Assembly: GCA_964394645.1 (NCBI GenBank)
Contig: CAYMYC010000001.1
Location: 359,705 to 423,704, forward strand
DNA length: 64,000 bases
Direction of reading: 5' to 3'
Source of the DNA: an uncultured Gammaproteobacteria bacterium
GTDB taxonomy: Bacteria; Patescibacteriota; Microgenomatia; Levybacterales; GWA1-39-11
In this document: piece after piece, positions 1 to 64,000 of the stretch
Layout: the number at the start of each line of letters is the position of its first letter
Position numbering within the stretch: position 1 is the first letter of the stretch
Translations under genes and position numbers: made by a program
The notes under the pieces: model-generated
What the model was told of the DNA's origin: nothing
Databases searched by the model: none
The model's input: the letters and a program-made list of their open reading frames with translations, nothing else

Positions 1-80
1 TATAATTAGTAGTAAACTATTACTTTTGTTGGAACTTACTTTTGTTATAATGTTTGCAGTAGTAGAGCATATTAGAGTTT

Positions 81-722
81 ATGAACCACAAAGCTAACCA
101 TTCGCACATAATAGAGCAAGTTCCTTTGGACTATTACCAAAAGGGAGTAAAGAATAATGCGCTACAAAGAGCTTGGCACACAAGAAAACTTGATATTGTT
201 ATATCCTCAGTTAAAAAATACCCAAAAACAATTTTAGATGTCGGGTGTGCTTCGGGGTGGTTTTTATCTAGGGTCCATAAGCAGTTCCCAAAGGCAAAAT
301 GTGTAGGTGTGGATATATACAAAGACGCGATTTTATACGGTAAAAAAAAGTATCCTCGTATTACTTTTCGTACATCAGATGCACATACGCTTCCGTTCAA
401 GGAAAATACATTTGATTTGATTATATGTACGGAAGTATTAGAGCACGTTGACGATCCGTTAATGGCACTAAAGGAAATAAGAAGAGTTCTTAAGGATGAC
501 GGTCAAGCAATTATAGAACTTGATTCTGGAAGTGCTCTTTTTTCTGTTGTTTGGTTCCTTTGGGGATTAAGTCAGGGAAGGGTATGGAATCATTCACACA
601 TACATTCATTTAATGTTCAAAAGCTCGAACGGATGTTAAAAAAGTGTGGGTTTACAATTGAGAGTAAAAAGCGTTTTAATTTAGGAATGGCAATGGTTTT
701 TTCTGCAAGGAAACATGATTAA
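81..722 (+). CDS. class I SAM-dependent methyltransferase
   Basis: Motif I 'ILDVGCASGWF' (GxGxG), acidic motif II, and 'LIICTEVLEHV' motif III. ATG start. Confidence 0.7.
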   Translation: MNHKANHSHIIEQVPLDYYQKGVKNNALQRAWHTRKLDIVISSVKKYPKTILDVGCASGWFLSRVHKQFPKAKCVGVDIYKDAILYGKKKYPRITFRTSDAHTLPFKENTFDLIICTEVLEHVDDPLMALKEIRRVLKDDGQAIIELDSGSALFSVVWFLWGLSQGRVWNHSHIHSFNVQKLERMLKKCGFTIESKKRFNLGMAMVFSARKHD

Positions 723-2196
723 CTTTGTTAAAGCACATTCCTTCTTGATACTTCTATTTCTGATAACAATTTTCGGTTCATTCCCTCGTGCAATTGAACT
801 TTTATCTGGAAACTACCTATTCGGGTTTGATCAAGGGCTGTTTTATGAAGCAGTATATAAGATTGTAGTATTACATCAGCCGACGCTTATAGGAGCAGAG
901 GTTGGTGGAATAGGTGGATTTTTCCAAGGTCCAGGATGGTATTACCTTTTGTCTTTCTTTTTTATAGCATTCAATGGAGATCCATACGGTGCGATGGTTC
1001 TTATGTTTTTATTAGGTGTTTTATCTATAGTTCTTGCCGGACTATTGTTTTATAAGCAAAATGGTATAGTTTTTGCCTTGATTTTTTCATTTTTAATAGC
1101 TCTTTCTCCCGGAATTATTTCTCAGTCCAGATTTTTTTGGCCACCATTTGTTATTACCCCTCTTACAATTTTATTTATATTTGCAATACAAAGCACTTAT
1201 AGTCACAAAAAATACTATTTACCTTTAGCGTTTTTTTTACTAGGTATTATGACTCACTTCGAGATAGCTACAGGAGGGTCACTGCTACTTTCAACTATAA
1301 TTACTCTTTTTTTCGTACGACCAAAAAACGTTATATCAGCTAGGATAATCGGTATAACCTTTATAGCATTTTTTGTAACTCAACTTCCAATTGTGCTGTT
1401 TGATTTACGTCACAATTTTATTGGAACAAAGGGACTACTGAAGTTTCTAACCATAGGATCATCTACGCATACTACATATTCGTTCTCAAACCATATAGAT
1501 ATGTATAAGGATGTCTTACTGATCGTAACAGGTAATTGGCAGCTTGCCTTACTTTGTTTAGCGCTTATTGTATATAGTACATTAAGGATTTTAAGAAAAA
1601 AAACAAAAACGCAAGAAAAAAAAATCATCCTTTTTATAATTTTGTGCCCTACTGTTCTTTTTATGTTATTCCTTCCATTAAAAGCTACGCTTTGGTCTTG
1701 GTGGTTTCTTGAATTGCCAGTGTTTCTCTGTTTTCTTTTATCGAGTTCATTTATTTATGCCTTTAGACAAAAAAAGATAAAAATTTTTGCTTTTTTAATT
1801 TTATTGTTACTATTTATATCATCTTCGTATCAAACGTACTCTTGGTATAAAAATGACTTTTTAGATTATGGTGGAACTGCAAAAATAAGGGGAAAAATTG
1901 ACGCGATTGACTATATATTTAAAGACGCAAAAAGAAAAAATTTTGGCTTATTAGTTTTTAGCCCCCCTGTATATACTTACCCATATGATTATCTTATAAA
2001 ATGGTACGCAGCAAAAAAATATAATTTTTATCCAAAACAAAAAATAACAAATGAGTTTTACTTATTAATTGAGCCCGATCCTGAAAAGCCATGGTCTTAC
2101 AAGGGGTGGATTGACACTGTGATTAAAAAAGGTAAGGTAGTTAAAACAATAACTCTTCCCAGTGGGTTTATCATCCAAAAAAGAATAACAGAGTAA
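715..2196 (+). CDS. polytopic membrane protein, GT-C-fold-like glycosyltransferase candidate
   Basis: 493 aa with more than 10 predicted TM helices. First loop has an acidic 'FGFDQGLFYEA' motif, like the D/E loop-1 motifs of ArnT/PMT-type GT-C enzymes. Confidence 0.4.
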   Translation: MINFVKAHSFLILLFLITIFGSFPRAIELLSGNYLFGFDQGLFYEAVYKIVVLHQPTLIGAEVGGIGGFFQGPGWYYLLSFFFIAFNGDPYGAMVLMFLLGVLSIVLAGLLFYKQNGIVFALIFSFLIALSPGIISQSRFFWPPFVITPLTILFIFAIQSTYSHKKYYLPLAFFLLGIMTHFEIATGGSLLLSTIITLFFVRPKNVISARIIGITFIAFFVTQLPIVLFDLRHNFIGTKGLLKFLTIGSSTHTTYSFSNHIDMYKDVLLIVTGNWQLALLCLALIVYSTLRILRKKTKTQEKKIILFIILCPTVLFMLFLPLKATLWSWWFLELPVFLCFLLSSSFIYAFRQKKIKIFAFLILLLLFISSSYQTYSWYKNDFLDYGGTAKIRGKIDAIDYIFKDAKRKNFGLLVFSPPVYTYPYDYLIKWYAAKKYNFYPKQKITNEFYLLIEPDPEKPWSYKGWIDTVIKKGKVVKTITLPSGFIIQKRITE

Positions 2197-2198
2197 GG

Positions 2199-2204
2199 TA
2201 TAAT
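2199..2204 (+). promoter_or_regulatory. -10 box TATAAT (within GGTATAAT) 8 nt upstream of ATG 2213
   Basis: The sequence 'AAGGTATAAT' begins at the upstream stop codon. The predicted TSS falls at or next to the start codon. Confidence 0.35.
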
Positions 2205-2212
2205 GACATTAC

Positions 2213-2986
2213 ATGAAAAAAATATCTATTGCACTTGCAACATATAACGAAAAAGATAATATTTCAAGATGTCTAAGATCCGTTCAAGATTGGGCTGATG
2301 AGATAGTGATAGTTGATGGTACCTCAAATGATGGCACTCCCGATATTGCAGAATCATATGGAGCAAGAATAATTACAAAACCAAATAATAAAAATTTTCA
2401 TATAAATAAACAGATAGCAATAGACGAATGCAGAGCACAGTGGATATTGCAACTTGATGCTGATGAAGTAGTGAGTACTGGACTGAGACGTGAGATTGAC
2501 GGGCTTATAGCGTCTAATTCTGAGCAGAATGGATATTGGATACCTAGAAAAAATTGGTTTCTTGGAAGGTTTTTGACTAAGGGCGGACAGTACCCTGACT
2601 ATACTCTTCGTCTATACAGAAATGGTAAAGGTAAGTTACCGCAAAAGGATGTACATGAGCAGGCTATTGTTGAGGGTGAGATTGGATTCTTAAAAGAAGA
2701 TTTGCTTCATTATCCGTATAAGGATTTTAGAGCATATTTGAAGAAGTGGCAGCGTTATAATATTTTTGCTGCTGACATTTTGGCTAAAGAGCTAAAAAAT
2801 AAACCAGCAATTGAGCACATAAAAATATTTTTGCTTGAACTCTTATTTAAACCGCTCTGGTGGTTTGTATGGACGTACGGTAGGCATAAGGGGTTTGTTG
2901 ACGGTTGGCAAGGGTTTGTTTTTTCTCTTTTCTCCTCATTACGATTTCCTGTATCATATATAGAATATTTACGTTTTAAGGTATAA
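2213..2986 (+). CDS. family 2 glycosyltransferase (GT-A fold)
   Basis: N-terminal 'ISIALATYNEKDNI' and DxD-like 'LQLDADEV'. 257 aa. Confidence 0.7.
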   Translation: MKKISIALATYNEKDNISRCLRSVQDWADEIVIVDGTSNDGTPDIAESYGARIITKPNNKNFHINKQIAIDECRAQWILQLDADEVVSTGLRREIDGLIASNSEQNGYWIPRKNWFLGRFLTKGGQYPDYTLRLYRNGKGKLPQKDVHEQAIVEGEIGFLKEDLLHYPYKDFRAYLKKWQRYNIFAADILAKELKNKPAIEHIKIFLLELLFKPLWWFVWTYGRHKGFVDGWQGFVFSLFSSLRFPVSYIEYLRFKV

Positions 2987-2987
2987 T
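2982..2987 (+). promoter_or_regulatory. -10 box TATAAT (within AAGGTATAAT) 6 nt upstream of ATG 2994, overlapping the upstream stop codon
   Basis: Same 10-mer as at 2195..2204. Last T at 2987, ATG at 2994, so the predicted TSS is the A of the ATG. Confidence 0.35.
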
Positions 2988-2993
2988 AAATAT

Positions 2994-3968
2994 ATGAAAG
3001 TACTAGTAGCTGGAGGGGGAGGATATATAGGAAGCTTTATGGTAAAAGCTCTGTGTGATCGTAATGACTCAGTTTTTGTTGTCGACAATTTTTTAAAGGG
3101 TTACTACGAATCTGTTGACAGACGAGCAAAAATCATTGAAGGAAATTTGATGGATGGAGCATTTGTCTCTGAGGCGATAAAAAGTATTGGTGATATTGAT
3201 GTAGTTATAAATTTTGCAGGGTTAATTGAGGTGGGACAGTCAGTGAAAGAACCTGGGCTTTATTTTAATACCAATATTTTAATAGCCTTGAACTTGTTGG
3301 AGAACATAAAAAATACCAAGACTAAATTTATTTTTTCATCAACTGCTGCTGTTTATGGTACCCCTGAGACCGTACCAATTCCAGAAAATCACATAAAAAA
3401 CCCTACAAACCCATATGGGGAAAGTAAGCTTATGATTGAAAAAATTTTACACTGGTATAATAAAACGTATGGACTATCCTTTACAGCATTGCGATATTTT
3501 AACGCTTCAGGCGCAGCGCTTGATGGTAGCATGGGGGAAAAACACAATCCAGAAAGTCATCTAATTCCTGTGGCAATAAAAGCACTTTTAGGCAAAAGCA
3601 CTTTTCATCTTTATGGTGATGACTATAAAACAAATGATGGAACTTGTTTGAGAGACTACATTCATGTCTTAGATTTGATTCAGGCTCATCTTCTCTCAAT
3701 TGATAAGATGAAGGATAATTCATCTGAGATATACAACGTGGGGACTGGAAAAGGGTACACAAATCGTGAGATTATAAATGCAATTGAAAAGATTAGTGGT
3801 GAAAAATTGGAAGTTATTGTAGCTGAGCGTAGACCAGGAGATCCTGATGAGCTGATAGCAGACCCTTCAAAAATAAAGACTGAATTAGGATTTGAGCCAA
3901 AATATTCAGATTTAGAAACAATAATAAAATCCGCTTACACCTGGCATGCGAATGAGCAGAGCAAATGA
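2994..3968 (+). CDS. UDP-hexose 4-epimerase (GalE/WbpP family, SDR)
   Basis: 'MKVLVAGGGGYIGS' Rossmann motif and 'YGESKLMIE' YxxxK catalytic motif. 324 aa, GalE-like length. Confidence 0.7.
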   Translation: MKVLVAGGGGYIGSFMVKALCDRNDSVFVVDNFLKGYYESVDRRAKIIEGNLMDGAFVSEAIKSIGDIDVVINFAGLIEVGQSVKEPGLYFNTNILIALNLLENIKNTKTKFIFSSTAAVYGTPETVPIPENHIKNPTNPYGESKLMIEKILHWYNKTYGLSFTALRYFNASGAALDGSMGEKHNPESHLIPVAIKALLGKSTFHLYGDDYKTNDGTCLRDYIHVLDLIQAHLLSIDKMKDNSSEIYNVGTGKGYTNREIINAIEKISGEKLEVIVAERRPGDPDELIADPSKIKTELGFEPKYSDLETIIKSAYTWHANEQSK

Positions 3969-4474
3969 AAATAAGATTTTTCCTAGCATTATTTTTTCTT
4001 ATTTTATCTCAAACACACTGCTTCGCTAGTTCATCTTACGTTCTTCCTTATCCTGGATATATGCCTGGAAATAAACTATACATATTGGATCATGGGTTTG
4101 ATAAAATACAAAACGTTCTCTCCTTTGGAAGCATCTCGCAGTTCAAGCGGAGTCTTGCATTGTCAGATAAAAACTTGGTTGAGGCAAAGACGTTATTTGA
4201 GTACGGTCAATATAAGCTTGCAATAAATGCTCTGCGTGAATCAGATTTACATTATATTAAGATCTACCCGTTGTTAAAGAAGGCTCAAAAAAAAGGGGTT
4301 GATATTTCTGAAAAAGAAAAATTACTTAAAGAGGCATCAGCCAAGCATAAGGAAATTTTACTTGAATTGCGCACTAAAGTTCCAAGCGAATTTATGTGGG
4401 AAGATGAAGAATCGACTCCGTTAAAACTTGAGATACATAAAAAAATAATAAAGTCAATTACGCTTCGCTCATGA
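3965..4474 (+). CDS. hypothetical secreted protein
   Basis: N-terminal signal-peptide-like hydrophobic segment 'FFLALFFLILSQTHCFASSS'. Lys/Glu-rich C-terminus. ATGA overlap with the upstream gene. Confidence 0.4.
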   Translation: MKIRFFLALFFLILSQTHCFASSSYVLPYPGYMPGNKLYILDHGFDKIQNVLSFGSISQFKRSLALSDKNLVEAKTLFEYGQYKLAINALRESDLHYIKIYPLLKKAQKKGVDISEKEKLLKEASAKHKEILLELRTKVPSEFMWEDEESTPLKLEIHKKIIKSITLRS

Positions 4475-5586
4475 AATATATATACGTTTTTTATGCATTA
4501 TTTCTAATTATTTTTGTCATCTTTAGTTACCTTTTTATTGATCCAAATTTATCTTATTTAAGTACGCTTTTCACAGGGTTTTCTTTTACGAATCGAACAA
4601 TCACGTCTGTATTCTTTGTGTTCATTACTTCATTGTTTTTTGTGTTTTATGTATATTTTTTAAATGCAAAAAGAAGTAGTGCACCTTTGCTTAGGAATTT
4701 AGTTTTAATTTCAGCAGTATGTTTGATATTTTCATATCCTACAGTTACATCATATGACGTATTTAATTATATGACAACGGCGAGAGTTGCGTACTTCTAT
4801 CAAGAGAACCCATATATAGTTATGCCAAATGAATTTATTGGAGATGATATGTTGAGATACACAAGGGCAGCAAACAAAACAGCACTTTACGGACCAGTAT
4901 GGATACTATTAACTTTTATTCCTTATGTATTTGGATTTTCCAGTTTTCTTATCACACTTTTTTTCTTTAAGCTTCTAGTTGGTATTTTTTATTTAGGATT
5001 AGTCTTTCTTGTATTTCGTTTTTCAAAAAAAAACATACAAAAGACTTTATTTTTTGCACTTAACCCTCTTGTATTAATTGAAACCTTTGTAGCTGGTCAC
5101 AATGATGTGGTGATGATGTTTTTTGTATTTGCTTCTCTCTACTGTTTAGCAAAAAAAAATATATTCCTCTCTGTCATATTTCTTATCATGTCCATATGTA
5201 TTAAGTTTTCTACTCTATTTTTAATACCGATATATATACACACAATTTTTAAGATGGTTAAAAAAGATAAAATAGATTTTCAGAGAATATGGAAATATTC
5301 TTTGTTATTAATGGTAATAATATTTTTACTCTCTCCTATAAGGGAGGAGCTGTATCCATGGTATGCAATATGGTTTATACCTTTTGCGGCTCTTATAGAT
5401 GGATATAAAAATTTAAAGAGAATTACAATAGCACTTTGCTTCGGCTTACTTTTGTCTTATGTTCCGTACATGCTTACAGGAGCATACTCATTTAATACAT
5501 ATTTGGCAAAGCACATTATTATTCTTGTTCCAGTTGCGGTAACGGTTGTATTTGAGTTAATCTTTAAAAATGATAAAAATATATAG
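4471..5586 (+). CDS. polytopic membrane protein, GT-C-fold-like candidate
   Basis: 371 aa with about 10 TM helices. Loop motif 'SYDVFNYMTTAR'. ATGA overlap. Confidence 0.4.
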   Translation: MKYIYVFYALFLIIFVIFSYLFIDPNLSYLSTLFTGFSFTNRTITSVFFVFITSLFFVFYVYFLNAKRSSAPLLRNLVLISAVCLIFSYPTVTSYDVFNYMTTARVAYFYQENPYIVMPNEFIGDDMLRYTRAANKTALYGPVWILLTFIPYVFGFSSFLITLFFFKLLVGIFYLGLVFLVFRFSKKNIQKTLFFALNPLVLIETFVAGHNDVVMMFFVFASLYCLAKKNIFLSVIFLIMSICIKFSTLFLIPIYIHTIFKMVKKDKIDFQRIWKYSLLLMVIIFLLSPIREELYPWYAIWFIPFAALIDGYKNLKRITIALCFGLLLSYVPYMLTGAYSFNTYLAKHIIILVPVAVTVVFELIFKNDKNI

Positions 5587-7219
5587 ATACATTTTTCCCC
5601 AATCAGGGTTGCTTTTATCCATTTTAATTGGATTATTTTCTGTCTTTCCATTATTTCAGATAGGATTGCCTCCTACACATGATGGAGAGTACCACGTGAT
5701 AAGATTTTACGAATTTGATAAAACTTTACGAGACGGGAATTGGTATCCACTATGGGCATCAGATTTAAATTATATGTATGGTTCACCTCTTTTTAATTAT
5801 GTCTATCCACTTCCCAATTATTTTGCTTCACTTTTTCATTTTTTTGGCTTAAGTTTTATAGACGCATTCAAGCTAAATTTAATTATTGCAACTGTTATAG
5901 GATCGCTTTCATCATTTTTGTATATGAAAAAAAGGTATGGGGCTTGGAATGGTTTTATGACTTCTGTTTTTTATACATATGCACCTTATCATTTTTTGGA
6001 TATATATATTAGAGGGTCTGTGGGTGAAGTTTGGGCGCTGGCGTTATTCCCATTTGCATTGATTGCAATTGACAGTATACGGAAAAAACCTACTCTTAAG
6101 CACATTTGTTTGGGAGCAATTGCGTATGCACTCATTATTTTTTCTCATAATATCCTGGCAGTAATGTTTACAATTTTTGCACTTTTTTACTGCTTGCTTG
6201 TATTACATAATGCGAAAAGTAAACCGCGTGTTGCAGTTGCATTTTTGTGCTCATTTATAATAGCGCTTTTGGTGGCTAGTGTTTTTATTTTACCTGCGCT
6301 CTTTGAGCAGAGATATGTTGTTGGTTTACAGATTTTTCAGACAACGCGAAATTTTGCTGATCTTTATCAACTACTAATTCCGTCATGGGGTTCAGGGTTT
6401 TCAGGAGGGAGCATGTCTTCGCAAATGTCGTTTCAGATAGGTGCAGCTAATATTTTGGTTTTTATTATTATTCTGATTATTTTTCTTTTTCGGAAAGTAA
6501 AAAAAGAGAAAATATATATAGCTTTTTTTATGATTTGGTTTCTACTATCATGTTTTTTAGTCACCCCGTATTCCGCATTTCTATGGGAGAATATTTCGTT
6601 TATGGATAATTTTCAATTTCCATGGCGCGTTTTAAGCATAGGTGTATTATGTGGTGCAATTCTTGCTGGGTGTATCCCTCTTATATCCAAGTTAAAAGTT
6701 TTATATGTTATACTCATAATCGCATGTATTGGATTCTCTTATTCTTACGCTCGACCGCCTTATCTTTTACCAAGAGTAGACAGTGATCTTTACACAAAAT
6801 CAAATTTTATATATGGTACCAATAGTATTGGAAATTCATTTCAAACTAAATGGTTGCCCCAACAAGAAATATTATTTTCTTCAATAGCAAATGTTCCAGT
6901 AGTATCAGTATTTGAAAATTCGACAGAAAAAAAGTATAGAGTTAGTTTAAAAAAAGAAATGGATGTTGTATTTAACATTTCTTATTTTCCCGGTTGGTTT
7001 GCGCAAGTAGATGAAAAAAAAATAAGAGTAAAGCAGAGTGGGGGAAAGATTGCAGTCACTGTGCCAAAAGGAGATCATGAAATATACTTGAGACTTTCCG
7101 ATACAAAGCTAAGAGGCGTTGCAAAGTTAGTAAGCGTAATTACAATCAGTATTATAATCATCTTTTTCATGTCTTCTGTGGTACAATATTTACATAAGAA
7201 AAATGATAAGAATTTATGA
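5570..7219 (+). CDS. YfhO-like GT-C membrane glycosyltransferase candidate
   Basis: 549 aa. N-terminal multi-TM domain with 'HDGEYHVIRF' loop motif. Extracytoplasmic C-terminal domain with 'YFPGWFAQVDEKK' motif (nt 6983..6997), then a final TM anchor. Same layout in ORFs 20808 and 32071. Confidence 0.45.
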   Translation: MIKIYRYIFPQSGLLLSILIGLFSVFPLFQIGLPPTHDGEYHVIRFYEFDKTLRDGNWYPLWASDLNYMYGSPLFNYVYPLPNYFASLFHFFGLSFIDAFKLNLIIATVIGSLSSFLYMKKRYGAWNGFMTSVFYTYAPYHFLDIYIRGSVGEVWALALFPFALIAIDSIRKKPTLKHICLGAIAYALIIFSHNILAVMFTIFALFYCLLVLHNAKSKPRVAVAFLCSFIIALLVASVFILPALFEQRYVVGLQIFQTTRNFADLYQLLIPSWGSGFSGGSMSSQMSFQIGAANILVFIIILIIFLFRKVKKEKIYIAFFMIWFLLSCFLVTPYSAFLWENISFMDNFQFPWRVLSIGVLCGAILAGCIPLISKLKVLYVILIIACIGFSYSYARPPYLLPRVDSDLYTKSNFIYGTNSIGNSFQTKWLPQQEILFSSIANVPVVSVFENSTEKKYRVSLKKEMDVVFNISYFPGWFAQVDEKKIRVKQSGGKIAVTVPKGDHEIYLRLSDTKLRGVAKLVSVITISIIIIFFMSSVVQYLHKKNDKNL

Positions 7220-8277
7220 GAATTGCTATAGATAACTCCCCCATAACATCATCGCATAGGCTTGCTGATAAGATAAGAGGAACGGGTTTTTACATAAAAA
7301 ATCTAATTGATGCATTAGAGAAATATCATCCTGAACATGAGTACATTTTTTTTCAACAAGGGGAATTTCCACCTGATGCTGATATTTACCACTATCCATA
7401 TTTTGAGCCATTTTTTTTGTCCCTTCCTTCAAGGAAGTATGGTAAGTCAATTGTGACAGTCCACGATGTTATTCCACTTGTGATGCCTGAATTATTCCCA
7501 GTTGGTTTACGTGGAAAAATAAAATTTTTTATTCAAAAAAGAAGACTTTTAAAAATGGATGGTATTATTACAGACTCGCAAGCCTCAAAGGAAGATATTA
7601 TCAAGATCTGCCGCATAAAAAGTGAAAAAATAACAAGTATTCCCTTAGCCCATTCCCCGGTATACAAAAAAACAAAAATAAATTCCGCTGACAGAAAAAA
7701 AATTTTAAGTAAATACCATATTCCAGATGATTTTGTATTATATGTTGGAGACGCAACTCCAAACAAGAACTTAAAAAGGCTTATCAACACCGCTCTAAAT
7801 CTGAAAATTCCCCTTGTTATGGTAGGTGGCGCACTTGTAAGAAATAAAGTCACTACCCATCCATGGAATAGAGACCTTTTATATGTTCAAAAAATGGCAG
7901 AGTCGTATAATAATATTTATCTTTTGGGGTATGTTTCAGATGCTGATTTATCAGTTTTATACAATATATGCAAAGTGTTTGCTTTCCCTTCACTATACGA
8001 AGGGTTTGGGCTACCTGTATTAGAGGCTGCAAGCTCAGGTGCAGCCATTGTTACATCCCACAAAGGAAGTTTGAACGAGGTTATTGGTGATAGTGCTCGG
8101 ATTGTAGACCCGTATAATGAAGATAGTATTACGATTGCTGTAGGTGAGACATTTAATAGTAGGCACTTACGTGTTAAATTAGGAAAAATGGCTTACAAAA
8201 GATCTAAGAATTATGATTGGAAAAAAACTGCTGATGCTACAGTTGACGTATATGAAAAAATTTATACAAGGAAATAA
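7216..8277 (+). CDS. family 4 glycosyltransferase (GT-B fold)
   Basis: C-terminal EX7E region 'FPSLYEGFGLPVLEAASSGAAIVTS'. 'IAIDNS' GT4 N-domain start. Confidence 0.75.
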   Translation: MRIAIDNSPITSSHRLADKIRGTGFYIKNLIDALEKYHPEHEYIFFQQGEFPPDADIYHYPYFEPFFLSLPSRKYGKSIVTVHDVIPLVMPELFPVGLRGKIKFFIQKRRLLKMDGIITDSQASKEDIIKICRIKSEKITSIPLAHSPVYKKTKINSADRKKILSKYHIPDDFVLYVGDATPNKNLKRLINTALNLKIPLVMVGGALVRNKVTTHPWNRDLLYVQKMAESYNNIYLLGYVSDADLSVLYNICKVFAFPSLYEGFGLPVLEAASSGAAIVTSHKGSLNEVIGDSARIVDPYNEDSITIAVGETFNSRHLRVKLGKMAYKRSKNYDWKKTADATVDVYEKIYTRK

Positions 8278-9358
8278 AGATGTATTAACAGTACTTCTGA
8301 TTATATTTTTTTGGAGAGTGTATTTTATAATTACCCAATCAAACGCGTTTAGGATTGCGGAACGTGAAGGCTATTTAGGCTTTCTGAGGATAGCAAATTT
8401 TGACGGAAAGTATTACTTAAATATTGCTCAGTACGGTTATCAGGGTCTTGATCAGGCGTTTTTCCCTTTTTTCCCATTAGCGATACGAACGTTAATTTTT
8501 GTTGGTCTTGAACCAATCAGTGCAGCAATAATCATAGTTTCATTTTCACTTTTTTTATTTTTGTACTTTTTAGCAAAGCTTATTCAAATAGATTATCCTG
8601 GTAATACATACATTTGGGTTCTTTTGTTTTTCTTGTCGTTTCCAACATCATTTTTTTTAGGAAATATTTATACTGAAAGTTTATTTTTATTTCTCACTAT
8701 TTTATCTTTTTACAGTGTTAGGAAGAAAAAAATATTTTTAGGTGGGGTAATTGGTGGATTTGCTGCGGGCACAAGAATAGTAGGTATATTTTTAATCCCA
8801 GCATTAGCATATGAGATATATGAACAGCAAAAAAAACAAAAGAAAAAAAGTATAAAAGCATATGTTCCGCTTTTGTTTATTCCAGTAGGTCTTTTCAGTT
8901 ATATGGGTTACCTTTGGTATAGGTATTCTGATGCCCTACTCTTCGTACATCAACAACCTTCATTTGGAGCAGGAAGAAGTGGTGGGGAGATAATACTACT
9001 TCCACAGGTAATATATAGATACTTTAAAATATTTATTTCAGTTCCACATAACGAATTGCTCTTCATTATTTCCCTGATGGAGTTTTTAACTTTTTTTATA
9101 GGTATGATTATTTTGTTTTTGTGCTATAAAAGTAACATGAGAAAAAGCTATCTTATATTTTCTTTTAGCGTATTACTTTTCCCAACACTATCTGGTACTC
9201 TTTCTTCTTTGCCCCGCTACGCATTATGTGCTTTTGCTATTTTTATTTATCTAGGTCTGCTTAGGAGCAAAATATTTAAAATATTGCTCATAATTTCGGG
9301 GTTAATTGTTGAAAGCATTTTTGCTATTTTGTTTTTCCAAGGTTATTTTGTTGCGTAA
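8252..9358 (+). CDS. polytopic membrane protein, GT-C-fold-like candidate
   Basis: Multi-TM throughout. Loop motif 'ANFDGKYYLNIAQYGY'. Start uncertain: the track ORF starts at 8213, and ATG 8252 gives a shorter overlap with the upstream gene. Confidence 0.4.
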   Translation: MKKFIQGNKDVLTVLLIIFFWRVYFIITQSNAFRIAEREGYLGFLRIANFDGKYYLNIAQYGYQGLDQAFFPFFPLAIRTLIFVGLEPISAAIIIVSFSLFLFLYFLAKLIQIDYPGNTYIWVLLFFLSFPTSFFLGNIYTESLFLFLTILSFYSVRKKKIFLGGVIGGFAAGTRIVGIFLIPALAYEIYEQQKKQKKKSIKAYVPLLFIPVGLFSYMGYLWYRYSDALLFVHQQPSFGAGRSGGEIILLPQVIYRYFKIFISVPHNELLFIISLMEFLTFFIGMIILFLCYKSNMRKSYLIFSFSVLLFPTLSGTLSSLPRYALCAFAIFIYLGLLRSKIFKILLIISGLIVESIFAILFFQGYFVA

Positions 9359-9363
9359 TTATA

Positions 9364-10623
9364 ATGAGAAAGCATATAAAAAGAGTAATATCACACCCAC
9401 TCATATCAGGAAGTACGATAATATTTGTCGGGTCATTCGGTGGGAATATTTTAAATTATCTCTTTAATCTATCCGCGGGCAGACTACTATCTATTAATGA
9501 TTATAGAATACTTATCTCACTTACTGCCTTAATAACTCTTCTTATGCTTTTTCAATCAGCGTGGATAAATGTATTTACTAAGTTAGCAGCAAAATTTGCA
9601 CATCAGGGCACTAGCTCCCAAGGATATCTTATTCGTTCAGGGGTAAAACTGACATTTGGAGTCGGAGCAGCATATTTGGTTATGCTAATTCTATTAATCC
9701 ATCCTATATCTGCGTATTTACATATTGATAATACTCTTGTGGTGATAACAATGTTTTGTTCCGTATTTTTTGCAATTGCCGGATCATTGCCTGCGGGCAT
9801 TTTGCAAGGAAATTTAAAATTTGTTTGGGCATCGCTTTCAAATATTGCAGGAGCCCTGGGAAAGTTAATTATAGGAATTATTCTTATCGTTTTGGGATGG
9901 GGATTGTTTGGTGCAGCTCTGGCAGTACTATTTGCATTTATTATTCCGTATACATTCTCAATGATCTATGTACTAAAAAAATATAATTCAGAAAACGTAA
10001 AAAATAAGACACATGTTGATTTTTTTGCGGAGTTTAAAAAAATTTCTGGAGCATTTTTTATTGCTTCAATAGCCATTACTATTCTTCAAGGGACTGACGT
10101 AATTTTTGCAAGTCATTACTTGAATGATATAGAAGCGGGTCAATATGCGGCATTATCTCTTATGGGTAAGGCAATATTCTATATTACTTCGCCTATATAT
10201 TTTGTTTTTTTTCCATTGATTGCTCACAAAAAAGAAAAAAATGAAAGCACAGCCGGAACTATTCTTTTAGCATCTACTATCATTTTTCTGTGCTCTGGGC
10301 TTCTTACTTTCATATACTTTGCACTCCCTTCCCTTGTTTTAAGAGTGTTCTTCCCGGATCCTGTCTATCAACCACTAACTGCATATCTAGGATTTTATTC
10401 TATATACATCATGATATTTTCCTTTTGCTTCTTGTTGTATAATTTCTTTTTATCAGCAGGAAAGATAGGAGTATATAAAATTAACTTAAGTATCGCAATT
10501 TTATATATTTTACTTCTCTTTGTGTATCATAAGACAATTTGGGATTTTATAATTGTACTTACTTTTTCTTCATTTTTACTTTTGATATTACTTCTTGTAT
10601 ACTACAAGCATTATGAGCATTAA
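9364..10623 (+). CDS. polysaccharide biosynthesis flippase (Wzx-like, MOP superfamily)
   Basis: 419 aa with about 12 TM helices. N-terminal 'GSTIIFVGSFGGNILNYLFNLSAGRLLSINDYRILISL' resembles the PF01943 polysaccharide-biosynthesis-protein pattern. Confidence 0.55.
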   Translation: MRKHIKRVISHPLISGSTIIFVGSFGGNILNYLFNLSAGRLLSINDYRILISLTALITLLMLFQSAWINVFTKLAAKFAHQGTSSQGYLIRSGVKLTFGVGAAYLVMLILLIHPISAYLHIDNTLVVITMFCSVFFAIAGSLPAGILQGNLKFVWASLSNIAGALGKLIIGIILIVLGWGLFGAALAVLFAFIIPYTFSMIYVLKKYNSENVKNKTHVDFFAEFKKISGAFFIASIAITILQGTDVIFASHYLNDIEAGQYAALSLMGKAIFYITSPIYFVFFPLIAHKKEKNESTAGTILLASTIIFLCSGLLTFIYFALPSLVLRVFFPDPVYQPLTAYLGFYSIYIMIFSFCFLLYNFFLSAGKIGVYKINLSIAILYILLLFVYHKTIWDFIIVLTFSSFLLLILLLVYYKHYEH

Positions 10624-11356
10624 ATTTCTTTCTTTAGTTGTACCTACGTATCAGCAAGAAAAAAGTATTGTAAAAAACATTATTTCTCTTGAAAATTCGC
10701 TGCAAACAACAGGGATACCGTATGAAATATTAGTAGTTATTGATGGTGCGGTGGATAATACTCAAAAGAAGCTAAGCAAGATAAAAAGTAAGCATGTAAA
10801 AGTTTTATCTTATGAAAAAAATCAGGGTAAAGGATTCGCCGTAAGATATGGGATGCTGCAAGCAAAGGGAGATGTTATAGGATTTATCGATGGAGGATTT
10901 GATTTGGATCCGACGGGGATACTTATGTTGTTGAATCATATGGTTTGGTATAACGCTGATATCATAGTCGGTAGCAAGCTGCATCCAGTCTCTAAAGTTA
11001 AGTATCCATTTTATAGAAAAGTACTTTCTTGGGGGTACAGAACAATTACGCATCTTCTTTTTGGTTTCAAGGTAAGAGATACACAGGTTGGACTTAAACT
11101 ATTTAAAAAAAGAGTAGTACTTGATGTTTTTCCTAGATTAGTAGTAAAAAAATTTGCTTTTGATGTAGAGGTGTTAGCTGTATCGTATAGGATGGGTTAT
11201 AAAAGAATTTATGAAGCTCCAGTAAAACTTAATTTCCGTAATACGAGTACGATAAAGACAAGTACTTTTTGGGGAATCATATCACATATGCTTTGGGACA
11301 CGCTGGGTGTGTATTATAGACTCAAGATACGACGGTACTACGATAAAGCAAAATAA
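10613..11356 (+). CDS. family 2 glycosyltransferase, Dpm1/polyprenol-phosphate-sugar-synthase-like
   Basis: 'LSLVVPTYQQEKSI' and 'FIDGGFDLDP' DxD region. The ATG at 10613 is preferred over the track start at 10595. Confidence 0.65.
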   Translation: MSIKFLSLVVPTYQQEKSIVKNIISLENSLQTTGIPYEILVVIDGAVDNTQKKLSKIKSKHVKVLSYEKNQGKGFAVRYGMLQAKGDVIGFIDGGFDLDPTGILMLLNHMVWYNADIIVGSKLHPVSKVKYPFYRKVLSWGYRTITHLLFGFKVRDTQVGLKLFKKRVVLDVFPRLVVKKFAFDVEVLAVSYRMGYKRIYEAPVKLNFRNTSTIKTSTFWGIISHMLWDTLGVYYRLKIRRYYDKAK

Positions 11357-11358
11357 TA

Positions 11359-12480
11359 ATGCATGTATTAATATTAAATTGGAGAGATATAAAAAATCCA
11401 CAATCAGGCGGAGCGGAGGTTTTAACTCATGAGATATCCAAATATCTTGTACGAAAAAAACATGAAGTAACACTATTTACTTCTGAATTTCCAGGTAGCA
11501 AGAAGCAGGAAACAATAGATGGTGTAAAGATTGTAAGAGCAGGTCATCCTGATTTAAGACATGGGTTTTCATCTGTGCATTATAATGCTTATAAATATTA
11601 TAAAAAGAAGAAGTTCGGGAATATAGATGTTGTGATAGATGAGGTTCACGGGATTCCATTTTTCACGCCACTATATATAAAAGAAAAAAAAGCAGCACTT
11701 GTTTGTGAGTATGCAGGTGATCTTTGGAAATATGCAGTCCCCTTCCCATTTAGTATTCTTGGTCAATTATTTGAACGTACCTACCCATTTTTATATAAAA
11801 AGGACAAGATTATCACAATATCTAAATCTTCTAAGCACGAATTGTGTAAATTGTTTTCAGAAAAAATGATTAGTGTAGTATCTCCCGGGTGTTCCTTTCC
11901 AGTTATTCACAAAATACCTCAAAAAATATTTCCCTTAACGTTTGTGTTTATAGCACGACTCGGGAAGACAAAGGGTGTGGAGGACGCAATTGAAATGATG
12001 AAGATAATAATAAAGTCAGAGAGGGATTCTAAACTATATATTATAGGAAGAGGAGATGGGAAATACATTGATAAGCTCAAAAAACAGATTTATAAAGATG
12101 GGCTTGGTTCAGCAATTCATTTTTTCGGTTTTGTAAGTGATCAAGAAAAATGTGAGATAATTGATAGGTCACATATATTAATTGCCCCATCCAGGAAAGA
12201 GGGATGGGGTTTAACGGTGCATGAGGTTGGAGCACGCGGAGTGCCAACAGTAGGCTACGATGTTCCAGGGTTAAACGAGGTTATAATAAAAAATGTTAAT
12301 GGTGAAATTTGCCGTACGAACACCCCTTACGAGTTAGCTAGAGTATCACTTTCTCTCTATAGAGATAAAATAAGATACAAGAAGCTGCAGAATGGTGCAC
12401 TGTCTGAGAGAATGAAGTTTACTTGGGATAAAACAGGGGAAACTTTCCTGAAACTTATTAGTGAGTATGAAAAAAAATAA
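11359..12480 (+). CDS. family 4 glycosyltransferase
   Basis: 'SRKEGWGLTVHEVGARGVPTVGYDVPGLNEVI' EX7E-type C-terminal motif. Confidence 0.75.
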   Translation: MHVLILNWRDIKNPQSGGAEVLTHEISKYLVRKKHEVTLFTSEFPGSKKQETIDGVKIVRAGHPDLRHGFSSVHYNAYKYYKKKKFGNIDVVIDEVHGIPFFTPLYIKEKKAALVCEYAGDLWKYAVPFPFSILGQLFERTYPFLYKKDKIITISKSSKHELCKLFSEKMISVVSPGCSFPVIHKIPQKIFPLTFVFIARLGKTKGVEDAIEMMKIIIKSERDSKLYIIGRGDGKYIDKLKKQIYKDGLGSAIHFFGFVSDQEKCEIIDRSHILIAPSRKEGWGLTVHEVGARGVPTVGYDVPGLNEVIIKNVNGEICRTNTPYELARVSLSLYRDKIRYKKLQNGALSERMKFTWDKTGETFLKLISEYEKK

Positions 12481-13792
12481 AAATAATATATTTTTGTTTT
12501 TATGTGTAGCTGTAATTACAGTAGGGTTTTTGCTACGTTTTCATAACTATAATATGTGGCCAAGATTTGGCGCCACTTTTGATGAATATGCATGGACATG
12601 GCAGGGAATGAATTTAATACAGCATGGTGTTCCGGTCTCATGGTCTCCACATCCTCAATACACATCTTCACAATCTGTAATTTATCAACAAACTCACTTT
12701 CGAATCGTTACACCATTTTTAGAGCATCCTCCTCTGTTTGGTATTGTTGCGGGAGAATTTGCAATTTTAAATGGGGCAACAGATATGTACAAGCTTCACC
12801 TTTCACAAATTCGTCCTTTGGCGCTTTTACTTGGAACACTTAGCTTAATATTGCTAATTGCATTAGGCACTGAATTATATGGGAAAAAAATAGGTTTATT
12901 TGTAGGCGTTCTCTATGCAACAATACCTACGATTGTTATAGGTTCAAGAATTGTACAGAATGAAAATTTCTTTATTCCCGTATGGTTATTTTCATTGCTT
13001 TTAACTGCAAGATACCTACGCAATAAGAGAAAATGGCTTAGAAATATAATCGTTTTACTGTCTACATTATTAGTTTTAGCAAAGATTCCATGGGTTGCTG
13101 CCGGATTATCAATAATTGCGATATTTTTATATTATAAAAAATATAAGGATGCAGCATTTGTCCTAAGTGGGATACTAGCTGGACTTATTCTTTTTGCACT
13201 GTATGGACTATTTTTTGATTGGAATTTATTTATAAGTCTCTGGAAACTTCAGGCGGCAAGATATGACATTTCATTTACCAGTATTTTTGCTCTATTTCAA
13301 AAGCCATTTCTTGTAGACAGGTATTACACAGATGGTTGGATGTACTTTGGATGGTTTGCAACATTTCTTTTGTTTGCAAAAGATTTAAAAAAATACATTT
13401 TTATTGTTGCGCCAATATTGTCTTATTTTCTGATATTTTTAGCAGGTATACCTGATGAGGCAGGACATGGCTGGTACAGATATCCTTTTTACCCATTTCT
13501 TATTGTATCAATTGCGTTGTTTATAAAAGAATATTATGCAAAAAATTTTCTTTTAACATTTATTTTTCTCGTGCTTATTGGATCATCTTTGTTAGGACTC
13601 ACATGGGAGGTTGTTTTTGGGTATTCATTCTATGTTTTTAGATTGGCAATCATTTCTTGGCTTTTTATTTTACTGCCTATATTTCCTTTATTTAATAAGT
13701 TAGGTGTCTTAAGCAAGCGGGTATCTTACGTATGGCTTATATGTTTTTTTCTTATGAACATTTGGGCATCTCTAATATACAATGAACAATAA
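12461..13792 (+). CDS. GT-C-fold membrane glycosyltransferase (ArnT/PMT-like, GT39/GT83-type)
   Basis: 443 aa, multi-TM. Canonical loop-1 'FDEYAWTWQG' DE motif. Confidence 0.5.
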   Translation: MSMKKNKNNIFLFLCVAVITVGFLLRFHNYNMWPRFGATFDEYAWTWQGMNLIQHGVPVSWSPHPQYTSSQSVIYQQTHFRIVTPFLEHPPLFGIVAGEFAILNGATDMYKLHLSQIRPLALLLGTLSLILLIALGTELYGKKIGLFVGVLYATIPTIVIGSRIVQNENFFIPVWLFSLLLTARYLRNKRKWLRNIIVLLSTLLVLAKIPWVAAGLSIIAIFLYYKKYKDAAFVLSGILAGLILFALYGLFFDWNLFISLWKLQAARYDISFTSIFALFQKPFLVDRYYTDGWMYFGWFATFLLFAKDLKKYIFIVAPILSYFLIFLAGIPDEAGHGWYRYPFYPFLIVSIALFIKEYYAKNFLLTFIFLVLIGSSLLGLTWEVVFGYSFYVFRLAIISWLFILLPIFPLFNKLGVLSKRVSYVWLICFFLMNIWASLIYNEQ

Positions 13793-14615
13793 AGTTTCCA
13801 TAGTTATTCCCACAAAAAATTCCGACATGTTTCTTGAAAATGCATTTAAAAGTATTAAGTCTCAAACATACAAAGATATTGAGGTGATTATTGTTGATGG
13901 CCAATCAACAGACAAAACATTGCAATTGGCAAAAAAATATAATGCTTTGGTGTATCAGTTAAAAGTAGATGTGCCAAAAGGAACGTTTGATGCTCCTTAT
14001 AGAAGAAATTATGGTGTTAAAAAATCAAAAGGAGATTATGTTTATTATCTTGATGCAGATATGGAGTTGGAAAAAAATGTTGTGAAAGAGGCTGTAGGAG
14101 CATGCATTAAGGGTGGATACGATGCAGTTATAATTCCTGAAAATTCCTTTGGGAGCGGACCATGGGCAAAAGCAAAAAACCTTGAGAGAATGTGTTATTG
14201 GGGAGATGACAGTGTTGAAGCTCCAAGGTTTTTTAAAAAGAAAGTATGGCATGAGGTGGGAGGATTAGACGTGGGCTTAGGTGGAGGTGGAGATGATTGG
14301 GATTTATATCAAAAATTACTTGATCTCAATAAGCGAATTGGAAGAACTCATAGTATGGTTAATCACAATGAAGGTCATTTAAAGATAAAAAAACTTATGA
14401 AAAAGCGCTTTATGTACGGCAGAGACTCTGCAAGATATATTTCTAAGCGCCCAAAGCAAGGACTTATTAGTTATTTTCCTATACGCCCAGCATATATCAG
14501 GAACTGGAAGCTATTTATGACGCGACCAAAAGATACTTGCAGCTTCATTGTCATGCGAAGCGCTGAATATATTGCCGGATTTTCGGGTATAATGTATTCT
14601 CTTTTAAAAAGATGA
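13782..14615 (+). CDS. family 2 glycosyltransferase
   Basis: 'VSIVIPTKNSDMFL', 'IIVDGQSTDKT', 'LDADMEL'. Confidence 0.7.
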   Translation: MNNKVSIVIPTKNSDMFLENAFKSIKSQTYKDIEVIIVDGQSTDKTLQLAKKYNALVYQLKVDVPKGTFDAPYRRNYGVKKSKGDYVYYLDADMELEKNVVKEAVGACIKGGYDAVIIPENSFGSGPWAKAKNLERMCYWGDDSVEAPRFFKKKVWHEVGGLDVGLGGGGDDWDLYQKLLDLNKRIGRTHSMVNHNEGHLKIKKLMKKRFMYGRDSARYISKRPKQGLISYFPIRPAYIRNWKLFMTRPKDTCSFIVMRSAEYIAGFSGIMYSLLKR

Positions 14616-15580
14616 AGTCTTTCTGGAAAAATAAAAAAGTTTTAGTTATGGGAGCAGGTGGGTTCATTGGGTCACATGTAGTGGACGTTCTTGTAGCAGG
14701 GGGTGCGATGGTAACTGCGCAGGTGTTTGTAAGCGGCGATAAAAATAAAAACTTAGCTCAATCAATGCATAGTATAAAAATCGTTAAAGGAGATCTTACA
14801 GATCTATCTTTTTGTTTGAAAATTGCACAAGGACAGAATATTTTATTAAATTTTGCAGGTATGGATGGTGGAACATCATTCAAGAAAGAGCATGCGGCAG
14901 AGATTTTGAGAATAAACTCATTGATAACTCTTAATGCGCTTGAAGCGGCAAGAATACACAAGCTAGAAAGAGTTTTGCTTGTAAGCTCTGTTGTTGTGTA
15001 TGCAAATTCAACACCTCAGCCCATAAAAGAAGAGTATGGATATATTCAGGATCCTTCAGATTTTGTTGATGGTTATACCTGGTCCAAAAAATTCTTAGAG
15101 TCTGCTGCAAAAACTTACAACACACAATATAATCTTAACGTAAATGTTGTGCGGTTGGGAAATGTATATGGCCCACGAGATTCTCTGGCTAAAGGGAGAG
15201 TTATACCAACTTTTATCAACCAAGCATTAAACAATGAGACAATGACTATACTAAATGGTGGTACACAGCGCATGGCTTTTCTTCATGTAGAGGATTTGGC
15301 ATTTTTTATCTTGAAATGTGTAGAAAAAGAACTTGGTTCAGATCCTCTTAACATTGGTAGTGACAAATATATTTCAATAAGGGAGCTGGCTGAAATGATA
15401 ATTAAACTTACTAGAAGCAAGAGTACGCTTAAAGATATAAAAAAATCACAAAACTTTGCAAGTAGAGTAGTAGATGTTAGCATGTCGAAAAAGTTACTTA
15501 AAATTAATGAACGCAAGGACATAGGTCAGGGTTTGATAGAGATTGTTGACGATATGAGGAAGACGTATTATCATAGGTAG
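14612..15580 (+). CDS. NAD-dependent sugar-nucleotide epimerase/dehydratase (SDR)
   Basis: 'VLVMGAGGFIGSHVVD' and 'YTWSKKFLE' YxxxK. Confidence 0.7.
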   Translation: MKSFWKNKKVLVMGAGGFIGSHVVDVLVAGGAMVTAQVFVSGDKNKNLAQSMHSIKIVKGDLTDLSFCLKIAQGQNILLNFAGMDGGTSFKKEHAAEILRINSLITLNALEAARIHKLERVLLVSSVVVYANSTPQPIKEEYGYIQDPSDFVDGYTWSKKFLESAAKTYNTQYNLNVNVVRLGNVYGPRDSLAKGRVIPTFINQALNNETMTILNGGTQRMAFLHVEDLAFFILKCVEKELGSDPLNIGSDKYISIRELAEMIIKLTRSKSTLKDIKKSQNFASRVVDVSMSKKLLKINERKDIGQGLIEIVDDMRKTYYHR

Positions 15581-15596
15581 TCTTGCATGATTCCAA

Positions 15597-16349
15597 ATGT
15601 TGCTAGATGAATTCTATATGCTATTAAAATACTTTAAAAATTATGCCCACACCGTTTTTAATGATTGGATGAGGCAAAACGTTAAGGCAGTTTTGTCGCT
15701 TATAGATCAGGGAGATTCATTTGTGGATCTTGGGTGTGGTGACGGTAGATTAACTAAGCAGTTTGCTAAAAAGGCAAAGGCTAAAACAGTTATTGGTTTG
15801 GATAGTTTGCCATCAAAAAAAAGCGGAATCAAAATAGTAAAGGGGGATCTTAATAGAAAACTTCCATTTAAGAGCAACTCGTTTGACATTGCGACAAGTC
15901 ATTATAGTCTAGAGCATCTATATAACACTGGACTTTTTATATCTGAAACACATAGAATTCTCAAAAAGGGGGGTTATACTGTTGTTGCAACTGATAACTT
16001 ATCAAATTGGCCCACAATAATCGCGTTGATATTTGGATATCAGCCTTTTTCCTTAACCTGCGGCATAAGTAAAAGATCTATAGGAAACCCTTTTGCGATA
16101 CGTTCAAACTTCGGAGAAGTGGTGAGTGACAGGAATTTAGATTTAGACTGGAGGGTTTCGGGTGAGTGGAGCCATAACAAAGTGTTGTCTTACAAAGCCC
16201 TTTTGGAGGCGTATGAAGAATATGGATTTAAAATTGAAAAAGTGATTGGAGTAGGATATCTCCCGTTTAAGGGATTTTTATCTAGGTTTTTTGCAAATTT
16301 AGATAAAAGACACGCATATCTTCTTATAATAAAGGCTCGGAAAATATGA
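15597..16349 (+). CDS. class I SAM-dependent methyltransferase
   Basis: 'FVDLGCGDGRLT' motif I. 'HYSLEHL' motif. Confidence 0.65.
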   Translation: MLLDEFYMLLKYFKNYAHTVFNDWMRQNVKAVLSLIDQGDSFVDLGCGDGRLTKQFAKKAKAKTVIGLDSLPSKKSGIKIVKGDLNRKLPFKSNSFDIATSHYSLEHLYNTGLFISETHRILKKGGYTVVATDNLSNWPTIIALIFGYQPFSLTCGISKRSIGNPFAIRSNFGEVVSDRNLDLDWRVSGEWSHNKVLSYKALLEAYEEYGFKIEKVIGVGYLPFKGFLSRFFANLDKRHAYLLIIKARKI

Positions 16350-16392
16350 TTTTCAATCATATCTATTGATAAAACGTATAGAATTATATATT

Positions 16393-17409
16393 ATGGTGAT
16401 TGTGAAAAAGAGTCCAAAAAAGATAGTCAAGAAAAAAACAATAAAAGCTGCATTAGTTTGCGGTGCAGGTGGGTTTATAGGAAGTCACTTGGTTAAGAGA
16501 CTAAAAAAAGAGGGGTACTGGGTAAGAGGCGTAGATGTTAAAAAACCTGAATATAGTAAAACACTTGCAGATGAGTTTATAATTGGTGATCTTCGTGATC
16601 AAAAAATTTGTAAAAAGGTTCTTGATAGGCCTTTTGATGAGGTGTATCAGTTGGCAGCTGATATGGGGGGAGCCGGTTATATTTTTTCAGGTGAACACGA
16701 TGCAGATGTAATGCATAATTCAGCGCAAATTAACCTTAATGTGCTGCATTATGGAAAAATAGCGGGGATTAAGAAAATATTTTTTTCCTCATCTGCTTGT
16801 ATTTACCCAGAACACAATCAGTTGGACCCAAATAATCCAAATTGTGAAGAAGAATCCGCATATCCTGCGGCACCGGACAGTGAATATGGTTGGGAAAAAC
16901 TATTTGGTGAGCGTATGTATCTAGCCTATAACAGAAATTATAAAATGCAGGTTCGTATTGCTCGTTTCCACAATGTTTTTGGCCCTGAGGGAGCATGGAA
17001 CAATGGAAAAGAAAAATCTCCTGCAGCAATTTGCCGAAAGATTGCGGAGGCAAAAGAAGGGGGTACTATTGAGATTTGGGGAGATGGTAAGCAGACAAGA
17101 TCCTATTTGTTTATAGATGAATGTCTTGTGGGGGTAAGAAAGCTTATGAATTCAAAGTTTACAGGTCCGGTTAACATTGGGTCAGACGAGATGATTTCAA
17201 TAAATGATTTGGCCAAAATGGTAATGGGGATAACTGGAAAGAAGGTAAAAATAAAGCATGTAGAGGGACCACTGGGGGTAAGAGGAAGGACTTCTGATAA
17301 TAAACTTATTAAAAAGGAGTTAAACTGGAGTCCTAGTATGCCGCTTGTAGATGGTATGACTCAAACATTTTTGTGGATTGATGAACAGGTGAGAAAGAAG
17401 AAAAAATAA
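16393..17409 (+). CDS. GDP-mannose 3,5-epimerase (GME) homolog
   Basis: Near-collinear similarity to plant/bacterial GME from memory. Matching blocks include 'VCGAGGFIGSH', 'AADMGG', 'SSACIYPE', 'RFHNVFGP', 'EKSPAAICRK', 'IWGDGKQTRS', 'FIDEC' and 'VNIGSDEMIS'. The track start at 16366 is TTG. ATG 16393 is preferred. Confidence 0.7.
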   Translation: MVIVKKSPKKIVKKKTIKAALVCGAGGFIGSHLVKRLKKEGYWVRGVDVKKPEYSKTLADEFIIGDLRDQKICKKVLDRPFDEVYQLAADMGGAGYIFSGEHDADVMHNSAQINLNVLHYGKIAGIKKIFFSSSACIYPEHNQLDPNNPNCEEESAYPAAPDSEYGWEKLFGERMYLAYNRNYKMQVRIARFHNVFGPEGAWNNGKEKSPAAICRKIAEAKEGGTIEIWGDGKQTRSYLFIDECLVGVRKLMNSKFTGPVNIGSDEMISINDLAKMVMGITGKKVKIKHVEGPLGVRGRTSDNKLIKKELNWSPSMPLVDGMTQTFLWIDEQVRKKKK

Positions 17410-17410
17410 T

Positions 17411-18238
17411 ATGATTAAAAACTTAGTTATAGGATCAGATGGATTTATTGGTGACCCATTTTGTAAATTTCTTGAAGAAAAAGGCGAGAAGGCTACAAGA
17501 TTTGACATAAAAAGAAAAAAAGTTGAAGACGGACGAACCTTTAAGTTCAATTTTAAAGAGTATGATAAGGTATATTTTCTCGCATGGGATGTAGGTGGGT
17601 CAAAATATCTTTACGAGTCAAAGCTCCAGATGTTCCAATTAAAATGGAATCTTGATTTGATGAGAAACGTTTTTGATCAATTAGAAAAACAAAAACATAC
17701 AGATTTCCTTTTTGTTTCAAGTCAGTTAGCAGAAGAGTGCGATACGGTTTATGGGGTAACAAAAAGGTTAGGTGAGGTTTGGACTCGTCAGTTGGGGGGA
17801 GTATGCATTAGAGTATGGAATGCGTATGGCTATATGGAGCCGTTAAATATTAAGAGTCACGTGATATCTGATTTTATCTATCAAGCGCTTCAAAAGAAAA
17901 AAATAAGCATGATGACAAATGGTTTAGAGTGGAGACAATTTACTCACATAAGAGATTTAAGCAACGCGTTTCATATGAGTCTTAATTCAAAAGATTTAAA
18001 AAGAACCGTGTATGATGCAAGCAGCTATGAATGGGTACGTATAGTAGATATAGCAAAAATCATAGCAGACATAACGGGCTCAAAGTTAAATCTGGGTGAC
18101 AAGATGGGGCATGATCCTCTCCCATCTGTTAATATGGGCAGAATACCAGGATGGCTTCCAAATGTGGAGTTGAGAGAAGGCATTCAGGAAATGGTAGATC
18201 AAGCAAGGGAAATGTTAAGAAATGAGAAAAAGAAGTAA
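17411..18238 (+). CDS. short SDR-family sugar-nucleotide epimerase/reductase (RmlD-like size)
   Basis: 'LVIGSDGFIGD' Rossmann variant and 'YGVTKRLGE' YxxxK. 275 aa. Confidence 0.5.
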   Translation: MIKNLVIGSDGFIGDPFCKFLEEKGEKATRFDIKRKKVEDGRTFKFNFKEYDKVYFLAWDVGGSKYLYESKLQMFQLKWNLDLMRNVFDQLEKQKHTDFLFVSSQLAEECDTVYGVTKRLGEVWTRQLGGVCIRVWNAYGYMEPLNIKSHVISDFIYQALQKKKISMMTNGLEWRQFTHIRDLSNAFHMSLNSKDLKRTVYDASSYEWVRIVDIAKIIADITGSKLNLGDKMGHDPLPSVNMGRIPGWLPNVELREGIQEMVDQAREMLRNEKKK

Positions 18239-19478
18239 AATTCCTCTGTCAAAAGAATCCTCGGTGCTTTTCGTTACATTCTCCAGGTGGACTAATAAAA
18301 AAAGATTGCCAACGAATGGCAGCATAGAACCACTTCGTGATTTTTTACTTCCAAAAGTTAAAAAGCTGGTTATTATAGATCAGCTTCATCCTGGTAGTGA
18401 TGGCGTTATGCCGCGTATAGAAGTTTTTAAAAATAACAGTCAAAAATTCAAATTATTTAAGTCATCAGGGTTAGTATATTGGCTGTATCCTTTTCTAAAA
18501 ATGTCTAAGTCTGAAAAAACTCAAATTAGATTTAAACTTCGAGATTTCTTGTCAGTAATAGACTGGGTGATACAAGACAGGGCGCACTACAATTTTTTTA
18601 TTGGTCTTGAAAGTGTAAATACTATTGCTGGAATTATTTTAAGAAGTATTGGCCGGGTTGATATAGTGGTCTATTATGTCTCTGATTATTCTCCCAACAG
18701 ATACCCCAGTAAGTTATTTAATAGTGTATACCTCTGGCTCGACAGATTCTGTGCGATGCATGCTGATTACGTTTGGGATGTGTCTCCTGCTATGCAAAAG
18801 GCACGAATTAGTGTGGGACTAAATCCACAAAAATCAGCACCAGTTATAGGTGTTGCCAACGGTCTATTTCCAGATCAAATAAGAAAGAACCCACTTTCAA
18901 AAATAAAGAGGCAGGAATTAGTTTACATGGGAACATTAGGTGCAGAAAATGGACCCGATATTGCCATAAGATCCATATCTTTACTCAAAGATACATTTAA
19001 AGATATTAGATTGCACATTGTAGGAGGAACTGAAAAAGACTCAATTTGGCTCATGGAGATAGTAAGAAAGTTAAAGCTTGAAGATTTTGTGATTTTTCAT
19101 GGATTTATTCCAAGTAGTATTGAGATGTCTGAAATTATAAGAGGATGCGCAATTGGTCTTGCTCCATACCGCAATATACCTGGATCAATTAGGAAATATG
19201 CAGATGCAGGAAAGATCAGAGCGTACTGTGCGTCTGGTCTTCCTGTAGTGTCTTCCTACGTTCCGCCCCTAGGAGTACAGCTAGAAAAAAAAGGAGGAGC
19301 TTTGCTTGCAAAAGACAATCCAAAGGATTTCGCAAAAGCAATAAATATACTTTTATCTGATAAGCATCTGTATGAGAAATTGCGAAATGATGCTTACCTT
19401 TTTGCAAAAAATAGCACATGGGACAATACTTTTTCAAATGCCTTTCGCAATATGGAGCTATTTGTATTAAAATACTAA
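18222..19478 (+). CDS. GT-B-fold glycosyltransferase (non-canonical GT4-like)
   Basis: C-terminal 'IGLAPYRNIPGSIRKYADAGKIRAYCASGLPVVSS'. Paralogous to ORF 30898..32067. Confidence 0.5.
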   Translation: MRKRSKIPLSKESSVLFVTFSRWTNKKRLPTNGSIEPLRDFLLPKVKKLVIIDQLHPGSDGVMPRIEVFKNNSQKFKLFKSSGLVYWLYPFLKMSKSEKTQIRFKLRDFLSVIDWVIQDRAHYNFFIGLESVNTIAGIILRSIGRVDIVVYYVSDYSPNRYPSKLFNSVYLWLDRFCAMHADYVWDVSPAMQKARISVGLNPQKSAPVIGVANGLFPDQIRKNPLSKIKRQELVYMGTLGAENGPDIAIRSISLLKDTFKDIRLHIVGGTEKDSIWLMEIVRKLKLEDFVIFHGFIPSSIEMSEIIRGCAIGLAPYRNIPGSIRKYADAGKIRAYCASGLPVVSSYVPPLGVQLEKKGGALLAKDNPKDFAKAINILLSDKHLYEKLRNDAYLFAKNSTWDNTFSNAFRNMELFVLKY

Positions 19479-19484
19479 AGAAGC

Positions 19485-20126
19485 ATGGGAATTAAAAAAC
19501 AAATTTCAAAATACCAGAATCTGTTCTTTATTTTTGTAATGGAGCAGCAGCTTAAAGGTTGTAGATCTGTATTAGATGTTGGATGTGGGCATAGTTCAAT
19601 AGTAGGATCTCTAAAAAAGACTTTTAGCAGTGAAGGGATAGATATTCATAAAAAGACTATAGATTTAAGTCGGAAAAATAAAACCCATGATAAATATAAG
19701 ATAGGTAACATAATGAGTCTACCCAATTTCTATAAAAAGAAAAGTTTTGATGCATGTGTATCAATCGACGTAATAGAGCACTTTACTAAAAAAGACGCAC
19801 TAAGGCTGATTAAAAATATGGAGAATGTTGCTGTAAAAAAGATTATTATTCTTACACCTAACGGGTTTTATGAGCAGCATGATTATGATGGTAATCCTCA
19901 TCAAGAACACAAATCAGGTTGGAGTAAAAATGATTTGGAAAAATTAGGATATAAAGTTTACGGGTTAAGGGGACTTAAGTACTTGCGAGATGAGCATGCA
20001 GGTATCAAATATAAGCCATGGGCATTTTGGGGGGCTTGTGGATTTATTTCAGAAATATTATTTTTTCCATTTGCTTCAGCATCATTTGATCTATTGGCAA
20101 TTAAAGATTTAAAAGAAAAAGCGTAA
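19485..20126 (+). CDS. class I SAM-dependent methyltransferase
   Basis: 'VLDVGCGHSS' motif I. 'SIDVIEHF'. Confidence 0.6.
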   Translation: MGIKKQISKYQNLFFIFVMEQQLKGCRSVLDVGCGHSSIVGSLKKTFSSEGIDIHKKTIDLSRKNKTHDKYKIGNIMSLPNFYKKKSFDACVSIDVIEHFTKKDALRLIKNMENVAVKKIIILTPNGFYEQHDYDGNPHQEHKSGWSKNDLEKLGYKVYGLRGLKYLRDEHAGIKYKPWAFWGACGFISEILFFPFASASFDLLAIKDLKEKA

Positions 20127-20196
20127 AGATTCACTGCTAAGCTTCATATAAAGTTCCTACTTCAACCCTGAAGTAAGCAGTATAATCTAAATTCAT

Positions 20197-20811
20197 ATGA
20201 AAATTAAAACTATCTTTGAAATCATTAAAAGAAAAGGTCTAATTGACACATTTTGTAGTTTACTAGGAATGTTTACGCTCAGAATTTCCTCAAGCACTAA
20301 AATAGAAGTATTGAGACTGAGAGGGTATGGTATTAGCCGTTCGGCAATACTATATGGTCAAAATGTTTTTTTTCAAAGCGAAAAAAACTCAGTAGTCATA
20401 AAAGATCACACGCGTTTGGGGCATGGTGTGCGTATTAAATCAGGGTTTCAGGGAAAAATTATTATTGGGAAAAGTGTTTTAATAGACGACAATTCATATG
20501 TCAGCGCACATGAGCGTATAGTGATTGGGGATGAGAGTATGATTGCTGCAAATGTATATATTGTAGATTTTAACCATTTATATCCTCTACAAAAATCAAA
20601 AAAACTAATCGGTAAAAAAAGTGGGTATGAAGCGGAGGCGATTGTTATTGGGAGGTATGTATGGATAGGCGCAAATGCTGTGATACTTAAGGGTGTGACA
20701 ATAGGTGATAATGCAGTTGTTGGAGCTAGTAGTGTAGTTACAAAAGATGTTCCAGAAAATACTGTGGTTGCGGGTTGTCCAGCTAAAGTAATTAAACGTA
20801 TAAATTTATGA
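20197..20811 (+). CDS. hexapeptide-repeat (LbH) sugar O-acetyltransferase (Mac/WcaF/WbbJ-like)
   Basis: Imperfect [LIV]-G-x-x-x-x repeats. C-terminal 'VVAGCPAKVIKR'. Confidence 0.7.
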   Translation: MKIKTIFEIIKRKGLIDTFCSLLGMFTLRISSSTKIEVLRLRGYGISRSAILYGQNVFFQSEKNSVVIKDHTRLGHGVRIKSGFQGKIIIGKSVLIDDNSYVSAHERIVIGDESMIAANVYIVDFNHLYPLQKSKKLIGKKSGYEAEAIVIGRYVWIGANAVILKGVTIGDNAVVGASSVVTKDVPENTVVAGCPAKVIKRINL

Positions 20812-22997
20812 AGGAAAAACTAAAGAGATTGCTTATATTTTTACTAAATTTTTCTGTAATTTTGTTTTTATTTTATCTCCCCTTTTATCTATTTGAAGGC
20901 AGACTTTTTTTAGGAGGAGATGATACGCGTTTTTATTATGCATACCCAAGTGAAGTTCTGGTTACATTTGCTTTATCTTCTTGGAATAATATATCTTCTC
21001 TTCCATTATCAATTCCTAACTTTCAGCTTGTACCATTGTTAATCGTATCCATAATCTTAGAAAATATCATTAAATCTAAGGTGATACTTTTTTATTTTTT
21101 GTTTTCACTACCTTTAGTAGTTGGTTTTATATATTTTCAGAAGTTGGTAAGGGAGTTGATAGGGAAAGACTATATTATTTCATTTACGGCAGCATTTTTA
21201 TTTGTACTATCTCCAATAACAGTAGTAAGCCACATATCGCACTTTTTAACACCAGTGTGGCTCATTGCGCTTGCTCCGATTATTTCGTATTACTACATAA
21301 GATATATTCGGGTAGGGAAAATAATAGATATTTGTAAGGTTGTGCTATGGTCTATATTTCTTTCATTTGCATACCTTGCTGTTCCATGGATGCTTGGGTT
21401 ATTGCTTCCTTTTACTTGTGGATTTTTAGTGTATTTTATTTTTGTTGAGAATCCAATTAAAAAAATACTGAGGAGATCTACTGAATTTTTGTTTTTTATT
21501 CTTGCAAGTCAATTATTTTGGTTTTTCCCATTTATAATGTCTTTGACATATTTAGGCGAAAAAGATTTGGGAGGACAAGTTGTTTCAAAAAATTTAATTG
21601 ATAGTTTTTCCCCTACGGTGTTAGCAATTGCAACAGGAAATATCATCAACCCATTATTAACCTTATACCATAGGCAAATAGCATTTGAGTATGATTGGCA
21701 TCTAAAAAAAGTCTTTTTAGATTTTTTTGATCCGTACTTACTAATAGGTACAGTCTTTATTTTTGTCATATTTTTAGGGATCATCAGATACAAGAAAGTT
21801 TTAAGGGGAGATCAAGAAAGAATGTTTTTATTCTTTTTTATAGTTTTCATTTTTGCGTTGTATTTTTTTACTGTAAACATAGGTTTTTTAGTGAACATCT
21901 TTCTTTCATTTAAAGTTATTCCAGGGTTTTCAATTTTGAGAAATTTTATTGATAAATCATCCTTGGGATATATATTTGCATATGCAATTTTTCTATCATT
22001 CTGCCTTCTAGTAGCTAAAAAAACATTTAAATTTTACCCTTTACTTGTAGTGGTAGTGGTATTGGTTATGGCAGTTAATTCAATTCCTATAAAGCAATTA
22101 GTTGATAGTCCTGTATGGACTACAAAGAGTATTAAGCAAACAGTCACAATCCCAGAAGAATATATATCATTTACAAAAGATGTAAAATCAATTGTAAAAA
22201 ATTCAAGTAATATTTTCTCATTACCACAGAACGTGGCATCATACTCTGTGATAGCAGAAACAAATGGGAGGCATGTCTATTTAGGCACCTCTCCATTTAA
22301 ATTTTTCTCCGGAATAAATGATTTAACGGGTCATTATCCAGACGCCGCTGAAAAAAGTATTCGAAAAGCAGTAATGGATAGAAACTATAGCCGCCTACTT
22401 GAGATATTTGAAAACTATAATATTGGATATTTGATGGTTACAAATAATATCCCAAAAGAAATTTATGGATCATATTTGATAGACTCTGATTACATAAAGT
22501 TTCAAGATCAAAAATTGATTGATGGGATTGAGCAAAGAAAACTATTATCCAGTAAAAACAAGAACTATGAATTGTATGAATTAAAAGTAAGGCCAAGCAT
22601 ACTTTCAAGCATAAATTCTGTCACATTTGAAAAAGTGGATTCTTCAAAGTATAAAATGAGTTTAAGTTCTGCAAACAATAATAAAAACCTAGAATTTTTG
22701 GAAACTTATCATCCTGGATGGAAATTATATGTTGAGAACGATAGCTATGGGACGAAGAATGTTTTCAATTTTTCTGATATCTCATATTTATTAAAAAAAC
22801 CCATTTTTGATGAAACACATAATACTTTATCTCCGTATGGGAATGTATGGAAAATAGAGGGCATACGTAAAAGTACACCTGTGACACTATATTTTCTCCC
22901 ACAGTCTTACTTCTATATGGGAATAGCTTTAACCATTACATTACTGTTTATAGGATTTATATACTTGGCTATAGTCTCTAAAAATAAGAAACAGTGA
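20808..22997 (+). CDS. YfhO-like GT-C membrane glycosyltransferase candidate
   Basis: 729 aa. About 430-aa multi-TM N-domain with 'LGGDDTRFYYAYP' loop motif. About 280-aa extracytoplasmic domain. 'YHPGWKLYVEN' motif (nt 22707..22721). Terminal TM anchor. Confidence 0.5.
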   Translation: MKEKLKRLLIFLLNFSVILFLFYLPFYLFEGRLFLGGDDTRFYYAYPSEVLVTFALSSWNNISSLPLSIPNFQLVPLLIVSIILENIIKSKVILFYFLFSLPLVVGFIYFQKLVRELIGKDYIISFTAAFLFVLSPITVVSHISHFLTPVWLIALAPIISYYYIRYIRVGKIIDICKVVLWSIFLSFAYLAVPWMLGLLLPFTCGFLVYFIFVENPIKKILRRSTEFLFFILASQLFWFFPFIMSLTYLGEKDLGGQVVSKNLIDSFSPTVLAIATGNIINPLLTLYHRQIAFEYDWHLKKVFLDFFDPYLLIGTVFIFVIFLGIIRYKKVLRGDQERMFLFFFIVFIFALYFFTVNIGFLVNIFLSFKVIPGFSILRNFIDKSSLGYIFAYAIFLSFCLLVAKKTFKFYPLLVVVVVLVMAVNSIPIKQLVDSPVWTTKSIKQTVTIPEEYISFTKDVKSIVKNSSNIFSLPQNVASYSVIAETNGRHVYLGTSPFKFFSGINDLTGHYPDAAEKSIRKAVMDRNYSRLLEIFENYNIGYLMVTNNIPKEIYGSYLIDSDYIKFQDQKLIDGIEQRKLLSSKNKNYELYELKVRPSILSSINSVTFEKVDSSKYKMSLSSANNNKNLEFLETYHPGWKLYVENDSYGTKNVFNFSDISYLLKKPIFDETHNTLSPYGNVWKIEGIRKSTPVTLYFLPQSYFYMGIALTITLLFIGFIYLAIVSKNKKQ

Positions 22998-24052
22998 AAG
23001 AAAGAAATAACAACAACAAATATAAATTGATATTTAAGTGGATTCTAATCCCTTTTGCACTTTTGCTATTTTGGTTTTTTGCATCATTAGTATTTAGTAC
23101 AGAGAAGGGATTTTCAGTGCTTCAATATTCTCACAATAAAGATGAGAATAACGCGTTTAATGAAAAGCAGCTGTTTAAAGGCGAAAAAGTTGAAGGCCAA
23201 TTCGTTGCAAAAGAAAATAACCTCGGAATAGTTTCTATAAGGTTTGGCAATGTACCCGATGTTGAATTTAACAAATTAGATAGGATGATTTTTAGAATTA
23301 AAGAAAAAGGGAGTAATTATTGGTATTACGAAAATATATACAGGGCAAATTTAGCTAAGCAAAATCGTTATCTTACCTTAGGCTTTGTGCCCATAGCAGA
23401 TTCCAAAGATAAGACATATCAATTTGAGTTAATTTCCTTACATGGTAATTCTCAAAATGCGGTAGAGATAAGCAATAAAGACCCCATTTACTTTTCCCTC
23501 TACAAATTTACAAAACAAGATGTATTAAATGATAAAGATTCAGTTATAAGATTTTGGCTGAATATGGTTGAAGCGTTCTTAGCAAATATTGATTCTCTTC
23601 TTTCCTCTTCATTATTTCTACTTCCGCTCGTTTTTTATATGACATGGATCATAATTGTCCAAGATCATCTAGATGAAAGATATTTGAAAAGCGGAAAAAA
23701 ACATGAATTTTATCTAAAAAAAGTACTAAAAATGTATTATAAAAATAGAAAAAGTATCTTTTCTATTATGGTTTTAGTACTATTGTTTTGTGATGCGATC
23801 CTGTTTCATGAAGAGATTACAGGATTTATACTTGGGCTAACGGGCCTTTGGATTATTGTTGTCTACATAAATAAGTTAAACAACATAGCAACATTTAAAA
23901 TTGCTTTTCTTTTAATTGCTATATCTATTATATCTACTTACTTTATGAGTTCACTATCAGTCAATAAACTTAGTATATATGCATATTTATTGTTACTAAT
24001 TGGTTGCATTCAAATGCTTGTGGCATACAAAAGACGACGTATTACTTATTGA
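22994..24052 (+). CDS. hypothetical membrane protein
   Basis: N-terminal TM segment, an extracytoplasmic domain of about 170 aa, and about 4 C-terminal TM segments. No motif I recognise. Confidence 0.4.
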   Translation: MKERNNNNKYKLIFKWILIPFALLLFWFFASLVFSTEKGFSVLQYSHNKDENNAFNEKQLFKGEKVEGQFVAKENNLGIVSIRFGNVPDVEFNKLDRMIFRIKEKGSNYWYYENIYRANLAKQNRYLTLGFVPIADSKDKTYQFELISLHGNSQNAVEISNKDPIYFSLYKFTKQDVLNDKDSVIRFWLNMVEAFLANIDSLLSSSLFLLPLVFYMTWIIIVQDHLDERYLKSGKKHEFYLKKVLKMYYKNRKSIFSIMVLVLLFCDAILFHEEITGFILGLTGLWIIVVYINKLNNIATFKIAFLLIAISIISTYFMSSLSVNKLSIYAYLLLLIGCIQMLVAYKRRRITY

Positions 24053-25016
24053 TAAGATTGTATAGATTATTTGAAATTATTTTGTGCGCATTAAGCGTAG
24101 GGTGTATATCATCAGCGTAGTCTTTGTCAGTTAGCCAAGTTGAGGTATCTATAAATTCTGCGCTATTTTTTTCAGCCACATTTTCTGCCTCACTATTATA
24201 TGAATTAATTACATCGGTGTTAATATCACTTCTTAGCAAAATTCCAACAACAAACAATTTCCCTGTGTTCCATTTTTTTAAATCTGTAAGAATTTTATTG
24301 AGCGTCGCCCCAAAAGATGCGACAGGTACGTTATTGGCTATGTCGTTTGTACCAAGAAAGATGATTGTTGCAGACGATTTATAATTTGATATATCCTTTT
24401 TATAACGATCTTGTGCGCTTGGAGTTGAAGGTATTTTAACAAGGGTAGAGCTAAGTATGCTTGAATTGTGAAGTTCATATCTTAATTTATCTGCAAGTAA
24501 TATTGTGTAGTTACCTTTTCCGTACATGGTTGAGATCGAGTCGCCAATCACCGAAATAGTCTTTTTATGGGGCTTATAAGTGGTAATTACTGCATTTGCG
24601 GGTGCACGTAAACTTGTTAGTTGTATACTGCATGGATCATAGAAATATTCACAGATGTATCGTATTGAAATTTTATTACTTTCTTCTTTATCAAGAGATA
24701 TTTTTATTGATTTATTATTTTGAGCAGGGTAGGAGTAGTATTCTTTTTTTCCATTTAGTGTTATCTCAATACTTTGAGTTGCTTTGGATACTGTGTTGAA
24801 TTTGAATTCAATAATACTTGTATTTGATATAGATAAAGCTATTTCTGAGCCTGAATATGTGCTTTGATTGTTTATCCAACTTTTACTTTTATAAAGTATC
24901 GGGTTGTAACTCATATCAATTTCTCTATTTGAGTATTGATTATGTGCGTAATAGACAGACATTGAAAAAAAAATAAAAAATAGAGTAAGTGCTATGTGCT
25001 TTTTTATATGTTTCAT
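24042..25016 (-). CDS. secreted SGNH/GDSL hydrolase (putative glycan O-acetyl esterase)
   Basis: Signal peptide. Block I 'VIGDSIS', block III 'GTNDIA', block V 'DDIHPT'. One of only two antisense genes inside the glycan locus. Confidence 0.7.
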   Translation of the reverse strand: MKHIKKHIALTLFFIFFSMSVYYAHNQYSNREIDMSYNPILYKSKSWINNQSTYSGSEIALSISNTSIIEFKFNTVSKATQSIEITLNGKKEYYSYPAQNNKSIKISLDKEESNKISIRYICEYFYDPCSIQLTSLRAPANAVITTYKPHKKTISVIGDSISTMYGKGNYTILLADKLRYELHNSSILSSTLVKIPSTPSAQDRYKKDISNYKSSATIIFLGTNDIANNVPVASFGATLNKILTDLKKWNTGKLFVVGILLRSDINTDVINSYNSEAENVAEKNSAEFIDTSTWLTDKDYADDIHPTLNAHKIISNNLYNLINK

Positions 25017-25072
25017 GGAATTGTATTATATTTGTATTTTGTTATAATTGCTACTATGCCTACTTATCTAAC

Positions 25073-26749
25073 ATGCGTAATAACATATTAACTTTCCTCA
25101 AAGTTTTCCCTGTATTTTTTTTCATAATATTCATCGCAACCTTTGGTTTACTACAAGGGTACTTTCAGCAAGATGAGTGGATGGGCATTGCAGATGTGAT
25201 GCTCTCATACTCTCGTCCATGGTGGCATCCGTATTTACCTTGGGTACATTTTTCACCAATTGGAGTATTTATTTGGAGCACATTATATAAAGTATTTCAT
25301 CTTCAAGCACAATTCTATTTTTTAATTCAACTTATTGTTCATGCTTCTTGTGCAACGCTTGTTTATATTTTAACTGTAAAAATAACCAAAAACAAAGCAA
25401 TAGCCATTTTAAGCGGTCTTCTTTTTCTAACCAACGCGCGTGCACACCAAGCTTTTACGCACCTAGCGATTTTTCATACTACAACTTTGGCCATGTTCTT
25501 CATACTGCTTTTTTTTGTTTTCCTATCTAGTATCAAAAATACAGTCTTTTCATTTAAGAGCACATTAATACTGACTTTAATATTTATTGCTACTGTTGCT
25601 ACCCGCGAAGAGGGGTTTATAATTATTCCAATTGCAGCCGTATATATATTTTGTTTTGATAAAGATAAAATTAACAAAAAAAATATTATTCCGCTAGCCC
25701 TGTTTTCTATTGGAGTCATTGCATTTCTGGGTGTAAGAATGTTTGCACAACTCTTAAATCCGGTTCCAGTTCCTTTGGAATATCAAATTGCAGGGTCCGG
25801 TGTTAAATATAACATGGCGACAGTTCCTGTAAAATTTGTTGTACAAAATTTAATTTATTCGGAAAGATTTGCTTTGTTTTTTATTGCGAATACTCAAAAG
25901 GCGTATCCAGAAATAGATTCGTTTTTTACTAGTCATGCACCAATTATGGATGCAGGATTCTTTTATGTATTTAGCATGATGGCTATCATTTTTGCCTTTT
26001 GGTTATGGCGTGTTAGGCCTAGGCGTATAGGTCCTATGCTCATTTTCTTATCCACATGGATATTTGCAAACGCATTTATACTTTCATTTGTGGGAAGGCA
26101 GCTCTCGGTAATTGAACCAAGATATTTGTATTTTTCAAGCTTTCCAGTTCTTTGCCTATTATCAATTTTTCTCTATACCATGTTTATATCGCAAGATAAA
26201 CTTAAAATTATTAATGTGATAAAGAAAATATTTGTAATAGTTATTTTAGGTTTTTTAGTTTTTACCTCAGTTGAAGAAATTAGAGTGGCAGTTCGAAGAC
26301 AAATAGTTGATGGAGAAGCCAAGAAAAAGATTATTAAGAGTTTGCTTACTGTGCACCCTACATTATCCAGGAATACGATCTTTTATGTTAGGTGCAAAGT
26401 TGAGTGTTATCGCAATACTCGCGATTTTGGTATTTCGAATCAAAATGTGTTACCTTTTTCTTCGGGACCCGGAATGAATTTTTTGGTGACATATGCAAGC
26501 GTTCAAGGACAGGAAAAAGAATGGGGGCAATTTTTTACCAATATGTTTCTCTTTAATACATTTTCAGAAGATTATAAAAAAATTGGTGACAGGAGTTTTG
26601 GCTACTTTGTTACGAAAAGTAAGCTTGAAGAAACGCTTAAGAAAAACAAATTGTCAAAAGACATTGTTGTTGCATTAGAAATAGATGAGTCTACCTATAC
26701 TTTTATTGATATTTCAGAAGAATTTAGAAAAACTATTTTCCAAAATTAA
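25073..26749 (+). CDS. GT-C-fold-like polytopic membrane protein
   Basis: Multi-TM. Loop-1 'YFQQDEWMGIADV' DE motif. The track start at 24989 would overlap the antisense gene. ATG 25073 is preferred. Confidence 0.45.
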   Translation: MRNNILTFLKVFPVFFFIIFIATFGLLQGYFQQDEWMGIADVMLSYSRPWWHPYLPWVHFSPIGVFIWSTLYKVFHLQAQFYFLIQLIVHASCATLVYILTVKITKNKAIAILSGLLFLTNARAHQAFTHLAIFHTTTLAMFFILLFFVFLSSIKNTVFSFKSTLILTLIFIATVATREEGFIIIPIAAVYIFCFDKDKINKKNIIPLALFSIGVIAFLGVRMFAQLLNPVPVPLEYQIAGSGVKYNMATVPVKFVVQNLIYSERFALFFIANTQKAYPEIDSFFTSHAPIMDAGFFYVFSMMAIIFAFWLWRVRPRRIGPMLIFLSTWIFANAFILSFVGRQLSVIEPRYLYFSSFPVLCLLSIFLYTMFISQDKLKIINVIKKIFVIVILGFLVFTSVEEIRVAVRRQIVDGEAKKKIIKSLLTVHPTLSRNTIFYVRCKVECYRNTRDFGISNQNVLPFSSGPGMNFLVTYASVQGQEKEWGQFFTNMFLFNTFSEDYKKIGDRSFGYFVTKSKLEETLKKNKLSKDIVVALEIDESTYTFIDISEEFRKTIFQN

Positions 26750-26750
26750 C

Positions 26751-27500
26751 ATGAATTTTCACGCTCTCTTCCTACAATTGAACGAAATCTACAAAAAAAA
26801 GGGTTTTTTATCTTTGCTGACCTTTTTACTTATTGGGTTCAACAATGCATTTATTAATAAATACATTAGAGGTTCGTTTAGTCAAAAAGGAGAAGACTTA
26901 ATATTAGAGAAAATATTTACACGTAAGAATAGTGGTTTTTATGTTGATGTTGGAGCAAACAATCCAGATATTTTTAACAACACGAAAAAATTCTATTTAA
27001 AAGGGTGGAGGGGAATAAATATTGAACCTAACCCAATGCTATTAAACAGGTTTAAAATCGAAAGGAAGAGAGATATAAATATAAATTTTGGAATTGGCAA
27101 AAAAAGAGGTTTTGCATCTTTTTATGAGTTTGAGATAAGTAGCATTTCTACTTTTAGTAAAAATGATAAAGAGAATAAAATTAAATTAGGCTACAGATTA
27201 AAGAGCGAATCCAAAATAAAAGTATATAGATTAGAGGATATTATGAGAAAATTCTGTAAGAAAAAAATTGATTTTATGAATGTAGACACAGAAGGAATGG
27301 ATCTTGAAGTTTTAAAAAGTAATGATTGGAAAATGTTTAGACCAAAAGCTGTATGCGTGGAAACAGGCGATGTCTGGTCTACACTATCAAATGAGTTGGA
27401 GAATAATAAAAAGAGACTAATAGACAGATTTATGAAAAATAACAGTTATAGAATTTTTTATTCAAACGATTTAAACACAATATATGTAGAAAATGATTAA
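26751..27500 (+). CDS. FkbM-family methyltransferase
   Basis: 'FYVDVGANNPDIFNNT', 'GINIEPNP', 'IDFMNVDTEGMDLEVL' are hallmark PF05050-type motifs. ATG 26751 lies right after the upstream stop. Confidence 0.7.
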   Translation: MNFHALFLQLNEIYKKKGFLSLLTFLLIGFNNAFINKYIRGSFSQKGEDLILEKIFTRKNSGFYVDVGANNPDIFNNTKKFYLKGWRGINIEPNPMLLNRFKIERKRDININFGIGKKRGFASFYEFEISSISTFSKNDKENKIKLGYRLKSESKIKVYRLEDIMRKFCKKKIDFMNVDTEGMDLEVLKSNDWKMFRPKAVCVETGDVWSTLSNELENNKKRLIDRFMKNNSYRIFYSNDLNTIYVEND

Positions 27501-28156
27501 CGAGGTAGCATGTCCCTATAAATTGATTTATCATATTTGGCTTTTTTTACTTTTTCTGCTACAAAATACATGCCTCTTGAAAGGGGTTTAAATCTTCCAT
27601 ATTCCCCGTATGAAAGAATAGAAAATCCATGAGACTGTAACAGCGTTGAGAGACTTTTCTTAGTAAAGAATCTAATGTGTTGAGAGTAGGGATTGTAAAC
27701 AATCTCAAATCCTATAAGTGCAATCACAAGATTTTTTATTGTCCCATGATAGGGGGTGCTAATAAAAATTTTCCCGCCTTTTTTGAGGCAACGATTCATT
27801 TCAAGTAGGTAATTGGAAACATCAAATATATGTTCAATTACGTCTGCAGCTAAAATAAAATCAACGCTCTCATTTTTTATTGGAATCTTTTCATCTCCAG
27901 AAAGAGCGTAGAACTTAGCCTTAGGGAATCTTTTTTTTGCTTTATTTATAGCATAAGAGGAAATATCTATTCCAACAATTTTGTAAGGATTTACTTTTAG
28001 AAATTCTTCTATGTATCTACCTTCCCCACACCCAAAGTCTAGTATGGTACTATTCTTGGAAGGAAGAACACTTTTTATTTTTGGCCATTTCCATTTAAAA
28101 TCATGACCTTCTGCTAAGCCGCCTTCTTTCCACCATAAGTCATAAATTTTCTTCAT
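27497..28156 (-). CDS. class I SAM-dependent methyltransferase
   Basis: 'ILDFGCGEGRY' motif I. 'ADVIEHI'. Antisense to the locus. Confidence 0.7.
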   Translation of the reverse strand: MKKIYDLWWKEGGLAEGHDFKWKWPKIKSVLPSKNSTILDFGCGEGRYIEEFLKVNPYKIVGIDISSYAINKAKKRFPKAKFYALSGDEKIPIKNESVDFILAADVIEHIFDVSNYLLEMNRCLKKGGKIFISTPYHGTIKNLVIALIGFEIVYNPYSQHIRFFTKKSLSTLLQSHGFSILSYGEYGRFKPLSRGMYFVAEKVKKAKYDKSIYRDMLPR

Positions 28157-28256
28157 ACAAAATTATACCATAATTTCTAATGCAAATTAGAGAGGAATAT
28201 ATTATAATCACTGATATGCAAAAATTCTGCCAAAAAATTGTATACGTCTATTAACG

Positions 28257-29123
28257 ATGAAGAGTAAAATTTTAGTTTCGATAATAATCCCTACGTATAA
28301 GAACTCTCTAAGTATTATAGATATTCCTCTTGAAAGTATTAGCAAGCAGACCTGCTCTAAACATTTATATGAAATTATTATTTCAAATAATCATTGGTCT
28401 AAAAGCGAATCGTTGAAAAGTAAGATTTTAAAATATAAAGCTAAATTTATTGAGGTTTACGGAAAGCCTCCTCAGGTATGTAATCAAATTAATGCAGGTG
28501 TTAAGGTTGCAAAAGGAAAATACATTTTAATTTTAGACCATGACGTTGAGCTAAGCCCAAGATTAATAGAAAATTTCTCTAAGCTTGAGAAAAGATTTTC
28601 AAGTGTAGACTCATGGTACATGCCATATAAAGTAATTGCTAGAGGATTTTTAAATAAAGTCAGAAATTTTGAAGAAAAATTTTATCAACATTCTATCATT
28701 GCAGCACCTAGAATTACTAAGAAATCAGTTATTTTAAAAACTGAAAAGATGTATGACCCAATTCTAAATGGTGGTCCCGCAGATTGGGATTTTACAAATC
28801 AACTCAGAGAGATTTCTGCTAAATTTAAATACATTGATGAATACGCTTTTCATCACGAAGAGGCTTTAACTTTTTGGGAGTTTATTTTAAAGAAAAAAAT
28901 TTATGCAGAAGGTGGAGAGTTATATAAAGAAAAATGGGCAAAAAAAAATAAAAAAATATATGATGAAATTGTTAAAAAACAGTACTCGCCCACTTATAGA
29001 CTGATACAAATTTTTATAGAAAATGGAAAATGGAAATTTTTTAACTTGCAAAATTACTTGTTGTTTTTAATAATGAAAAGCTTAATGGCTGTAAATTATT
29101 TTTACTATGTCAAGAAAAGATAA
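28257..29123 (+). CDS. family 2 glycosyltransferase
   Basis: 'VSIIIPTYKNS', 'ILILDHDVEL' DxD. Confidence 0.65.
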   Translation: MKSKILVSIIIPTYKNSLSIIDIPLESISKQTCSKHLYEIIISNNHWSKSESLKSKILKYKAKFIEVYGKPPQVCNQINAGVKVAKGKYILILDHDVELSPRLIENFSKLEKRFSSVDSWYMPYKVIARGFLNKVRNFEEKFYQHSIIAAPRITKKSVILKTEKMYDPILNGGPADWDFTNQLREISAKFKYIDEYAFHHEEALTFWEFILKKKIYAEGGELYKEKWAKKNKKIYDEIVKKQYSPTYRLIQIFIENGKWKFFNLQNYLLFLIMKSLMAVNYFYYVKKR

Positions 29124-29790
29124 AATTTTTACTAATGAGCCAAGAAAAGTATATATTTTGGGAGCTGGAGGTATGGCTAGTGAGGTGCTTGAGATGTATA
29201 GGTCGTCTGGGCGCATAGATGAAATAGAAGGGTTTGTTGTTAGCGAGAAGAAGCGAGCAGGAAAGATAAAAAATAAAAAAATTTTTATAGATAAAGAGAT
29301 TACTTTAGAAAATAAGCGCGGTTTTTTTATTGGTGCGATTGGTAACCCAATAAGAAGAAAATGGATTGAAAAACTTATAGATAGAGGTGGCGAATTTGAC
29401 AATATTATTCATGCTACTGCAGTCATAGGGAAAAGTGTTAAGCATGGAGTGGGAAGTATTATTTGTGCCAATTCAGTTCTTACAGATAATATAGTTATTT
29501 CAGATCATGTAATTATCAATGTGGGGGCAACAATAAACCATGATTGTAAGATTGGAAGTTATGTAACAATTGGTCCAGGAGTACATATTGGAGGTAGAGT
29601 ATCGATAGGTGACGGAACCTTTATAGGAATAGGAGTTTTGATAAAAGAACAAATAAAGATTGGCAGTAATGTTTTTATAGGTGCCGGAGCTGTAGTTGTA
29701 GATGATATTCCTGACAATGTACTCGTGTATGGATCCCCGGCAAGAGTAATAAAAAAAATCGATGAAGATTATTTAAAGGATTTAATATAG
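29107..29790 (+). CDS. NeuD/PglD-family sugar N-acetyltransferase (LbH)
   Basis: N-terminal 'VYILGAGGMASEVLEM' Rossmann-like domain plus C-terminal hexapeptide repeats ending 'VYGSPARVIKK'. Confidence 0.7.
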   Translation: MSRKDKIFTNEPRKVYILGAGGMASEVLEMYRSSGRIDEIEGFVVSEKKRAGKIKNKKIFIDKEITLENKRGFFIGAIGNPIRRKWIEKLIDRGGEFDNIIHATAVIGKSVKHGVGSIICANSVLTDNIVISDHVIINVGATINHDCKIGSYVTIGPGVHIGGRVSIGDGTFIGIGVLIKEQIKIGSNVFIGAGAVVVDDIPDNVLVYGSPARVIKKIDEDYLKDLI

Positions 29791-29792
29791 GA

Positions 29793-30884
29793 ATGATAAA
29801 TGTAACAAAAACATACTTACCTCCCTTAAACCTCTATATAAAGTATCTTAGGAAAATATGGAAAAATAATTGGGTAACAAATGACGGCGAGTTTAGCCAG
29901 CAATTAGAGGCGGAATTAAAGAAATTTCTTGAGGTTAAAAATATAGTTTTACTTGGAAATGGAACTCTCGCCTTGCAACTTACATATAGAGCTTTAGATT
30001 TAAAGGGTGAGGTGATAACTACTCCTTTCACTTTTCCAGCGACTACTAATTCTCTAATTTGGGAAGGAATAAAACCGGTATTTGTAGACATAGATCCCAA
30101 TACGTTTAATATAGATCCAAAAGAAGTCGAGAAAAAGATTAATAAAGACACATCTGCAATACTCGCAGTTCATGTCTTTGGTAACCCATGTGATGTAGAA
30201 AGTCTTTCAAAGATAGCTAAGAAATATAACTTGAAACTTATTTACGATGCGGCTCATGTATTTGGGGTTGAGTATAAAAGAAAGTCAATATTGGAATGGG
30301 GTAATGCAAGTACCCTAAGTTTCCATGCGGCAAAAACTTTTCATACGATTGAAGGAGGAGCAGTTGTAAGTAGAAATAAGATTACAAGAGATAAAATTAA
30401 ATTGCTTTCAAATCATGGTATTAAATCAAAGGATGAAATAGTGATGGCAGGCATAAATGCCAGAATGAATGAGTTTGAGGCAGTGATGGGATTATTGCAG
30501 TTAAAGAATTACAGAAGTAGGGCGGAGAAGAGAAAGAAAATTTATGATTTTTACGCCTCTCAATTTAGAAACAATCCACGATTAAAACTACAAAGTTTAA
30601 ATAAAAATTTAACTTATTTTACATACCCTTATTTCCCAGTTTGCTTTGAGAGCGAAAAGATTACAAAGAAAGTTTTAGGTGTTCTTTTAAGAAATGCAAT
30701 AATTCCGAGAAGATATTTTTATCCTTCCATTCACGAATTTTCCTATATTAATAAAAAATATAATTTGAAAAACAGTGAAAAAATTTCTCATACAATTTTA
30801 TGTCTTCCGCTTTATGAAGAACTTTCAATGCAAGAAGCATCAACAATAGTTAATTTAGTAGATAAGGTTATTAAATCAACTTAA
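29793..30884 (+). CDS. DegT/DnrJ/EryC1/StrS-family PLP-dependent sugar aminotransferase
   Basis: 'SFHAAKTFHTIEGGAVV' PLP-lysine region. 363 aa. Confidence 0.75.
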   Translation: MINVTKTYLPPLNLYIKYLRKIWKNNWVTNDGEFSQQLEAELKKFLEVKNIVLLGNGTLALQLTYRALDLKGEVITTPFTFPATTNSLIWEGIKPVFVDIDPNTFNIDPKEVEKKINKDTSAILAVHVFGNPCDVESLSKIAKKYNLKLIYDAAHVFGVEYKRKSILEWGNASTLSFHAAKTFHTIEGGAVVSRNKITRDKIKLLSNHGIKSKDEIVMAGINARMNEFEAVMGLLQLKNYRSRAEKRKKIYDFYASQFRNNPRLKLQSLNKNLTYFTYPYFPVCFESEKITKKVLGVLLRNAIIPRRYFYPSIHEFSYINKKYNLKNSEKISHTILCLPLYEELSMQEASTIVNLVDKVIKST

Positions 30885-30897
30885 TCCGCATATCATT

Positions 30898-32067
30898 ATG
30901 AGTACTAGTGGTAAAAAAACCATAATTTATCTTAATTATTCCCCTTACGAAAATTCTGGAAAGATACTCGATTATTTATTAGAAAACTTTGAGAATGTTT
31001 GCCTTTTTTCAATTGGGTTTTATAATTTGGAAAACAAAAAGAATTATAACAATCTTTCAATCTACAAAAATGGAATACTTATAAAAACATATTCATTATT
31101 TCAAATCCCCATTTCCTCACATTTAGTTTATTTATTAATTCCGGTTCGTTCCGTGATTACATTTATTGAAATATTCGTTTATTCCTACTGGTTAAGCAAA
31201 AAATATAAAAGAATTGATGCTTATTTTACAGCGAATGCGTTTACAGCATGGGTTGGTATGCTGCTTAAAAAGGCAGGAGTTGTTAAAAAGACTGTGTTTT
31301 GGGTGTGGGACTATTATCCTCCAATTCATGAAAGCAAATCTGTAATGCTTATGAGATATGTGTATTGGCAGTTTGACAAAGTAAGTTCACATTCAGATGT
31401 TGTGGCATTTGTAAATAAAAGACTTCTCAATTTAAGAAAAGATATGGGGATTTATAAAAACAACGTGAAATACCCCATTGTACCAATTGGAGCTGACAAA
31501 ATTGTTTTGTCAAAAAATAGAGAAATAAAGAATAGAAAGCCTGTTTTTGGATTTATTGGTGTTTTAAAAAAGACTCAAGGAGTGGATATAGTATTTGATA
31601 ATGCAACAAGACTCATAAGAGAATTTGGCAGTGTTAAGTATGAAATAGTAGGTTCTGGTCCTGATGAAATATATTTTAAGGCAAGAGCTAAGAAGTCTAA
31701 AATTAATACAAAGTTTTATGGATACTTAGAAGGTGATTCGTTTAATGATGTACTAAGGGAATGCACGATTGGGATTGCAACATACACTTCTGATGCAGGG
31801 AATGTTTCTCAGTATGGGGATCCTGGGAAAATTAAACGGTATTTAAGCTTGGGGATTCCAATTATAACTACTGATCTTATAGAATTCGCAGAAGAAATTG
31901 AGAGATCAGGCGCAGGCATAGTGGTTGATTATAATAACGGAGAGGCATTTATTGAAGCAGTCAATAAAATTATGAAAAACCAGGGAGTTTATAGTAAAAA
32001 TGCTTACAAGTTAAGTCAAAAATTCTATTACAGGAAAATTTATCCTAAAATGTTTGATACTATATAA
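30898..32067 (+). CDS. GT-B-fold glycosyltransferase (non-canonical GT4-like)
   Basis: 'IGIATYTSDAGNVSQYGDPGKIKRYLSLGIPIITT' parallels ORF 18222's 'IGLAPYRN...DAGKIRAYCASGLPVVSS'. Confidence 0.5.
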   Translation: MSTSGKKTIIYLNYSPYENSGKILDYLLENFENVCLFSIGFYNLENKKNYNNLSIYKNGILIKTYSLFQIPISSHLVYLLIPVRSVITFIEIFVYSYWLSKKYKRIDAYFTANAFTAWVGMLLKKAGVVKKTVFWVWDYYPPIHESKSVMLMRYVYWQFDKVSSHSDVVAFVNKRLLNLRKDMGIYKNNVKYPIVPIGADKIVLSKNREIKNRKPVFGFIGVLKKTQGVDIVFDNATRLIREFGSVKYEIVGSGPDEIYFKARAKKSKINTKFYGYLEGDSFNDVLRECTIGIATYTSDAGNVSQYGDPGKIKRYLSLGIPIITTDLIEFAEEIERSGAGIVVDYNNGEAFIEAVNKIMKNQGVYSKNAYKLSQKFYYRKIYPKMFDTI

Positions 32068-32070
32068 ATA

Positions 32071-34101
32071 ATGGGTGCCATACAAAAATATCTTGCTTTT
32101 TGTTTTATAGTTATATTTTTTCTGGTAGTTTTTAGAGGGTGGTTTTCATCTGGTGTGTTATCCAGTGGAGATTGGCCCTATCTTTACCCCTCCTCAATTA
32201 GTCAGATAGTTTCATTTTCTTCTTGGGATGTTTTATTTAATAATGGCATGGGTCAGAGCTCATTGCCCAAGATTTGGTTTGATTCCTATGCTTTAAGTCT
32301 TGTAAAGATCGCAAACACACTCTCATGGCCTGTATTTGAGAGACTAATTTGGTTTTTTCCGTATGTGCTCCTATCTTTCAGCGGCGCATATTTACTCTCA
32401 AGAAAAATTGGACTAAGTTACTATTCCAACTTGTTGTCTGGACTCATTTACAGTAGTAACACATACATAATTTTGATAGTTTCAGGAGGGCAGGTGGGCG
32501 TATTTACTGCATATGCTTTTCTCCCTTATGCTTTTTACGGACTCTATCATTTATTTAATAATTTTTCTATTAAAAATTCTGTAATTTTTGGGTTACTCAC
32601 CTCTATAGTTATTCTTCTTGATTTACGAATAGGATATATGTTTCTTTTGGCTGTTTGCGTATTTTCCTTGTTTTATCTTTTACTTAATTCAAAAGACCTA
32701 GTAAAAAAAGCTATTTACTTATTTATTATTCCCGGGGTGATTGCATTTCTTCTCCATTTTTACTGGATTTTTCCAATTCTTTTAATGGGTAGAAGTCCTG
32801 TTTCTGAGCTAAGTGATATTTATGCGTCATCTGATTCACTTAGTTTTTTTAGCTTTGCAAAACTGGAAACTGCTGCAGGGTTGCTGCATCCCAATTGGCC
32901 AGAAAATATATTTGGGAAAGTATCATTTTTAAGGCCAGAGTTTTTAATTCTTCCAATTCTTGGATTCATGTCATTATTGTTCATTGATAAAGAATCTAAG
33001 CCGCTAAAATTATCTATATTGTCTTTTACAGTTTTGGGACTTGTGGGAATTTTTCTTTCAAAAGGTACAAATGATCCTTTTGGGGAAGTTTATAGGGCAA
33101 TGTTTGATTTTCTTCCTGGTTTTGTTATGTTTCGAGATCCTACCAAATGGTATCTGTTTATTGCACTTTTTTTTTGCATTTTGATTCCTTACTGTTTAGA
33201 AAAATTATCAAAGATTAACGTGACAAGCAAAACAATTAAAAATAGTAGTTTTATTTTCTTTGTTCTCTTTTTTGTTTTTTGGAATTTCCTTATAAAGGAC
33301 GCATATAACGGTGTTTTGAAAGGTACACTCGTCTCAAGAAATATTCCTGAAAATTATAAGACTCTAGCTTCAGACTTGCAAAAAGATGGTAAATTTTACA
33401 GGACATTATGGGTCCCACAGTTTTCTACATTTGGATATGTTTCTGGCTTGAAACCGGCTATTCCAGCTATGGATTTCTTTTCTGCAACGTCTCAAAAAGA
33501 TTTAAAAAAGAAGTTAAAACACCCCGTAACTGAAAAGATCTTAAAAGAGGCTTCAGTAAAATACATTATTATTCCAGATGATATAGATGGCAAGATTTTT
33601 ACAAATGGTAGAAAATATGATGAAAGGGTTTACCAAAAAACTTTAAAAGACCTTGAGGGCATAGAGTATTTATCAAAAACAAATGAGTACGGAAAGCTAG
33701 TAGTTTTTGAGTTAAAAAATCCGAAAGACCATTTTTGGAGCACATCAGCAAATGTCGGAATTGCATATGAATCCAAACACCCCACAAGGTATGTGATTTC
33801 TTTAAGTAATGTTAAGAAGGGAGACAAGTTAATTTTTACTGAAAGTTATGATAGGTTTTGGAGCGCTACAAGAAAACCTAATGACCCATCTCAGAGAGCA
33901 ATGATACCAAGTGTGGTTTATAAATCAGGCAATCAAGGGTTAAATAGTTTTGTCCTTCCAGACAATGGTTCATACATGCTTGAAGTGTACTACCAGCCCC
34001 AAAAATGGATAAATAGTGGAATTTTGGTGAGCGGGTTTGCTTTGGCCGCTATAATAGTTTTTTTAAGCTTTAAGACATGGAAAGGATTTAAAAAATCATG
34101 A
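32071..34101 (+). CDS. YfhO-like GT-C membrane glycosyltransferase candidate
   Basis: 676 aa. Multi-TM N-domain with 'LSSGDWPYLYP'. Extracytoplasmic domain with 'YDRFWSATRKP' (nt 33847..33861). Terminal TM anchor. Confidence 0.5.
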   Translation: MGAIQKYLAFCFIVIFFLVVFRGWFSSGVLSSGDWPYLYPSSISQIVSFSSWDVLFNNGMGQSSLPKIWFDSYALSLVKIANTLSWPVFERLIWFFPYVLLSFSGAYLLSRKIGLSYYSNLLSGLIYSSNTYIILIVSGGQVGVFTAYAFLPYAFYGLYHLFNNFSIKNSVIFGLLTSIVILLDLRIGYMFLLAVCVFSLFYLLLNSKDLVKKAIYLFIIPGVIAFLLHFYWIFPILLMGRSPVSELSDIYASSDSLSFFSFAKLETAAGLLHPNWPENIFGKVSFLRPEFLILPILGFMSLLFIDKESKPLKLSILSFTVLGLVGIFLSKGTNDPFGEVYRAMFDFLPGFVMFRDPTKWYLFIALFFCILIPYCLEKLSKINVTSKTIKNSSFIFFVLFFVFWNFLIKDAYNGVLKGTLVSRNIPENYKTLASDLQKDGKFYRTLWVPQFSTFGYVSGLKPAIPAMDFFSATSQKDLKKKLKHPVTEKILKEASVKYIIIPDDIDGKIFTNGRKYDERVYQKTLKDLEGIEYLSKTNEYGKLVVFELKNPKDHFWSTSANVGIAYESKHPTRYVISLSNVKKGDKLIFTESYDRFWSATRKPNDPSQRAMIPSVVYKSGNQGLNSFVLPDNGSYMLEVYYQPQKWINSGILVSGFALAAIIVFLSFKTWKGFKKS

Positions 34102-34334
34102 AAATACAAGACATTATTTTTCTTGTCATTTTTGTAGCGTTGGTTGTAACAAGTTTAAAAAATCCTAGGCGATTTGTGTATGCAGGATTAACCTGTATTA
34201 TTTTATCAATTCCATTATTTTATCTATGGATTTTTTTCACAGCACAACGCCTTCTTTATTATGGATTAGCATTCTTACTAATAGCGGTAGTGATTTTCCT
34301 TTATTTTTTAATCATGAAAGGCTATAATAAATAA
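34098..34334 (+). CDS. small membrane protein (2-3 TM), possible GtrA-like accessory
   Basis: 78 aa, almost entirely hydrophobic helices. ATGA-coupled to the YfhO-like gene. Confidence 0.3.
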   Translation: MKIQDIIFLVIFVALVVTSLKNPRRFVYAGLTCIILSIPLFYLWIFFTAQRLLYYGLAFLLIAVVIFLYFLIMKGYNK

Positions 34335-34335
34335 G

Positions 34336-35355
34336 ATGAAAGTTTTAGTAACTGGAGCAGGTGGATTTATGGGAAGCCATTTAGTGGATGCCTTATTGGA
34401 TTTGGGTCATGAGGTATATTCTCTGGATGACCTTTCATGGGGATACAAAGAAAATGTAAATCCAAAAAGTACTTTTATACAACTAGACTTGCAAGATAAG
34501 GCAAAAACAGAAAAGTATATAACTGAAATAAAACCAGAATATGTATTTCACCTGGCAGCGGATGCAACTGAGGGAAGAAGTCAATTCACCCCTATTAATT
34601 CAACGCAAAGAAATTATGGAGCATATCTTAATTTGCTTGTTCCCAGTATAAAAAATGGAATGAAAAAAATGATTTTAACTTCATCTATGAGCGTTTATGG
34701 TGCACAGAAGCCCCCTTTCTCCGAGGAGATGGAAAGACGCCCTGAGGATATTTATGCAATCTCTAAATCTGCAATGGAACATGCAACTGAAATATTGTCT
34801 AAGGTGTTTAAATTTGAATATACAATAATTCGTCCCCATAACGTATATGGTCCTAGGCAGAATTTGGCAGATCCCTATAGAAATGTTATCGCAATTTTTA
34901 TAAATAGACTTTTACAAAATAAAAACTTTTTTATCTACGGAGATGGAAATCAGAAGCGGGCATTTTCATATATTGATGATTTTACGCCATACATTATAAA
35001 AGCAGGATTTGAGGACCTAGCAAACAATCAGATATTTAATGTTGGTCCGGTTGAGGAATGCACGATTAATGAATTAGGAGAGATAGTTTTGGATGTATTT
35101 TTTAATGGGGCTGTTCCTGAGGAAATGCGGCCGCAACACCTACCGCCTAGACCTCTGGAAGTATCTGATGCTTGGTGCACAGCTGAAAAGGCAGAAAAAA
35201 TATTAGGGTATAAGACTACGATAAACCTTAAAGATGGAATTCATAAGATGGTTGAATGGGCTCGATCAGTAGGTCCAATGCCATTTAAGTATTTGGATAA
35301 TTTGGAGCTCGTATCTGACGCGACTCCTACTACCTGGAAAGACAAACTTCTTTAA
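34336..35355 (+). CDS. NAD-dependent sugar-nucleotide epimerase/dehydratase (SDR)
   Basis: 'MKVLVTGAGGFMGSHLVD' and 'YAISKSAME' YxxxK. Confidence 0.7.
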   Translation: MKVLVTGAGGFMGSHLVDALLDLGHEVYSLDDLSWGYKENVNPKSTFIQLDLQDKAKTEKYITEIKPEYVFHLAADATEGRSQFTPINSTQRNYGAYLNLLVPSIKNGMKKMILTSSMSVYGAQKPPFSEEMERRPEDIYAISKSAMEHATEILSKVFKFEYTIIRPHNVYGPRQNLADPYRNVIAIFINRLLQNKNFFIYGDGNQKRAFSYIDDFTPYIIKAGFEDLANNQIFNVGPVEECTINELGEIVLDVFFNGAVPEEMRPQHLPPRPLEVSDAWCTAEKAEKILGYKTTINLKDGIHKMVEWARSVGPMPFKYLDNLELVSDATPTTWKDKLL

Positions 35356-35426
35356 CCTCATACTGAGAAGTACTTTTTAGACGAATGCATATTTTTTTAT
35401 CATAAATTGGGGTAGAATATAATTAC

Positions 35427-35966
35427 ATGAAAATTGGAATTGATATATCTCAGTTAGCATATAAAGATACCGGAGTTGCCAACTATCTTGAAAATTTAGT
35501 AGCAGAGTTAATTGAAAAAGATAGGAAGAATGAATATATTCTGTTTTTCTCATCATTACGTGGCAATATGAATCACACAAAGCTTACTATTCTAGGTAAT
35601 AATTCAAAGGTTACAATAAGAAAGTTTAAATTTCCGCTCTTTTTACTCGATATCATTTGGAATAGAATGCATATTTTCCCTATAGAATGGTTTGTAGGGA
35701 ATATAGATTTGTATATAACATCTGATTGGATTGAGCCACCTGTAAGAAAAGCTAAAAAAGCTACAATCTTGTATGACCTTGTCGTATCTCTCTATCCAAA
35801 TGAAACAGCAAAAAAAATAATTCAAACACAGAAAAGAAAATTATCTTGGGTAAAAAATGAGAGCAGTATAATTTTCTGTATCTCAAGCTCAACTGCAAAA
35901 GATGCTAAAAGAATTCTTGGAATTGATGAAAACAAATTTCGGGTGATATACCCGGGAGTGTCATAA
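35427..35966 (+). CDS. GT4 N-terminal-domain-only protein (truncated glycosyltransferase, possible pseudogene)
   Basis: 'MKIGIDISQLAYKDTGVANYLENL' is a GT4 N-domain start shared with ORFs 7216, 36018 and 45425. The ORF ends at 179 aa, before any EX7E catalytic domain. Confidence 0.4.
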   Translation: MKIGIDISQLAYKDTGVANYLENLVAELIEKDRKNEYILFFSSLRGNMNHTKLTILGNNSKVTIRKFKFPLFLLDIIWNRMHIFPIEWFVGNIDLYITSDWIEPPVRKAKKATILYDLVVSLYPNETAKKIIQTQKRKLSWVKNESSIIFCISSSTAKDAKRILGIDENKFRVIYPGVS

Positions 35967-36017
35967 TAAAAACTGTAACAAGTATAATTACCGTTATTTA
36001 ATCAAGATGAAATTTAT

Positions 36018-37145
36018 ATGAAAATAGGAATAAATGGATACGAAGCAGTGGTTCCTCGTTTTGGTTACACAAGTGAAGGATTTCCTAACCGTGTGGGGAG
36101 CGCTGAGGTTTGCTTCCAGCTTTTATTAGAATTATCAAAACTTGATAAAAAAAATTCATACATTATTTATCTCCCATCCCTTCCAACGAAGGATATGCCT
36201 GAAGAGTCAGCAACCTGGGAATATAGAGTGGTGCCCGCTAAAAGATTTTGGACCCTTATTGCACTTCCTATGGCGCTACGTCGGGATAGACCCGATATAT
36301 TTTTCTCTCCAACGCATTATTCACCTCTTTTTATGCCCATAAAGACGGTACTTACCATACTAGACGTATCTTATAAATATTTCCCTGAAATGTTTACAAA
36401 GAAAGATTTATATAAACTGTCCTGGTGGGGGAAATATTCTGTTAAAAAGTCAAAGAAAATTATAACAATAAGTGAAAGCAGCAAAGATGATATAATAATA
36501 ACATACGGTATAAGCCCGAAAAATGTTAATGTTATCCATCTGGGAATAAAAAATTTACCAACAGTCAGCATGACAAAAGAAGAATTATTTAAAAAATATT
36601 CAGTTAATACGCCTTACATATTATTTGTGGGAACGCTACAGCCAAGAAAAAATGTTAAACGTTTGATACAGGCAATTTCATTGCTAAAAAATAAAGAAGT
36701 TAAGCTTGTTATTATTGGTAAAAAGGGATGGATGTATGAGGAAATTCTTTCAGCTCCTGAAAAATTTGATATCTTAAATCGTGTCACTTTTTTGCATGAA
36801 GTTGTAAATGCTGAGCTTCCTTTTTTCTATAAACACGCGTCACTATTTGTTCTCCCTAGTTTATACGAGGGTTTTGGTTTGCCAATTCTTGAAGCGATGA
36901 AATATAAATGTCCGGTAGTGACAAGTAATGTAAGTAGCTTGCCGGAAGCAGGAGGAGACGCAGCTCTTTATGTTAATCCGGAAGATGTTTCAGAGATTGC
37001 AGAAAAAATTGATGAAGTACTTGGAAACACAAAATTAAGGGATAGAATGATAAAATTAGGAGACGCTCAAGTTAAAAAATTTTCGTGGGATAAAGCAGCT
37101 AGAGAAGTAATAACGGTTTTTGAGGAAACCTTTGGAAAAGAATAG
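36018..37145 (+). CDS. family 4 glycosyltransferase
   Basis: 'PSLYEGFGLPILEAMKYKCPVVTSNVSSLPE'. Confidence 0.75.
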   Translation: MKIGINGYEAVVPRFGYTSEGFPNRVGSAEVCFQLLLELSKLDKKNSYIIYLPSLPTKDMPEESATWEYRVVPAKRFWTLIALPMALRRDRPDIFFSPTHYSPLFMPIKTVLTILDVSYKYFPEMFTKKDLYKLSWWGKYSVKKSKKIITISESSKDDIIITYGISPKNVNVIHLGIKNLPTVSMTKEELFKKYSVNTPYILFVGTLQPRKNVKRLIQAISLLKNKEVKLVIIGKKGWMYEEILSAPEKFDILNRVTFLHEVVNAELPFFYKHASLFVLPSLYEGFGLPILEAMKYKCPVVTSNVSSLPEAGGDAALYVNPEDVSEIAEKIDEVLGNTKLRDRMIKLGDAQVKKFSWDKAAREVITVFEETFGKE

Positions 37146-37192
37146 GATCTTTGTATTTGAAAACGATTGAAATAAAATCGTATTCATGATTT

Positions 37193-37744
37193 ATGAAAAA
37201 AATAGTTAGAAGACTTAAAGCAATAACACTGGAAGCAGACAATATGATATTAAGGTGGGTAGGGCATGTTCCTTCGCACCATTTTAGAAGATTTTGTTAC
37301 AGACTGGAAGGTTTTAAAATCGGACATGGATCAGCAATTCATATGGGGGCAGTATTTTATAATATAAAAAATATAAAAGTTGGTTCGGATACAATTATTG
37401 GAGAAAATGCTGTTTTGGATGGAAGAGATACTCTTAGTATAGGTAGTCATGTAGACATAGCAAGTGAAGTGATGATTTATAATGCTCAGCATGATTTATC
37501 AGATCCATCATTTAAAGCGGTAAATGCTCCTGTTGTAATAGAAGACTATGTTTTTATTGGTCCAAGAGCTATAATTCTTCCTGGTGTAAGTGTGGGCAAG
37601 GGGGCAGTAATTGGTGCGGGAGCAATAGTAACAAAAGATGTTCCAGAGTTTATGATTGTGGGAGGAGTTCCTGCAAAAGTTATAGGAGAGCGAAAATTGA
37701 AAAATCCTTCTTATAGACTTGGTCGCGCTGCTTGGTTTCGATAA
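37193..37744 (+). CDS. hexapeptide-repeat (LbH) O-acetyltransferase
   Basis: '[44 protein letters not shown]'. Confidence 0.7.
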
Positions 37745-37750
37745 ATCTAC

Positions 37751-38611
37751 ATGAATGTTTCAATAATTATTTTAACGTTTAATTCATCAAAATACATAGA
37801 TGAACTTCTTGAGAGCATCGTACACAAATATAAAGGAGAGATCAAAAGTAAAGAGTTGGAAATAATTGTTGCTGATAATTCATCCAAAGATGATACGGTA
37901 AAGAAGGCTAAAACGCATAAAGAAGTAAGAGTAATTAACACTGGAGGAAATTTTGGGTATGCAAGAGGTAATAATATAGCTTCTAATTTAGCATTAGGTG
38001 ATGTTTTGATATTCTTAAATCCTGATACTAAATATTTATCAGGTGACATGTTGAAATTGGCGGATGAATTGAAAAATGAGGAAATTGGTGTTGTGGGCGG
38101 AGAAATAATAAATTTCGAAGGAGAAAGGGAGCTTTCTTGCGGAAAATTTTACAATGCAGTAAATACTTTCCTTCTATCAATGGGTCTTGAAGAGTTATGC
38201 GGCGTGCGTTTCTCGCCTAAAAGAAGACGGAAGGTACAATTTGTTAGTGGGGCTTTTTTTGCTGTAAGAAAGAAACTATTCCATGAGCTAAAAGGATTTG
38301 ATGAGCATTATTTTATGTACATTGAAGATAGTGATTTTTGTTTCAGGGCAAAACTTGCGGGGTATTCAACATTTTTTTCACCTGTTGCTGCAATAAAACA
38401 TGTCGGACAAGGAAGCTCAAATAGGTCGTTTGCTGTCGTAAATATTTATAAAGGGTTGCTATTTTTTAATAAAAAGCATATGGGTAAATTTTCTTATAAA
38501 TTTGTTAAAGCCCTCTTAAAAGTAAAGGCAGCTGTACTTGTAAACTATGGAAAAGTAAGCAATAATCAATATTTAGTCACGACTTATGAAGAAGCTATTA
38601 AAGCGACTTAG
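37751..38611 (+). CDS. family 2 glycosyltransferase
   Basis: 'VSIIILTFNSSKYI', 'IIVADNSSKDDT', 'YIEDSDF'. Confidence 0.7.
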   Translation: MNVSIIILTFNSSKYIDELLESIVHKYKGEIKSKELEIIVADNSSKDDTVKKAKTHKEVRVINTGGNFGYARGNNIASNLALGDVLIFLNPDTKYLSGDMLKLADELKNEEIGVVGGEIINFEGERELSCGKFYNAVNTFLLSMGLEELCGVRFSPKRRRKVQFVSGAFFAVRKKLFHELKGFDEHYFMYIEDSDFCFRAKLAGYSTFFSPVAAIKHVGQGSSNRSFAVVNIYKGLLFFNKKHMGKFSYKFVKALLKVKAAVLVNYGKVSNNQYLVTTYEEAIKAT

Positions 38612-41600
38612 CAATAGAAATAACTTAACACAAAGTAGGTTACTGTTTTTTTTAGTTGCAGTTTCCATTTTGTTTATACCACTTTATCCGAAGCTTCCAG
38701 CAATCGGGGTAAATAATACGTGGGTATACATAAGGTTTGAAGATTTTCTAATTGCATTTACAACTTTTGTCTTTTTGATACAGTTGTTGAGGAGACGGGT
38801 TCATGTAAGTCGGCCCCTTGGGATTCCAATAGTTGCATACTGGATTGCGGGACTTCTATCTCTTTTAATTAGTATAGTATTTATCGCACCTCATCTTGCA
38901 AATTTTTTTCCTCATGTAGCAATCCTTTCTTATTTGAGAAGAATTGAGTATATGGTGCTTTTCTTTATAGGATACGCAGTTATTAAGGAAGAAAAGGATT
39001 TGAGACGCCTATTTTGGGTATTGGCACTGGCTGCAGGAGTAGCTTTTGTATACGGAATAGGTCAAAGGTATTATATAAACGTATGGGCAGCATTTCCAGA
39101 TTTTTTTCAAAAATACTCATTCTGTTTCCCTTCATTTCAGACTACAAATGAAGAGTTTGCAAAAGGTATTCCGCTTTGTTTGCCATCAGACGGGAGAATA
39201 ACTTCACTCTTTGGAGGGCATTATGATCTTTCAGCATATCTTGTGTTGGTAATTCCAATTATTTTTTCAGTTGCGTTTGCAATGAGGAAAAAAATATATC
39301 AAGCTGTTTTGTTACTTTTAGGCACAGGGCTTATATACCTACTTATACTAACTGCTTCTAGGATATCATTCGGTGCATATATTGTAGGGCTTATTTTTGC
39401 ACTCATATTTATCAGAAAAAAAATGTTTATTGTTCCCATACTTATTATTTCTTTATTTTTTCTTGTAACATCAAGTTCAAGCGTATTGCAGCGTTTTACG
39501 CAAACCTTTAGATTTACAAACCTCGTAATAAACAGTCAGGGTCAGGTAGTCGGTGAAGCAGTGAATAAGTTGCCGGAGCAGTTAAAGAAAAAAATTTCAC
39601 ATGAGCCAATTATTGTGGAGGCTCCACCGCCAACTCAAGAGTTACCTACTGGCTCAAGCTACATTGCTCTTCCCGGGAAAACTGAGTCTACGTCTTCAGC
39701 AGTGCTGAAATCATCACCAAAATTATCAAAAGAGGAAAAAAGCAAATATAAATTTGGTGCTGTTGAGATATCAAACGTTCTGGGTAATTTCTTGATTCAG
39801 AGAGCGCTTGTATATGATATTTCTTTCACAACTAGATTTCAGGGAGAATGGCCGAATACTTGGAATGCTTTTATGAGAAACCCAGTGTTTGGGAGTGGAT
39901 ACGCAACTATCACCTTATCCTCAGATAATAGTTTTCTAAGAGCTTTAGGAGAAGTTGGAGTACTGGGCTTTATTACGTTCTTCTCATTTTTTATTATTTG
40001 GTACATTTATATTAAGAATAACTATAAGGAAGCAGACATATTCACAAGAAATTTTGCTCTTGGTCTATCAGCCGGAGTAATTGGTCTTTTTTTGAATGCT
40101 GTGCTGATTGACGTTTTTGAAGCTTCAAAAGTTGCAGAGTCTATGTGGTTGCTTTTAGGTATAGGAGCAGGAGGAATTGCATTACACGCTAAAAATAAAT
40201 TTTCATATGTTCATGAGTTAAAAAATATACTTTCCTCGGGTCTATTTTTGATGATCTATTTATTGATCTTGTTTTTTATATTCTTGGGACCATCGTTTAA
40301 TAATTTTTTTGTTGGAGACGACTTTACCTGGTTAAGGTGGGCTGCACAATCGGACAATACAACTTTAGTTAAAAACTTCTACGATGCTCAGGGATTTTTC
40401 TTGAGGCCAATTGATAAATTATTAATCTTTATGCAATATACACTTTTTAATTTAAAGCCCTTACCCCATCACCTATTCAATCTTTTTTATAATTTTGGGG
40501 TTACTGTAGCAGTATATTTATTACTTTTTAGGGTATTCAAAAAGAGAAGCATTGCGTTTTTAGGAGCATTTATCTTTTCATTTATACCTTCACACTCACA
40601 AAACTTGTTTTGGATGTCTACAATCTCTACTACTGTCTCCAGTCTCTTTGTCTTGCTTGGGCTCCTCTCTTATTTAACAGCTCGTAGATCGAAAAAAATA
40701 GTCTATTATATTTGCGCGTTTGTTCTTTTTCTGTTATCCGTATTCTCATACGAGAATGCAATTATTTTTATTGGTCTTATGGTTGTTTTTGATTTTTTTA
40801 TTGCGGAGAATAATGATAAGCACCATAAGAAGCAAATATTTTTGCCATATCTTTTTGCCTTAGTAATAGTAGGCTTTTACTTACTGGTTCGAATGAACGC
40901 ACATGCAGCTGGTTTTTCCGGAGATTATAATTACAATCTTTTGAAGTTAATTCCTAACTCAATTGGTAATTATCTAGGATATATTGCCTTATTTTTTGGA
41001 AGTGAGTCGACTCTATCCTCATATACATTTTTAAGAAACTTTATGAAGCAGTATGTTCTGGTACTCAGCTTTATTGGATTTATGTTTATAGCATTTGTCG
41101 CAGGTTTTGTTATAGAGCATAAAGAGAAAATATCTATTTCAAGAGGTAAGAAAATATTTATCTTCGGCTTTATTTTTTCAGTTATCGCGCTGCTTCCATA
41201 TTTGCCCTTGGGTAACATTACTCTACGGTATCTTTACCTTCCGTCTTTTGGTTTTGTAGTGATGATACTAGCGGTTTTTGACTTTCTGTTTTCAAAAATC
41301 ACTACAAGGAAATGGTTTATGGTAGCCTATGGTTTAGTAATTATAGTACTCGGGATAACTTTCTATAGTGGTTTAACACGTGCAGAGCAGTATTGGGATC
41401 AAGCTTCAAAAATTACTTATGACACGCTAGTTCGATTCAGACTAGATTTTGATCTTAAAAATAATACGAATCTTTATTTCTATAATGTTCCTATTAAAAA
41501 TGGTGAGGCGTATATATTTCCTGTGGGTCTTCCAGATGCAATCTATTTTGTTAATACTGATAAATCTGTAAAGGTGTATCAAGTTAAGGATAGAAAGACA

Positions 41601-41708
41601 GCTGAAATCTTGAGAGACGCCACTTCTGCAAAAGTACTGCATACAGGGATATTTACTTTTGACAAAAATAAGATGTTAGATCTTATAGAGTACTCGAGTA
41701 AAGAATAA
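38586..41708 (+). CDS. fusion protein: Wzy/O-antigen-ligase-like (Wzy_C) N-terminal domain plus GT-C-like C-terminal membrane domain
   Basis: 1040 aa. The N-terminal half is multi-TM with a periplasmic loop carrying 'RNPVFGSGYATI...DNSFLRALGEVGVLG', a Wzy_C/WaaL-like motif, around nt 39880..39960. The C-terminal half is about 12 more TM helices with a 'VGDDFTWLRW' acidic loop motif. Confidence 0.5.
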   Translation: MKKLLKRLSNRNNLTQSRLLFFLVAVSILFIPLYPKLPAIGVNNTWVYIRFEDFLIAFTTFVFLIQLLRRRVHVSRPLGIPIVAYWIAGLLSLLISIVFIAPHLANFFPHVAILSYLRRIEYMVLFFIGYAVIKEEKDLRRLFWVLALAAGVAFVYGIGQRYYINVWAAFPDFFQKYSFCFPSFQTTNEEFAKGIPLCLPSDGRITSLFGGHYDLSAYLVLVIPIIFSVAFAMRKKIYQAVLLLLGTGLIYLLILTASRISFGAYIVGLIFALIFIRKKMFIVPILIISLFFLVTSSSSVLQRFTQTFRFTNLVINSQGQVVGEAVNKLPEQLKKKISHEPIIVEAPPPTQELPTGSSYIALPGKTESTSSAVLKSSPKLSKEEKSKYKFGAVEISNVLGNFLIQRALVYDISFTTRFQGEWPNTWNAFMRNPVFGSGYATITLSSDNSFLRALGEVGVLGFITFFSFFIIWYIYIKNNYKEADIFTRNFALGLSAGVIGLFLNAVLIDVFEASKVAESMWLLLGIGAGGIALHAKNKFSYVHELKNILSSGLFLMIYLLILFFIFLGPSFNNFFVGDDFTWLRWAAQSDNTTLVKNFYDAQGFFLRPIDKLLIFMQYTLFNLKPLPHHLFNLFYNFGVTVAVYLLLFRVFKKRSIAFLGAFIFSFIPSHSQNLFWMSTISTTVSSLFVLLGLLSYLTARRSKKIVYYICAFVLFLLSVFSYENAIIFIGLMVVFDFFIAENNDKHHKKQIFLPYLFALVIVGFYLLVRMNAHAAGFSGDYNYNLLKLIPNSIGNYLGYIALFFGSESTLSSYTFLRNFMKQYVLVLSFIGFMFIAFVAGFVIEHKEKISISRGKKIFIFGFIFSVIALLPYLPLGNITLRYLYLPSFGFVVMILAVFDFLFSKITTRKWFMVAYGLVIIVLGITFYSGLTRAEQYWDQASKITYDTLVRFRLDFDLKNNTNLYFYNVPIKNGEAYIFPVGLPDAIYFVNTDKSVKVYQVKDRKTAEILRDATSAKVLHTGIFTFDKNKMLDLIEYSSKE

Positions 41709-41709
41709 T

Positions 41710-43164
41710 ATGATAAAAAAAATAGAACTTGCAATTTTTGTATTTATACTTATTCTGGCATTTGTGTTAAGGTTGTACCGTTTTGATAATCCCATTGGTG
41801 ACTGGCATGCGTTCCGGCAAGCAGATACCTCAGCCGTTGCGAAAGTCTATGTTTCAAATGGAATAAACCTTTTATCACCAAAATATTTTGACATATCAAA
41901 TATTCAATCTGGGAAAGATAACCCTGAGGGGTATAGATTTGTTGAATTTCCCGTAATGAGTGCTATTCAGGCAAGTACATTCATGTATATAGGGGTATTG
42001 AGTCTTGAGGAGTGGGGAAGACTGATTACTATCTTGTCGTCCTTGGGAAGTCTAACCTTTATATATTTACTTGTTCGTAGGCACCTTGATCCTGTTTCTG
42101 GCTTGTTTTCAGCCTTTTTTTATGCCATTCTTCCTTATTCAATTTTTTATGGACGTGTGATACTTCCAGATCCCGCTTGCGCTTGTGCTATTCTTGGCGG
42201 GATATATTTTTTTGATGTTGCAATGTCATATAAAAAACATAAGATGCTTTTGCTGAATATATTTTTCTGGCTTGCTCTTGTTTTTACAGCTATATCATTT
42301 TTATTAAAGCCTTTTGCGTTATTTTTTACCTTACCTATGTTTATTCTTGCATGGAAGAGGTACGGTTTTAGGGTTTTTCTTCGATGGGAGTTGTATATCT
42401 TTGCTTTTTTATCAATTCTTCCGCTTGTGCTTTGGAGGATTTGGATAACTCAACATCCCGAAGGGATACCAGTATCAAACTGGTTATTTAATGAAGGTGG
42501 CATACGATTTACCGGTGCGTTTTTTCACTGGATATTAGCAGAAAGAGTAGCAAAGCTTATACTTGGGTACTTCGGGATTGTTCTTTTATTGTTAGGTCTA
42601 TTTAAAAGAAATGAAAAAAACTATTTGTTTTTCTTGTCATTCTTAGTTTCATCAATTATCTATGTAATTGTAATCGCACGAGGAAATGTTCAGCATGACT
42701 ATTATCAAATATTAATATTGCCTACAATATGTATTTTCCTAGGAAGGGGAGCGACCTATTTACTGTCCATTCCCGTGAAGACAGGTGAGAATATTGGGAT
42801 AAACACATTCATTTCATTATTTACGCTCACAGTAATAATTATCCTTTCTTTTATGCTCTCCTGGTATCATGTTCGTGATTATTTTAATATTAATAACAGG
42901 GGGCTAATTAATGCTGGAATTGTTGCTGATAAGCTGCTGCCGAAAAATGCAAAAGTAATAGCGGCAAACGATGGAGACACTTCATTTTTGTATTATATAA
43001 ATAGAAAAGGGTGGCCTGCATATGAAAAAAGCGTAGAGGGCTTGCAGGAGTTAGGTGCAACTCACATAGTCGTTCCAAGCCCAACTGAAAATGACATTAA
43101 AGGTTTAGGAACGATTTACAAGCGTTTGTATACGTCGAAAGATGTATTGATTCTTAAATTATGA
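41710..43164 (+). CDS. polytopic membrane protein, GT-C-fold-like candidate
   Basis: 484 aa, about 11 TM helices. Loop 'WHAFRQADTSAVAKVY'. C-terminal soluble domain. Confidence 0.4.
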   Translation: MIKKIELAIFVFILILAFVLRLYRFDNPIGDWHAFRQADTSAVAKVYVSNGINLLSPKYFDISNIQSGKDNPEGYRFVEFPVMSAIQASTFMYIGVLSLEEWGRLITILSSLGSLTFIYLLVRRHLDPVSGLFSAFFYAILPYSIFYGRVILPDPACACAILGGIYFFDVAMSYKKHKMLLLNIFFWLALVFTAISFLLKPFALFFTLPMFILAWKRYGFRVFLRWELYIFAFLSILPLVLWRIWITQHPEGIPVSNWLFNEGGIRFTGAFFHWILAERVAKLILGYFGIVLLLLGLFKRNEKNYLFFLSFLVSSIIYVIVIARGNVQHDYYQILILPTICIFLGRGATYLLSIPVKTGENIGINTFISLFTLTVIIILSFMLSWYHVRDYFNINNRGLINAGIVADKLLPKNAKVIAANDGDTSFLYYINRKGWPAYEKSVEGLQELGATHIVVPSPTENDIKGLGTIYKRLYTSKDVLILKL

Positions 43165-44333
43165 AGCTATTAATCCTAACATATGATTTTCCTTATCCTA
43201 TTACAAGTGGGGGTAAGAGTAGGATATACAACCTTATAAAGTTTCTAAAGAAAAAAGATACAGAAATTTATTTATTATCTTTTATTCGCGATACATACAA
43301 AAAAAAATATGACGATTCAATTTTAAATATAGGAGTATCAGAAATATTCCACTTTAAAAGAAAAAAGGTAATATCCCCATCTATAATTATGAAGACTTCG
43401 TTTTCATCAGGATCTGTGTTTAAAGCTTTATATAAGGATCAAAGAGTTGAAAAAAAAATAATGCAGATAATTTGCGAAAAAGATATAGATGTTATTCTAT
43501 TTGAGTCTTTTTATACGTCATTCTTTATATCTGAAGAAATAAAAAGAATGAACGTAAAACAGATTTTTGGCACAGAAAATATTGAGCATATTCTCTATCA
43601 GGATTTTGCACTACAGAAATCAAGAATTGCAAAAGGCTTGTACATGTCTCAAGTTAAAAAAATCAAAAAAGAGGAAGAGATTGCTTATAATAAGTCAGAC
43701 TTAGTTCTTGCTATTACGGAAGAAGAAAAAAACAATATTTCTAAAAAGACAAAGACAAATATAGAGGTTATTCCAAATGGAGTTGATAGTTCTTCTCTAT
43801 CTTTCAAATCTCATTTTTCTGGCGGAAAGAAACTTTTATTCGTAGGAAATTTTTCTTATTTTCCAAATATTGATGCAATGGATTTCTTCTATAAAAATGT
43901 TTTTTTAAATATTCCTGACGCAACACTTACCGTTGTAGGAAGAAGTCAAAATAAATTACCATTTCTAATCTCTGACAGTAGAATTCGTAATATAGAATAT
44001 ATTGAGGATATTGCAAGCGTGTATTATGATTCTGATATATTCGTTTTTCCAGTTCGTTTTGGGGGTGGAACTAATTTCAAAGTACTAGAGGCAGCGAGCT
44101 GTGGCACCCCTATTATTGCAATTCCTAACCGTGTAAAGGGTTTAGGTTTTATTGCCGATACTCACTATGTTGAAGCATCATCTCCTGTAGATTTTATGAG
44201 GGGTATACGGAGATTGTCGGAGGAGAGAGAATTACAGAGGAAAATAACAAAAAACGCACGTACTTTAATAGAGAAGGATTATGACTGGAAAAAAATAGGA
44301 GAAAAACTGGGGGAGATTTTCCATAGTATATAA
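43161..44333 (+). CDS. family 4-like glycosyltransferase
   Basis: 'FPVRFGGGTNFKVLEAASCGTPIIAIPN'. Confidence 0.65.
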   Translation: MKLLILTYDFPYPITSGGKSRIYNLIKFLKKKDTEIYLLSFIRDTYKKKYDDSILNIGVSEIFHFKRKKVISPSIIMKTSFSSGSVFKALYKDQRVEKKIMQIICEKDIDVILFESFYTSFFISEEIKRMNVKQIFGTENIEHILYQDFALQKSRIAKGLYMSQVKKIKKEEEIAYNKSDLVLAITEEEKNNISKKTKTNIEVIPNGVDSSSLSFKSHFSGGKKLLFVGNFSYFPNIDAMDFFYKNVFLNIPDATLTVVGRSQNKLPFLISDSRIRNIEYIEDIASVYYDSDIFVFPVRFGGGTNFKVLEAASCGTPIIAIPNRVKGLGFIADTHYVEASSPVDFMRGIRRLSEERELQRKITKNARTLIEKDYDWKKIGEKLGEIFHSI

Positions 44334-44361
44334 AGAAGGCAATAGCCTCTATGAAGACACA

Positions 44362-45273
44362 ATGAAAACAATAGATTTATCAATTATTACTGTTGCGTTT
44401 AATTCCCAGAACGAGATTAAGAAATGGGTAGAAGTAATCGATAGAACTGTCAGCAAATATTCATTTGAGATGATTATATCCGATAACAGTCCGAATGAAG
44501 CAACTGAAAAAGTAGTGGTAGAGCTTCAGAAAAAGCACCCTGAGTTAATTTACATACATAATCATGATAATCTTGGTTTTTCTCGAGCGAATAACGTAGC
44601 AATAAGAAAAGCAAAAGGAAAATACCTGCTATTCTTGAACCCGGATATGGAAGTAGGTGAGGGTGCAATTGATGGGGCTTTATCATTCCTTTTGGCACAT
44701 AGCGATGCAGGTTCTGTAACTCCTGCTGTTTATCTTCCGAACGGTATGCTTGATGACTCATGTCATCGCGGATTTCCTACTCCATGGAATTCTTTCACTT
44801 ATTTTTCAGGATTGTCCAGAAAATTTCCAAAAATTAAACTTCTTGCAGGGTATAACATGACGTATCTGGATTTCACAAAAGAACATACGATAGATTCGCT
44901 GGCTGGTTCTTTTCTTATTATTTCAAGAGATTTAGGTGAAAAATTAAAATGGTGGGATGATGATTATTTTTTTTATGGAGAAGATATAGATTTTTGTTAC
45001 AGAATAAATAAGGCAGGGTATAAGATTTATTATCTTCCACAGTATAAGGCGCTTCACTATAAAGGAATGTCATCGGGGATTAAGGATATTTCTAGGCAAG
45101 AGTCAAAAGCTACAAATGAAACTAAGATATGGGCTACTAACCAAAGATTTAAAGCAATGGAAATTTTTTATAAAAAACACTATGAAAGAAGATATCCATG
45201 GGCACTAAATAAATTAGTATTTATTGCGATAAAAATAAAACACAAGATGGCTCTTAAAAATTTAAACGGTTAA
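44362..45273 (+). CDS. family 2 glycosyltransferase
   Basis: 'LSIITVAFNSQNEI', 'MIISDNSPNEAT', 'YGEDIDFCYR'. Confidence 0.7.
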   Translation: MKTIDLSIITVAFNSQNEIKKWVEVIDRTVSKYSFEMIISDNSPNEATEKVVVELQKKHPELIYIHNHDNLGFSRANNVAIRKAKGKYLLFLNPDMEVGEGAIDGALSFLLAHSDAGSVTPAVYLPNGMLDDSCHRGFPTPWNSFTYFSGLSRKFPKIKLLAGYNMTYLDFTKEHTIDSLAGSFLIISRDLGEKLKWWDDDYFFYGEDIDFCYRINKAGYKIYYLPQYKALHYKGMSSGIKDISRQESKATNETKIWATNQRFKAMEIFYKKHYERRYPWALNKLVFIAIKIKHKMALKNLNG

Positions 45274-45424
45274 ATGCTAACGGGTACTCAGTTGGTAGTA
45301 ATAGTTATTATATATTTTAAGGGTTTGTAACAGCAACTTCGATTAATAATATCTTCATGGTAAATTTTTAATCGCCATTACTTAGTTTGTTGATTAATTC
45401 AATCAAATCAAGGATAATGGTGGA

Positions 45425-46579
45425 ATGATAGATGAGGGAATAATTCAAAAAATAGGTATCGATATAAGGTTATGGAATGAGACTGGAATCGGACGATATA
45501 TACGAAATTTAATTTTTGAGTTAGCCAAAATTGAACAAAAAAACAAATACGTTTTATTCGCAAGACCAGATGATATACCAGAAATTAACAGATTAAGTAA
45601 CATAAGTGAGGCAAAGGAAAAATTTATTATTATTCCGACAAGCATTAAATGGCACTCAATACAGGAGCAAGTAGAATTTCCTAGGATTTTGATGAAATAT
45701 AAGTTAGATTTAATGCATTTCCCATATTTTTCTGTACCAGTTTTTTATAGAAGATCATTTGTTGTAACTGTTCATGATTTGATTATTAATCATTTCCCAA
45801 CTGGACGTGCAACCACACTCCCGTTGCCTCTATATAGAATAAAACGTGTCGGATATGAACTTATTTTAAAGTCTGCGGTTTCAGGCGCTAAAAAAATTAT
45901 TGTACCATCAGAAGCAACGAGGCGTGAATTAGTTGAACACTACCAGATAAAGGAAGATAAGATTATTGTAACCCAGGAAGGAATTGATGAAAACATAAAT
46001 TCTTTCACTCCTGTAGTATTTAAAGATAAACACCCATATTTTCTTTATGTGGGGAATGTATATCCTCACAAAAATATTGAAGTAATGCTTGAAGCATTTA
46101 AGATATTTTCAATACAGCATCCAGGTGTCGTAATCAAATTAGTCGGAAAACAGGACTATTTTTATAAACGATTAAGAATGTATGTAGAAAAACACAAGAT
46201 ATCTCACGTTGAATTTATGGGGTATGTAGATGATTCTAAGTTGTCCAATCTTTATTCAAATGCTGTAGCTACAGTTATTCCTTCTCTTATGGAGGGTTTC
46301 GGTTTGACTGCGTTGGAGGCAATGAAAATGAAATCTTTAGTAGTTGTTTCAAAAATTCCTTCACTTCAGGAAGTATGCGGTAAGAATGCAATATATTTTG
46401 ACCCGAATGATACTTTAAGTATTGTGGATGCCATGAATATTTCACTAAATCTTAAAAGTGAAGATAAGAAGAAGATGTTAAGCAGTGCAATGGAGCATTC
46501 AGAAACATTTACCTGGGAAAAAATGGCTAAGCAAACGATTGCAGTATACGATTCCTGCCTCAAAAAGCATAAGATATAA
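45425..46579 (+). CDS. family 4 glycosyltransferase
   Basis: 'PSLMEGFGLTALEAMKMKSLVVVS'. Confidence 0.75.
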   Translation: MIDEGIIQKIGIDIRLWNETGIGRYIRNLIFELAKIEQKNKYVLFARPDDIPEINRLSNISEAKEKFIIIPTSIKWHSIQEQVEFPRILMKYKLDLMHFPYFSVPVFYRRSFVVTVHDLIINHFPTGRATTLPLPLYRIKRVGYELILKSAVSGAKKIIVPSEATRRELVEHYQIKEDKIIVTQEGIDENINSFTPVVFKDKHPYFLYVGNVYPHKNIEVMLEAFKIFSIQHPGVVIKLVGKQDYFYKRLRMYVEKHKISHVEFMGYVDDSKLSNLYSNAVATVIPSLMEGFGLTALEAMKMKSLVVVSKIPSLQEVCGKNAIYFDPNDTLSIVDAMNISLNLKSEDKKKMLSSAMEHSETFTWEKMAKQTIAVYDSCLKKHKI

Positions 46580-46596
46580 GAAAAATTTAAGATCAA

Positions 46597-46612
46597 AACC
46601 TAAGCTTAGGTT
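46597..46612. promoter_or_regulatory. perfect 16-bp palindrome AACCTAAGCTTAGGTT (operator or weak terminator)
   Basis: Exact inverted repeat 18 nt after the stop of GT4 45425..46579 and 54 nt before the start of GT4 46666. Abuts a TTGAGA hexamer. Confidence 0.3.
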
Positions 46613-46665
46613 GAGATATTGGTTATTCCAATAGTATGTGATCTCTATTATACTCGAACGATAGT

Positions 46666-47766
46666 ATGAAAGTAGCTTTAGTATACGATCGGATAAATAA
46701 ATGGGGAGGGGCTGAACGGTTATTGCTTCTCTTGCATGAGATTTTCCCTAATGCTCCAGTATTCACTTCTGTATATGATCCCCATGCTGCACCCTGGGCT
46801 AAAAATCTTGATATTAGAACTTCATTTTTAGAGCACATTCCGTATGCACGAAGACATCACGAATTTTTTGCCCTTTTTATGCCTTTGGCTTTCGAGTCAT
46901 TTCAGTTTGATGAATTTGATTTAGTAATTTCTCTTAGTTCAGAGGCGGCAAAAGGGATAATTACACCTCCCCACACAAAACATATATGTATATGCTTAAC
47001 ACCAACAAGGTATTTATGGAGCGAATACGATTTATATTTTGCAAACGAACCATTACGAACTCTGTCTTTACCTTTAGTTTGGTATTTAAGGAGATGGGAT
47101 TTAGTAGCTTCATCAAGACCGGACTTTTATATTGCAATTTCACAAACGGTCAGTGATAGGATAAAAAAATATTATAATAAAAATTCAAGTGTTATTTATC
47201 CACCCTTGCTTCTTGATAGCAATAAAGAAGAAGCGCAGATGACTAGTCGTAATTATTTTCTTGTCGTATCTCGTTTGTCTCGTTTTACACCTCAGAAGCG
47301 GGTTGAACTTGCCATAAAAGCTGCAAATAAGCTAAAGTTACCGTTAGTAGTTGTTGGAGATGGAGATGTAGCTCATTTTAAACATATTGCAGGCAAAACC
47401 GTATCTATTGTAGGTAAGGCGACTGATTATGAGTTGGCTAATTATTATAAAAATTGTATAGCTCTTATATTTCCGGGTGTGGAGGATTTTGGTTTAGTGA
47501 TGGTTGAAGCTCAAAGTTTTGGTAGACCTGTGATAGCATTTAAGCAAGGTGGAGCTTTGGAGATTATTCAGGAAGGTAAGACTGGAGACTTTTTTGATAA
47601 ACCTACTATTTCTTCTCTTGTCAATACGTTGAAATTGTTTGACAAGAGAAGATATAATAGTAAAGATTGTGTTATAAATGCAGCTAGATTTAATAAAGAC
47701 ACATTTATAAATCAAATACATATGTCAATTCAAAAATTAAAAGTAATGGAGGATGAAGAAAATTGA
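46666..47766 (+). CDS. family 4 glycosyltransferase
   Basis: 'FPGVEDFGLVMVEAQSFGRPVIAFKQGGALEII'. Confidence 0.75.
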   Translation: MKVALVYDRINKWGGAERLLLLLHEIFPNAPVFTSVYDPHAAPWAKNLDIRTSFLEHIPYARRHHEFFALFMPLAFESFQFDEFDLVISLSSEAAKGIITPPHTKHICICLTPTRYLWSEYDLYFANEPLRTLSLPLVWYLRRWDLVASSRPDFYIAISQTVSDRIKKYYNKNSSVIYPPLLLDSNKEEAQMTSRNYFLVVSRLSRFTPQKRVELAIKAANKLKLPLVVVGDGDVAHFKHIAGKTVSIVGKATDYELANYYKNCIALIFPGVEDFGLVMVEAQSFGRPVIAFKQGGALEIIQEGKTGDFFDKPTISSLVNTLKLFDKRRYNSKDCVINAARFNKDTFINQIHMSIQKLKVMEDEEN

Positions 47767-48845
47767 AAGCAGTAATATTTGCTGGTGGAGTAGGAACGAG
47801 ATTGTGGCCATTATCACGTAAGAATAGTCCAAAACAATTTGAGAAAATTATAGGTGAGAATTCCACACTTCAAGAGACTGTGCAAAGATTACTTCCCGAG
47901 CTATCCCATAAAGATATTTTTATTGCGACAGGAAAACGATACGAAGAAATAATTAAGGGACAATTGTCAGATATACCTCATGAAAACTTTATATTTGAGC
48001 CTGAGATGAGAGATGTTGGTCCTGCGATAGGATTAGTTGCTGCAATGTTGGCTGAAAAATTTCCCGATGAACCGATTGCGATATTGTGGAGTGATCATAT
48101 GGTAAAGAATGTGGAAGCCTTTAAGAGCGCACTTTCTTTTGCCGAACAAGCAATAAAAGATGATGAATCAAAATTTGTTTTTATAGCACAAAAACCACGA
48201 TTTCCAAACCAGAATATGGGATGGATTGAGGTGGGTGATGAGTTAAGCGAAGAAAAAAATATTAAAGCTTTTTTATTTAAAGGCTTTAAGTATAGACCAA
48301 CACTTGAAGAAGCATCCCAATTTTTTAAAAGTGAAAAATTTTATTGGAATCTCGGATATTTTGTGACAACCCCTTCATATCTCCTATCACTTTTTAAAGA
48401 CTTTGCTCCAGACGTATACTCAACACTAATTACCATAAGAGAAGCAAAAAGAAATTCAAATTTTGAAACCGTATTGCAAGAGAACTATAGTAAATTAGAA
48501 AAGATTAGTTTTGACGATCTAATACTGATGAAGATACCACCTGCGGGTTTGGAGGTAGTTGCTTGCGATTTGGGTTGGAGTGATATAGGAGCTTGGGAGT
48601 CGTTGAAAGAGGCATTAGCAGAGCATATAGATGAGAATGTTACAAAAGGAAACGTTATATTAAAAGATTCGCGTGATTCTTTAGTTTATAATTATACAAA
48701 TCAAATGGTCGTAGGAATTGATTTAGATGAGCTACTGGTTGTAAATACGCAAGATGTAGTATTAATATGTCCCAAAAGATCAGTTCCTAAGATAAAAAAA
48801 CTTGTCGAGAGTTTGTCCGATACAGAACACGAGCACCTAACTTAA
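47763..48845 (+). CDS. mannose-1-phosphate guanylyltransferase-like sugar nucleotidyltransferase
   Basis: 'MKAVIFAGGVGTRLWPLSRKNSPKQF' nucleotidyltransferase signature. 360 aa, ManC-like length. Confidence 0.65.
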   Translation: MKAVIFAGGVGTRLWPLSRKNSPKQFEKIIGENSTLQETVQRLLPELSHKDIFIATGKRYEEIIKGQLSDIPHENFIFEPEMRDVGPAIGLVAAMLAEKFPDEPIAILWSDHMVKNVEAFKSALSFAEQAIKDDESKFVFIAQKPRFPNQNMGWIEVGDELSEEKNIKAFLFKGFKYRPTLEEASQFFKSEKFYWNLGYFVTTPSYLLSLFKDFAPDVYSTLITIREAKRNSNFETVLQENYSKLEKISFDDLILMKIPPAGLEVVACDLGWSDIGAWESLKEALAEHIDENVTKGNVILKDSRDSLVYNYTNQMVVGIDLDELLVVNTQDVVLICPKRSVPKIKKLVESLSDTEHEHLT

Positions 48846-48850
48846 AACTT

Positions 48851-49486
48851 ATGTACTATTTTGAAAAAAGAATTCTTGATATAGTCTCATCGCTTCTTTT
48901 GCTGTTAGTTTTTTCCCCAATCATTATACTTACGGCAATAGCTATAAAAATTGATTCGAGAGGTCCGATTTTTGCTGATACTCCTATGCGCGTAGGAAGA
49001 CGCGGTAAACTTTTTAGAATGTACAAATTCAGATCTATGGTTCAAAATGCCTATGAAATTCTTTCAACTGATCCGAAATATAAAGAATTATATGATGAAT
49101 ATAAGAAAAGTGGGTTTAAATTAAGAAATGATCCAAGAGTGACTAGTGTAGGGCACTTTATCAGAAAATATTCCCTTGATGAGATACCGCAGTTTATAAA
49201 CGTATTAAAAGGAGATATGAGCATGGTTGGACCACGGGCGTACTATGCTGACGAACTAAATTATCAACAAAAAAAATATCCGCTCACACAGGATGCTGTA
49301 AAAGTTGTGCTTTCAGTAAAACCTGGCATAACAGGACTTTGGCAAGTTTCAGGACGGAGTCAGATTAATTTTGATAAACGTATTCAGATGGATGCAAAAT
49401 ACGCAAGGCGACACTCCATATTTTATGATGTCTATATAATGGCTAAAACACCCAAGGCGATGCTTTCGGCAAGAGGTGCAATGTGA
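48851..49486 (+). CDS. polyprenyl-phosphate sugar-1-phosphate transferase (PglC/WecP-like small 'bacterial sugar transferase')
   Basis: '[22 protein letters not shown]' re-entrant helix, '[19 protein letters not shown]', '[21 protein letters not shown]'. PF02397-type. 211 aa like PglC. Confidence 0.75.
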
Positions 49487-49555
49487 TAGGAAAAAAGCAA
49501 AACTTGATTTTAAATTCAAAACTGTGCTTTAATATACTATTAGACTTTTACTTGA

Positions 49556-51508
49556 ATGGAAGAATCAGGATTTACTAAAATAGATGTGAGTAATGCTCCG
49601 GTAAGGAAGTCTACCTTTGTAAGCTCACAACCACAAATGAAAAAAAAACGATTTGGCTTTTTTAAAACACGTAAGCAAAAAATTATTGGAATTATAGTTT
49701 TGGCAATAATTATTCTGGTTGTGTATATAGGAGTAAATACTTTTATATTTCTTAATGATGCCAATAAGACTTATGCGCAGGCAAAAATTGCATATGATGC
49801 AATAAAGCAACAAAATGTTGTAGTAGCAAAAGAAGAGTTGGTAAAAACTCAAAAGCAGATTTCTGTTTTGCAGCACGACTTATTACCAATTGCATTTTTG
49901 GGTTATATTCCATTTTTCGGTGGGTACTATAATGATGTTAAAAATTTAGTAGATGCATCTAGTCATGGGATAAATGCAGGTATAACTGCTACAGACTCAC
50001 TTATTCCCTACGCTGATGTTTTGGGATTAAAAGGGGATAAGAGTTTTGCCCAGGGAAGTGCAGAGGATAGAATTCGGCTTGCTATAAAAACGATGGATAA
50101 GGTTGTGCCTAAGATTGACACGATAGAAAAAGATTTGATTGCAGCAAAGAAGGCAACGGATAAAGTTAACCCAAACAGATATCCCTCAATTGGTAAATTG
50201 AAAAAGGTACACGACAGCTTGCAGGATTTAAAAAATATAGTTGACGGATCTGTTATAGCAGTTGAGCAAGGAAAGCCTTTGATTAAGTTATTGCCTGATT
50301 TATTAGGTGCAAACGGTGAGAAAAAATATTTGGTATTATTCCAAAATGATAAAGAGTTAAGACCTACAGGTGGATTTATGACCTTTTATGCTGTTTTTAG
50401 GCTTGAGCAGGGTGTAATACATGTTGATAAGGCAGGAGACATATACACATTAGATGATTCTTTACCGTCCCACCAGGCTGCTCCACCAATTATTGCGAAA
50501 TATCTTCCCAAGGTAGACACATTTAATATACGGGATAGTAATCTTTCTCCTGATTTTGTTGAATCCATGAAGACATTTAACAAAATGTATAACACCTCAA
50601 GAGATAAGGCTGATATTGATGGAATTATTGCAATTGATACGCATTTTCTGGTTTCGATTTTAGATGTTTTGGGAGATGTACAAGCTGGGGGTCTTACCTT
50701 TAATTCAAAAAATGATCCTCGATGTGATTGTCCTCAGGCGGTTTTTGTTCTTGAGGATAATACCACAAAGCCTGTTAACTACATTAAAACGAATAGAAAA
50801 GGGTTATTGGCGGAATTGCTATTTGCAATTATCCAAAAGGCTCTGTCTTCATCCCCGAAGGAATATTGGGGGAATTTGATGCAGACTGCAATTAATGATG
50901 CGCAAGAAAAACACGTTATGTTCTATCTATTTAATCCTGAAGCACAAAAAGGCATAGATGCGTTAGGTTGGTCCGGGGCAATTAAGCCATTTGATGGAGA
51001 TTACCTTCACATTAATGACTCCAACTTTGGCGGCGCAAAATCAAATTTATTTGTGGAACAAAACGTTCGGGTTGACTTCAAGATTGACGGGAATGGAGAA
51101 GTTGCAAAAACATTAACTATCTCCTATAAAAATCCTAAACCCCACTCTGATTGTAACTTAGAGCATGGTGAATTATGTTTGAACGCGACCTTAAGAGATT
51201 TTCAAAGAGTGTACGTTCCAAAAGGGTCTACGCTCGTTTCATCCAAGGGTTCTGAAGTGAAAACGACTGTTAAGGAAGATTTAGGAAAAACAGACTTTGA
51301 GTCGTTCTTAACCGTTAATCCTTTAGGCTCGGCTAAGATAATATACGAATATAAGCTTCCGTTTAAAGTTGAAGGCAAAACTTTACCTTTTCTTATACAG
51401 AAACAGCCAGGGACAGACGCTGTTCCTTATGAAATCTATGTAAACGGAAACAAGACAGATGCATTCAATTTGGTAACTGATCGTGAGATTCAAGTTCCTG
51501 TCCGATGA
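49556..51508 (+). CDS. DUF4012-like membrane-anchored extracytoplasmic protein
   Basis: N-terminal TM. Core 'KYLVLFQNDKELRPTGGFMTFYAVF' resembles the DUF4012 signature ('NNAELRxTGG'). Confidence 0.5.
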   Translation: MEESGFTKIDVSNAPVRKSTFVSSQPQMKKKRFGFFKTRKQKIIGIIVLAIIILVVYIGVNTFIFLNDANKTYAQAKIAYDAIKQQNVVVAKEELVKTQKQISVLQHDLLPIAFLGYIPFFGGYYNDVKNLVDASSHGINAGITATDSLIPYADVLGLKGDKSFAQGSAEDRIRLAIKTMDKVVPKIDTIEKDLIAAKKATDKVNPNRYPSIGKLKKVHDSLQDLKNIVDGSVIAVEQGKPLIKLLPDLLGANGEKKYLVLFQNDKELRPTGGFMTFYAVFRLEQGVIHVDKAGDIYTLDDSLPSHQAAPPIIAKYLPKVDTFNIRDSNLSPDFVESMKTFNKMYNTSRDKADIDGIIAIDTHFLVSILDVLGDVQAGGLTFNSKNDPRCDCPQAVFVLEDNTTKPVNYIKTNRKGLLAELLFAIIQKALSSSPKEYWGNLMQTAINDAQEKHVMFYLFNPEAQKGIDALGWSGAIKPFDGDYLHINDSNFGGAKSNLFVEQNVRVDFKIDGNGEVAKTLTISYKNPKPHSDCNLEHGELCLNATLRDFQRVYVPKGSTLVSSKGSEVKTTVKEDLGKTDFESFLTVNPLGSAKIIYEYKLPFKVEGKTLPFLIQKQPGTDAVPYEIYVNGNKTDAFNLVTDREIQVPVR

Positions 51509-52047
51509 ACTACCTAAAAGACACTGGATATGTGGTTAAACGCGTTAATTATTCTGAGGCGGATAAGTACATAACAATTCTTACACAAAGTAACGGAAAA
51601 ATTGAAGTTTTGGCAAAAGGCGTAAGAAAACTTACAAGTCGTCGATCTCCACAATTAGAATTATTGAATAAAATTTCGTTTCAAGCCGTTTCACGTGGAC
51701 AAAACTCTCGGTATGTACTTGCTGACACAAGACTTTTAACAACGCATGCTACCTTAAAGGAAGATTTAGATTGCGTAAAAACCTTATTTACAATGTGTGA
51801 GTTGGTATCTACTCTTTGTCCTTCATATCAAAAACAGGATGAGGCATTTTTTCTCTTGGACAAGACACTCTCATGTATGAAGGCGAATACGCATGCTTTT
51901 GATCTTCAGGGATTTCAGGTAAAATTGCTATCAATTTTAGGATTTTGGGATGCCCGTCACCCTTTTGTAGACGCGTCTGATATAACTCAATTCACAGAGC
52001 GCATAATGGAACGGAAAATAAAAACCACTGAATACTTCAAGAGCTAG
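51505..52047 (+). CDS. recO: DNA repair protein RecO (short form)
   Basis: N-terminal OB-fold 'GYVVKRVNYSEADKYITILTQSNGKIEVLAKGVRK' matches the RecO N-domain. 180 aa. Confidence 0.6.
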   Translation: MNYLKDTGYVVKRVNYSEADKYITILTQSNGKIEVLAKGVRKLTSRRSPQLELLNKISFQAVSRGQNSRYVLADTRLLTTHATLKEDLDCVKTLFTMCELVSTLCPSYQKQDEAFFLLDKTLSCMKANTHAFDLQGFQVKLLSILGFWDARHPFVDASDITQFTERIMERKIKTTEYFKS

Positions 52048-52181
52048 TAACAATACTGAATTTTACCATGAGTGCTTATTCAAATAATTTTTGGTATACT
52101 TACTTCAATAATAAGTGGTTAGCAGATTTAGATATAGCTCAAGATGAGTATTTCTGACATGCACACTTTTATTATAGACGT

Positions 52182-53690
52182 ATGGTTGATGATAATAACA
52201 AGCAAGAAAAATTTGAAAAAATTATTTCTCTTTCAAAAAGAAGAGGATTTATTTTCCCTGGGTCAGAAATATATGGAGGTCTTGCAAACACATATGATTA
52301 TGGTCCTATGGGAGTTGAGTTGATGCGGAATATTAGGAATCTCTGGTGGAAGGAGTTTGTTCACCAACGAGATAATATAGTGGGACTTGAGGCTAGTCTT
52401 ATCTCACATCAAGAAATATGGAAAGCTTCAGGTCACGTAGGTGGATTCTCCGATGCTCAGGTAGATTGTAAAAAATGCAAAACCCGCATGAGAGCAGACC
52501 ATCTCATAGAAGGATATTATGATGAACAATTAAGACTTCAAGACGAAAATGATAAAAAGGGTAATGGATCTTCTGTTCCAATATTTACGGTAGATGAAAA
52601 AAATTGGATATCAAATATTCTTGATAAAAAAACAAGGAATAGGCAGGTTGAGGGATTAACACCTGAACAGATGGACGAGGTCATAAAGCACTTCAAGATT
52701 AAATGCCCGAGTTGTAACGAGCATGACTGGACAAGTGTTAGAAAATTCAATCTTCTTTTTCCTGTTCATGTGGGAATTATAGAGGGTGATCAGGATTTAG
52801 CATATTTACGTGGGGAAACAGCTCAGGGTATGTTTGTTGCTTTTAAAAATATTCTTGACTCTTCTCGGGTTAAACTTCCTTTTGGTGTTGCCCAGGTTGG
52901 TAAAAGTTTCAGAAATGAAATTACTCCTGGAAATTCAGTTTTTAGAACTCTCGTATTTGAGCAGGCGGAAATTGAATATTTTTTTGATCCTGAAGCACAG
53001 GATTGGGAAAATCTTTACGAAGACTGGAAAAGTAAGTTGCTCACCTTCGTATCTGAAAAATTGGGTATAAAGCAAGAAAATTTAAGATGGAGAGTTCATA
53101 CTGATGATGAACGCTCGTTTTATAGTAGGCGTACTGAAGATTTAGAGTATAACTACCCTTTTGGGTTTAAAGAGTTGTGGGGTCTTGCCTATAGAACTGA
53201 CTATGACCTTTCGCAGCATGAAAAGTTTTCAGGAAAAGAATTGCGTGTTGTTGATTCGTCTACTGGTCAAAAAATTCTTCCTCATGTGATTGAGCCAGCC
53301 GTAGGTGTAGACAGGATGTTTTTAATGGTTCTCTCTGACGCATATTTTGAAGAAGATGCAAGAATTGTTTTAAAGATTGCTCCAAGAATTGCTCCTGTAA
53401 AGGTTGCTGTTTTTCCGTTACTTGCCAATAAAGAAGGGTTAATGAATCGTGCACGAGAAATATATTTAAATTTAAAAGCGCATACTCACGGTATGGTTAT
53501 GTTTGACGCAAGAGGAAATATCGGGAAAAGATATCTTTCACAAGACGAAATCGGAACCCCTTTTTGTGTTACAGTGGACTTTGAATCATTAGAAAATGAT
53601 ACTGTTACAATAAGAGAGCGTGATAGCGCAGAGCAGGTGCGAGTGAAAGCAGATGAATTGGTCTCATATATCACAAAAAAAATAGAGTAA
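52182..53690 (+). CDS. glyQS: glycine--tRNA ligase (alpha2 class II GlyRS)
   Basis: 'RRGFIFPGSEIYGGLANTYDYGPMGVELMRNIRNLWWKEFV' is the diagnostic GlyRS N-terminus. 502 aa. Confidence 0.85.
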   Translation: MVDDNNKQEKFEKIISLSKRRGFIFPGSEIYGGLANTYDYGPMGVELMRNIRNLWWKEFVHQRDNIVGLEASLISHQEIWKASGHVGGFSDAQVDCKKCKTRMRADHLIEGYYDEQLRLQDENDKKGNGSSVPIFTVDEKNWISNILDKKTRNRQVEGLTPEQMDEVIKHFKIKCPSCNEHDWTSVRKFNLLFPVHVGIIEGDQDLAYLRGETAQGMFVAFKNILDSSRVKLPFGVAQVGKSFRNEITPGNSVFRTLVFEQAEIEYFFDPEAQDWENLYEDWKSKLLTFVSEKLGIKQENLRWRVHTDDERSFYSRRTEDLEYNYPFGFKELWGLAYRTDYDLSQHEKFSGKELRVVDSSTGQKILPHVIEPAVGVDRMFLMVLSDAYFEEDARIVLKIAPRIAPVKVAVFPLLANKEGLMNRAREIYLNLKAHTHGMVMFDARGNIGKRYLSQDEIGTPFCVTVDFESLENDTVTIRERDSAEQVRVKADELVSYITKKIE

Positions 53691-53731
53691 ACTCTTGACA
53701 GACATGTGTTGGTATGTCAGGATAGTTATGT

Positions 53732-54223
53732 ATGAAATTTAATAAGAAAATTGTTATAGTTGTATCTATAATTTTTCTCTTCATTGCAGTTGGGGCAGGT
53801 GTTGCCTTCTTTTTGTTATCACAAGAGCCAACAGTTTCCACAAATACACTGAATGGCACACGGGAAATTAAAAAAATTTCAGCGTCAGATATTGGTCTTG
53901 AGATTAAGGTAAGACAGGACAAGAAAGGACTTGTGATGACGTTAAGTAATCTGGATGGTATTGACTCAGTTGAGTATAGTATTTCTTACGACGCAGAAGT
54001 TGAGGACGAGGGAGAAACCATAACAGTTCCCCGTGGGGTTGAGGGGAGTCCAATTAATGCCTCAGGGCAAAGCAAGATATCAAAAGATCTTGATCTTGGC
54101 ACATGCTCAAGAAATGTTTGCAAGTATGACAAAGTTGTAAGCGATGTTACTGTTACAATTAGAGTTAACTACAAAGACGGAACAGTAGGTGGTCTTGAGG
54201 AAAAAATTTCATTAAACAATTAG
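53732..54223 (+). CDS. hypothetical membrane-anchored protein
   Basis: N-terminal TM 'IVIVVSIIFLFIAVGAGVAFFLL', acidic soluble domain. Confidence 0.35.
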   Translation: MKFNKKIVIVVSIIFLFIAVGAGVAFFLLSQEPTVSTNTLNGTREIKKISASDIGLEIKVRQDKKGLVMTLSNLDGIDSVEYSISYDAEVEDEGETITVPRGVEGSPINASGQSKISKDLDLGTCSRNVCKYDKVVSDVTVTIRVNYKDGTVGGLEEKISLNN

Positions 54224-54344
54224 GTGTACATCTTCTCAGATTCTTAATCTAGTAAAAAATCTCCTTATAATTAAAATATTTTCACGGCAACACTACATAT
54301 AGTGTATCATGTGATTTTTGAACCTAAAAATGTTAAATAAGGGG

Positions 54345-54373
54345 TTGACATACCGTGAAAAGTTATTTATAAA
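54345..54373 (+). promoter_or_regulatory. sigma70-type promoter upstream of mraZ (TTGACA-17 nt-TATAAA)
   Basis: TTGACA at 54345..54350. Exactly 17-nt spacer. TATAAA at 54368..54373. Confidence 0.5.
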
Positions 54374-54390
54374 TATATAGTACATTAAAA

Positions 54391-54410
54391 AGTAGGAATA
54401 AGTAGGATAA
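54391..54410 (+). promoter_or_regulatory. tandem 10-bp direct repeat AGTAGGAATA/AGTAGGATAA (candidate MraZ operator)
   Basis: Two adjacent 10-bp repeats (9/10 identical). They lie 18 to 37 nt downstream of the -10 box, between the promoter and mraZ. Confidence 0.35.
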
Positions 54411-54461
54411 CTGATCTAAAAAGATATAGATTTCTTGAGTACGAGAGCGTATAATTACACA

Positions 54462-54911
54462 ATGTACTTGGGTTTTTACAATTCAACAGTAACAAAAAAA
54501 TATCAGTTGTCTTTTCCCGCCAGATTTAAAGAACTGACTGGGGAAAAACTTTTAATAACCACTTGGTTTGAAAAATCTTTACTTATTCTTCCATGTAACA
54601 CGGGAAAGAGTATGCTAGATAAGATGATTTCTGACGCATCAAGTTTACTTCCAGAGGTAAGAGACTTAGAAAGATTTTTTTATGGAAACGCGCAAGAAGT
54701 GAGAATAGGAGACAAAAACAGATTTTATCTTTCGCAAATGCATAGAGAATACGCCCAAATAGAAAAGGAAGCTATCTTTATTGGGGTTTCTGAGCGCATT
54801 GAATTGTGGGACAAGAATGTATATGAAAATTACGGGAAAATACGGGAAGTTCAGATAAGAGACACTGCCATTTCGCACTATAACCGTATTTTTAGTTTTA
54901 AACATAAATAA
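54462..54911 (+). CDS. mraZ: transcriptional regulator MraZ
   Basis: 'MYLGFYNSTVTKKYQLSFPARFKELTGEKLLIT' matches the MraZ N-terminus. The track start is TTG at 54435. ATG 54462 is preferred. Confidence 0.75.
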   Translation: MYLGFYNSTVTKKYQLSFPARFKELTGEKLLITTWFEKSLLILPCNTGKSMLDKMISDASSLLPEVRDLERFFYGNAQEVRIGDKNRFYLSQMHREYAQIEKEAIFIGVSERIELWDKNVYENYGKIREVQIRDTAISHYNRIFSFKHK

Positions 54912-55795
54912 TGAAGGAGTTTAGTCATATACCAGTTCTTATGCGTCAGGTGCTTGATTGGTTGAGTCCTGTGCCTGATGGGAAATACATAGACGCGACA
55001 CTCGGAGGAGGAGGACATACTGAAGAGATAGCTAAAAGAGGGGGAATAATATTGGGTATAGATCAGGATATTGATGCAATTGAATTTGTAATAAAAAGTA
55101 AGCAAGACTTAATTAATAATAACAAATTACGAATTTTTAAAGGGAACTTCAGAGACATAAAACAAATTGCAACGGAAAACGGTTTTGGTGAGGTTCTAGG
55201 AATACTTTTCGATTTGGGGGTGTCAAGTCACCAGTTAGATGATGGAAGTCGAGGGTTTAGCCTTAAGAAAAACGCAGTTTTAGATATGAGAATGGATGAG
55301 GGAACAAGAGTGCTGGCGAAGGATATAGTAAACACATACAGTAAAGAGGAGCTAACGGATATTTTCTTAAGGTATGGGGAGGAGGAGAATGCTAAAAAAA
55401 TTGCACAAGAGATAGTAGATGCAAGGCATATATCAAAGATTGAAACTACCCAAGACCTTGCGACAATTGTGAATAGAGTAGTCATTGGGGGCGGGAAGAT
55501 ACATCCTGCTACTCGTGTATTTCAAGCATTGCGTATTGAGGTAAATAATGAGCTAACTTCACTACAGGAAGGAATAGGTGATGCGTTTGATTTACTACTT
55601 CCTGGAGGGAAAATATTAGTTATATCATTTCATTCACTTGAAGACAGAATTGTTAAAAGAACATTTTCTGAGTGGGAGACAAAAGGTTGGGGAAGTAATA
55701 AGACAAAAAAACCAGTTGTTGCAGACCAAGAGGAATTAACGATAAATCCGCGTGCAAGAAGCGCAAAATTACGAATATTTGAAAAAACAAAATAA
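54911..55795 (+). CDS. rsmH: 16S rRNA (cytosine1402-N4)-methyltransferase RsmH (MraW)
   Basis: 'HIPVLMRQVLDWL', 'DATLGGGGHTEEI', 'FDLGVSSHQLD'. TAATG overlap with mraZ. Confidence 0.85.
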   Translation: MKEFSHIPVLMRQVLDWLSPVPDGKYIDATLGGGGHTEEIAKRGGIILGIDQDIDAIEFVIKSKQDLINNNKLRIFKGNFRDIKQIATENGFGEVLGILFDLGVSSHQLDDGSRGFSLKKNAVLDMRMDEGTRVLAKDIVNTYSKEELTDIFLRYGEEENAKKIAQEIVDARHISKIETTQDLATIVNRVVIGGGKIHPATRVFQALRIEVNNELTSLQEGIGDAFDLLLPGGKILVISFHSLEDRIVKRTFSEWETKGWGSNKTKKPVVADQEELTINPRARSAKLRIFEKTK

Positions 55796-55797
55796 CT

Positions 55798-56082
55798 ATG
55801 AAATTAAAACTAATATTTACCCTTATGATAACACTGATAGTCCTTCTCCAATGTGTGCAAGTTTATTTGTCAAATAGAATTGCAGGAACGAGCATAGAGG
55901 TTGCTAAATTAAGACAAGATATAGAGTTACTTGATGAGAAGAATACGAGTCTAAAAACACAGCTACTTGCGCACTCATCATTTACCTCAGTTGCATCCAG
56001 AGCAGCAGAGCTTGGGTTTACTGAAACAAAAAATAATGTTATTCTTTTAAAAGCTCCGCTGCCAGTTGCTGTTTCTTACTAA
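55798..56082 (+). CDS. ftsL: cell division protein FtsL-like
   Basis: 94 aa. Single N-terminal TM plus coiled-coil. Positioned between rsmH and ftsI as in dcw clusters. Confidence 0.5.
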   Translation: MKLKLIFTLMITLIVLLQCVQVYLSNRIAGTSIEVAKLRQDIELLDEKNTSLKTQLLAHSSFTSVASRAAELGFTETKNNVILLKAPLPVAVSY

Positions 56083-56084
56083 CA

Positions 56085-57770
56085 ATGCCAACAAGAAGTA
56101 CAAAGTTTCGTCTCATATTTGTCTTAAGTTTTTTTGCTGTATTATATTTATTGGTTTTACTCCGTTTATTTTATTGGCAAGTTGTTCGAGCCGATGAGTT
56201 AAAAACTATTGGTGAGAAGCAAAGTTCTGATAGAATAATCATTAACGCAACACGAGGTGAAATTCTTGCTTCTGATTCATTCCCGCTTGCCACAAATAAA
56301 ATTTCGTATCTTCTGTATGCAAATCCTAAGGTGGTAAGTAATGTAGAGGACTATGCAAAGGTGTTATCTCCCGTACTGACAATTGATGAGTCTTCAATAG
56401 CTGCAAAACTAAAGCAGAATCTTTTTTGGGTACGGATTGCCCAAAAACTTCATGATACAAAAAAACAAGAAGTTGAGAGGTTAGATCTTGCTGGACTTGG
56501 ATTTTATGAACAGTCTGATAGATATTACCCTGAAGCATCTATGGCAGCACAACTAATTGGTTTTTTAGGGATTGATAAGAGTGGGGGAAATAGGGGATTT
56601 TTTGGGTTGGAAGGTTATTATAACGATCAGTTAAGCGGAAGAAGTGGAAGTTTATATGTTGTAAAAGATGCGTTGGGTCACCCTGTGGTAAATGATATAC
56701 GTGAAGAAAAAAAGATTGACGGTAGAAGTATACAGTTAACAATGGATCGAACGATTCAATATCTTTCTCAAAAAAGATTGTTAGACGGAGTAAGTAAGTA
56801 TGAGGCAGAGGGTGGAAGTATTATTGTTTTAAATACTAAAACGGGAGGGATTTTAGCTGCTGCTTCAACTCCAAACTTTGATCCACAACATTACTATGAC
56901 TTCGATCCGAAATCATTAAAAAACCCAATAATATCTGATCTTTATGAGCCAGGCTCTACATTTAAAGTGCTTGTAATGGCAGCAGCACTTGATTTAGGAA
57001 AGGTAAAGCCAGATACAAAATGTGATATTTGTTCAGGTCCTGTATCTATAGGTGAGTATGATATAAGAACATGGAATAATAAATATTTTCCTAATACTAC
57101 AATGACTGATGTCATTCAGCACTCTGACAACACGGGAATGGTATTTGTAGGGAGAAGATTGGGGGAAAAAAATCTTTTATCATATATTAAACAATTTGGT
57201 ATTGGAGATGTAACGGGTGTCGATCTTCAGGGTGAAACGTCAGGTGAGTTAAGGACTGACTGGCATGATATTGATTATGCTACTACTACTTTTGGGCAGG
57301 GAATTTCAGTTACTCCATTGCAGTTGATAACTTCTGTGAATAGTATTGCAAATAGTGGAAAGTTGGTAAAGCCGTACATTGTTTCAAAAATAATAACCGA
57401 GGATGGAAAAGTCATCCCAATGAAGACGAATTCCTATAAGCGTGTTGTCAAAGAGTCTACTGCCAAGGTGGTAACGTGGATGATGGTAAATGCAGTAGAG
57501 AAGGGAGAAGCAAAATGGACAAAACTTCCACACTATTCAATAGCAGGGAAAACAGGAACAGCGCAAATTCCAGTTGCAGGTCATTATGATCCGAACCAAA
57601 CTGTTACATCATTTGTAGGTTTTTTCCCTGCAGAAGACCCGCAAATAACTATGTTGGTTGTAGTTCATAAGCCAAAAACATCAATATATGGATCAGAAAC
57701 AGCAGCACCAATATTTTTTGCTGCGGCAAAAGACATCATACAGTATTTGGGAATTCCCCCTTCAAATTAA
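56085..57770 (+). CDS. ftsI: penicillin-binding protein 2/3 (FtsI-type transpeptidase)
   Basis: N-terminal TM. 'GSTFKVLVMAAAL' (SxxK), 'HSDNTG' (SxN), 'GKTGTA' (KTG) motifs. Confidence 0.8.
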   Translation: MPTRSTKFRLIFVLSFFAVLYLLVLLRLFYWQVVRADELKTIGEKQSSDRIIINATRGEILASDSFPLATNKISYLLYANPKVVSNVEDYAKVLSPVLTIDESSIAAKLKQNLFWVRIAQKLHDTKKQEVERLDLAGLGFYEQSDRYYPEASMAAQLIGFLGIDKSGGNRGFFGLEGYYNDQLSGRSGSLYVVKDALGHPVVNDIREEKKIDGRSIQLTMDRTIQYLSQKRLLDGVSKYEAEGGSIIVLNTKTGGILAAASTPNFDPQHYYDFDPKSLKNPIISDLYEPGSTFKVLVMAAALDLGKVKPDTKCDICSGPVSIGEYDIRTWNNKYFPNTTMTDVIQHSDNTGMVFVGRRLGEKNLLSYIKQFGIGDVTGVDLQGETSGELRTDWHDIDYATTTFGQGISVTPLQLITSVNSIANSGKLVKPYIVSKIITEDGKVIPMKTNSYKRVVKESTAKVVTWMMVNAVEKGEAKWTKLPHYSIAGKTGTAQIPVAGHYDPNQTVTSFVGFFPAEDPQITMLVVVHKPKTSIYGSETAAPIFFAAAKDIIQYLGIPPSN

Positions 57771-58381
57771 AATAATTCAGGGTATTTTTCGCGAAGAGTA
57801 GTTGTATTTTTATCACGATCAGATACCACGATATCCTTTTTCTCTAGTGGCCATTGTATATGTAGTTCAGGATCAAAAAGTGATATAGCTACATCATTTT
57901 TAGAATCCCTCGTTCTATATAGTTCATCAACTGCATAGATATAGTCTACTGGTGCTTCTATTACGCATAAAGAGTTTGCGATTCCCTTCGTGATAAATAA
58001 AGAACCGGGTAAGGCGCTATCTCCAAATCCTAATAAAATATATTCTGTTTTAGTGAATGTTTGAGATTCAGGTCGTATATCTGCCAAGACACAGAGGCAA
58101 ACGCCGTGCGTTACCGTGATAAGTTTATTCCAATCTTCTGCATGGAAACCCCTTATAACATTTTTTACTGAACGTGCGTGATTTAATTGTTTTATGGCAA
58201 ATCTTGATCCAATAACCTTTTCCAAATCTGGAATGAGAGCCTCTTCACGATAGAAACCTCTTTCATCCTTATGTAGTACGGTATCAATATAGTATAAGCC
58301 GGGAATAGATGTTTTATATATCCTATCCGAAACCATATTTTTTTCGTCAACTGTGTAAAGTGGAATGTTTTCGAGCTGCAT
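57767..58381 (-). CDS. rfbC: dTDP-4-dehydrorhamnose 3,5-epimerase (RmlC, cupin)
   Basis: 'IPGLYYIDTVLHKDERGFYREE' and 'GFHAEDWNKLITV' match RmlC. Convergent 4-nt overlap with ftsI. Confidence 0.75.
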   Translation of the reverse strand: MQLENIPLYTVDEKNMVSDRIYKTSIPGLYYIDTVLHKDERGFYREEALIPDLEKVIGSRFAIKQLNHARSVKNVIRGFHAEDWNKLITVTHGVCLCVLADIRPESQTFTKTEYILLGFGDSALPGSLFITKGIANSLCVIEAPVDYIYAVDELYRTRDSKNDVAISLFDPELHIQWPLEKKDIVVSDRDKNTTTLREKYPELF

Positions 58382-58450
58382 GATTGTATTGTAGCATAAA
58401 TAGTGTGAATAGAAAATTAGGCATAAGATTGGGCTTTATGTATCTATTCT

Positions 58451-58459
58451 TGGTATAAT
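58451..58459 (+). promoter_or_regulatory. extended -10 promoter element TGgTATAAT upstream of murC
   Basis: TG at 58451..58452, TATAAT at 58454..58459, 12 nt before the murC ATG (58472). Confidence 0.4.
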
Positions 58460-58471
58460 AGCTATAGGAAA

Positions 58472-59977
58472 ATGATTAGACGGATATATTTTGTAGGAAT
58501 AAAAGGAGTTGGGATGACGGCTCTTTCATTAATAGCAAAAGAAGCAGGGTTTATGGTTCGTGGGTCAGATGTTTCGGAAGAGTTTATTACTGATTCTGTG
58601 TTACAACATGCGGATATACCCATAGATGAGGGATTTGAGATTGAAAGCTTAGAAACCTTTATAGGTGATGCCTACTCTGAATCTTTAGTTATAACGACAG
58701 CTGCGCATGGAGGTTTGGAAAACCCACAATCATTATATGCGAAAAAGCAGGGAATATCTGTATTAACACACGGGCAAGCGCTCGGATTATTTATGGATGG
58801 GAAAATAGTAAAGAAAAATTTTAGTGGGATATCAGTTTTAGGTTGTCATGGAAAAACAACTATTACCGCTATGTGTGCTACAGCGTTTTCTAAATTAAAA
58901 CTTAATCCCACATACGCAGTAGGTACATCTGAAATTTTTCCCTTGGGAAACCCTGGACACTTTGGAAATGGAAAATATTTTATTTCTGAGGCAGATGAAT
59001 TTATCTCAGACATAAATCATGATAAGACAGTAAAATTTTTTTATCAGCATCCCAAATTTGCTATTTTAAATAATATAGACTTTGACCATCCTGATGTTTA
59101 TAAAGATTTGAATGAGGTAAATCTTACTTTTAAGAAGTTTTGCAGTGAGAACATAGCGCATGCAGGAGTACTTATAGCAAACGGAGATGATAAAAACGTT
59201 AGAAGTATTATACAAAGTCTTATAAGTATGCGACCTGACGTGCGGGTAATAACATACGGTCAGGATCAGGTAAATAATATTCAACTCGTAAATTTTAGTG
59301 AAGAGAATTGGGAAAGTAGTTTTGAGGTTATTCAAAATGGTAAAAACCTTGGAAAGTTTAAATTATGTGTTCCTGGCTTTCATAACGCAAAGAACGCACT
59401 TTCAGTATTTGGGATTTTATTAGAACTAGGATTTAGTTCTCAAGAGATTCAGATGGCGCTTTTGGAGTATAAAGGAGGCAAAAGGAGACAGGAATATATT
59501 GGGGAGACAAAGAATGGGGCAATTGTAATAGATGATTATGCGCATCATCCCGATGAAATAGACAAAACATTGCAGGCTGTAAAAAACGCTTATAAAACAA
59601 GAAAAATAGTTTGTGTTTTTCAGCCTCATACACTTTCAAGAACTAAATCACTCTGGCGCAACTTCGCAGAATCTTTTACATCAGCTAACGAAGTCTTATT
59701 TTTGCCAATCTTTACATCCAAAAGAGAGGGTGAGACAGACTATAGTGATTTATATGACTCAATTAAAAAATTAATGAAGGAAAAAGGTAGTGATGCAACG
59801 TTTTTTGAAGATACAAGAAGTTCTGAGGATAAGAATTTTCCACCGTTTTTTTATGAGAAAAATCGTCTTTTTGTGATAAAATACATACATTCCCACTTTG
59901 ACTCATCCCAATGGGTTATTGTGACCTTAGGTGCTGGCGATTTGTACAGAATTTCTTATGACCTGGTACAAAAATAA
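58472..59977 (+). CDS. murC: UDP-N-acetylmuramate--L-alanine ligase (MurC/Mpl family)
   Basis: 'IYFVGIKGVGMTALSLIAKEAGFMVRGSD' MurC N-terminus. 'GCHGKTT' P-loop. Confidence 0.75.
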   Translation: MIRRIYFVGIKGVGMTALSLIAKEAGFMVRGSDVSEEFITDSVLQHADIPIDEGFEIESLETFIGDAYSESLVITTAAHGGLENPQSLYAKKQGISVLTHGQALGLFMDGKIVKKNFSGISVLGCHGKTTITAMCATAFSKLKLNPTYAVGTSEIFPLGNPGHFGNGKYFISEADEFISDINHDKTVKFFYQHPKFAILNNIDFDHPDVYKDLNEVNLTFKKFCSENIAHAGVLIANGDDKNVRSIIQSLISMRPDVRVITYGQDQVNNIQLVNFSEENWESSFEVIQNGKNLGKFKLCVPGFHNAKNALSVFGILLELGFSSQEIQMALLEYKGGKRRQEYIGETKNGAIVIDDYAHHPDEIDKTLQAVKNAYKTRKIVCVFQPHTLSRTKSLWRNFAESFTSANEVLFLPIFTSKREGETDYSDLYDSIKKLMKEKGSDATFFEDTRSSEDKNFPPFFYEKNRLFVIKYIHSHFDSSQWVIVTLGAGDLYRISYDLVQK

Positions 59978-59981
59978 AAAT

Positions 59982-61310
59982 ATGAAGAAATACATTATTA
60001 ATGGAGGAAGAAAACTGAGCGGTGAGGTAGCTATTTCAGGTGCAAAAAATATTGCCTTGAAGGCAATTGTTGCAGCATGTTTAACTAAGGAAAAAGTTGT
60101 AATACGAAATGTTCCTAAAATTTCTGATGTGTACAGCATGTTGGATCTTGTAAAAAGTATAGGGGGGAGTGTAATTATTGATGGTCATATAGTAACTATT
60201 GAAGCGGGGAAACTGAGTACGTTTACGATTCCACTTGAGGCAGGAGCAAAAACAAGAACATCTACTTTATTTCTGGCACCTCTTTTAGCACGAGCAAGAG
60301 AAGCAATTATTCCAAATCCTGGTGGATGCAGAATAGGAGCCCGTCCTATAGATAGAATTGTCGATGGTCTTGAGAAGATGAATGTTGAGATTCTTTATAA
60401 TTCGGAAGATGGATATTTTCACGCAAAAACACAGGGACTAAAAGGAGCTGTATACCGTTTCTCAAAAAACTCACACACAGGGACTGAAACGATGATTTTA
60501 ACAGCCGTTTTGGCTGATGGAAAAACCGTAATACAAAACGCAGCATTGGAGCCTGAGGTAGACAGTCTTATTGAGCTGTTGAACATGATGGGTGCAAAGG
60601 TTAGAAGAGGAGAGGGAAAAGAAATTGTAGTTATTGGTGTTAAAGAACTTCATGGAGCAGAATATACCTTGCCTCAGGATAGAAATGAGGTTGTAACCTT
60701 TGCAATTGCAAGCATTCTTACAGGTGGAGATATTTTCATTCGAGATGTTGACTTGAAGTCTCTTGAGGCATTTCTCATGGAATGTAAGAAGGCAGGTGTT
60801 AGTTTTGAGACACGAGGGTCTGATATCCGATTCTATAAAACAGGAAAAATTTTACCCACAAACATTACGACAAATCCCCATCCGGGATTTATGACGGATT
60901 GGCAGGGTGTATGGGCATTATTAATGACTCAAGCAAATGGAACTTCATATGTCCATGAGACAGTTTATGAGAATAGATTTGGGTATATGAAAGAGTTGAA
61001 TAAAATGGGTGCGGAAATTTCTTTTGTAGATTCAGAAAGTGAGAACTATGATGAAATATATAATTTTAATTATGATCCAAAACGGATATACCGTCAAAAG
61101 ATTGAAATAAATGGACCTACTTTATTACATAATGCTGTGCTATCAATGTCTGACTTGCGCGCCGGAGCTACCCTAGTTCTTGCGTCTCTAATTGCAACCG
61201 GCACGAGTGTGATTTATGGAATTGAGCAAGTTCAAAGAGGGTATGAAAAGTTTGATGAGAGACTGAAAATGCTAGGTGCAGATATAGAATATAAGGAGGA
61301 GAAACAATGA
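59982..61310 (+). CDS. murA: UDP-N-acetylglucosamine 1-carboxyvinyltransferase
   Basis: 'KYIINGGRKLSGEVAISGAKNIALK' MurA N-terminus. ATG 59982 is preferred over the track start at 59931, which overlaps murC. Confidence 0.85.
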   Translation: MKKYIINGGRKLSGEVAISGAKNIALKAIVAACLTKEKVVIRNVPKISDVYSMLDLVKSIGGSVIIDGHIVTIEAGKLSTFTIPLEAGAKTRTSTLFLAPLLARAREAIIPNPGGCRIGARPIDRIVDGLEKMNVEILYNSEDGYFHAKTQGLKGAVYRFSKNSHTGTETMILTAVLADGKTVIQNAALEPEVDSLIELLNMMGAKVRRGEGKEIVVIGVKELHGAEYTLPQDRNEVVTFAIASILTGGDIFIRDVDLKSLEAFLMECKKAGVSFETRGSDIRFYKTGKILPTNITTNPHPGFMTDWQGVWALLMTQANGTSYVHETVYENRFGYMKELNKMGAEISFVDSESENYDEIYNFNYDPKRIYRQKIEINGPTLLHNAVLSMSDLRAGATLVLASLIATGTSVIYGIEQVQRGYEKFDERLKMLGADIEYKEEKQ

Positions 61311-62545
61311 TAGCAGTATTGCTTGCAGCTGGAGAATCATCTAGGTTTTATCCGTATAATGAGTTGGGACATAAAAGTCTCGTTTCTCTTTGTGGGAAAA
61401 AACTGATTGTTCACACTATGGATTCTTTACGGGAATCAAATATCAAAAATGTGATTATAGTTGAAAATAAGAATAGGTCTGTCTCAAAAAGTCTTTCAGA
61501 GGAGGATATGTATGGTCTATCAGTAAGATTTATTGTTCAGGAGAGTCCAACAGGGATGGGGGATGCAGTACTTCTTTGTAAACCTTTCATAAAAGAACCT
61601 TTTTTCCTTTTAAATGCATATCATTTTGAGTTTCCAGAAGTAGCTAGGGACTTGTTAAAGATGAGTAAAAAAGATCAAGTTGTACTTTTAACAAAAGAGG
61701 AAAAAGACGCAAAAGAATTTGGATCTGTTGAGTTAAAAAACGGAAAGATGGTTATTTCAGAGAAAAAAAATAACGAAGCAAAGGATCGGATTGTTGGCAT
61801 ATACTCTTTGTCAGTAAAGTTTCTTAATGTGTTAGAGAAAGAAAAAAAAGATCACTATAGTTTTGAAAATGCCCTTGCATCTTACTTACAAGAAAATAAA
61901 GTAGAACTTGTGCAAACAAAAAAGGAGACGCTTTCATTAAAATATCCTTGGGATCTTCTAAAAATAAAAGACTATATGCTTGAACGCTTAAAGAAGCACA
62001 AAGGGAGAGGTGTCACTATTTCAAAGCGAGCAATTCTGCATGGTGAGGTGTATATTGATGATGGAGCAACTGTTATGGATGGCGCAGTTATAACTGGACC
62101 ATGTTATATTGGAAAAAACTCATACATAGGAACAAATTCTATAATAAGAGGGGGGAGTCTGATTGAGGAAAAGGTGGTAGTAGGTGCAGGACTAGAAATT
62201 AAAAACAGTATTCTTATGAAGGGGGTTAAAACACACTCAGGGTTTATTGGCGATTCTTTGGTTGGGGAAAATACTAAGATTGCAGCAGGATATAACAGTG
62301 CTAATGTAAGATTGGATAAAGAAAATGTGAGGGTGAAAGTAAAAGGTGAATATATAAGCACTGGTCGTAAATATTTTGGGGCAATCATAGGTTCAAGGGT
62401 TTCATTTGGGATACGAGTCGGTACAATGCCAGGAGTAGTAATTGGAAATAATGATTTGGTTGGTCCCGGAACAACAGTTATGGAAAATTTGGAAGACAAC
62501 ATTACTTATTACACGGAAATAAAAGGGGTTATTAAAAAACGTTAA
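61307..62545 (+). CDS. bifunctional sugar-1-phosphate nucleotidyltransferase/acetyltransferase (GlmU-like)
   Basis: N-terminal 'AVLLAAGESSRFYP' nucleotidyltransferase motif. C-terminal LbH 'AAGYNSANVRL...IGNNDLVGPGTTV' parallels the GlmU C-terminus. Confidence 0.55.
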   Translation: MIAVLLAAGESSRFYPYNELGHKSLVSLCGKKLIVHTMDSLRESNIKNVIIVENKNRSVSKSLSEEDMYGLSVRFIVQESPTGMGDAVLLCKPFIKEPFFLLNAYHFEFPEVARDLLKMSKKDQVVLLTKEEKDAKEFGSVELKNGKMVISEKKNNEAKDRIVGIYSLSVKFLNVLEKEKKDHYSFENALASYLQENKVELVQTKKETLSLKYPWDLLKIKDYMLERLKKHKGRGVTISKRAILHGEVYIDDGATVMDGAVITGPCYIGKNSYIGTNSIIRGGSLIEEKVVVGAGLEIKNSILMKGVKTHSGFIGDSLVGENTKIAAGYNSANVRLDKENVRVKVKGEYISTGRKYFGAIIGSRVSFGIRVGTMPGVVIGNNDLVGPGTTVMENLEDNITYYTEIKGVIKKR

Positions 62546-63549
62546 AGATTTGTGATTTTTTTCCACAAAAAAGGTGCATTTTGGGGTAGATACCACTCAG
62601 AATTATTTGCTCCGTATTTAAAAAATGCAATATCGGTTTTTCTTCCAAACTCTTTTACTTGTCTTATATCATTCTCAAAATGTTTTATTGAAGGAAAAGT
62701 CCATAGAGGAGGCTCAGACCATGCTCCAAGAGCAACTATAAATTGTATATTTTTATCAATTTTTTTAATTTCTGAAATCGAACGGTTCGTAACAGTTGTA
62801 ACAAAACTAGAGTAGTAGTCATCTACATTTGAATATGCATTGATCATGACTATATCAGCTACATTTATACCAAATGGATTTCCTTGCCTAAAAAAATTGT
62901 TTGTATAGTCATAAAAAAACCAACCATTCATTCGTATAAGAACGGGATGATTGGGGTCAGTATTTTTTACATCATTGTATGCGGTTTGAAGTTGGAGGAG
63001 GGTTAGATAGTATTTCTTGTCTGCATTTGGCAGTACAGATCCTGCTTCGTTTGACGTATCCCATGCGTATAGTGCAGGATGGTCTTTGTATGTATTAACA
63101 AAACGTATAACTTTTTCTTTTTGCCATTGTGGCTTTTGATCTTTAGGGTATGTGTCCATGTTGCATTCATATCCCCATTCAGCTTCTCCTGAGCCTGCAG
63201 GAAGAATAACTTTTAAATTAAATCTATGAGCGCTATCTAAAAAAGAACGTACATCATCTTCTGATTCGCATATGTCAAAATTTCCTTCAATAATATCAAT
63301 TTTTGCTTTTTGTAAAATTGAGAAGTCGTTGTCTGTAAGACCAAAATTGTCCATGTATGTTTCGCCAACATCTTTCAGTAGTTTTTTTTGAGGAAGGTCT
63401 GTTATTTTTTGAGTTGGAGATATACGGTTTATTTGCGCACTGTTTTTCTCCACTCCTTTTGAAATTCTTGAAACAAACTGGATTGGTTGGTTAAGGAATA
63501 TAATGATAAATGATGCCAAAATTGAAAAAAAAAGTAATGGCTTTATCAT
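62542..63549 (-). CDS. membrane-anchored/secreted glycoside hydrolase, clan GH-A-like (GH5/GH26/GH113-type)
   Basis: N-terminal TM/signal. 'YAWDTSNEAGS' (NE acid/base-like) and 'LGAWSEPPLW' (nucleophile-like E). Confidence 0.4.
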   Translation of the reverse strand: MIKPLLFFSILASFIIIFLNQPIQFVSRISKGVEKNSAQINRISPTQKITDLPQKKLLKDVGETYMDNFGLTDNDFSILQKAKIDIIEGNFDICESEDDVRSFLDSAHRFNLKVILPAGSGEAEWGYECNMDTYPKDQKPQWQKEKVIRFVNTYKDHPALYAWDTSNEAGSVLPNADKKYYLTLLQLQTAYNDVKNTDPNHPVLIRMNGWFFYDYTNNFFRQGNPFGINVADIVMINAYSNVDDYYSSFVTTVTNRSISEIKKIDKNIQFIVALGAWSEPPLWTFPSIKHFENDIRQVKEFGRKTDIAFFKYGANNSEWYLPQNAPFLWKKITNL

Positions 63550-63561
63550 GTGTAGGGTTTC

Positions 63562-64000
63562 TTACTGTTTGATAAATGTTACGGAGTCTATAAGTACATT
63601 TCCGGTAGTGGTTGCTGTGGTATAGAACTGAACCCTTATTTTTTTAACTGATGTGTTTGTTGGGATGTAGCTAAACTGCTTGATGCCTGTGAGGGCAGTA
63701 TTTATCATCCCCTTCCACTGTCCTGATATCCAATTATCTGATGCGTCATACTCATCTATGTAAAACCCAAATTCACCCGTTAAATTAGTTGTCTTTATGT
63801 ATGATGTCCAAACATACTGAAATGTGGCATCTATAGGAGTTAACACTGAGAAGAAATGAGTTCTTATGCTATTTACGTTTATGGAAACACTATTTGTTCC
63901 ATCATTTCCTTCAGAAAGTGAATTTATTATCCAATTAGATGAATCGGATGTCCAGGAAGTTGGAAGATTCCCTGATACTGATTCAAAAGATGAGTTTTCA
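63562..64000 (-). CDS. C-terminal part of a larger secreted protein (5' end beyond window)
   Basis: The reading frame stays open upstream of the track 'start', which is actually GTG, through to the window edge. Thr-rich beta-strand-like composition. Confidence 0.35.
   Translation of the reverse strand, partial: ENSSFESVSGNLPTSWTSDSSNWIINSLSEGNDGTNSVSINVNSIRTHFFSVLTPIDATFQYVWTSYIKTTNLTGEFGFYIDEYDASDNWISGQWKGMINTALTGIKQFSYIPTNTSVKKIRVQFYTTATTTGNVLIDSVTFIKQ

Follow-up and report, generated by a model that had tools for sequence, protein, structure and literature searches.

To our knowledge, little has been established about what covers the cells of Patescibacteria (CPR bacteria) and about how they make this covering with tiny genomes, and a literature search returned no paper linking Patescibacteria with GT-C glycosyltransferases. 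The stretch of DNA analysed here (64,000 nucleotides, referred to as the window) raises this question in a concrete form. It belongs to a Levybacteria-like genome of this group and holds a surface-sugar gene cluster of about 49 kb, with three open reading frames inside: A (5570..7219, +, 549 aa), B (20808..22997, +, 729 aa) and C (32071..34101, +, 676 aa). An earlier note on this DNA had read them as three YfhO-like paralogs, and the question is what these proteins are and what they may do for the cell surface.

We consider it likely that A, B and C are anciently diverged GT-C (GT-C_A) membrane glycosyltransferases of a Wzx-type surface-glycan cluster. The three are ordinary in kind; what is new are the GT-C families B and C and two partner proteins, termed m352 and s78.

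Gene content of the locus

Besides many GT4 and GT2 genes, the cluster encodes sugar-modifying enzymes, a Wzx flippase and an initiating phosphoglycosyl transferase. The phosphoglycosyl transferase (48851..49486, +; Bac_transf family, PF02397, E 1.6e-61) marks the 3' boundary of the glycan locus, and the Wzx-type flippase (9364..10623, +; Polysacc_synt family) was recognised through the Pfam match (PF01943) of an identical gene. Among the window ORFs scanned, no clear WaaL or LCP-type ligase and no teichoic-acid synthesis genes were seen, and the locus has no annotated Wzy polymerase.

GT-C proteins are more numerous than the three copies counted by the earlier note. At least five proteins of the window belong to the GT-C clan, counting those above a curated cut-off or confirmed by their fold, and there are two to four further weak candidates. 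Apart from A, B and C, two are of the PMT_2 type (PF13231, cut-off 26.1 bits), with 443 aa (12461..13792, +, 36.1 bits) and 484 aa (41710..43164, +, 29.1 bits). Just upstream of A lies a polytopic protein of 371 aa (4471..5586, +), probably a GT-C of MptA/MptB type. Its syntenic orthologs in two related loci (L045 and L046) match PF26314 (MptA_B_family), and the window copy reaches 27.5 bits with TIGR03459, below the cut-off.

Another large membrane protein, m1040 (38586..41708, +, 1040 aa, approximately 18 TM helices), resembles Wzy_C and GtrII in weak stretches that stay sub-threshold in Pfam. It is kept downstream of C and, by synteny, is paired with a GT2 gene (37751..38611) that overlaps it. 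Further unassigned polytopic proteins of the locus are possible polymerases. Lastly, the polytopic ORFs 24989..26749 and 22994..24052 (the latter being m352) show no convincing kinship with A, B or C.

Distant homology of A, B and C

The three ORFs and the six motifs listed by the earlier note are present in the DNA, with the second motif of each protein at exactly the position it had given. In pairwise BLASTP the three proteins are near noise (E 0.026, 0.22 and 2e-4), so they would be ancient relatives and not recent paralogs. Profile-profile alignment links B to C with a probability of 99.8 (E 1.7e-29, 620 columns), A to C with 98.3 at full length (hhalign, E 1.4e-14, 504 columns) and A to B with 94.3 in the TM part only (hhalign, E 9.8e-8). 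With the Wzx flippase of the cluster as a membrane-protein control, the probability is 0.3-0.5. In these alignments, shared columns hold the acidic motifs, and likewise the Y-x-x-x-W motifs. Judged from the profiles, A, B and C are homologous, as very distant and ancient relatives.

Each of the three has one ortholog family of its own, with a distinct conserved neighbourhood. A recent duplication was rejected on these grounds, together with the BLASTP values. The description as paralogs within one locus is overstated.

Topology and fold

The common architecture described before is borne out by hydropathy and, for B and C, by AlphaFold models: an N-terminal part that crosses the membrane many times, then a soluble part, and a single hydrophobic helix at the end. 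For A, 11 TM helices are predicted, then a beta-sandwich on the outside (about 117 aa, residues 396-512) and, by hydropathy, a terminal TM anchor (7106..7195, +, approximately residues 513-542), ending in a tail rich in K and R. In the model of B, 11 TM helices lead into an outside part, made of an alpha/beta domain and a beta-sandwich, and then into TM12 (22899..22991, +, residues 698-728, DSSP helix H698-728). C is arranged as B, in an AftD/STT3-like layout, with its terminal helix at 33997..34095 (+, residues 643-675, DSSP helix H643-675). A soluble domain of 200 to 300 aa, as previously proposed, agrees with B (about 270 aa) and C (about 230 aa), and is too large for A.

The models, with pLDDT values of 88.5 for B and 90.8 for C, match only GT-C enzymes in structure comparison (Foldseek). 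The longest alignments and the best E-value are those to mycobacterial AftD, with similar scores for STT3, PglB and PMT. The TM core has the polytopic GT-C fold. All three proteins are thus of GT-C type, as the earlier note had held, A through its Pfam matches to YfhO and PTPS_related and B and C through their models, with hhalign joining the three.

As for orientation, K+R density was counted family-wide in A, B and C. It lies between 0.2 and 0.5 in the loops and tails proposed to be inside, at 0.12-0.13 in the soluble domains and between 0.00 and 0.11 in the loops proposed to be outside, where an invariant LDLR turn in C is the sole exception with 0.25. Together with hydropathy and the AlphaFold helices, these positive-inside counts support a topology that has both termini in the cytoplasm and places the soluble domain, like loop 1, outside, by a simple method in which the helix that follows loop 1 (72-87 in B, 65-82 in C) must be non-spanning. 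The outside-facing C-terminal domain with its anchor helix is therefore upheld; a soluble domain in the cytoplasm, which would have spoken against the earlier reading, does not agree with the family-wide counts.

Conserved residues

Conservation was assessed in family alignments of 67 (A), 61 (B) and 67 (C) sequences. The first outside loop of A carries HDGEYH (5678..5695, +, residues 37-42), where H37, D38 and G39 are invariant (67/67) and E40 is nearly so (65/67). In B the corresponding motif is GGDDTRFYY (20913..20939, +, residues 36-44), with G36, G37, D38 and D39 present in all 61 sequences, and in C it is SSGDWPY (32161..32181, +, residues 31-37), with D34 in 67/67 and G33 in 64/67. HDGEYH of A aligns with D34 of C in hhalign. 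These loop-1 acidic residues occupy the position typical of catalytic GT-C acids, and D38 of A, D38 and D39 of B and D34 of C are candidate catalytic acids.

The second motif is found in the soluble part. YFPGW of A (6983..6997, +, residues 472-476) is located in the C-terminal beta-sandwich, with F473 and W476 invariant and Y, P and G in at least 90% of sequences. YHPGW of B (22707..22721, +, residues 634-638) stands at the start of a modelled beta-strand (638-642), and its W638 is found in 61/61 sequences. For C, the motif is YDRFW (33847..33861, +, residues 593-597), with W597 invariant (67/67), D594 in 62 of 67 and the middle two positions variable. Of the proposed consensus Y(F/H/D)(P/R)(G/F)W, the tryptophan is invariant in the three families, and in C only D594 and W597 are conserved.

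Relation to known families

In Bacillus, Staphylococcus and Listeria, YfhO (PF09586) transfers GlcNAc to LTA/WTA as an extracytoplasmic enzyme. In the Pfam search, A passes the YfhO model with 44.1 bits (cut-off 28.5, E 1.3e-11), covering profile positions 53-383 and 763-821 of 835 only, so the large middle outside region is missing. The C-terminal fragment alone (residues 449-507, the stretch that includes YFPGW) matches positions 763-821 with an E of 6e-6. A also passes PTPS_related (PF10131; 33.9 bits, cut-off 26.4), a domain present in all of the A orthologs listed, with YfhO found in only about half.

The YfhO model does not match B or C at full length, nor do their C-terminal fragments find it in Pfam, and among family members it was matched by 0 of 61 in B and 2 of 67 in C. 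Both proteins share the aromatic-x-P-G-W element and the last TM helix through profile-profile alignment with A and C, not through Pfam. PTPS_related gives no match for B and 13 bits (E 0.036) for C, below the cut-off. NCBIfam returned nothing meaningful for A, B or C, and the database names of their families are all “hypothetical”. The assignment to YfhO thus stands for A and falls for B and C. No solved YfhO structure for the suggested comparison was found in the PDB or the literature searched.

AftD is a mycobacterial arabinofuranosyltransferase with a polyprenyl-monophosphate-linked sugar as donor. Its Pfam model (PF11847, GT-C_AftD / DUF3367; cut-off 26 bits) scores 18.8 bits with C, 8.5 with A and 8.1 with B, and none passes. 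This model is still the commonest weak Pfam match among B- and C-family members, with best E-values of 2e-4 and 1.4e-6, respectively. STT3 (PF02516) is absent for A, B and C at E up to 1 and for the B- and C-family members at E up to 0.1. In a motif search of all 195 members, neither WWD[YWFN]G nor even WW[DE] occurred in any sequence (0/61 B, 0/67 C, 0/67 A).

As far as profiles and models can tell, B and C are new GT-C families, without a curated family. The annotation of the locus should be corrected, with the YfhO/PTPS_related-like name for A only and with B and C named as AftD-like GT-C family proteins.

A conserved cassette around B and C

The start codon of m352 (22994..24052, +, 352 aa) overlaps the stop codon of B. 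In this protein an N-terminal TM helix and a run of 5 TM helices flank an outside domain of approximately 165 aa, and it adjoins B in 27 of 31 related loci. In the same manner, the ATG of s78 (34098..34334, +), a protein of 78 aa with three hydrophobic helices, overlaps the stop codon of C. In 17 other loci, homologs of s78 lie directly 3' of C or are separated from it by an epimerase gene, and s78 is called as a gene in one related locus (L005). Neither m352 nor s78 matches anything in Pfam, NCBIfam, the PDB or the A, B and C profiles.

C is found within 10 kb of B in 25 of the 31 loci, often abutting it. The cassette B-m352-(methyltransferase)-C-s78 is kept across Levybacteria and Gottesmanbacteria, and A is not part of it. 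Because B and C belong to this conserved cassette, they probably act together with m352 and s78, and the four might form a physical complex. The profile of B alone finds 612 clusters (50% identity) at E<=1e-30. B and C define sizeable families without curated annotation.

GT2 genes and donor supply

The earlier note had the three glycosylation steps fed by GT2 enzymes following CsbB/GtrB logic, which the GT2 genes do not bear out. No TM helix is predicted in any of the six GT2 ORFs of the locus, and all six fall short of the NCBIfam cut-offs. Two short ones (2213..2986 and 10595..11356) have weak partial matches to Dol-P-hexose, PpgS, ArnC and PgfS models; these are far below the cut-offs, and the assignment of any of the six as a polyprenyl-phosphate-sugar synthase was rejected. 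No GtrA-like small 4-TM ORF was seen on either strand of the window, and a CsbB/GtrB-type membrane-anchored GT2 with a GtrA-family flippase was not found within it. Neither such a synthase nor a GtrA-type flippase that would account for the donor supply is recognisable in the window; partners of this kind could lie elsewhere in the genome.

Proposed mechanism and alternatives

We propose that each enzyme works on the outer side of the membrane, drawing its sugar from a polyprenyl-phosphate-linked donor, as the fold would suggest. The chain would start in the cytoplasm and enter an 11-TM GT-C core, with the invariant Asp in the first outside loop right after TM1, where it may serve as a catalytic or metal-binding acid. 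The outside C-terminal domain, predicted to be a beta-sandwich alone in A, joined in B and C by an alpha/beta domain, may with its invariant Trp help to hold the growing or finished surface glycan to which the sugar is passed. The final helix would then return the chain to the cytoplasm, as in the first twelve helices of mycobacterial AftD. A itself is a short PTPS_related/YfhO-type enzyme beside an MptA/B-like GT-C.

B, C or both could instead be oligosaccharyltransferase- or ligase-like and, in the manner of PglB, AglB and STT3, move the finished polyprenyl-diphosphate-linked glycan en bloc to a cell-wall acceptor or to a protein such as an S-layer protein or pilin. The initiating phosphoglycosyl transferase and the Wzx flippase, in a locus where no clear ligase was seen among the scanned ORFs, would suit such a role. 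However, it would be unusual for one cassette to have two such enzymes, the closest structural match uses a polyprenyl-monophosphate donor, and the WWDYG-type motif and the STT3 match are both missing; we find this quite unlikely. We regard as improbable that all three are YfhO-family enzymes, each adding one sugar to a teichoic-acid-like polymer or glycolipid and supplied by CsbB/GtrB-type GT2s of the locus. Firmicutes offer well-documented cases of this logic, A scores above the cut-off of the YfhO model and ends as its profile does, an A fragment is named “membrane protein YfhO” in IMG, and two of the six GT2 genes have weak partial matches to synthase models. Yet B and C lack the match, 380 positions in the middle of the profile have no counterpart in A, the C-terminal TM hairpin of GtrB/CsbB is absent from every GT2, and the locus resembles a Wzx-dependent heteropolysaccharide pathway and not a teichoic-acid pathway.

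The roles of A, B and C are read from sequence and models, and a locus without an annotated Wzy polymerase might use one or more of them as a scaffold, export or Wzy-like polymerase protein that merely keeps a GT-C-like fold. We judge this highly improbable, given the invariant loop-1 acids at the typical catalytic position and the other unassigned polytopic proteins that could be the polymerase.

Starting from the preferred reading of A, B and C as GT-C glycosyltransferases, a bolder suggestion, which we hold to be speculative and rather unlikely as a whole, is that the cassette is an undescribed multi-subunit machine of Microgenomates-type Patescibacteria. Two AftD-like GT-C enzymes with m352 and s78 would assemble or attach the surface glycan outside the membrane, and with at least three further GT-C proteins of the locus they would form an extracytoplasmic assembly line in the style of mycobacteria, within an ultra-small bacterium of reduced genome; B or C might then be the missing ligase or oligosaccharyltransferase. 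In any case, this genome spends about 49 kb on a single glycan locus that encodes at least five GT-C enzymes, and B, C, m352 and s78 are concrete, testable candidates for the extramembrane steps of CPR envelope glycosylation.

Comparison with known systems

Like YfhO, A belongs to the GT-C clan, in YfhO with catalysis facing outside, and its C-terminal beta-sandwich with YFPGW and the final TM helix correspond to the end of the YfhO profile. Unlike YfhO, it has no large middle outside region, and the window has no recognised CsbB-type GT2 or GtrA partner. PTPS_related, also of the GT-C clan (CL0111), is carried by A and its listed orthologs, with C matching weakly and B not at all. Since this family has no characterised member, the placement names A and leaves it unexplained.

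Three-component systems have been described as GtrA/GtrB/Gtr-type, as CsbB/GtcA/YfhO and as GT136 with PPPRS and a MATE flippase. Their GT-C enzyme acts on a glycan outside the membrane and carries a C-terminal domain of carbohydrate-binding type, an arrangement that A, B and C would share. The GT2 at 37751..38611, overlapping m1040 with its weak GtrII stretch, is a further point of likeness in this locus. However, no recognised TM-anchored synthase and no GtrA, SMR or MATE flippase lies beside them, and these systems have no counterpart of m352 or s78. As for STT3, PglB and AglB, these have 13 TM helices and the WWDYG motif, whereas B and C have 11, an extra terminal TM anchor and neither that motif nor the STT3 Pfam match.

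Finally, AftD (PDB 6W98 and 6WBX) has an 11-TM super-domain with juxtamembrane helices between TM1 and TM2, a broken TM3 and an extended TM7, then a soluble domain and a single re-entry helix, TM12, with both termini cytoplasmic. B and C are half its size, share 10-13% sequence identity with it and score below its Pfam cut-off, and their host is a Patescibacterium without arabinogalactan. They have one beta-sandwich against three CBMs in AftD and end a few residues past TM12, without TM13-16 and without the ACP-binding module. Through TM12, the models of B and C agree helix by helix with the layout described for AftD.

Architecture and relationship of the three proteins

The three open reading frames that an earlier note had described, from sequence alone, as YfhO-like paralogs are here called A (5570..7219, 549 aa), B (20808..22997, 729 aa) and C (32071..34101, 676 aa). 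All lie on the + strand, and every motif quoted for them is present at its place. The acidic motif of the first loop is HDGEYH in A (residues 37-42), GGDDTRFYY in B (residues 36-44) and SSGDWPY in C (residues 31-37). The C-terminal motif is YFPGW in A (6983..6997), YHPGW in B (22707..22721) and YDRFW in C (33847..33861). Hydropathy gives the same succession in the three proteins, with a polytopic block at the N-terminus, then a soluble one, and a single last hydrophobic helix. The soluble domain had been put at 200-300 aa; this stands for B (~270 aa) and C (~230 aa), but A has only ~117 aa (residues 396-512).

Pairwise BLASTP is nearly blind to the relationship between them, with E values of 0.026 for A-B, 0.22 for A-C and 2e-4 for B-C, the latter confined to the C-terminal soluble region. 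We compared family alignments of 67 (A), 61 (B) and 67 (C) sequences. The profiles of B and C match end to end (probability 99.8, E 1.7e-29, 620 columns), as do those of A and C (98.3, 1.4e-14, 504 columns), and A matches B over the TM core (94.3, 9.8e-8, 221 columns). The Wzx flippase from this locus, taken as control, reached a probability of 0.3-0.5 against all three profiles. The acidic loop-1 motifs, the Y-x-x-x-W motifs and the terminal helix fall in matching columns. Compared to A, C carries an insertion of ~110 aa, corresponding to an alpha/beta sub-domain that is missing from A.

In terms of conservation, each family alignment has an invariant Asp (D38 in A, D38 and D39 in B, D34 in C) and an invariant Trp (W476, W638 and W597, respectively). 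In the C family, conservation of the five-residue motif is limited to D594 and W597. The common architecture thus reflects true, though ancient, homology. A, B and C are three separate families with no recent duplication, and the view of them as paralogs within one locus goes too far.

Family placement and fold

As for the YfhO assignment, A is above the cut-off of Pfam YfhO (44.1 bits, cut-off 28.5) and of PTPS_related (33.9 bits, cut-off 26.4), and B and C have no YfhO match, so the proposed family holds for A only. The full-length A sequence matches only positions 53-383 of the 835-position YfhO profile; the C-terminus of A, taken alone, matches positions 763-821 (E 6e-6). This match to the profile end shows the YFPGW beta-sandwich and terminal helix of A to be a genuine YfhO-type feature. 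A large middle part of the YfhO profile is, however, missing from A. PF10131 (PTPS_related), a GT-C-clan family of uncharacterised function, is found in all listed A orthologs, and PF09586 (YfhO) in only about half. The family of A is known, though functionally uncharacterised, and A is one of its ordinary members.

For B there is no match in Pfam or NCBIfam, and in the same databases the sole curated match of C is a sub-threshold GT-C_AftD (18.8 bits, cut-off 26). GT-C_AftD is also the most common Pfam match among family members (10/61 for B, 12/67 for C), with YfhO matched by 0/61 and 2/67. Profile searches of PDB sequences with the three families found nothing.

Confident AlphaFold models of B and C were obtained from the family alignments (pLDDT 88.5 and pTM 0.90 for B; 90.8 and 0.89 for C). 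For both, the best 19 structural matches are GT-C enzymes only. The scores for B and C, in this order, are 18.2 and 17.3 with AftD (565 and 533 residues aligned, the longest match of C), 17.2 and 19.9 with STT3B, 15.5 and 19.8 with Pmt4, 13.2 and 16.7 with AglB, 13.1 and 17.8 with PglB, 12.3 and 17.8 with AftA, and 10.4 and 13.7 with ArnT. Foldseek with the C model returned AftD first (E 7.5e-8), followed by STT3 and PglB. No chain described as YfhO is among the matches of the two models to solved structures, and our literature search found no experimental YfhO structure.

The B and C models have the same helix order as the published AftD layout. In this layout, an 11-TM GT-C super-domain has juxtamembrane helices that separate TM1 from TM2, a TM3 that is broken (S135-P136 of B being conserved in at least 90% of sequences) and an extended TM7; the soluble periplasmic domain and the single re-entry helix TM12 follow, and both termini are cytoplasmic. 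As GT-C enzymes, B and C fall into none of the curated families tested. Earlier publications have already pointed to unannotated GT-C families close to YfhO.

Among 1.84 billion representatives, the B profile alone matches 612 clusters (50% identity) with a limit of E<=1e-30; the number rises to 2,638 with E<=1e-10 and to 4,304 with E<=1e-3. The B family also contains longer variants (for example, among P0320, P0053 and P0405): some of ~1,230 aa have two matched stretches, and in others of ~1,040 aa the N-terminus is extended by ~300 aa.

Membrane topology

Across the A, B and C families, K+R density is high at the N-terminus (0.23-0.35), in the short loops assigned to the inside (0.19-0.51) and in the C-terminal tail (0.31-0.46). 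It is low in the Asp-bearing loop 1 (0.05-0.07) and in the long conserved outside loops (0.04-0.11). By the positive-inside rule, these densities place the soluble domain outside in all three families and not in the cytoplasm, in agreement with its earlier description as extracytoplasmic. In this scheme, the helix that follows loop 1 (residues 72-87 of B and 65-82 of C) must be juxtamembrane and non-spanning, like in AftD and ArnT.

Conserved gene neighbourhoods

Named homologs are nearly all Patescibacteria, chiefly Levybacteria and Gottesmanbacteria. A B-profile scan of GTDB species genomes found 36 loci, of which 31 were used for synteny, with all proteins of the window mapped onto them. 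The gene following B, m352 (22994..24052, +), has a GTG start that overlaps the stop codon of B, and it adjoins B in 27/31 loci. It encodes a 352-aa membrane protein in which a TM helix at the N-terminus precedes an outside domain of ~165 aa and five further TM helices. Pfam, NCBIfam and PDB contain no match to this protein, which is unrelated to A, B and C. In 25/31 loci, B has a C-family gene no more than 10 kb away. The order B-m352-C is found directly abutting in L017, L018, L020, L023 and L029-L032, and with a methyltransferase between m352 and C in L016, L021, L025, L036 and L044.

Directly after C, s78 (34098..34334, +) encodes 78 aa with three hydrophobic helices, its ATG overlapping the stop codon of C (ATGA). 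Homologs are found directly 3' of C, or of an epimerase after C, in 17 other loci. The s78 protein has no match in Pfam, NCBIfam or PDB. It might act as a small subunit, or be a candidate flippase for lipid-linked sugars.

Compared to loci where B-m352-C abut, the window has ~8 kb extra between m352 and C (24042..32067). This region contains a GDSL/SGNH hydrolase (minus strand), a 586-aa 10-TM protein, a Methyltransf_21 protein, a minus-strand methyltransferase, a GT2, a PglD_N-type acetyltransferase, a DegT aminotransferase and a GT4, and looks like an inserted amino-sugar and acylation module.

A-family genes are present in 0/31 of the B neighbourhoods. A has a conserved context of its own, formed by GT2, epimerase, DUF5667, MptA_B-like, in some cases an unassigned protein, A, GT4 and Wzx.

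Some variations of the cassette were found. A tandem duplication, B-m352-GDSL-B'-m352', occurs in L011, L012 and L013 (~10-18 kb in locus coordinates) and L015 (~0.2-7.3 kb), and the gene that follows B in L008 and L014 encodes a ~1,340-aa fusion with a GDSL domain. Cassette contigs L010-L013, L015, L016, L019, L022-L027, L035 and L039 are titled “uncultured Gammaproteobacteria bacterium”, probably a placeholder or mislabel.

The glycan locus

Between ~1 and 49.5 kb, the window consists of a single co-directional glycan locus, with methyltransferases, NAD-dependent epimerases/dehydratases, hexapeptide acyltransferases, a PglD_N-type acetyltransferase, a DegT aminotransferase, a nucleotidyltransferase, many GT4 genes and six GT2 genes, together with the Wzx flippase (9364..10623) and an initiating phosphoglycosyl transferase (48851..49486).

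Further GT-C-clan proteins of the locus include two PMT_2 proteins, both above cut-off (12461..13792 and 41710..43164). Directly upstream of A is an MptA/B-like ORF (4471..5586); its syntenic orthologs match MptA_B_family, the window copy reaching only 27.5 bits on the MptA model. A 1040-aa, 18-TM protein (38586..41708) has weak Wzy_C and GtrII stretches and is overlapped by a GT2 at 37751..38611. Two unannotated polytopic + strand ORFs align to the A profile, 715..2196 (493 aa, 10 TM helices; probability 93, 107 columns) and 8213..9358 (381 aa, 7 TM helices; probability 91, 201 columns). They may be additional GT-C-like proteins in truncated form, or else candidates for a polymerase.

An ORF at 35427..35966 (+, 179 aa) has the N-terminal GT4 domain only and is followed by a complete GT4 of 375 aa (36018..37145, +). 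This split pair recurs in many related loci and is therefore a conserved arrangement, not a broken gene. Beyond the glycan locus, positions 49556..64000 contain DUF4012 (650 aa), RecO, a class II aminoacyl-tRNA synthetase and a dcw-type cluster with MraW, a PBP transpeptidase, a Mur ligase and a MurA-like EPSP_synthase-family protein; from this cluster, the organism makes peptidoglycan.

The GT2 enzymes had been proposed as CsbB/GtrB-type synthases feeding the three proteins. No TM helix is predicted for any of the six GT2 ORFs, none of them reaches an NCBIfam cut-off, and the short ones (2213..2986 and 10595..11356) have weak partial matches only, to Dol-P-hexose, PpgS, ArnC and PgfS models. 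Neither strand of the window has a small 4-TM GtrA-like ORF. The window thus gives no sign of the CsbB/GtcA/YfhO logic described for Firmicutes. Partners could be located elsewhere in the genome. TM-less polyprenyl-phosphate-sugar synthases occur in other organisms.

Proposed role and comparison with known systems

The homology of A, B and C, their GT-C fold, the invariant residues, the outside-facing domain and the conserved cassette are established here. The Wzx flippase and initiating transferase suggest that a backbone would be built on polyprenyl diphosphate in the cytoplasm and then flipped. By analogy with what is known of GT-C enzymes, each of the three proteins would bind a polyprenyl-phosphate-linked sugar in the outer leaflet, and the loop-1 Asp would pass this sugar to a glycan acceptor held by the outside domain, with the beta-sandwich and its invariant Trp as a likely glycan-contacting or packing element. 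The GT-C battery would in this way elaborate or attach the flipped glycan outside.

The main rival to this stepwise transfer is that B or C moves the whole glycan en bloc, like an OST. STT3 and PglB score equally high in the structural comparison and no ligase was recognised, which would fit such a role, but the WWDYG motif is missing and the longest structural match is to AftD.

Our literature search found no paper linking Patescibacteria to GT-C enzymes. For the envelope biology of CPR bacteria, these findings offer a useful lead and not a new class of system. Enzymes of this kind are already known; as variants, the families are new, and so are the mini-AftD layout and the cassette B-m352-C-s78.

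Follow-up and report, generated by a model that had tools for sequence, protein, structure and literature searches.

Only one or two bacterial GDP-mannose 3,5-epimerases (GMEs) have been characterised, and just 18 bacterial sequences bore that name in UniProt in 2019 (PMC6678494). A characterised example, MfGM35E of Methylacidiphilum fumariolicum, is about 50% identical to the Arabidopsis enzyme (AtGME); an N-terminal GxxGxxG/A motif for NAD binding is listed among the features of GMEs, and Arg306 of AtGME has a role in thiolate stabilisation (PMC6678494). The same paper mentions the actinomycete homologues BlmG (bleomycin) and MtdM (A201A) as enzymes that supply a dedicated transferase with GDP-L-gulose or GDP-L-galactose (PMC6678494). 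[quoted passage not shown]

Within the window, the whole 64-kb stretch of DNA that was analysed, a GME gene belongs to a surface-glycan locus that spans about 50 kb. The genome has a low GC content (about 33%) and is probably that of a member of the Patescibacteria. The genes of this locus that bear on the argument are as follows.

13782..14615, forward strand: GT2 glycosyltransferase, 277 aa (Pfam Glycos_transf_2, E 7e-25)
14612..15580, forward strand: SDR322, an epimerase/reductase-like extended SDR (best PDB matches GME, 2e-29, and UDP-xylose synthase (UXS), 1e-26)
15597..16349, forward strand: SAM-dependent methyltransferase, 250 aa, flanked by SDR322 and GME (Pfam Methyltransf_11/23/25)
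16393..17409, forward strand: GDP-mannose 3,5-epimerase (GME), 338 aa from an ATG start, assigned on its match to PDB 2c59 and its residue set
17411..18238, forward strand: SDR275, a short extended SDR of an uncharacterised family, 275 aa (Pfam PF01370, E 5.9e-18)
18222..19478, forward strand: GT1, a GT-B glycosyltransferase, 418 aa, third gene of the trio (C-terminal half matching Pfam Glyco_trans_1_4 and Glycos_transf_1)
19485..20126, forward strand: SAM-dependent methyltransferase, 213 aa, a frequent fourth gene of the module (Pfam Methyltransf_11/25/31)
20197..20811, forward strand: hexapeptide-repeat acyl/acetyltransferase, 204 aa, a conserved module member (Pfam Hexapep, E 7e-18)
20808..22997, forward strand: polytopic membrane protein without family assignment, 729 aa, a conserved downstream partner
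47763..48845, forward strand: ManC-like mannose-1-phosphate guanylyltransferase without a PMI domain (PDB 2x5s, TIGR01479)

The GME and SDR275 reading frames are both present as the preliminary description had placed them, and all the motifs it quoted from the first (AADMGG, SSACIYPE, RFHNVFGP, EKSPAAICRK, IWGDGKQTRS, FIDEC and VNIGSDEMIS) and from the second (YGVTKR) occur in the translations. An alternative in-frame TTG at 16366 would extend GME to 347 aa, both starts being used by database gene calls. When the PDB was searched with phmmer, the GME ORF matched Arabidopsis GME (2c59) at E 1.1e-98 (334 bits, residues 21-337; about 49.5% identity over 311 aa), the next family after the plant GMEs being UXS, at 5e-28. 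Given this match and the hundreds of database homologues that are 65-99% identical, the similarity is far beyond chance. Pfam returned only the generic models PF01370 and PF16363, and NCBIfam holds no GME model, every match of its models to this ORF falling far below the cutoff.

The NAD-binding motif reads G24-A-G-G27-F-I-G30, in which G24 and G27 are invariant among 101 bacterial homologues and the third position is Gly in 98 and Ala in three. Also invariant in these homologues are the triad S134, Y165 and K169, aligned to Ser, Tyr174 and Lys178 of AtGME; the acid/base pair C136 (in SSACIYPE) and K208 (in GKEKSPAA), corresponding to Cys145 and Lys217; and R299 (in GVRGRT), corresponding to Arg306. 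On this residue evidence the ORF is a member of the true GME family (EC 5.1.3.18). As the full catalytic set is conserved and the plant enzymes are the best solved relatives, the earlier proposal of GME homology stands, and neither an ordinary UDP-glucose 4-epimerase nor a UXS lacking the GME residues is indicated. On its own, the assignment is routine.

The likeness to AtGME extends over the full length, and the glycine motif, triad, Cys/Lys pair and Arg are identical in MfGM35E too, which has an adjoining glycosyltransferase and a methyltransferase nearby (PMC6678494). Unlike these two enzymes, the window GME is set in a Patescibacteria-type surface-glycan locus without an ascorbate pathway, has an additional short SDR coupled to it and carries a lysine-rich N-terminal extension. 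BlmG and MtdM serve secondary-metabolite glycosylation, whereas the window GME is followed by an SDR and has a predicted cell-surface glycan as its destination; in A201A, the enzyme that acts after MtdM is a GDP-L-galactose mutase, not an SDR. The GDP-heptose tailoring set of Campylobacter jejuni consists of the C4-dehydrogenase Cj1427 (structure 6vo6), cupin epimerases and C4-reductases; the module described here differs in having no cupin epimerase, and GME would by itself oxidise, epimerise and reduce the sugar within a single active site.

Bacterial GME homologues had been described as uncommon, which is wrong: counting one genome per species, full-length copies (63-81% identity) were found in the genomes of at least 80 species from many phyla, out of 503 confirmed relatives. 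The bacterial family is thus widespread and strongly conserved, its active site being invariant, hence L-galactose and L-gulose may feature in the surface glycans of bacteria much more often than annotation implies. No SDR275 adjoins the gene in 78 of 101 sampled bacterial GMEs, so GME is not dependent on SDR275. A difference between linked and unlinked GMEs was sought among the 101 homologues and rejected at functional positions; the columns that do separate them are mostly Lys substitutions, consistent with low-GC composition, and the linked GMEs do not form a clean clade. A literature search found no description of the SDR275 family or of GME in Patescibacteria.

Substrate for the epimerase could be provided from within the window. 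The GDP-mannose pyrophosphorylase proposed at 47763..48845 is confirmed by a full-length match to the Thermotoga maritima mannose-1-phosphate guanylyltransferase 2x5s (residues 1-352, E 4.1e-50) and by a match to the N-terminal domain of TIGR01479 (positions 2-350 of 467, E 4.9e-70), the score staying under the cutoff of that model because the PMI domain is absent.

The genes of the trio are tightly packed: the TAA stop of GME occupies 17407-17409 and is separated by a single base from the ATG of SDR275 at 17411, and the start of GT1 overlaps SDR275 by 17 nt. The order GME-SDR275-GT1 is found in loci L001, L004 and L084-L086 and in 17 metagenome loci, with gaps of 0-29 nt or overlaps. GME lies immediately upstream of the SDR275 homologue in all 16 metagenome loci in which the SDR reaches 60% identity or more and enough upstream sequence is available; this group was used for the count because an identity cutoff near 56-57% fails to separate GME-linked from unlinked relatives of SDR275. 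The SDR is directly followed by GT1 in 15 metagenome loci as well as in L084-L086, and loci of close relatives generally read GME, then SDR275, then usually a glycosyltransferase of 416-418 aa. A sequence search of the PDB with GT1 gave no match. The cluster of the 213-aa methyltransferase (C7) follows GT1 in seven metagenome loci, a GME-type module being present in eight of the nine C7 loci, and the cluster of the acyl/acetyltransferase (C5) is represented in 11 GME-type loci.

SDR275 belongs to a coherent family, which amounts to about 209 clusters when grouped at 50% identity and has the hallmark FLA[FWY]DVGG together with a Ser-to-Tyr spacing of 10 aa. It keeps the NAD-binding glycine motif in a Rossmann domain and the C-terminal NDP-binding domain of extended NDP-sugar-active SDRs (PF01370), and S104, Y114 and K118 of the Ser-Tyr-Lys triad are conserved across the family along with D32, N137 and H150; it also carries a conserved Arg175-x-Phe motif and Asp182. 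The end of beta-2 holds an Asp and not a basic residue (Asp32, in 119 of 124 family members), which would weakly favour NAD over NADPH. The spacing from Ser to Tyr is 9-11 aa in all 124 members, against 29-31 aa in GDP-L-fucose synthase (GFS) and GME; the segment holding the catalytic Cys of those two enzymes is deleted, and no conserved Cys was found among the 124. A 3,5-epimerase of the GFS or GME type was rejected because the Cys that should stand two positions beyond the triad Ser is missing; with the loop that bears it lost, SDR275 cannot be a 3,5-epimerase.

The AF2 model of SDR275 has a pLDDT of 89.9, and the protein has no close solved relative, the best profile match having an E value of 9e-10. 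Its placement in the GME/GFS lineage through a common A-x-D-x-G-G motif was rejected, as hhalign does not single out any one family as the nearest (GME 1e-12, the unrelated SDR at 34336 2e-12, GFS 2e-8, GalE 8e-8). Likewise, the equation of His150 (in SHVIS; kept in 94% of the family) with the catalytic His179 of GDP-fucose synthase was dropped as non-specific, because the GalE of the window has SHLIP at the same position. The best functional analogy for SDR275 is PhGal4E_1, whose conserved Asn and loop His might have counterparts in N137 and H150, although H150 and H182 are equated by motif position only and SDR275 is about 50 aa shorter, lacking the loop of about 20 aa that separates the catalytic Ser from the Tyr. 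Membership of the PhGal4E_1 subgroup is unsupported, the profile matches to 8rdg (1.7e-5) and 3aw9 (2e-8) being no better than those to UXS or UDP-GlcA 4-epimerase.

The pathway that we favour for the surface glycan, with a probability of roughly 60%, would begin with GDP-alpha-D-mannose made by ManC. GME, using tightly bound NAD+, would oxidise C4, invert C5 and C3 through Cys136 and Lys208 and re-reduce C4, with GDP-beta-L-galactose and GDP-beta-L-gulose as the products predicted from conservation of the full catalytic set. One further redox-mediated change would then be made on the GDP-L-hexose, most likely by SDR275. Conserved gene order suggests that the resulting sugar would be moved to a lipid-linked glycan by the overlapping 418-aa glycosyltransferase, and thereafter decorated by the adjoining methyltransferase and acetyltransferase. 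That SDR275 might act on the GME product had been raised in the preliminary description and is plausible, the strict synteny strengthening the idea; SDR275 probably does modify GDP-L-hexose further, with C4 epimerisation as the leading, if weak, guess at the reaction. The trio points to a rare L-sugar at the cell surface. It forms a concrete, directly testable three-protein system, which could reveal the surface L-sugar of ultra-small Patescibacteria, with a bearing on host attachment, and is a candidate source of enzymes for rare L-sugar nucleotides.

A bolder extension, which we put forward only tentatively, is that the SDR275 family might be a functionally new class of NDP-sugar SDRs of minimal size (about 270 aa). 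From GDP-beta-L-galactose or GDP-beta-L-gulose (GDP-L-fucose in the relatives linked to gmd/fcl), its members would make another rare nucleotide-activated L-hexose, for example GDP-L-glucose, GDP-L-allose or GDP-L-quinovose, and pass it straight to a dedicated glycosyltransferase. If this were true, Patescibacteria and other bacteria would display L-sugars without a known biosynthetic route.

SDR275 might instead make a donor unrelated to GME, for instance an epimerised UDP-sugar, for the adjoining glycosyltransferase, with GME feeding another transferase; this we doubt. The structures closest to SDR275 are indeed those of UDP-sugar enzymes (UXS, MoeE5 and UDP-GlcNAc 4-epimerase), and across the family only a glycosyltransferase, and not GME, is a universal neighbour. 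More distant members lie directly before a GT2 and are sometimes near gmd/fcl, an association that is moderate only. However, throughout the clade that holds the window copy GME is directly upstream, within 0-29 nt, and the only nucleotide-sugar genes to recur beside the family in neighbour clustering are those of GDP-hexose enzymes (GME, gmd and fcl).

It is also unlikely that SDR275 works as an RMD/GTS-type C4-ketoreductase, which would act on GDP-4-keto-6-deoxy-D-mannose, supplied by a GMD encoded elsewhere in the genome, to give GDP-D-rhamnose or GDP-6-deoxy-D-talose, so that its adjacency to GME would mean that a single glycan draws on two separate donors. The similarity of SDR275 to RMD is marginal (profile E 4e-4), and Asp32, in favouring NAD over NADPH, argues weakly against such an activity. 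Pfam scans of the ORFs and tblastn with the GMD of locus L120 detected no GDP-mannose 4,6-dehydratase in the 64-kb window, where the best tblastn match (21.7% identity) was to the GalE ORF, and there is none in the flanks of the GME-type loci. Adjacency in 16 of 16 loci and translational coupling to GME are, moreover, hard to square with separate pathways.

Proteins in which the SDR is fused to a glycosyltransferase occur in both orders, SDR-GT2 and GT2-SDR, and the SDR invariably adjoins a glycosyltransferase, as might be expected if the substrate of SDR275 were a sugar already transferred to a lipid or polymer (cf. DprE2) or if SDR275 were a non-catalytic partner of the transferase. The fusions are explained equally well by the joining of a donor-making enzyme to its own transferase, and the Arg175-x-Phe motif, Asp182 and intact catalytic triad speak against both variants, which we judge improbable.

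The 6-deoxy-L-hexose route of the preliminary description, in which ORF 14612 would be a dehydratase working with GME and SDR275 towards a GDP-6-deoxy-L-hexose, is very improbable, as ORF 14612 (SDR322), although matching PF16363 (GDP_Man_Dehyd) at 2.3e-25, a model that also matches epimerases generally, has S125-S126-V-V-V-Y in place of the Thr-[Asp/Ser]-Glu motif of 4,6-dehydratases (T-S-E in the GMD of L120) and resembles dehydratases no more closely than it does GME or UXS. With the true GMD as query, no match in the window exceeds 22% identity, and SDR275 compared with GMD in hhalign gives an E value of 0.16.

The remaining motifs of SDR322 are GAGGFIG and YTWSK, the SSVVVYA segment being the one that replaces the dehydratase motif, and no Cys is present; many members of its family have the motif Glu where the window copy has Val. 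SDR322 is found upstream of GME in a subset of loci only. The stop of the 277-aa GT2 gene overlaps the start of SDR322, and this glycosyltransferase is kept in loci L097-L099 at 56-61% identity, as is the 250-aa methyltransferase at 50-72%. At the other end of the module, the 729-aa membrane protein had no match in Pfam; homologues (cluster C17) with 43-57% identity are present in L089, L097-L099 and L103.

The window encodes a GDP-mannose 3,5-epimerase (GME), an ordinary further member of a family that is known and widespread. Among all PDB chains, the top phmmer matches were the plant enzymes 2c59 (Arabidopsis; E 1.1e-98, residues 21-337) and 8sg0 (2.5e-95), with UDP-xylose synthase (UXS) the next family at 5e-28 and GalE-type epimerases weaker still; plant GMEs, rather than UXS or 4-epimerases, are thus its best solved relatives, as the preliminary description had proposed. 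Pfam and NCBIfam returned generic SDR matches only, as neither holds a GME-specific model. The 49.5% identity to Arabidopsis GME, over 311 aligned residues, is at the same level as the 50.5% of the Methylacidiphilum fumariolicum enzyme, the sole biochemically characterised bacterial GME (PMC6678494). The defining features of GMEs are a GxxGxxG/A motif, a Ser/Tyr/Lys triad, the catalytic residues Cys145 and Lys217, and Arg306 (PMC6678494; also a 2022 review); their counterparts here are G24/G27/G30, S134/Y165/K169, C136, K208 and R299, the Arabidopsis numbering having been cross-checked against the mutant PDB chains K178R, Y174F and K217A. Across 101 aligned bacterial homologues, drawn from the retrieved loci, these positions are invariant, except for three alanines at the third glycine.

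Both this gene and the short SDR that follows it lie where they had been placed, and all the peptide motifs quoted for them were found in the translations. The principal genes are:

14612..15580, + strand: extended SDR (SDR322)
16393..17409, + strand: GME, ATG start, 338 aa
17411..18238, + strand: short SDR, 275 aa (SDR275)
18222..19478, + strand: glycosyltransferase, 418 aa (GT1)
47763..48845, + strand: ManC-like mannose-1-phosphate guanylyltransferase

An in-frame TTG at 16366 would add nine residues to GME, and public gene calls use either start. The GME stop codon (TAA, 17407-17409) is separated by one base from the ATG of SDR275, which GT1 overlaps by 17 nt. Between 13782 and 24052 all genes are on the + strand, at spacings of up to 70 nt or with overlaps of 4-17 nt, and the array is operon-like.

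The accompanying view that bacterial GME homologues are uncommon does not hold: at least 503 relatives were confirmed among at least 600 pattern matches in a scan that covered each GTDB species by one genome. The 80 listed GME loci, from these 503 or more, are all full-length and 63-81% identical, and are labelled as Patescibacteria lineages, Bacteroidota (Puia, Arcticibacter, Emticicia), Ignavibacteriota, Alphaproteobacteria (e.g. Parablastomonas), Acidobacteriota, Planctomycetota, Omnitrophica, Myxococcota and others, whilst the best 120 of at least 8000 protein-database candidates are clusters all 74-99% identical. The impression of rarity stems from annotation: in 2019, GME was the name of just 18 bacterial entries in UniProt (PMC6678494). 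Close homologues carry the NCBI label Patescibacteria, which makes this group the likely source. Two GTDB representative genomes (L001 and L004) with the GME-SDR275 pair, at 79-81% and 72-76% identity, are titled 'uncultured Gammaproteobacteria bacterium'; since most close homologues are labelled Patescibacteria, the taxon given for these third-party MAG assemblies seems unreliable.

What the analysis adds is a conserved module of GME, short SDR and glycosyltransferase in Patescibacteria. When the genome scan was seeded with GME, SDR275 directly followed it in only two of the 80 listed loci, hence GME does not require SDR275. A metagenome scan seeded with motifs of the SDR275 family gave 80 loci, and GME was immediately upstream, at gaps of 6-29 nt, in all 16 having an SDR at least 60% identical to SDR275 and at least 600 nt of upstream sequence. 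One more locus, with a 57% identical SDR, also has GME upstream, and three at contig edges have partial GMEs. A GT1 homologue of 414-418 aa lies directly downstream in 15 loci and just before GME in two others; on long contigs the order is the same, and next come genes for a methyltransferase, a large membrane protein, a hexapeptide acetyltransferase and a GDSL/SGNH protein. SDR-linked and unlinked GMEs do not differ at any active-site position.

GME never adjoins the more distant relatives of SDR275 (45-57% identity) in the metagenome loci. [quoted passage not shown] The constant theme of the family is therefore an SDR immediately before a glycosyltransferase. By neighbour clustering, the only recurrent nucleotide-sugar pathway genes beside it are GDP-hexose-acting; together with the gmd/fcl flanks, this link to GDP-hexoses is suggestive only. 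One metagenome locus (L095) has, about 4 kb from a GME-SDR275 pair, a genuine GDP-L-fucose synthase that shares 61% identity with the fcl reference, so both routes to GDP-beta-L-galacto-configured sugars can coexist with SDR275.

SDR275 belongs to an uncharacterised short-SDR family, defined here. It matches PF01370 at 5.9e-18, but the solved structures include no close relative, the best single-sequence match being the C-terminal half of UXS (E 5e-8) and the best profile match a UDP-GlcA 4-epimerase (9e-10). When 1.84 billion cluster representatives were searched by profile, 209 clusters matched at E up to 1e-30 and 901 at up to 1e-10, nearly all of 255-300 aa. The family is coherent: conservation computed over 124 representatives picks out G8/G11/G14 (GxxGxxG), Asp32 at the end of beta-2 (96%), the motif F-L-A-[FWY]-D-V-G-G with G62 invariant, Asn80 (100%), Ser103/Ser104, Tyr114 (98%), Lys118 (100%), Asn137 (99%), His150 (94%), Asp154 and Arg175 (97%). 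The catalytic Ser and Tyr are 9-11 residues apart in 124/124 members, against 31 in GME, 29 in GDP-L-fucose synthase and 25 in GalE, so the Cys-bearing loop of the first two is absent; no Cys is conserved across the 124. The AlphaFold model is confident (pLDDT 89.9, pTM 0.89) and has a compact Rossmann domain with the usual C-terminal NDP-binding domain. Some members (the metagenome proteins P0320, P0321, P0279 and P0355) are natural fusions, to GT2 in both orders, a Methyltransf_24/CmcI-like O-methyltransferase or a GHMP-kinase domain.

A suggested route to a 6-deoxy-L-hexose, with SDR322 as dehydratase, finds no support. The best solved relatives of this extended SDR are GME (2e-29) and UXS (1e-26), with no dehydratase nearest, and it reads S-V-V where a real GDP-mannose 4,6-dehydratase has T-S-E and GME S-A-C, hence it lacks both the Glu of dehydratases and the Cys of the epimerase. 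A genuine 4,6-dehydratase from a fetched locus found nothing in the 64-kb window better than GalE, at 21.7% identity. The position equivalent to Cys136 is Glu in many SDR322 relatives (SSIEVYP, resembling the dehydratase/decarboxylase Glu); SDR322 and the three relatives nearest to it have Val there, suggesting that function has recently changed or been lost in this sub-branch.

On strong homology, the pathway would begin with ManC supplying GDP-mannose; the predicted guanylyltransferase was borne out by a full-length match to that of T. maritima (E 4.1e-50), and it has no PMI domain. Since its active site is fully conserved with characterised enzymes, GME would turn GDP-mannose into GDP-beta-L-galactose and GDP-beta-L-gulose, through C4 oxidation, C5/C3 inversion via Cys136/Lys208 and re-reduction. 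Strict adjacency and translational coupling suggest that SDR275 acts on the resulting GDP-L-hexose, probably by a single redox-mediated inversion. C4 is, weakly, the leading candidate site, because SDR275 keeps the Ser/Tyr/Lys triad only, has Asp at the NAD-selective position and is slightly most like C4-epimerases. There is a precedent for such a step: the GDP-sugar 4-epimerases of archaea interconvert GDP-L-Fuc or GDP-L-Gal and the corresponding C4 epimers (PMC12171764). By sequence, SDR275 falls outside that subgroup. From gene order, the overlapping GT1 would then transfer the sugar, and the methyltransferase and acetyltransferase would modify the glycan.

The window has a GC content of around 33%. 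Of its 58 ORFs that reach 120 aa, 53 lie on the + strand; this strong bias, and a GC skew positive in every 2-kb bin of 1..64000, fit a position of the entire window on a single leading-strand replichore. A single large glycan-assembly region occupies it from the start to around 51 kb, with many GT2 and GT4 transferases, membrane glycosyltransferases (two PMT_2-type, one YfhO-type), several methyl- and acetyltransferases and a DegT aminotransferase branch. Also in this region, with the genes that come after it, are:

2994: GalE (PDB 2c20 at E 4e-87)
9364: Wzx-like flippase
48851: initiating Bac_transf phosphoglycosyltransferase
beyond 51.5 kb: housekeeping genes, namely recO, a class II tRNA synthetase and the group mraZ, mraW, ftsI, murE, murA

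An RmlC-like cupin of the dTDP-4-dehydrorhamnose 3,5-epimerase family (57767..58381, - strand; PF00908 at 1e-29) sits in this dcw-type cluster between ftsI (56085..57770), whose end it overlaps by 4 nt, and a murE-like ligase (58472..59977); no rmlA, rmlB or rmlD was found in the 64-kb window. A separate amino-sugar branch (29107..35355) comprises a PglD-like acetyltransferase (29107), a DegT/EryC1 aminotransferase (29793, 5e-93), a GT4 (30898), a 676-aa unannotated membrane ORF (32071) and a third epimerase-like SDR (34336..35355, TSSMSVYGA/YAISK). A 179-aa ORF (35427..35966), equivalent to the N-terminal Glyco_transf_4 half only, lies just before a complete 375-aa GT4 (36018..37145), and may be what a duplication has left behind, either a fragment of a glycosyltransferase or a pseudogene. 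The large ORFs 715..2196, 20808..22997, 24989..26749 and 38586..41708 have no Pfam match. The second, of 729 aa, looks like a polytopic membrane protein and is conserved downstream of the GME module (43-57% identity, five loci); possible identities are an unrecognised transferase of GT-C type and a polymerase.

Follow-up and report, generated by a model that had tools for sequence, protein, structure and literature searches.

A conserved fusion of a WaaL/Wzy-like and an ArnT/PMT-like membrane module in a glycan operon of Levybacteria

One reading frame for two membrane modules

Can a single polypeptide combine an O-antigen polymerase- or ligase-like domain with a second GT-C-like domain, as the initial annotation of this locus proposed, and if so, what does such a protein do? 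The gene belongs to an uncultivated Levybacteria bacterium of the candidate phyla radiation (CPR). Re-translation of the window (the whole 64-kb stretch of DNA that was analysed) gave a single ATG-to-stop reading frame of 1040 amino acids, encoding a bimodular polytopic membrane protein with approximately 23 TM helices (38586..41708, + strand; all further features are on this strand), which confirms the claimed fusion. A protein cluster search yielded more than 120 full-length homologs with a length of 1014-1051 amino acids and 42-100% identity, and relatives are encoded in at least 572 GTDB species genomes, the best 80 of these matches each covering query residues 1 to approximately 1030. A stop-free frame of 980-1130 codons runs uninterrupted through 82 of 83 independently assembled loci, and the linker region is collinear and conserved in the alignment of the homologs. 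The fusion gene is genuine and conserved, and neither a chance ORF nor an assembly artefact. A frameshift or assembly error merging two neighbouring genes, the objection named beforehand, is ruled out by the number of loci, protein clusters and species genomes and by the conserved linker; although another clade does carry the halves separately, the chance of such an error is negligible. The domain architecture is new; the component folds are known.

The separate state is found in a sister clade, in which the two halves are encoded by adjoining genes in unchanged gene order, either 12 nt apart or overlapping by 4 nt; the split-gene homologs that were to be looked for thus exist. In these, the N gene ends and the C gene begins within the short, basic and predicted cytoplasmic segment 'HAKNKFSYVHELKNILSSG' (aa 533-551; 40182..40238), which is the linker between the modules. 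The Ser/Lys-rich stretch originally taken for the linker is located at aa ~366-389, inside the large outer loop of the N half. According to the predicted topology (model helices and positive-inside rule) Arg259, Arg417, Asp447, Arg452 and Asp509 of the N module and Asp578, Asp579, Arg607, Pro608 and Glu723 of the C module, described below, lie at the membrane's outer face. The pTM of 0.79 for the two-module chain points to a definite arrangement of the modules relative to each other.

The N module and its relation to WaaL, Wzy and SEDS proteins

The N module (aa 1-532; 38586..40181) has a WaaL/Wzy/SEDS-like GT-C_B fold with 12 TM helices, both termini in the cytoplasm and, towards the C terminus, the long outer loop typical of WaaL. 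The closest solved structure is the ligase WaaL, in a comparison whose comparators included no solved O-antigen Wzy structure. Similarity to the SEDS proteins (FtsW and RodA, GT119) is far weaker than to WaaL, and the N module showed neither SEDS membership nor its closest structural likeness there. The Wzy_C model (PF04932) scores 18.1-19.2 bits with this protein, under the Pfam gathering threshold of 31.7 bits, and the match, at aa 411-466, is confined to the model's C-terminal half. At the family level the proposed Wzy_C-like character of the N half nevertheless holds, since 38 of 47 orthologs match Wzy_C at E<0.01 (best 3e-8), and a precomputed PF04932 match is present in many full-length homologs; a complete lack of Wzy_C relationship, the second objection named beforehand, does not apply.

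Two large outer loops, the presumed acceptor-binding parts, are inserted in comparison to WaaL. The first (aa 177-212; 39114..39221), 'FCFPSFQTTNEEFAKGIPLCLP...R204...GHYD214', carries the family signatures NEEFAK and GHYD, and Arg204 and Asp214 are invariant (82/82 sequences). Model confidence is low in this loop. Cys180 and Cys198 are each present in 22 of the 82 sequences, the pair being confined to one lineage. The second loop (aa 296-448; 39471..39929) is approximately 150 amino acids long, partly of low complexity and modelled with a pLDDT below 50 over most of its length, and contains the conserved patches YDISFTTRFQ.EWP as well as Arg303, Asp411 and Arg417, which are invariant in the 82-sequence alignment. 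The motif 'RNPVFGSGYATI...DNSFLRALGEVGVLG' reported for the N half is present at aa 431-461 and overlaps the putative catalytic Wzy_C-type motif 'SSDNSFLRALGEVGVLG' (aa 445-461; 39918..39968). Asp447 and Arg452 of this motif are found in 82/82 sequences and Glu456 in 81/82; Asp509 is invariant across 82 species.

Profile alignment with E. coli WaaL places Arg259 in 'TASRISF', which is located in the short external turn TM7-TM8 (39360..39362) and invariant in 82/82 sequences, opposite the invariant WaaL Arg215 (hhalign, E 0.0016, probability 16%). A local hhalign match that is not significant alone (E 0.19) pairs Arg417 in 'TTRFQ' (39834..39836) with WaaL Arg288, Asp447-Asn448 with His338-Asn339 and Asp509 with Asp389, so that the motifs are in register. 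In WaaL the counterpart motif reads 'HLHNEIIEA.SLKGI.G', with His338-Asn339 invariant; according to this weak pairing the catalytic histidine is absent from the N module, which has 'S-D447-N448' instead, with Asp in all 82 sequences. Arg259 and Arg417 thus tentatively align with the undecaprenyl diphosphate (Und-PP)-binding arginines of WaaL, as candidate first and second binding arginine, and Asp447 tentatively holds the place of the catalytic histidine, as in polymerases and SEDS proteins. The acceptor-activating residue is equivalent across clan GT-C1, being His in O-antigen ligases, Asp in SEDS proteins and Asp/Glu in polymerases, and a role of the conserved arginines has been described (PMC10920833). 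The inverting Wzy-type polymerases GT125-GT129 are described there with Asp or Glu at this position, one or two conserved arginines and a long C-terminal outer loop, features that the N module shows as far as the weak alignment allows residues to be paired; at the sequence level it is assigned neither to these families nor to SEDS.

The C module and its family

The membrane part of the C module (aa 552-932; 40239..41381) shows an ArnT/PMT-like GT-C_A fold; judged from model helices and the positive-inside rule it comprises 11 TM helices, and not approximately 12 as first estimated. Directly after its first helix, the first external loop contains 'FVGDDFTWLRW' (Asp578-Asp579; 40308..40340), an acidic motif typical of GT-C_A enzymes; the reported 'VGDDFTWLRW' is found at aa 576-585. 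Asp579 is present in 82/82 and Asp578 in 80/82 orthologs. A second family signature in external loop 1, Arg607-Pro608 in 'FFLRP' (40404..40409), is similarly conserved (Pro608 in 82/82, Arg607 in 80/82), and Glu723 in 'SYEN', in the external turn TM5-TM6 of the module (40752..40754), is Glu in 72, Asp in nine and Gln in one of 82 sequences. The C-module family also occurs as stand-alone genes, and distant relatives bear C-terminal TPR repeats. All five residues are invariant in an alignment of fused, split, remote and TPR-fused relatives, so that the acidic loop is kept beyond the orthologs too. Taken together, folds, motifs and the family-level Wzy_C signal support both domain assignments, Wzy/ligase-like and GT-C-like.

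The C module did not fall into PMT_2, PMT, GtrII or ArnT: GtrII reaches 18.9-21.2 bits in this protein, under the cut-off of 30, PMT_2 is matched by two and PTPS_related by four of 47 orthologs, and among the relatives only a distant stand-alone protein (P0228) passes the PMT_2 cut-off. Neither NCBIfam matches nor PDB sequence matches to the fusion protein were found. Judged from its sequence, the C module is a member of a large GT-C family without a Pfam or NCBIfam model, which is distinguished from ArnT, PMT and the GtrC/GacL/CsdB-type GT-C_A enzymes by its own signature DD...RP...E, and here also by its covalent link to a WaaL-like module. From the fold we infer a polyprenyl-phosphate-linked sugar donor; the structural matches fit monophosphate and diphosphate donors alike.

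The protein ends in a soluble domain (aa 933-1040; 41382..41705), whose location outside the cytoplasm is predicted by the positive-inside rule. In the model a long helix is followed by a small alpha/beta domain with strands at 961-966, 996-999, 1019-1025 and 1031-1038 (pLDDT 75-90), and Trp937, Pro969 and Gly981 are invariant in the homolog alignment. The soluble tail had been described correctly, but it comprises approximately 90-108 amino acids (aa 933/955-1040) and not approximately 120.

The operon and possible functions of the fusion

The gene is located in a conserved operon core (35427..51508) with the order half-GT4, GT4, WcaF-like acetyltransferase, GT2, fusion, PMT_2, GT4, GT2, GT4, GT4, mannose-1-P guanylyltransferase-like, small phosphoglycosyl transferase (Bac_transf) and DUF4012. 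This amounts to a Bac_transf phosphoglycosyl transferase, four GT4, two GT2, the acetyltransferase and a GDP-mannose pyrophosphorylase-like gene, and the order is retained around homologs that are just 43-44% identical. The upstream neighbour encodes a soluble GT2 of 286 amino acids (37751..38611), and the ATG of the fusion gene at 38586 overlaps its stop codon (38609-38611) by 26 nt; the same overlap is seen at loci L001, L003 and L084. Directly downstream lies the gene for a separate PMT_2-type GT-C of 484 amino acids (41710..43164), which scores 29.1 bits with PMT_2, over the cut-off, and shows no BLASTP likeness to the C module. Both neighbours keep their positions at fused and split loci.

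The two flanking GT2s (37751 and 44362) lack TM helices and are similar to WbbL, MftF and EpsD. No GtrB-type Und-P-sugar synthase adjoins the fusion gene and no GtrA flippase was matched among the window's ORFs of at least 150 amino acids. The fusion thereby differs from GT-C_A enzymes of three-component systems, which come with an adjoining GtrB-like membrane-anchored GT2 and a GtrA-like small flippase. Small soluble GT2s at 10595, 2213 and 13782 gave weak, generic matches to polyprenyl-phosphate glycosyltransferases, and the sole Wzx-like gene is 28 kb away from the fusion.

CPR bacteria are believed to have no outer membrane (PMC6744442), and hence to be without the lipid A-core that is the acceptor of WaaL (CAZy GT121; PDB 7TPG/7TPJ, Cupriavidus metallidurans; E. 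coli WaaL). The fusion probably couples two steps of surface-glycan assembly outside the membrane. On balance we lean towards a bifunctional enzyme of extracytoplasmic glycan assembly, in a cell that presumably has no outer membrane; in this enzyme the N module polymerises or joins an Und-PP-linked glycan and the C module adds a single sugar. The phosphoglycosyl transferase and the GT4 and GT2 enzymes of the operon would assemble an oligosaccharide at the inner membrane face, with undecaprenyl diphosphate as its carrier. After flipping, the N module would bind the Und-PP-glycan and pass it en bloc to a hydroxyl of the acceptor, with the diphosphate held by Arg259 and Arg417 and the acceptor activated by Asp447. 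Since Asp seems to replace the ligase His and the cell presumably lacks a lipid A-core, this step would most likely be a Wzy-like polymerisation of repeat units; alternatively, a non-LPS acceptor might receive the glycan. The C module would add one sugar from a polyprenyl-monophosphate donor, which may be Und-P-mannose or another Und-P-hexose, to the same glycan as a branch or linkage sugar. Fusion, or translational coupling of the adjoining genes in the split clade, would keep both outer-face steps together.

The closest functional analogy to such an enzyme is the PSP pathway of Lactococcus lactis, with the polymerase WpsI, the attaching GT-C enzyme WpsJ and branch glucosylation by CsdC/CsdD (PMC9574508). 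There, several GT-C-fold proteins of a single-membrane cell polymerise and branch a lipid-linked oligosaccharide and attach it at the outer face. The likeness is drawn from function; the lactococcal components are all separate proteins, and their rhamnan acceptor is not known in CPR bacteria. A more far-reaching version of the bifunctional reading, which we consider unlikely, though not strikingly so, is that both modules form one self-contained machine with a shared lipid-carrier groove. Taking both an Und-P-sugar and an Und-PP-oligosaccharide at the outer face, and working by priming and ligating or by polymerising and branching, this machine would build or anchor the principal glycan on the surface of Microgenomatia and need no LCP, WaaL-core or Wzz-type partners. 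If true, it would represent the first case in nature of a GT-C_B enzyme covalently joined to a GT-C_A enzyme, and CPR bacteria would possess a lineage-defining envelope pathway.

A different division of labour seems unlikely as well: the C module might prime the final acceptor, be it a polymer of the wall, a lipid anchor in the membrane or a protein, with a sugar from Und-P, and the N module might act as terminal ligase adding the finished Und-PP-glycan, so that the fusion replaces the WaaL-plus-core or LCP logic. The structural proximity to the ligase WaaL and the conservation of both the fused and the adjoining-gene state agree with this. So does the window: although it spans the entire glycan cluster as well as the beginning of the dcw cluster, no LCP-family gene was found in it; LCP genes may, however, sit elsewhere in the genome. 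A precedent is the bimodular O-antigen ligase WadA of Brucella (GT25 plus GT121), a ligase fused to the maker of its acceptor sugar (PMC10920833); the second glycosyltransferase works on the same product, which is taken as a sign of coupled action (PMC10920833, PMC9938171). The partner in WadA is a soluble globular GT25 using a nucleotide sugar, whereas that in the fusion is a polytopic outer-face GT-C. Against a terminal ligase stands the Asp in 82/82 sequences at the weakly aligned position of the ligase His, as has been described for polymerases and SEDS proteins. Moreover, no separate Wzy-type polymerase that would demand a ligase-only role was identified in the window, which holds several unannotated polytopic proteins.

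We regard it as rather improbable that the protein glycosylates surface proteins such as S-layer proteins or pilins, with the N module as a PglL/WsaB-type O-oligosaccharyltransferase for Ser/Thr/Tyr and the C module as a PMT/TMTC-like O-mannosyltransferase for the same proteins. Eukaryotic TMTC O-mannosyltransferases have a C-terminal TPR architecture, as do the distant C-module relatives, and JGI gives one stand-alone relative the name 'protein O-mannosyl-transferase', albeit by automatic annotation. To our knowledge, known O-oligosaccharyltransferases retain the catalytic His, in contrast to the Asp found here. These enzymes belong to the Wzy_C family (PMC9239064, PMC12800693), pili are abundant on CPR cells (PMC6744442) and the conserved genes of the operon include one for a GDP-mannose-forming enzyme. 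Synteny comparison revealed no conserved acceptor protein candidate in the operon, however, and its four GT4, two GT2, acetyltransferase and further GT-C proteins resemble polymer synthesis more.

That only one module is catalytic and the other is a degenerate GT-C serving as scaffold, acceptor-binding platform or chain-length regulator is very doubtful. The C half evolves faster (mean identity over 82 orthologs 31%, compared to 44% for the N half), and degenerate C halves can persist, because in the C half of a paralogous fusion at L084 both the first Asp and the RP signature are gone. Yet both modules of the window protein and of at least 80 orthologs retain all outer-face charged residues, and DD...RP...E is kept even in the stand-alone and TPR-fused relatives. 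Furthermore, the L084 genome keeps an intact stand-alone C half adjoining the degenerate paralog. This pairing suggests that the activity of the C module is needed and can work in trans.

Integrity and modular build of the fusion

The fusion gene (38586..41708, + strand) is one ATG-to-stop ORF encoding 1040 amino acids, and its start codon lies inside the upstream GT2 gene, with an overlap of 26 nt up to the GT2 stop. The window has a G+C content of about 33% and carries nearly all of its genes on the + strand. Both motifs quoted in the initial annotation are present in the translation: 'RNPVFGSGYATI...SSDNSFLRALGEVGVLG' at aa 431-461 and the acidic GT-C motif, as 'FVGDDFTWLRW', at aa 575-585. 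Among 5.8 billion proteins searched, more than 120 are full-length homologs (1014-1051 aa, 42-100% identity); those with a named source come from Candidatus Levybacteria or the 'Patescibacteria group', and the window's protein shares a cluster with a Levybacteria record. When one genome per GTDB species was scanned, at least 572 genomes contained a relative, and the best 80 of these matches all span query residues 1 to ~1030. The gene is a single stop-free frame of 980-1130 codons in 82 of the 83 loci read. Because of these full-length homologs, genomes and uninterrupted frames, the frameshift or assembly artefact considered in the initial annotation is excluded.

Pfam matches of the fusion itself are sub-threshold: Wzy_C scores 18-19 bits (cut-off 31.7) at aa 411-466 and GtrII, a GT-C family, 19-21 bits (cut-off 30) at aa 604-878. 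An NCBIfam search of the fusion gave no meaningful match. Wzy_C is matched by 38 of 47 orthologs (best E 3e-8), which bears out the proposed relation of the N half to this family. The C half is matched sporadically in the same 47 orthologs by families of the GT-C clan (PTPS_related in four, PMT_2 in two, GtrII in one). A search with the fusion family profile found no PDB chain by sequence at E<=10. An AlphaFold2 model built with 55 homologs as input has a mean pLDDT of 78 and a pTM of 0.79; confidence is good for the membrane core of each half, and the outer loops aa 178-211 and 300-450 are poorly defined. Its structural matches include Pmt4 (16.4), ArnT (16.3, 386/541 residues), ALG12, PIG-M, FtsW (13.6), AglB (13.2), RodA (12.7), STT3B, Pmt1/2, AftD and PglB, and Foldseek agrees, with a probability of 1.0 for STT3, ArnT, WaaL, Pmt4 and PglB. 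The output came without query coordinates, and the matches were allotted to the two halves by the identity of the target. Judged by the model, the N half belongs to the WaaL/Wzy/SEDS type (GT-C_B) and the C half to the ArnT/PMT/OST type (GT-C_A), in agreement with the two domains originally proposed. The C half is not a recent tandem paralog of the GT-C genes at 41710 and 32071, since BLASTP detected no similarity to either.

The topology was predicted from the model helices, hydropathy and the positive-inside rule. It gives the N module (aa 1-532) 12 TM helices with both termini in the cytoplasm, followed by a short, basic, cytoplasmic linker (aa 533-551) and a C module whose membrane part (aa 552-932) has 11 TM helices. 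Helix 785-822 of the C module fits best as an interfacial element on the outer side, given the strongly basic loop 845-852. The soluble tail that the initial annotation had put at about 120 aa is found at aa 933-1040 and is placed outside, and the count of about 12 helices for the second domain has to be lowered to 11; the Ser/Lys-rich stretch taken for the inter-domain linker sits within the N module's large external loop. The invariant charged residues of both modules are all predicted to lie on the outer face.

The C-module family and split forms of the fusion

When 1.84 billion cluster representatives were searched exhaustively with aa 536-1040 in HMMER, 10,849 relatives passed E<=1e-3, 995 passed E<=1e-10 and 66 passed E<=1e-30. 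These relatives include complete stand-alone proteins (457-520 aa), which begin with Met, a basic stretch and a single TM helix; the motifs 'F.[AS]DDF.WL' and 'FFYRP' come next. P0147 and similar apparent stand-alone C halves of ~530-770 aa were rejected, as they are contig-edge fragments of fusions. A more distant relative, P0228, scores above the PMT_2 cut-off, and others (P0416-P0438; Brocadiaceae, Thermodesulfovibrionales and others) are ~640 aa long and carry C-terminal TPR repeats, an architecture like that of the eukaryotic TMTC O-mannosyltransferases. Residues D578, D579, R607, P608, E723, P871 and W937 are invariant across the fused, stand-alone, PMT_2-passing and TPR-bearing relatives. 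Pfam has no model for the large GT-C family that the C module defines (~10,800 cluster representatives), which has the clear signature DD...RP...E. The window itself encodes a distant stand-alone paralog (24989-26749, + strand; 586 aa, polytopic, HMM E 1.3e-15) without a Pfam match, which has 'YFQQDEW' where the fusion has 'FFVGDDF', and a conserved 'EPRYLYFSS'.

Split genes, a possibility raised in the initial annotation, exist in the loci L086/L087 and L090 and in a JGI contig. There, a gene for 532-540 aa is directly followed by a C-module gene for 464-480 aa, with a gap of 12 nt in L086 and an overlap of 4 nt in L090. The upstream gene of L086 shares 36% identity with the N half across aa 8-527 and retains the TTRF and D-S motifs. 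The split clade comprises about 16 protein clusters, and its loci share the gene order of the window (GT2, N, C, PMT_2, GT4). In the locus L084, a paralogous fusion of 1061 aa (L084:3984-7169) has a degenerate C half with 'FFTLRDF' and no RP, and an intact stand-alone C half (L084:8001-9512; 48% identity to that of the window) occupies the canonical position after GT2. These arrangements show that the two modules are separable yet retained together, and by the classical argument the fused, split and L084 states therefore point to a functional partnership. The natural fused and split pairs serve as a 'Rosetta stone', which argues that, at the outer face, en bloc glycan transfer and single-sugar addition are physically coupled, a question that likewise concerns the Wzy/Gtr and the lactococcal Wps/Csd systems. 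The L084 genome (GCA_964406795.1) resembles a natural experiment in module replacement.

Conserved N-module residues and genomic setting

Conservation in the N module was read from 82 sequences of different species with 31-46% identity. Invariant in all 82 are P35, K36, R50, D53, R118, E121, Y122, R204, D214, R259, R303, D411, R417, D447, R452, D509 and K515. Alignment of the fusion family profile to the single E. coli WaaL sequence with hhalign was uninformative, and therefore a WaaL family profile was built from an alignment seeded with E. coli K-12 WaaL; its invariants include R215, R265, R288, H336, H338, N339, G349 and D389. In the profile-profile alignment, aa 18-309 pair with WaaL 24-272 (E 0.0016, probability 16%), which places R259 opposite R215. 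A local alignment of aa 395-540, non-significant alone (E 0.19), has R417/R288, D447-N448/H338-N339, 'LGE.G.LG'/'SLKG..G' and D509/D389 in register.

For clan GT-C1, Meitil et al. (PMC10920833) report that Und-PP is bound by two arginines. The residue that activates the acceptor differs between the groups of this clan: it is His in O-antigen ligases, Asp in SEDS proteins and either Asp or Glu in the inverting Wzy polymerases. Given the invariant Asp447, the N module would therefore look more like a polymerase-type member than like a canonical WaaL. An outer membrane is thought to be lacking in CPR bacteria (PMC6744442), so lipid A-core is an unlikely acceptor. Cys180 (39123-39125) and Cys198 (39177-39179) in the outer loop 'FCFPSFQ...PLCLP' are each found in 22 of the 82 orthologs; the equal count suggests a lineage-specific disulfide within an otherwise invariant loop.

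The fusion belongs to an almost uninterrupted + strand supercluster for glycan biosynthesis of ~51 kb (1-51508), which combines a Wzx-like flippase (9364) with sugar-nucleotide enzymes, methyl- and acetyltransferases and numerous GT4 and GT2 genes. It encodes at least five membrane proteins of GT-C-like type: a YfhO-like protein (5570), two PMT_2 proteins (12461 and 41710), an AftD-like protein (32071) and the fusion (38586). Four further polytopic proteins (715-2196, 4471-5586, 8213-9358 and 20808-22997, + strand; 8 to ~15 predicted helices) have no Pfam match; the missing flippase, a polymerase or more GT-C enzymes may be among them.

The order of the operon core is kept around homologs with just 43-44% identity: half-GT4, GT4, WcaF-like acetyltransferase, GT2, fusion, PMT_2, GT4, GT2, GT4, GT4, and thereafter a mannose-1-phosphate guanylyltransferase-like gene, a small phosphoglycosyl transferase, DUF4012 and RecO. 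The half-GT4 (35427-35966, + strand; 179 aa) consists of the N-terminal Glyco_transf_4 half alone and precedes a complete GT4 (36018-37145, + strand). A similar half-GT4 ORF of 174-177 aa is present at the equivalent place in the relatives' loci L001, L003 and L084, so the half-GT4 is probably a genuine small gene rather than a broken one. The DUF4012 gene (49556-51508, + strand) is the last of the conserved operon in each context examined (the window and L001). Its product of 650 aa combines a large outer domain with just one TM helix, at the N terminus; a Wzz-like co-polymerase, with TM helices on both flanks, was therefore rejected. RecO is followed by ProRS, after which the dcw cluster begins, with MraZ (54435), RsmH (54911), a PBP (56085), a Mur ligase (58472; MurE by position), MurA (59931) and a GlmU-like gene; the fusion operon thus lies directly upstream of this cluster.

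The overlapping upstream GT2 was considered as a GtrB-type Und-P-sugar synthase and rejected, as it has no TM helices and WbbL/MftF-like matches; the GT2s on both sides of the fusion are soluble and not GtrB-like. GtrA and LCP families were not found among the window ORFs of at least 150 aa. Three small soluble GT2s (2213-2986, 10595-11356 and 13782-14615, + strand; 253-277 aa), one of which adjoins the PMT_2 gene at 12461, have weak matches to polyprenyl-phosphate glycosyltransferases (ArnC, AglJ, PgfS, Dol-P-hexose transferase). They are candidates for producing the lipid-monophosphate sugar donors that the GT-C enzymes would use.

Proposed function, novelty and distribution

We lean modestly towards a bifunctional enzyme in which the N module transfers a glycan en bloc and the C module adds a single sugar, both acting on one product. 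An Und-PP-linked oligosaccharide made by the operon would be flipped to the outer face, where the N module would transfer it en bloc, either polymerising it or ligating it to an acceptor other than LPS; R259 and R417 would hold the diphosphate and D447 would act as the base. The C module would use its DD motif to add a single sugar, taken from a polyprenyl-phosphate donor, to the same product. We infer the donors, the acceptors and the coupling of the modules alike. The Gtr-type branching of O-antigen and the lactococcal WpsI/WpsJ/CsdCD system (PMC9574508) are arranged analogously but are unfused. A prime-and-ligate variant appears unlikely, and a protein O-glycosylation machine is slightly less probable again. 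That one of the modules is inactive is quite improbable; the invariance pattern of the C module would be expected of an active enzyme family, not of a scaffold. The chance of an artefact is negligible.

The fusion of a ligase with a second glycosyltransferase has a precedent in WadA, in which the partner module is a soluble GT25 (PMC10920833); WadA was the sole bimodular ligase to surface in our literature searches. In the literature searched, we found no description of a covalent WaaL/Wzy-like and ArnT/PMT-like fusion or of the C-module family, and nothing specific on the fusion family in CPR bacteria. Its members are named 'hypothetical protein' or 'O-antigen ligase family protein' in public databases. 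The fusion is a new domain architecture assembled from known folds. As the family is large, very strongly conserved, lineage-typical and located in a conserved operon directly upstream of the dcw cluster, it is probably central to the envelope of a major uncultivated, host-dependent bacterial group.

By record titles, the genomes with a relative (at least 572) are mostly Levy-, Gottesman-, Woese- and Shapirobacteria, together with records whose sole label is 'Patescibacteria group'. Of the MAG contigs with the CPR-typical fusion (relatives' loci L004-L083), about half carry the title 'uncultured Gammaproteobacteria' (TPA assemblies), which to judge by the content of the records looks like a placeholder; the remaining titles include Lysobacterales, Acidiferrales and Pseudomonadales. 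All four names are probably placeholders or wrong labels.
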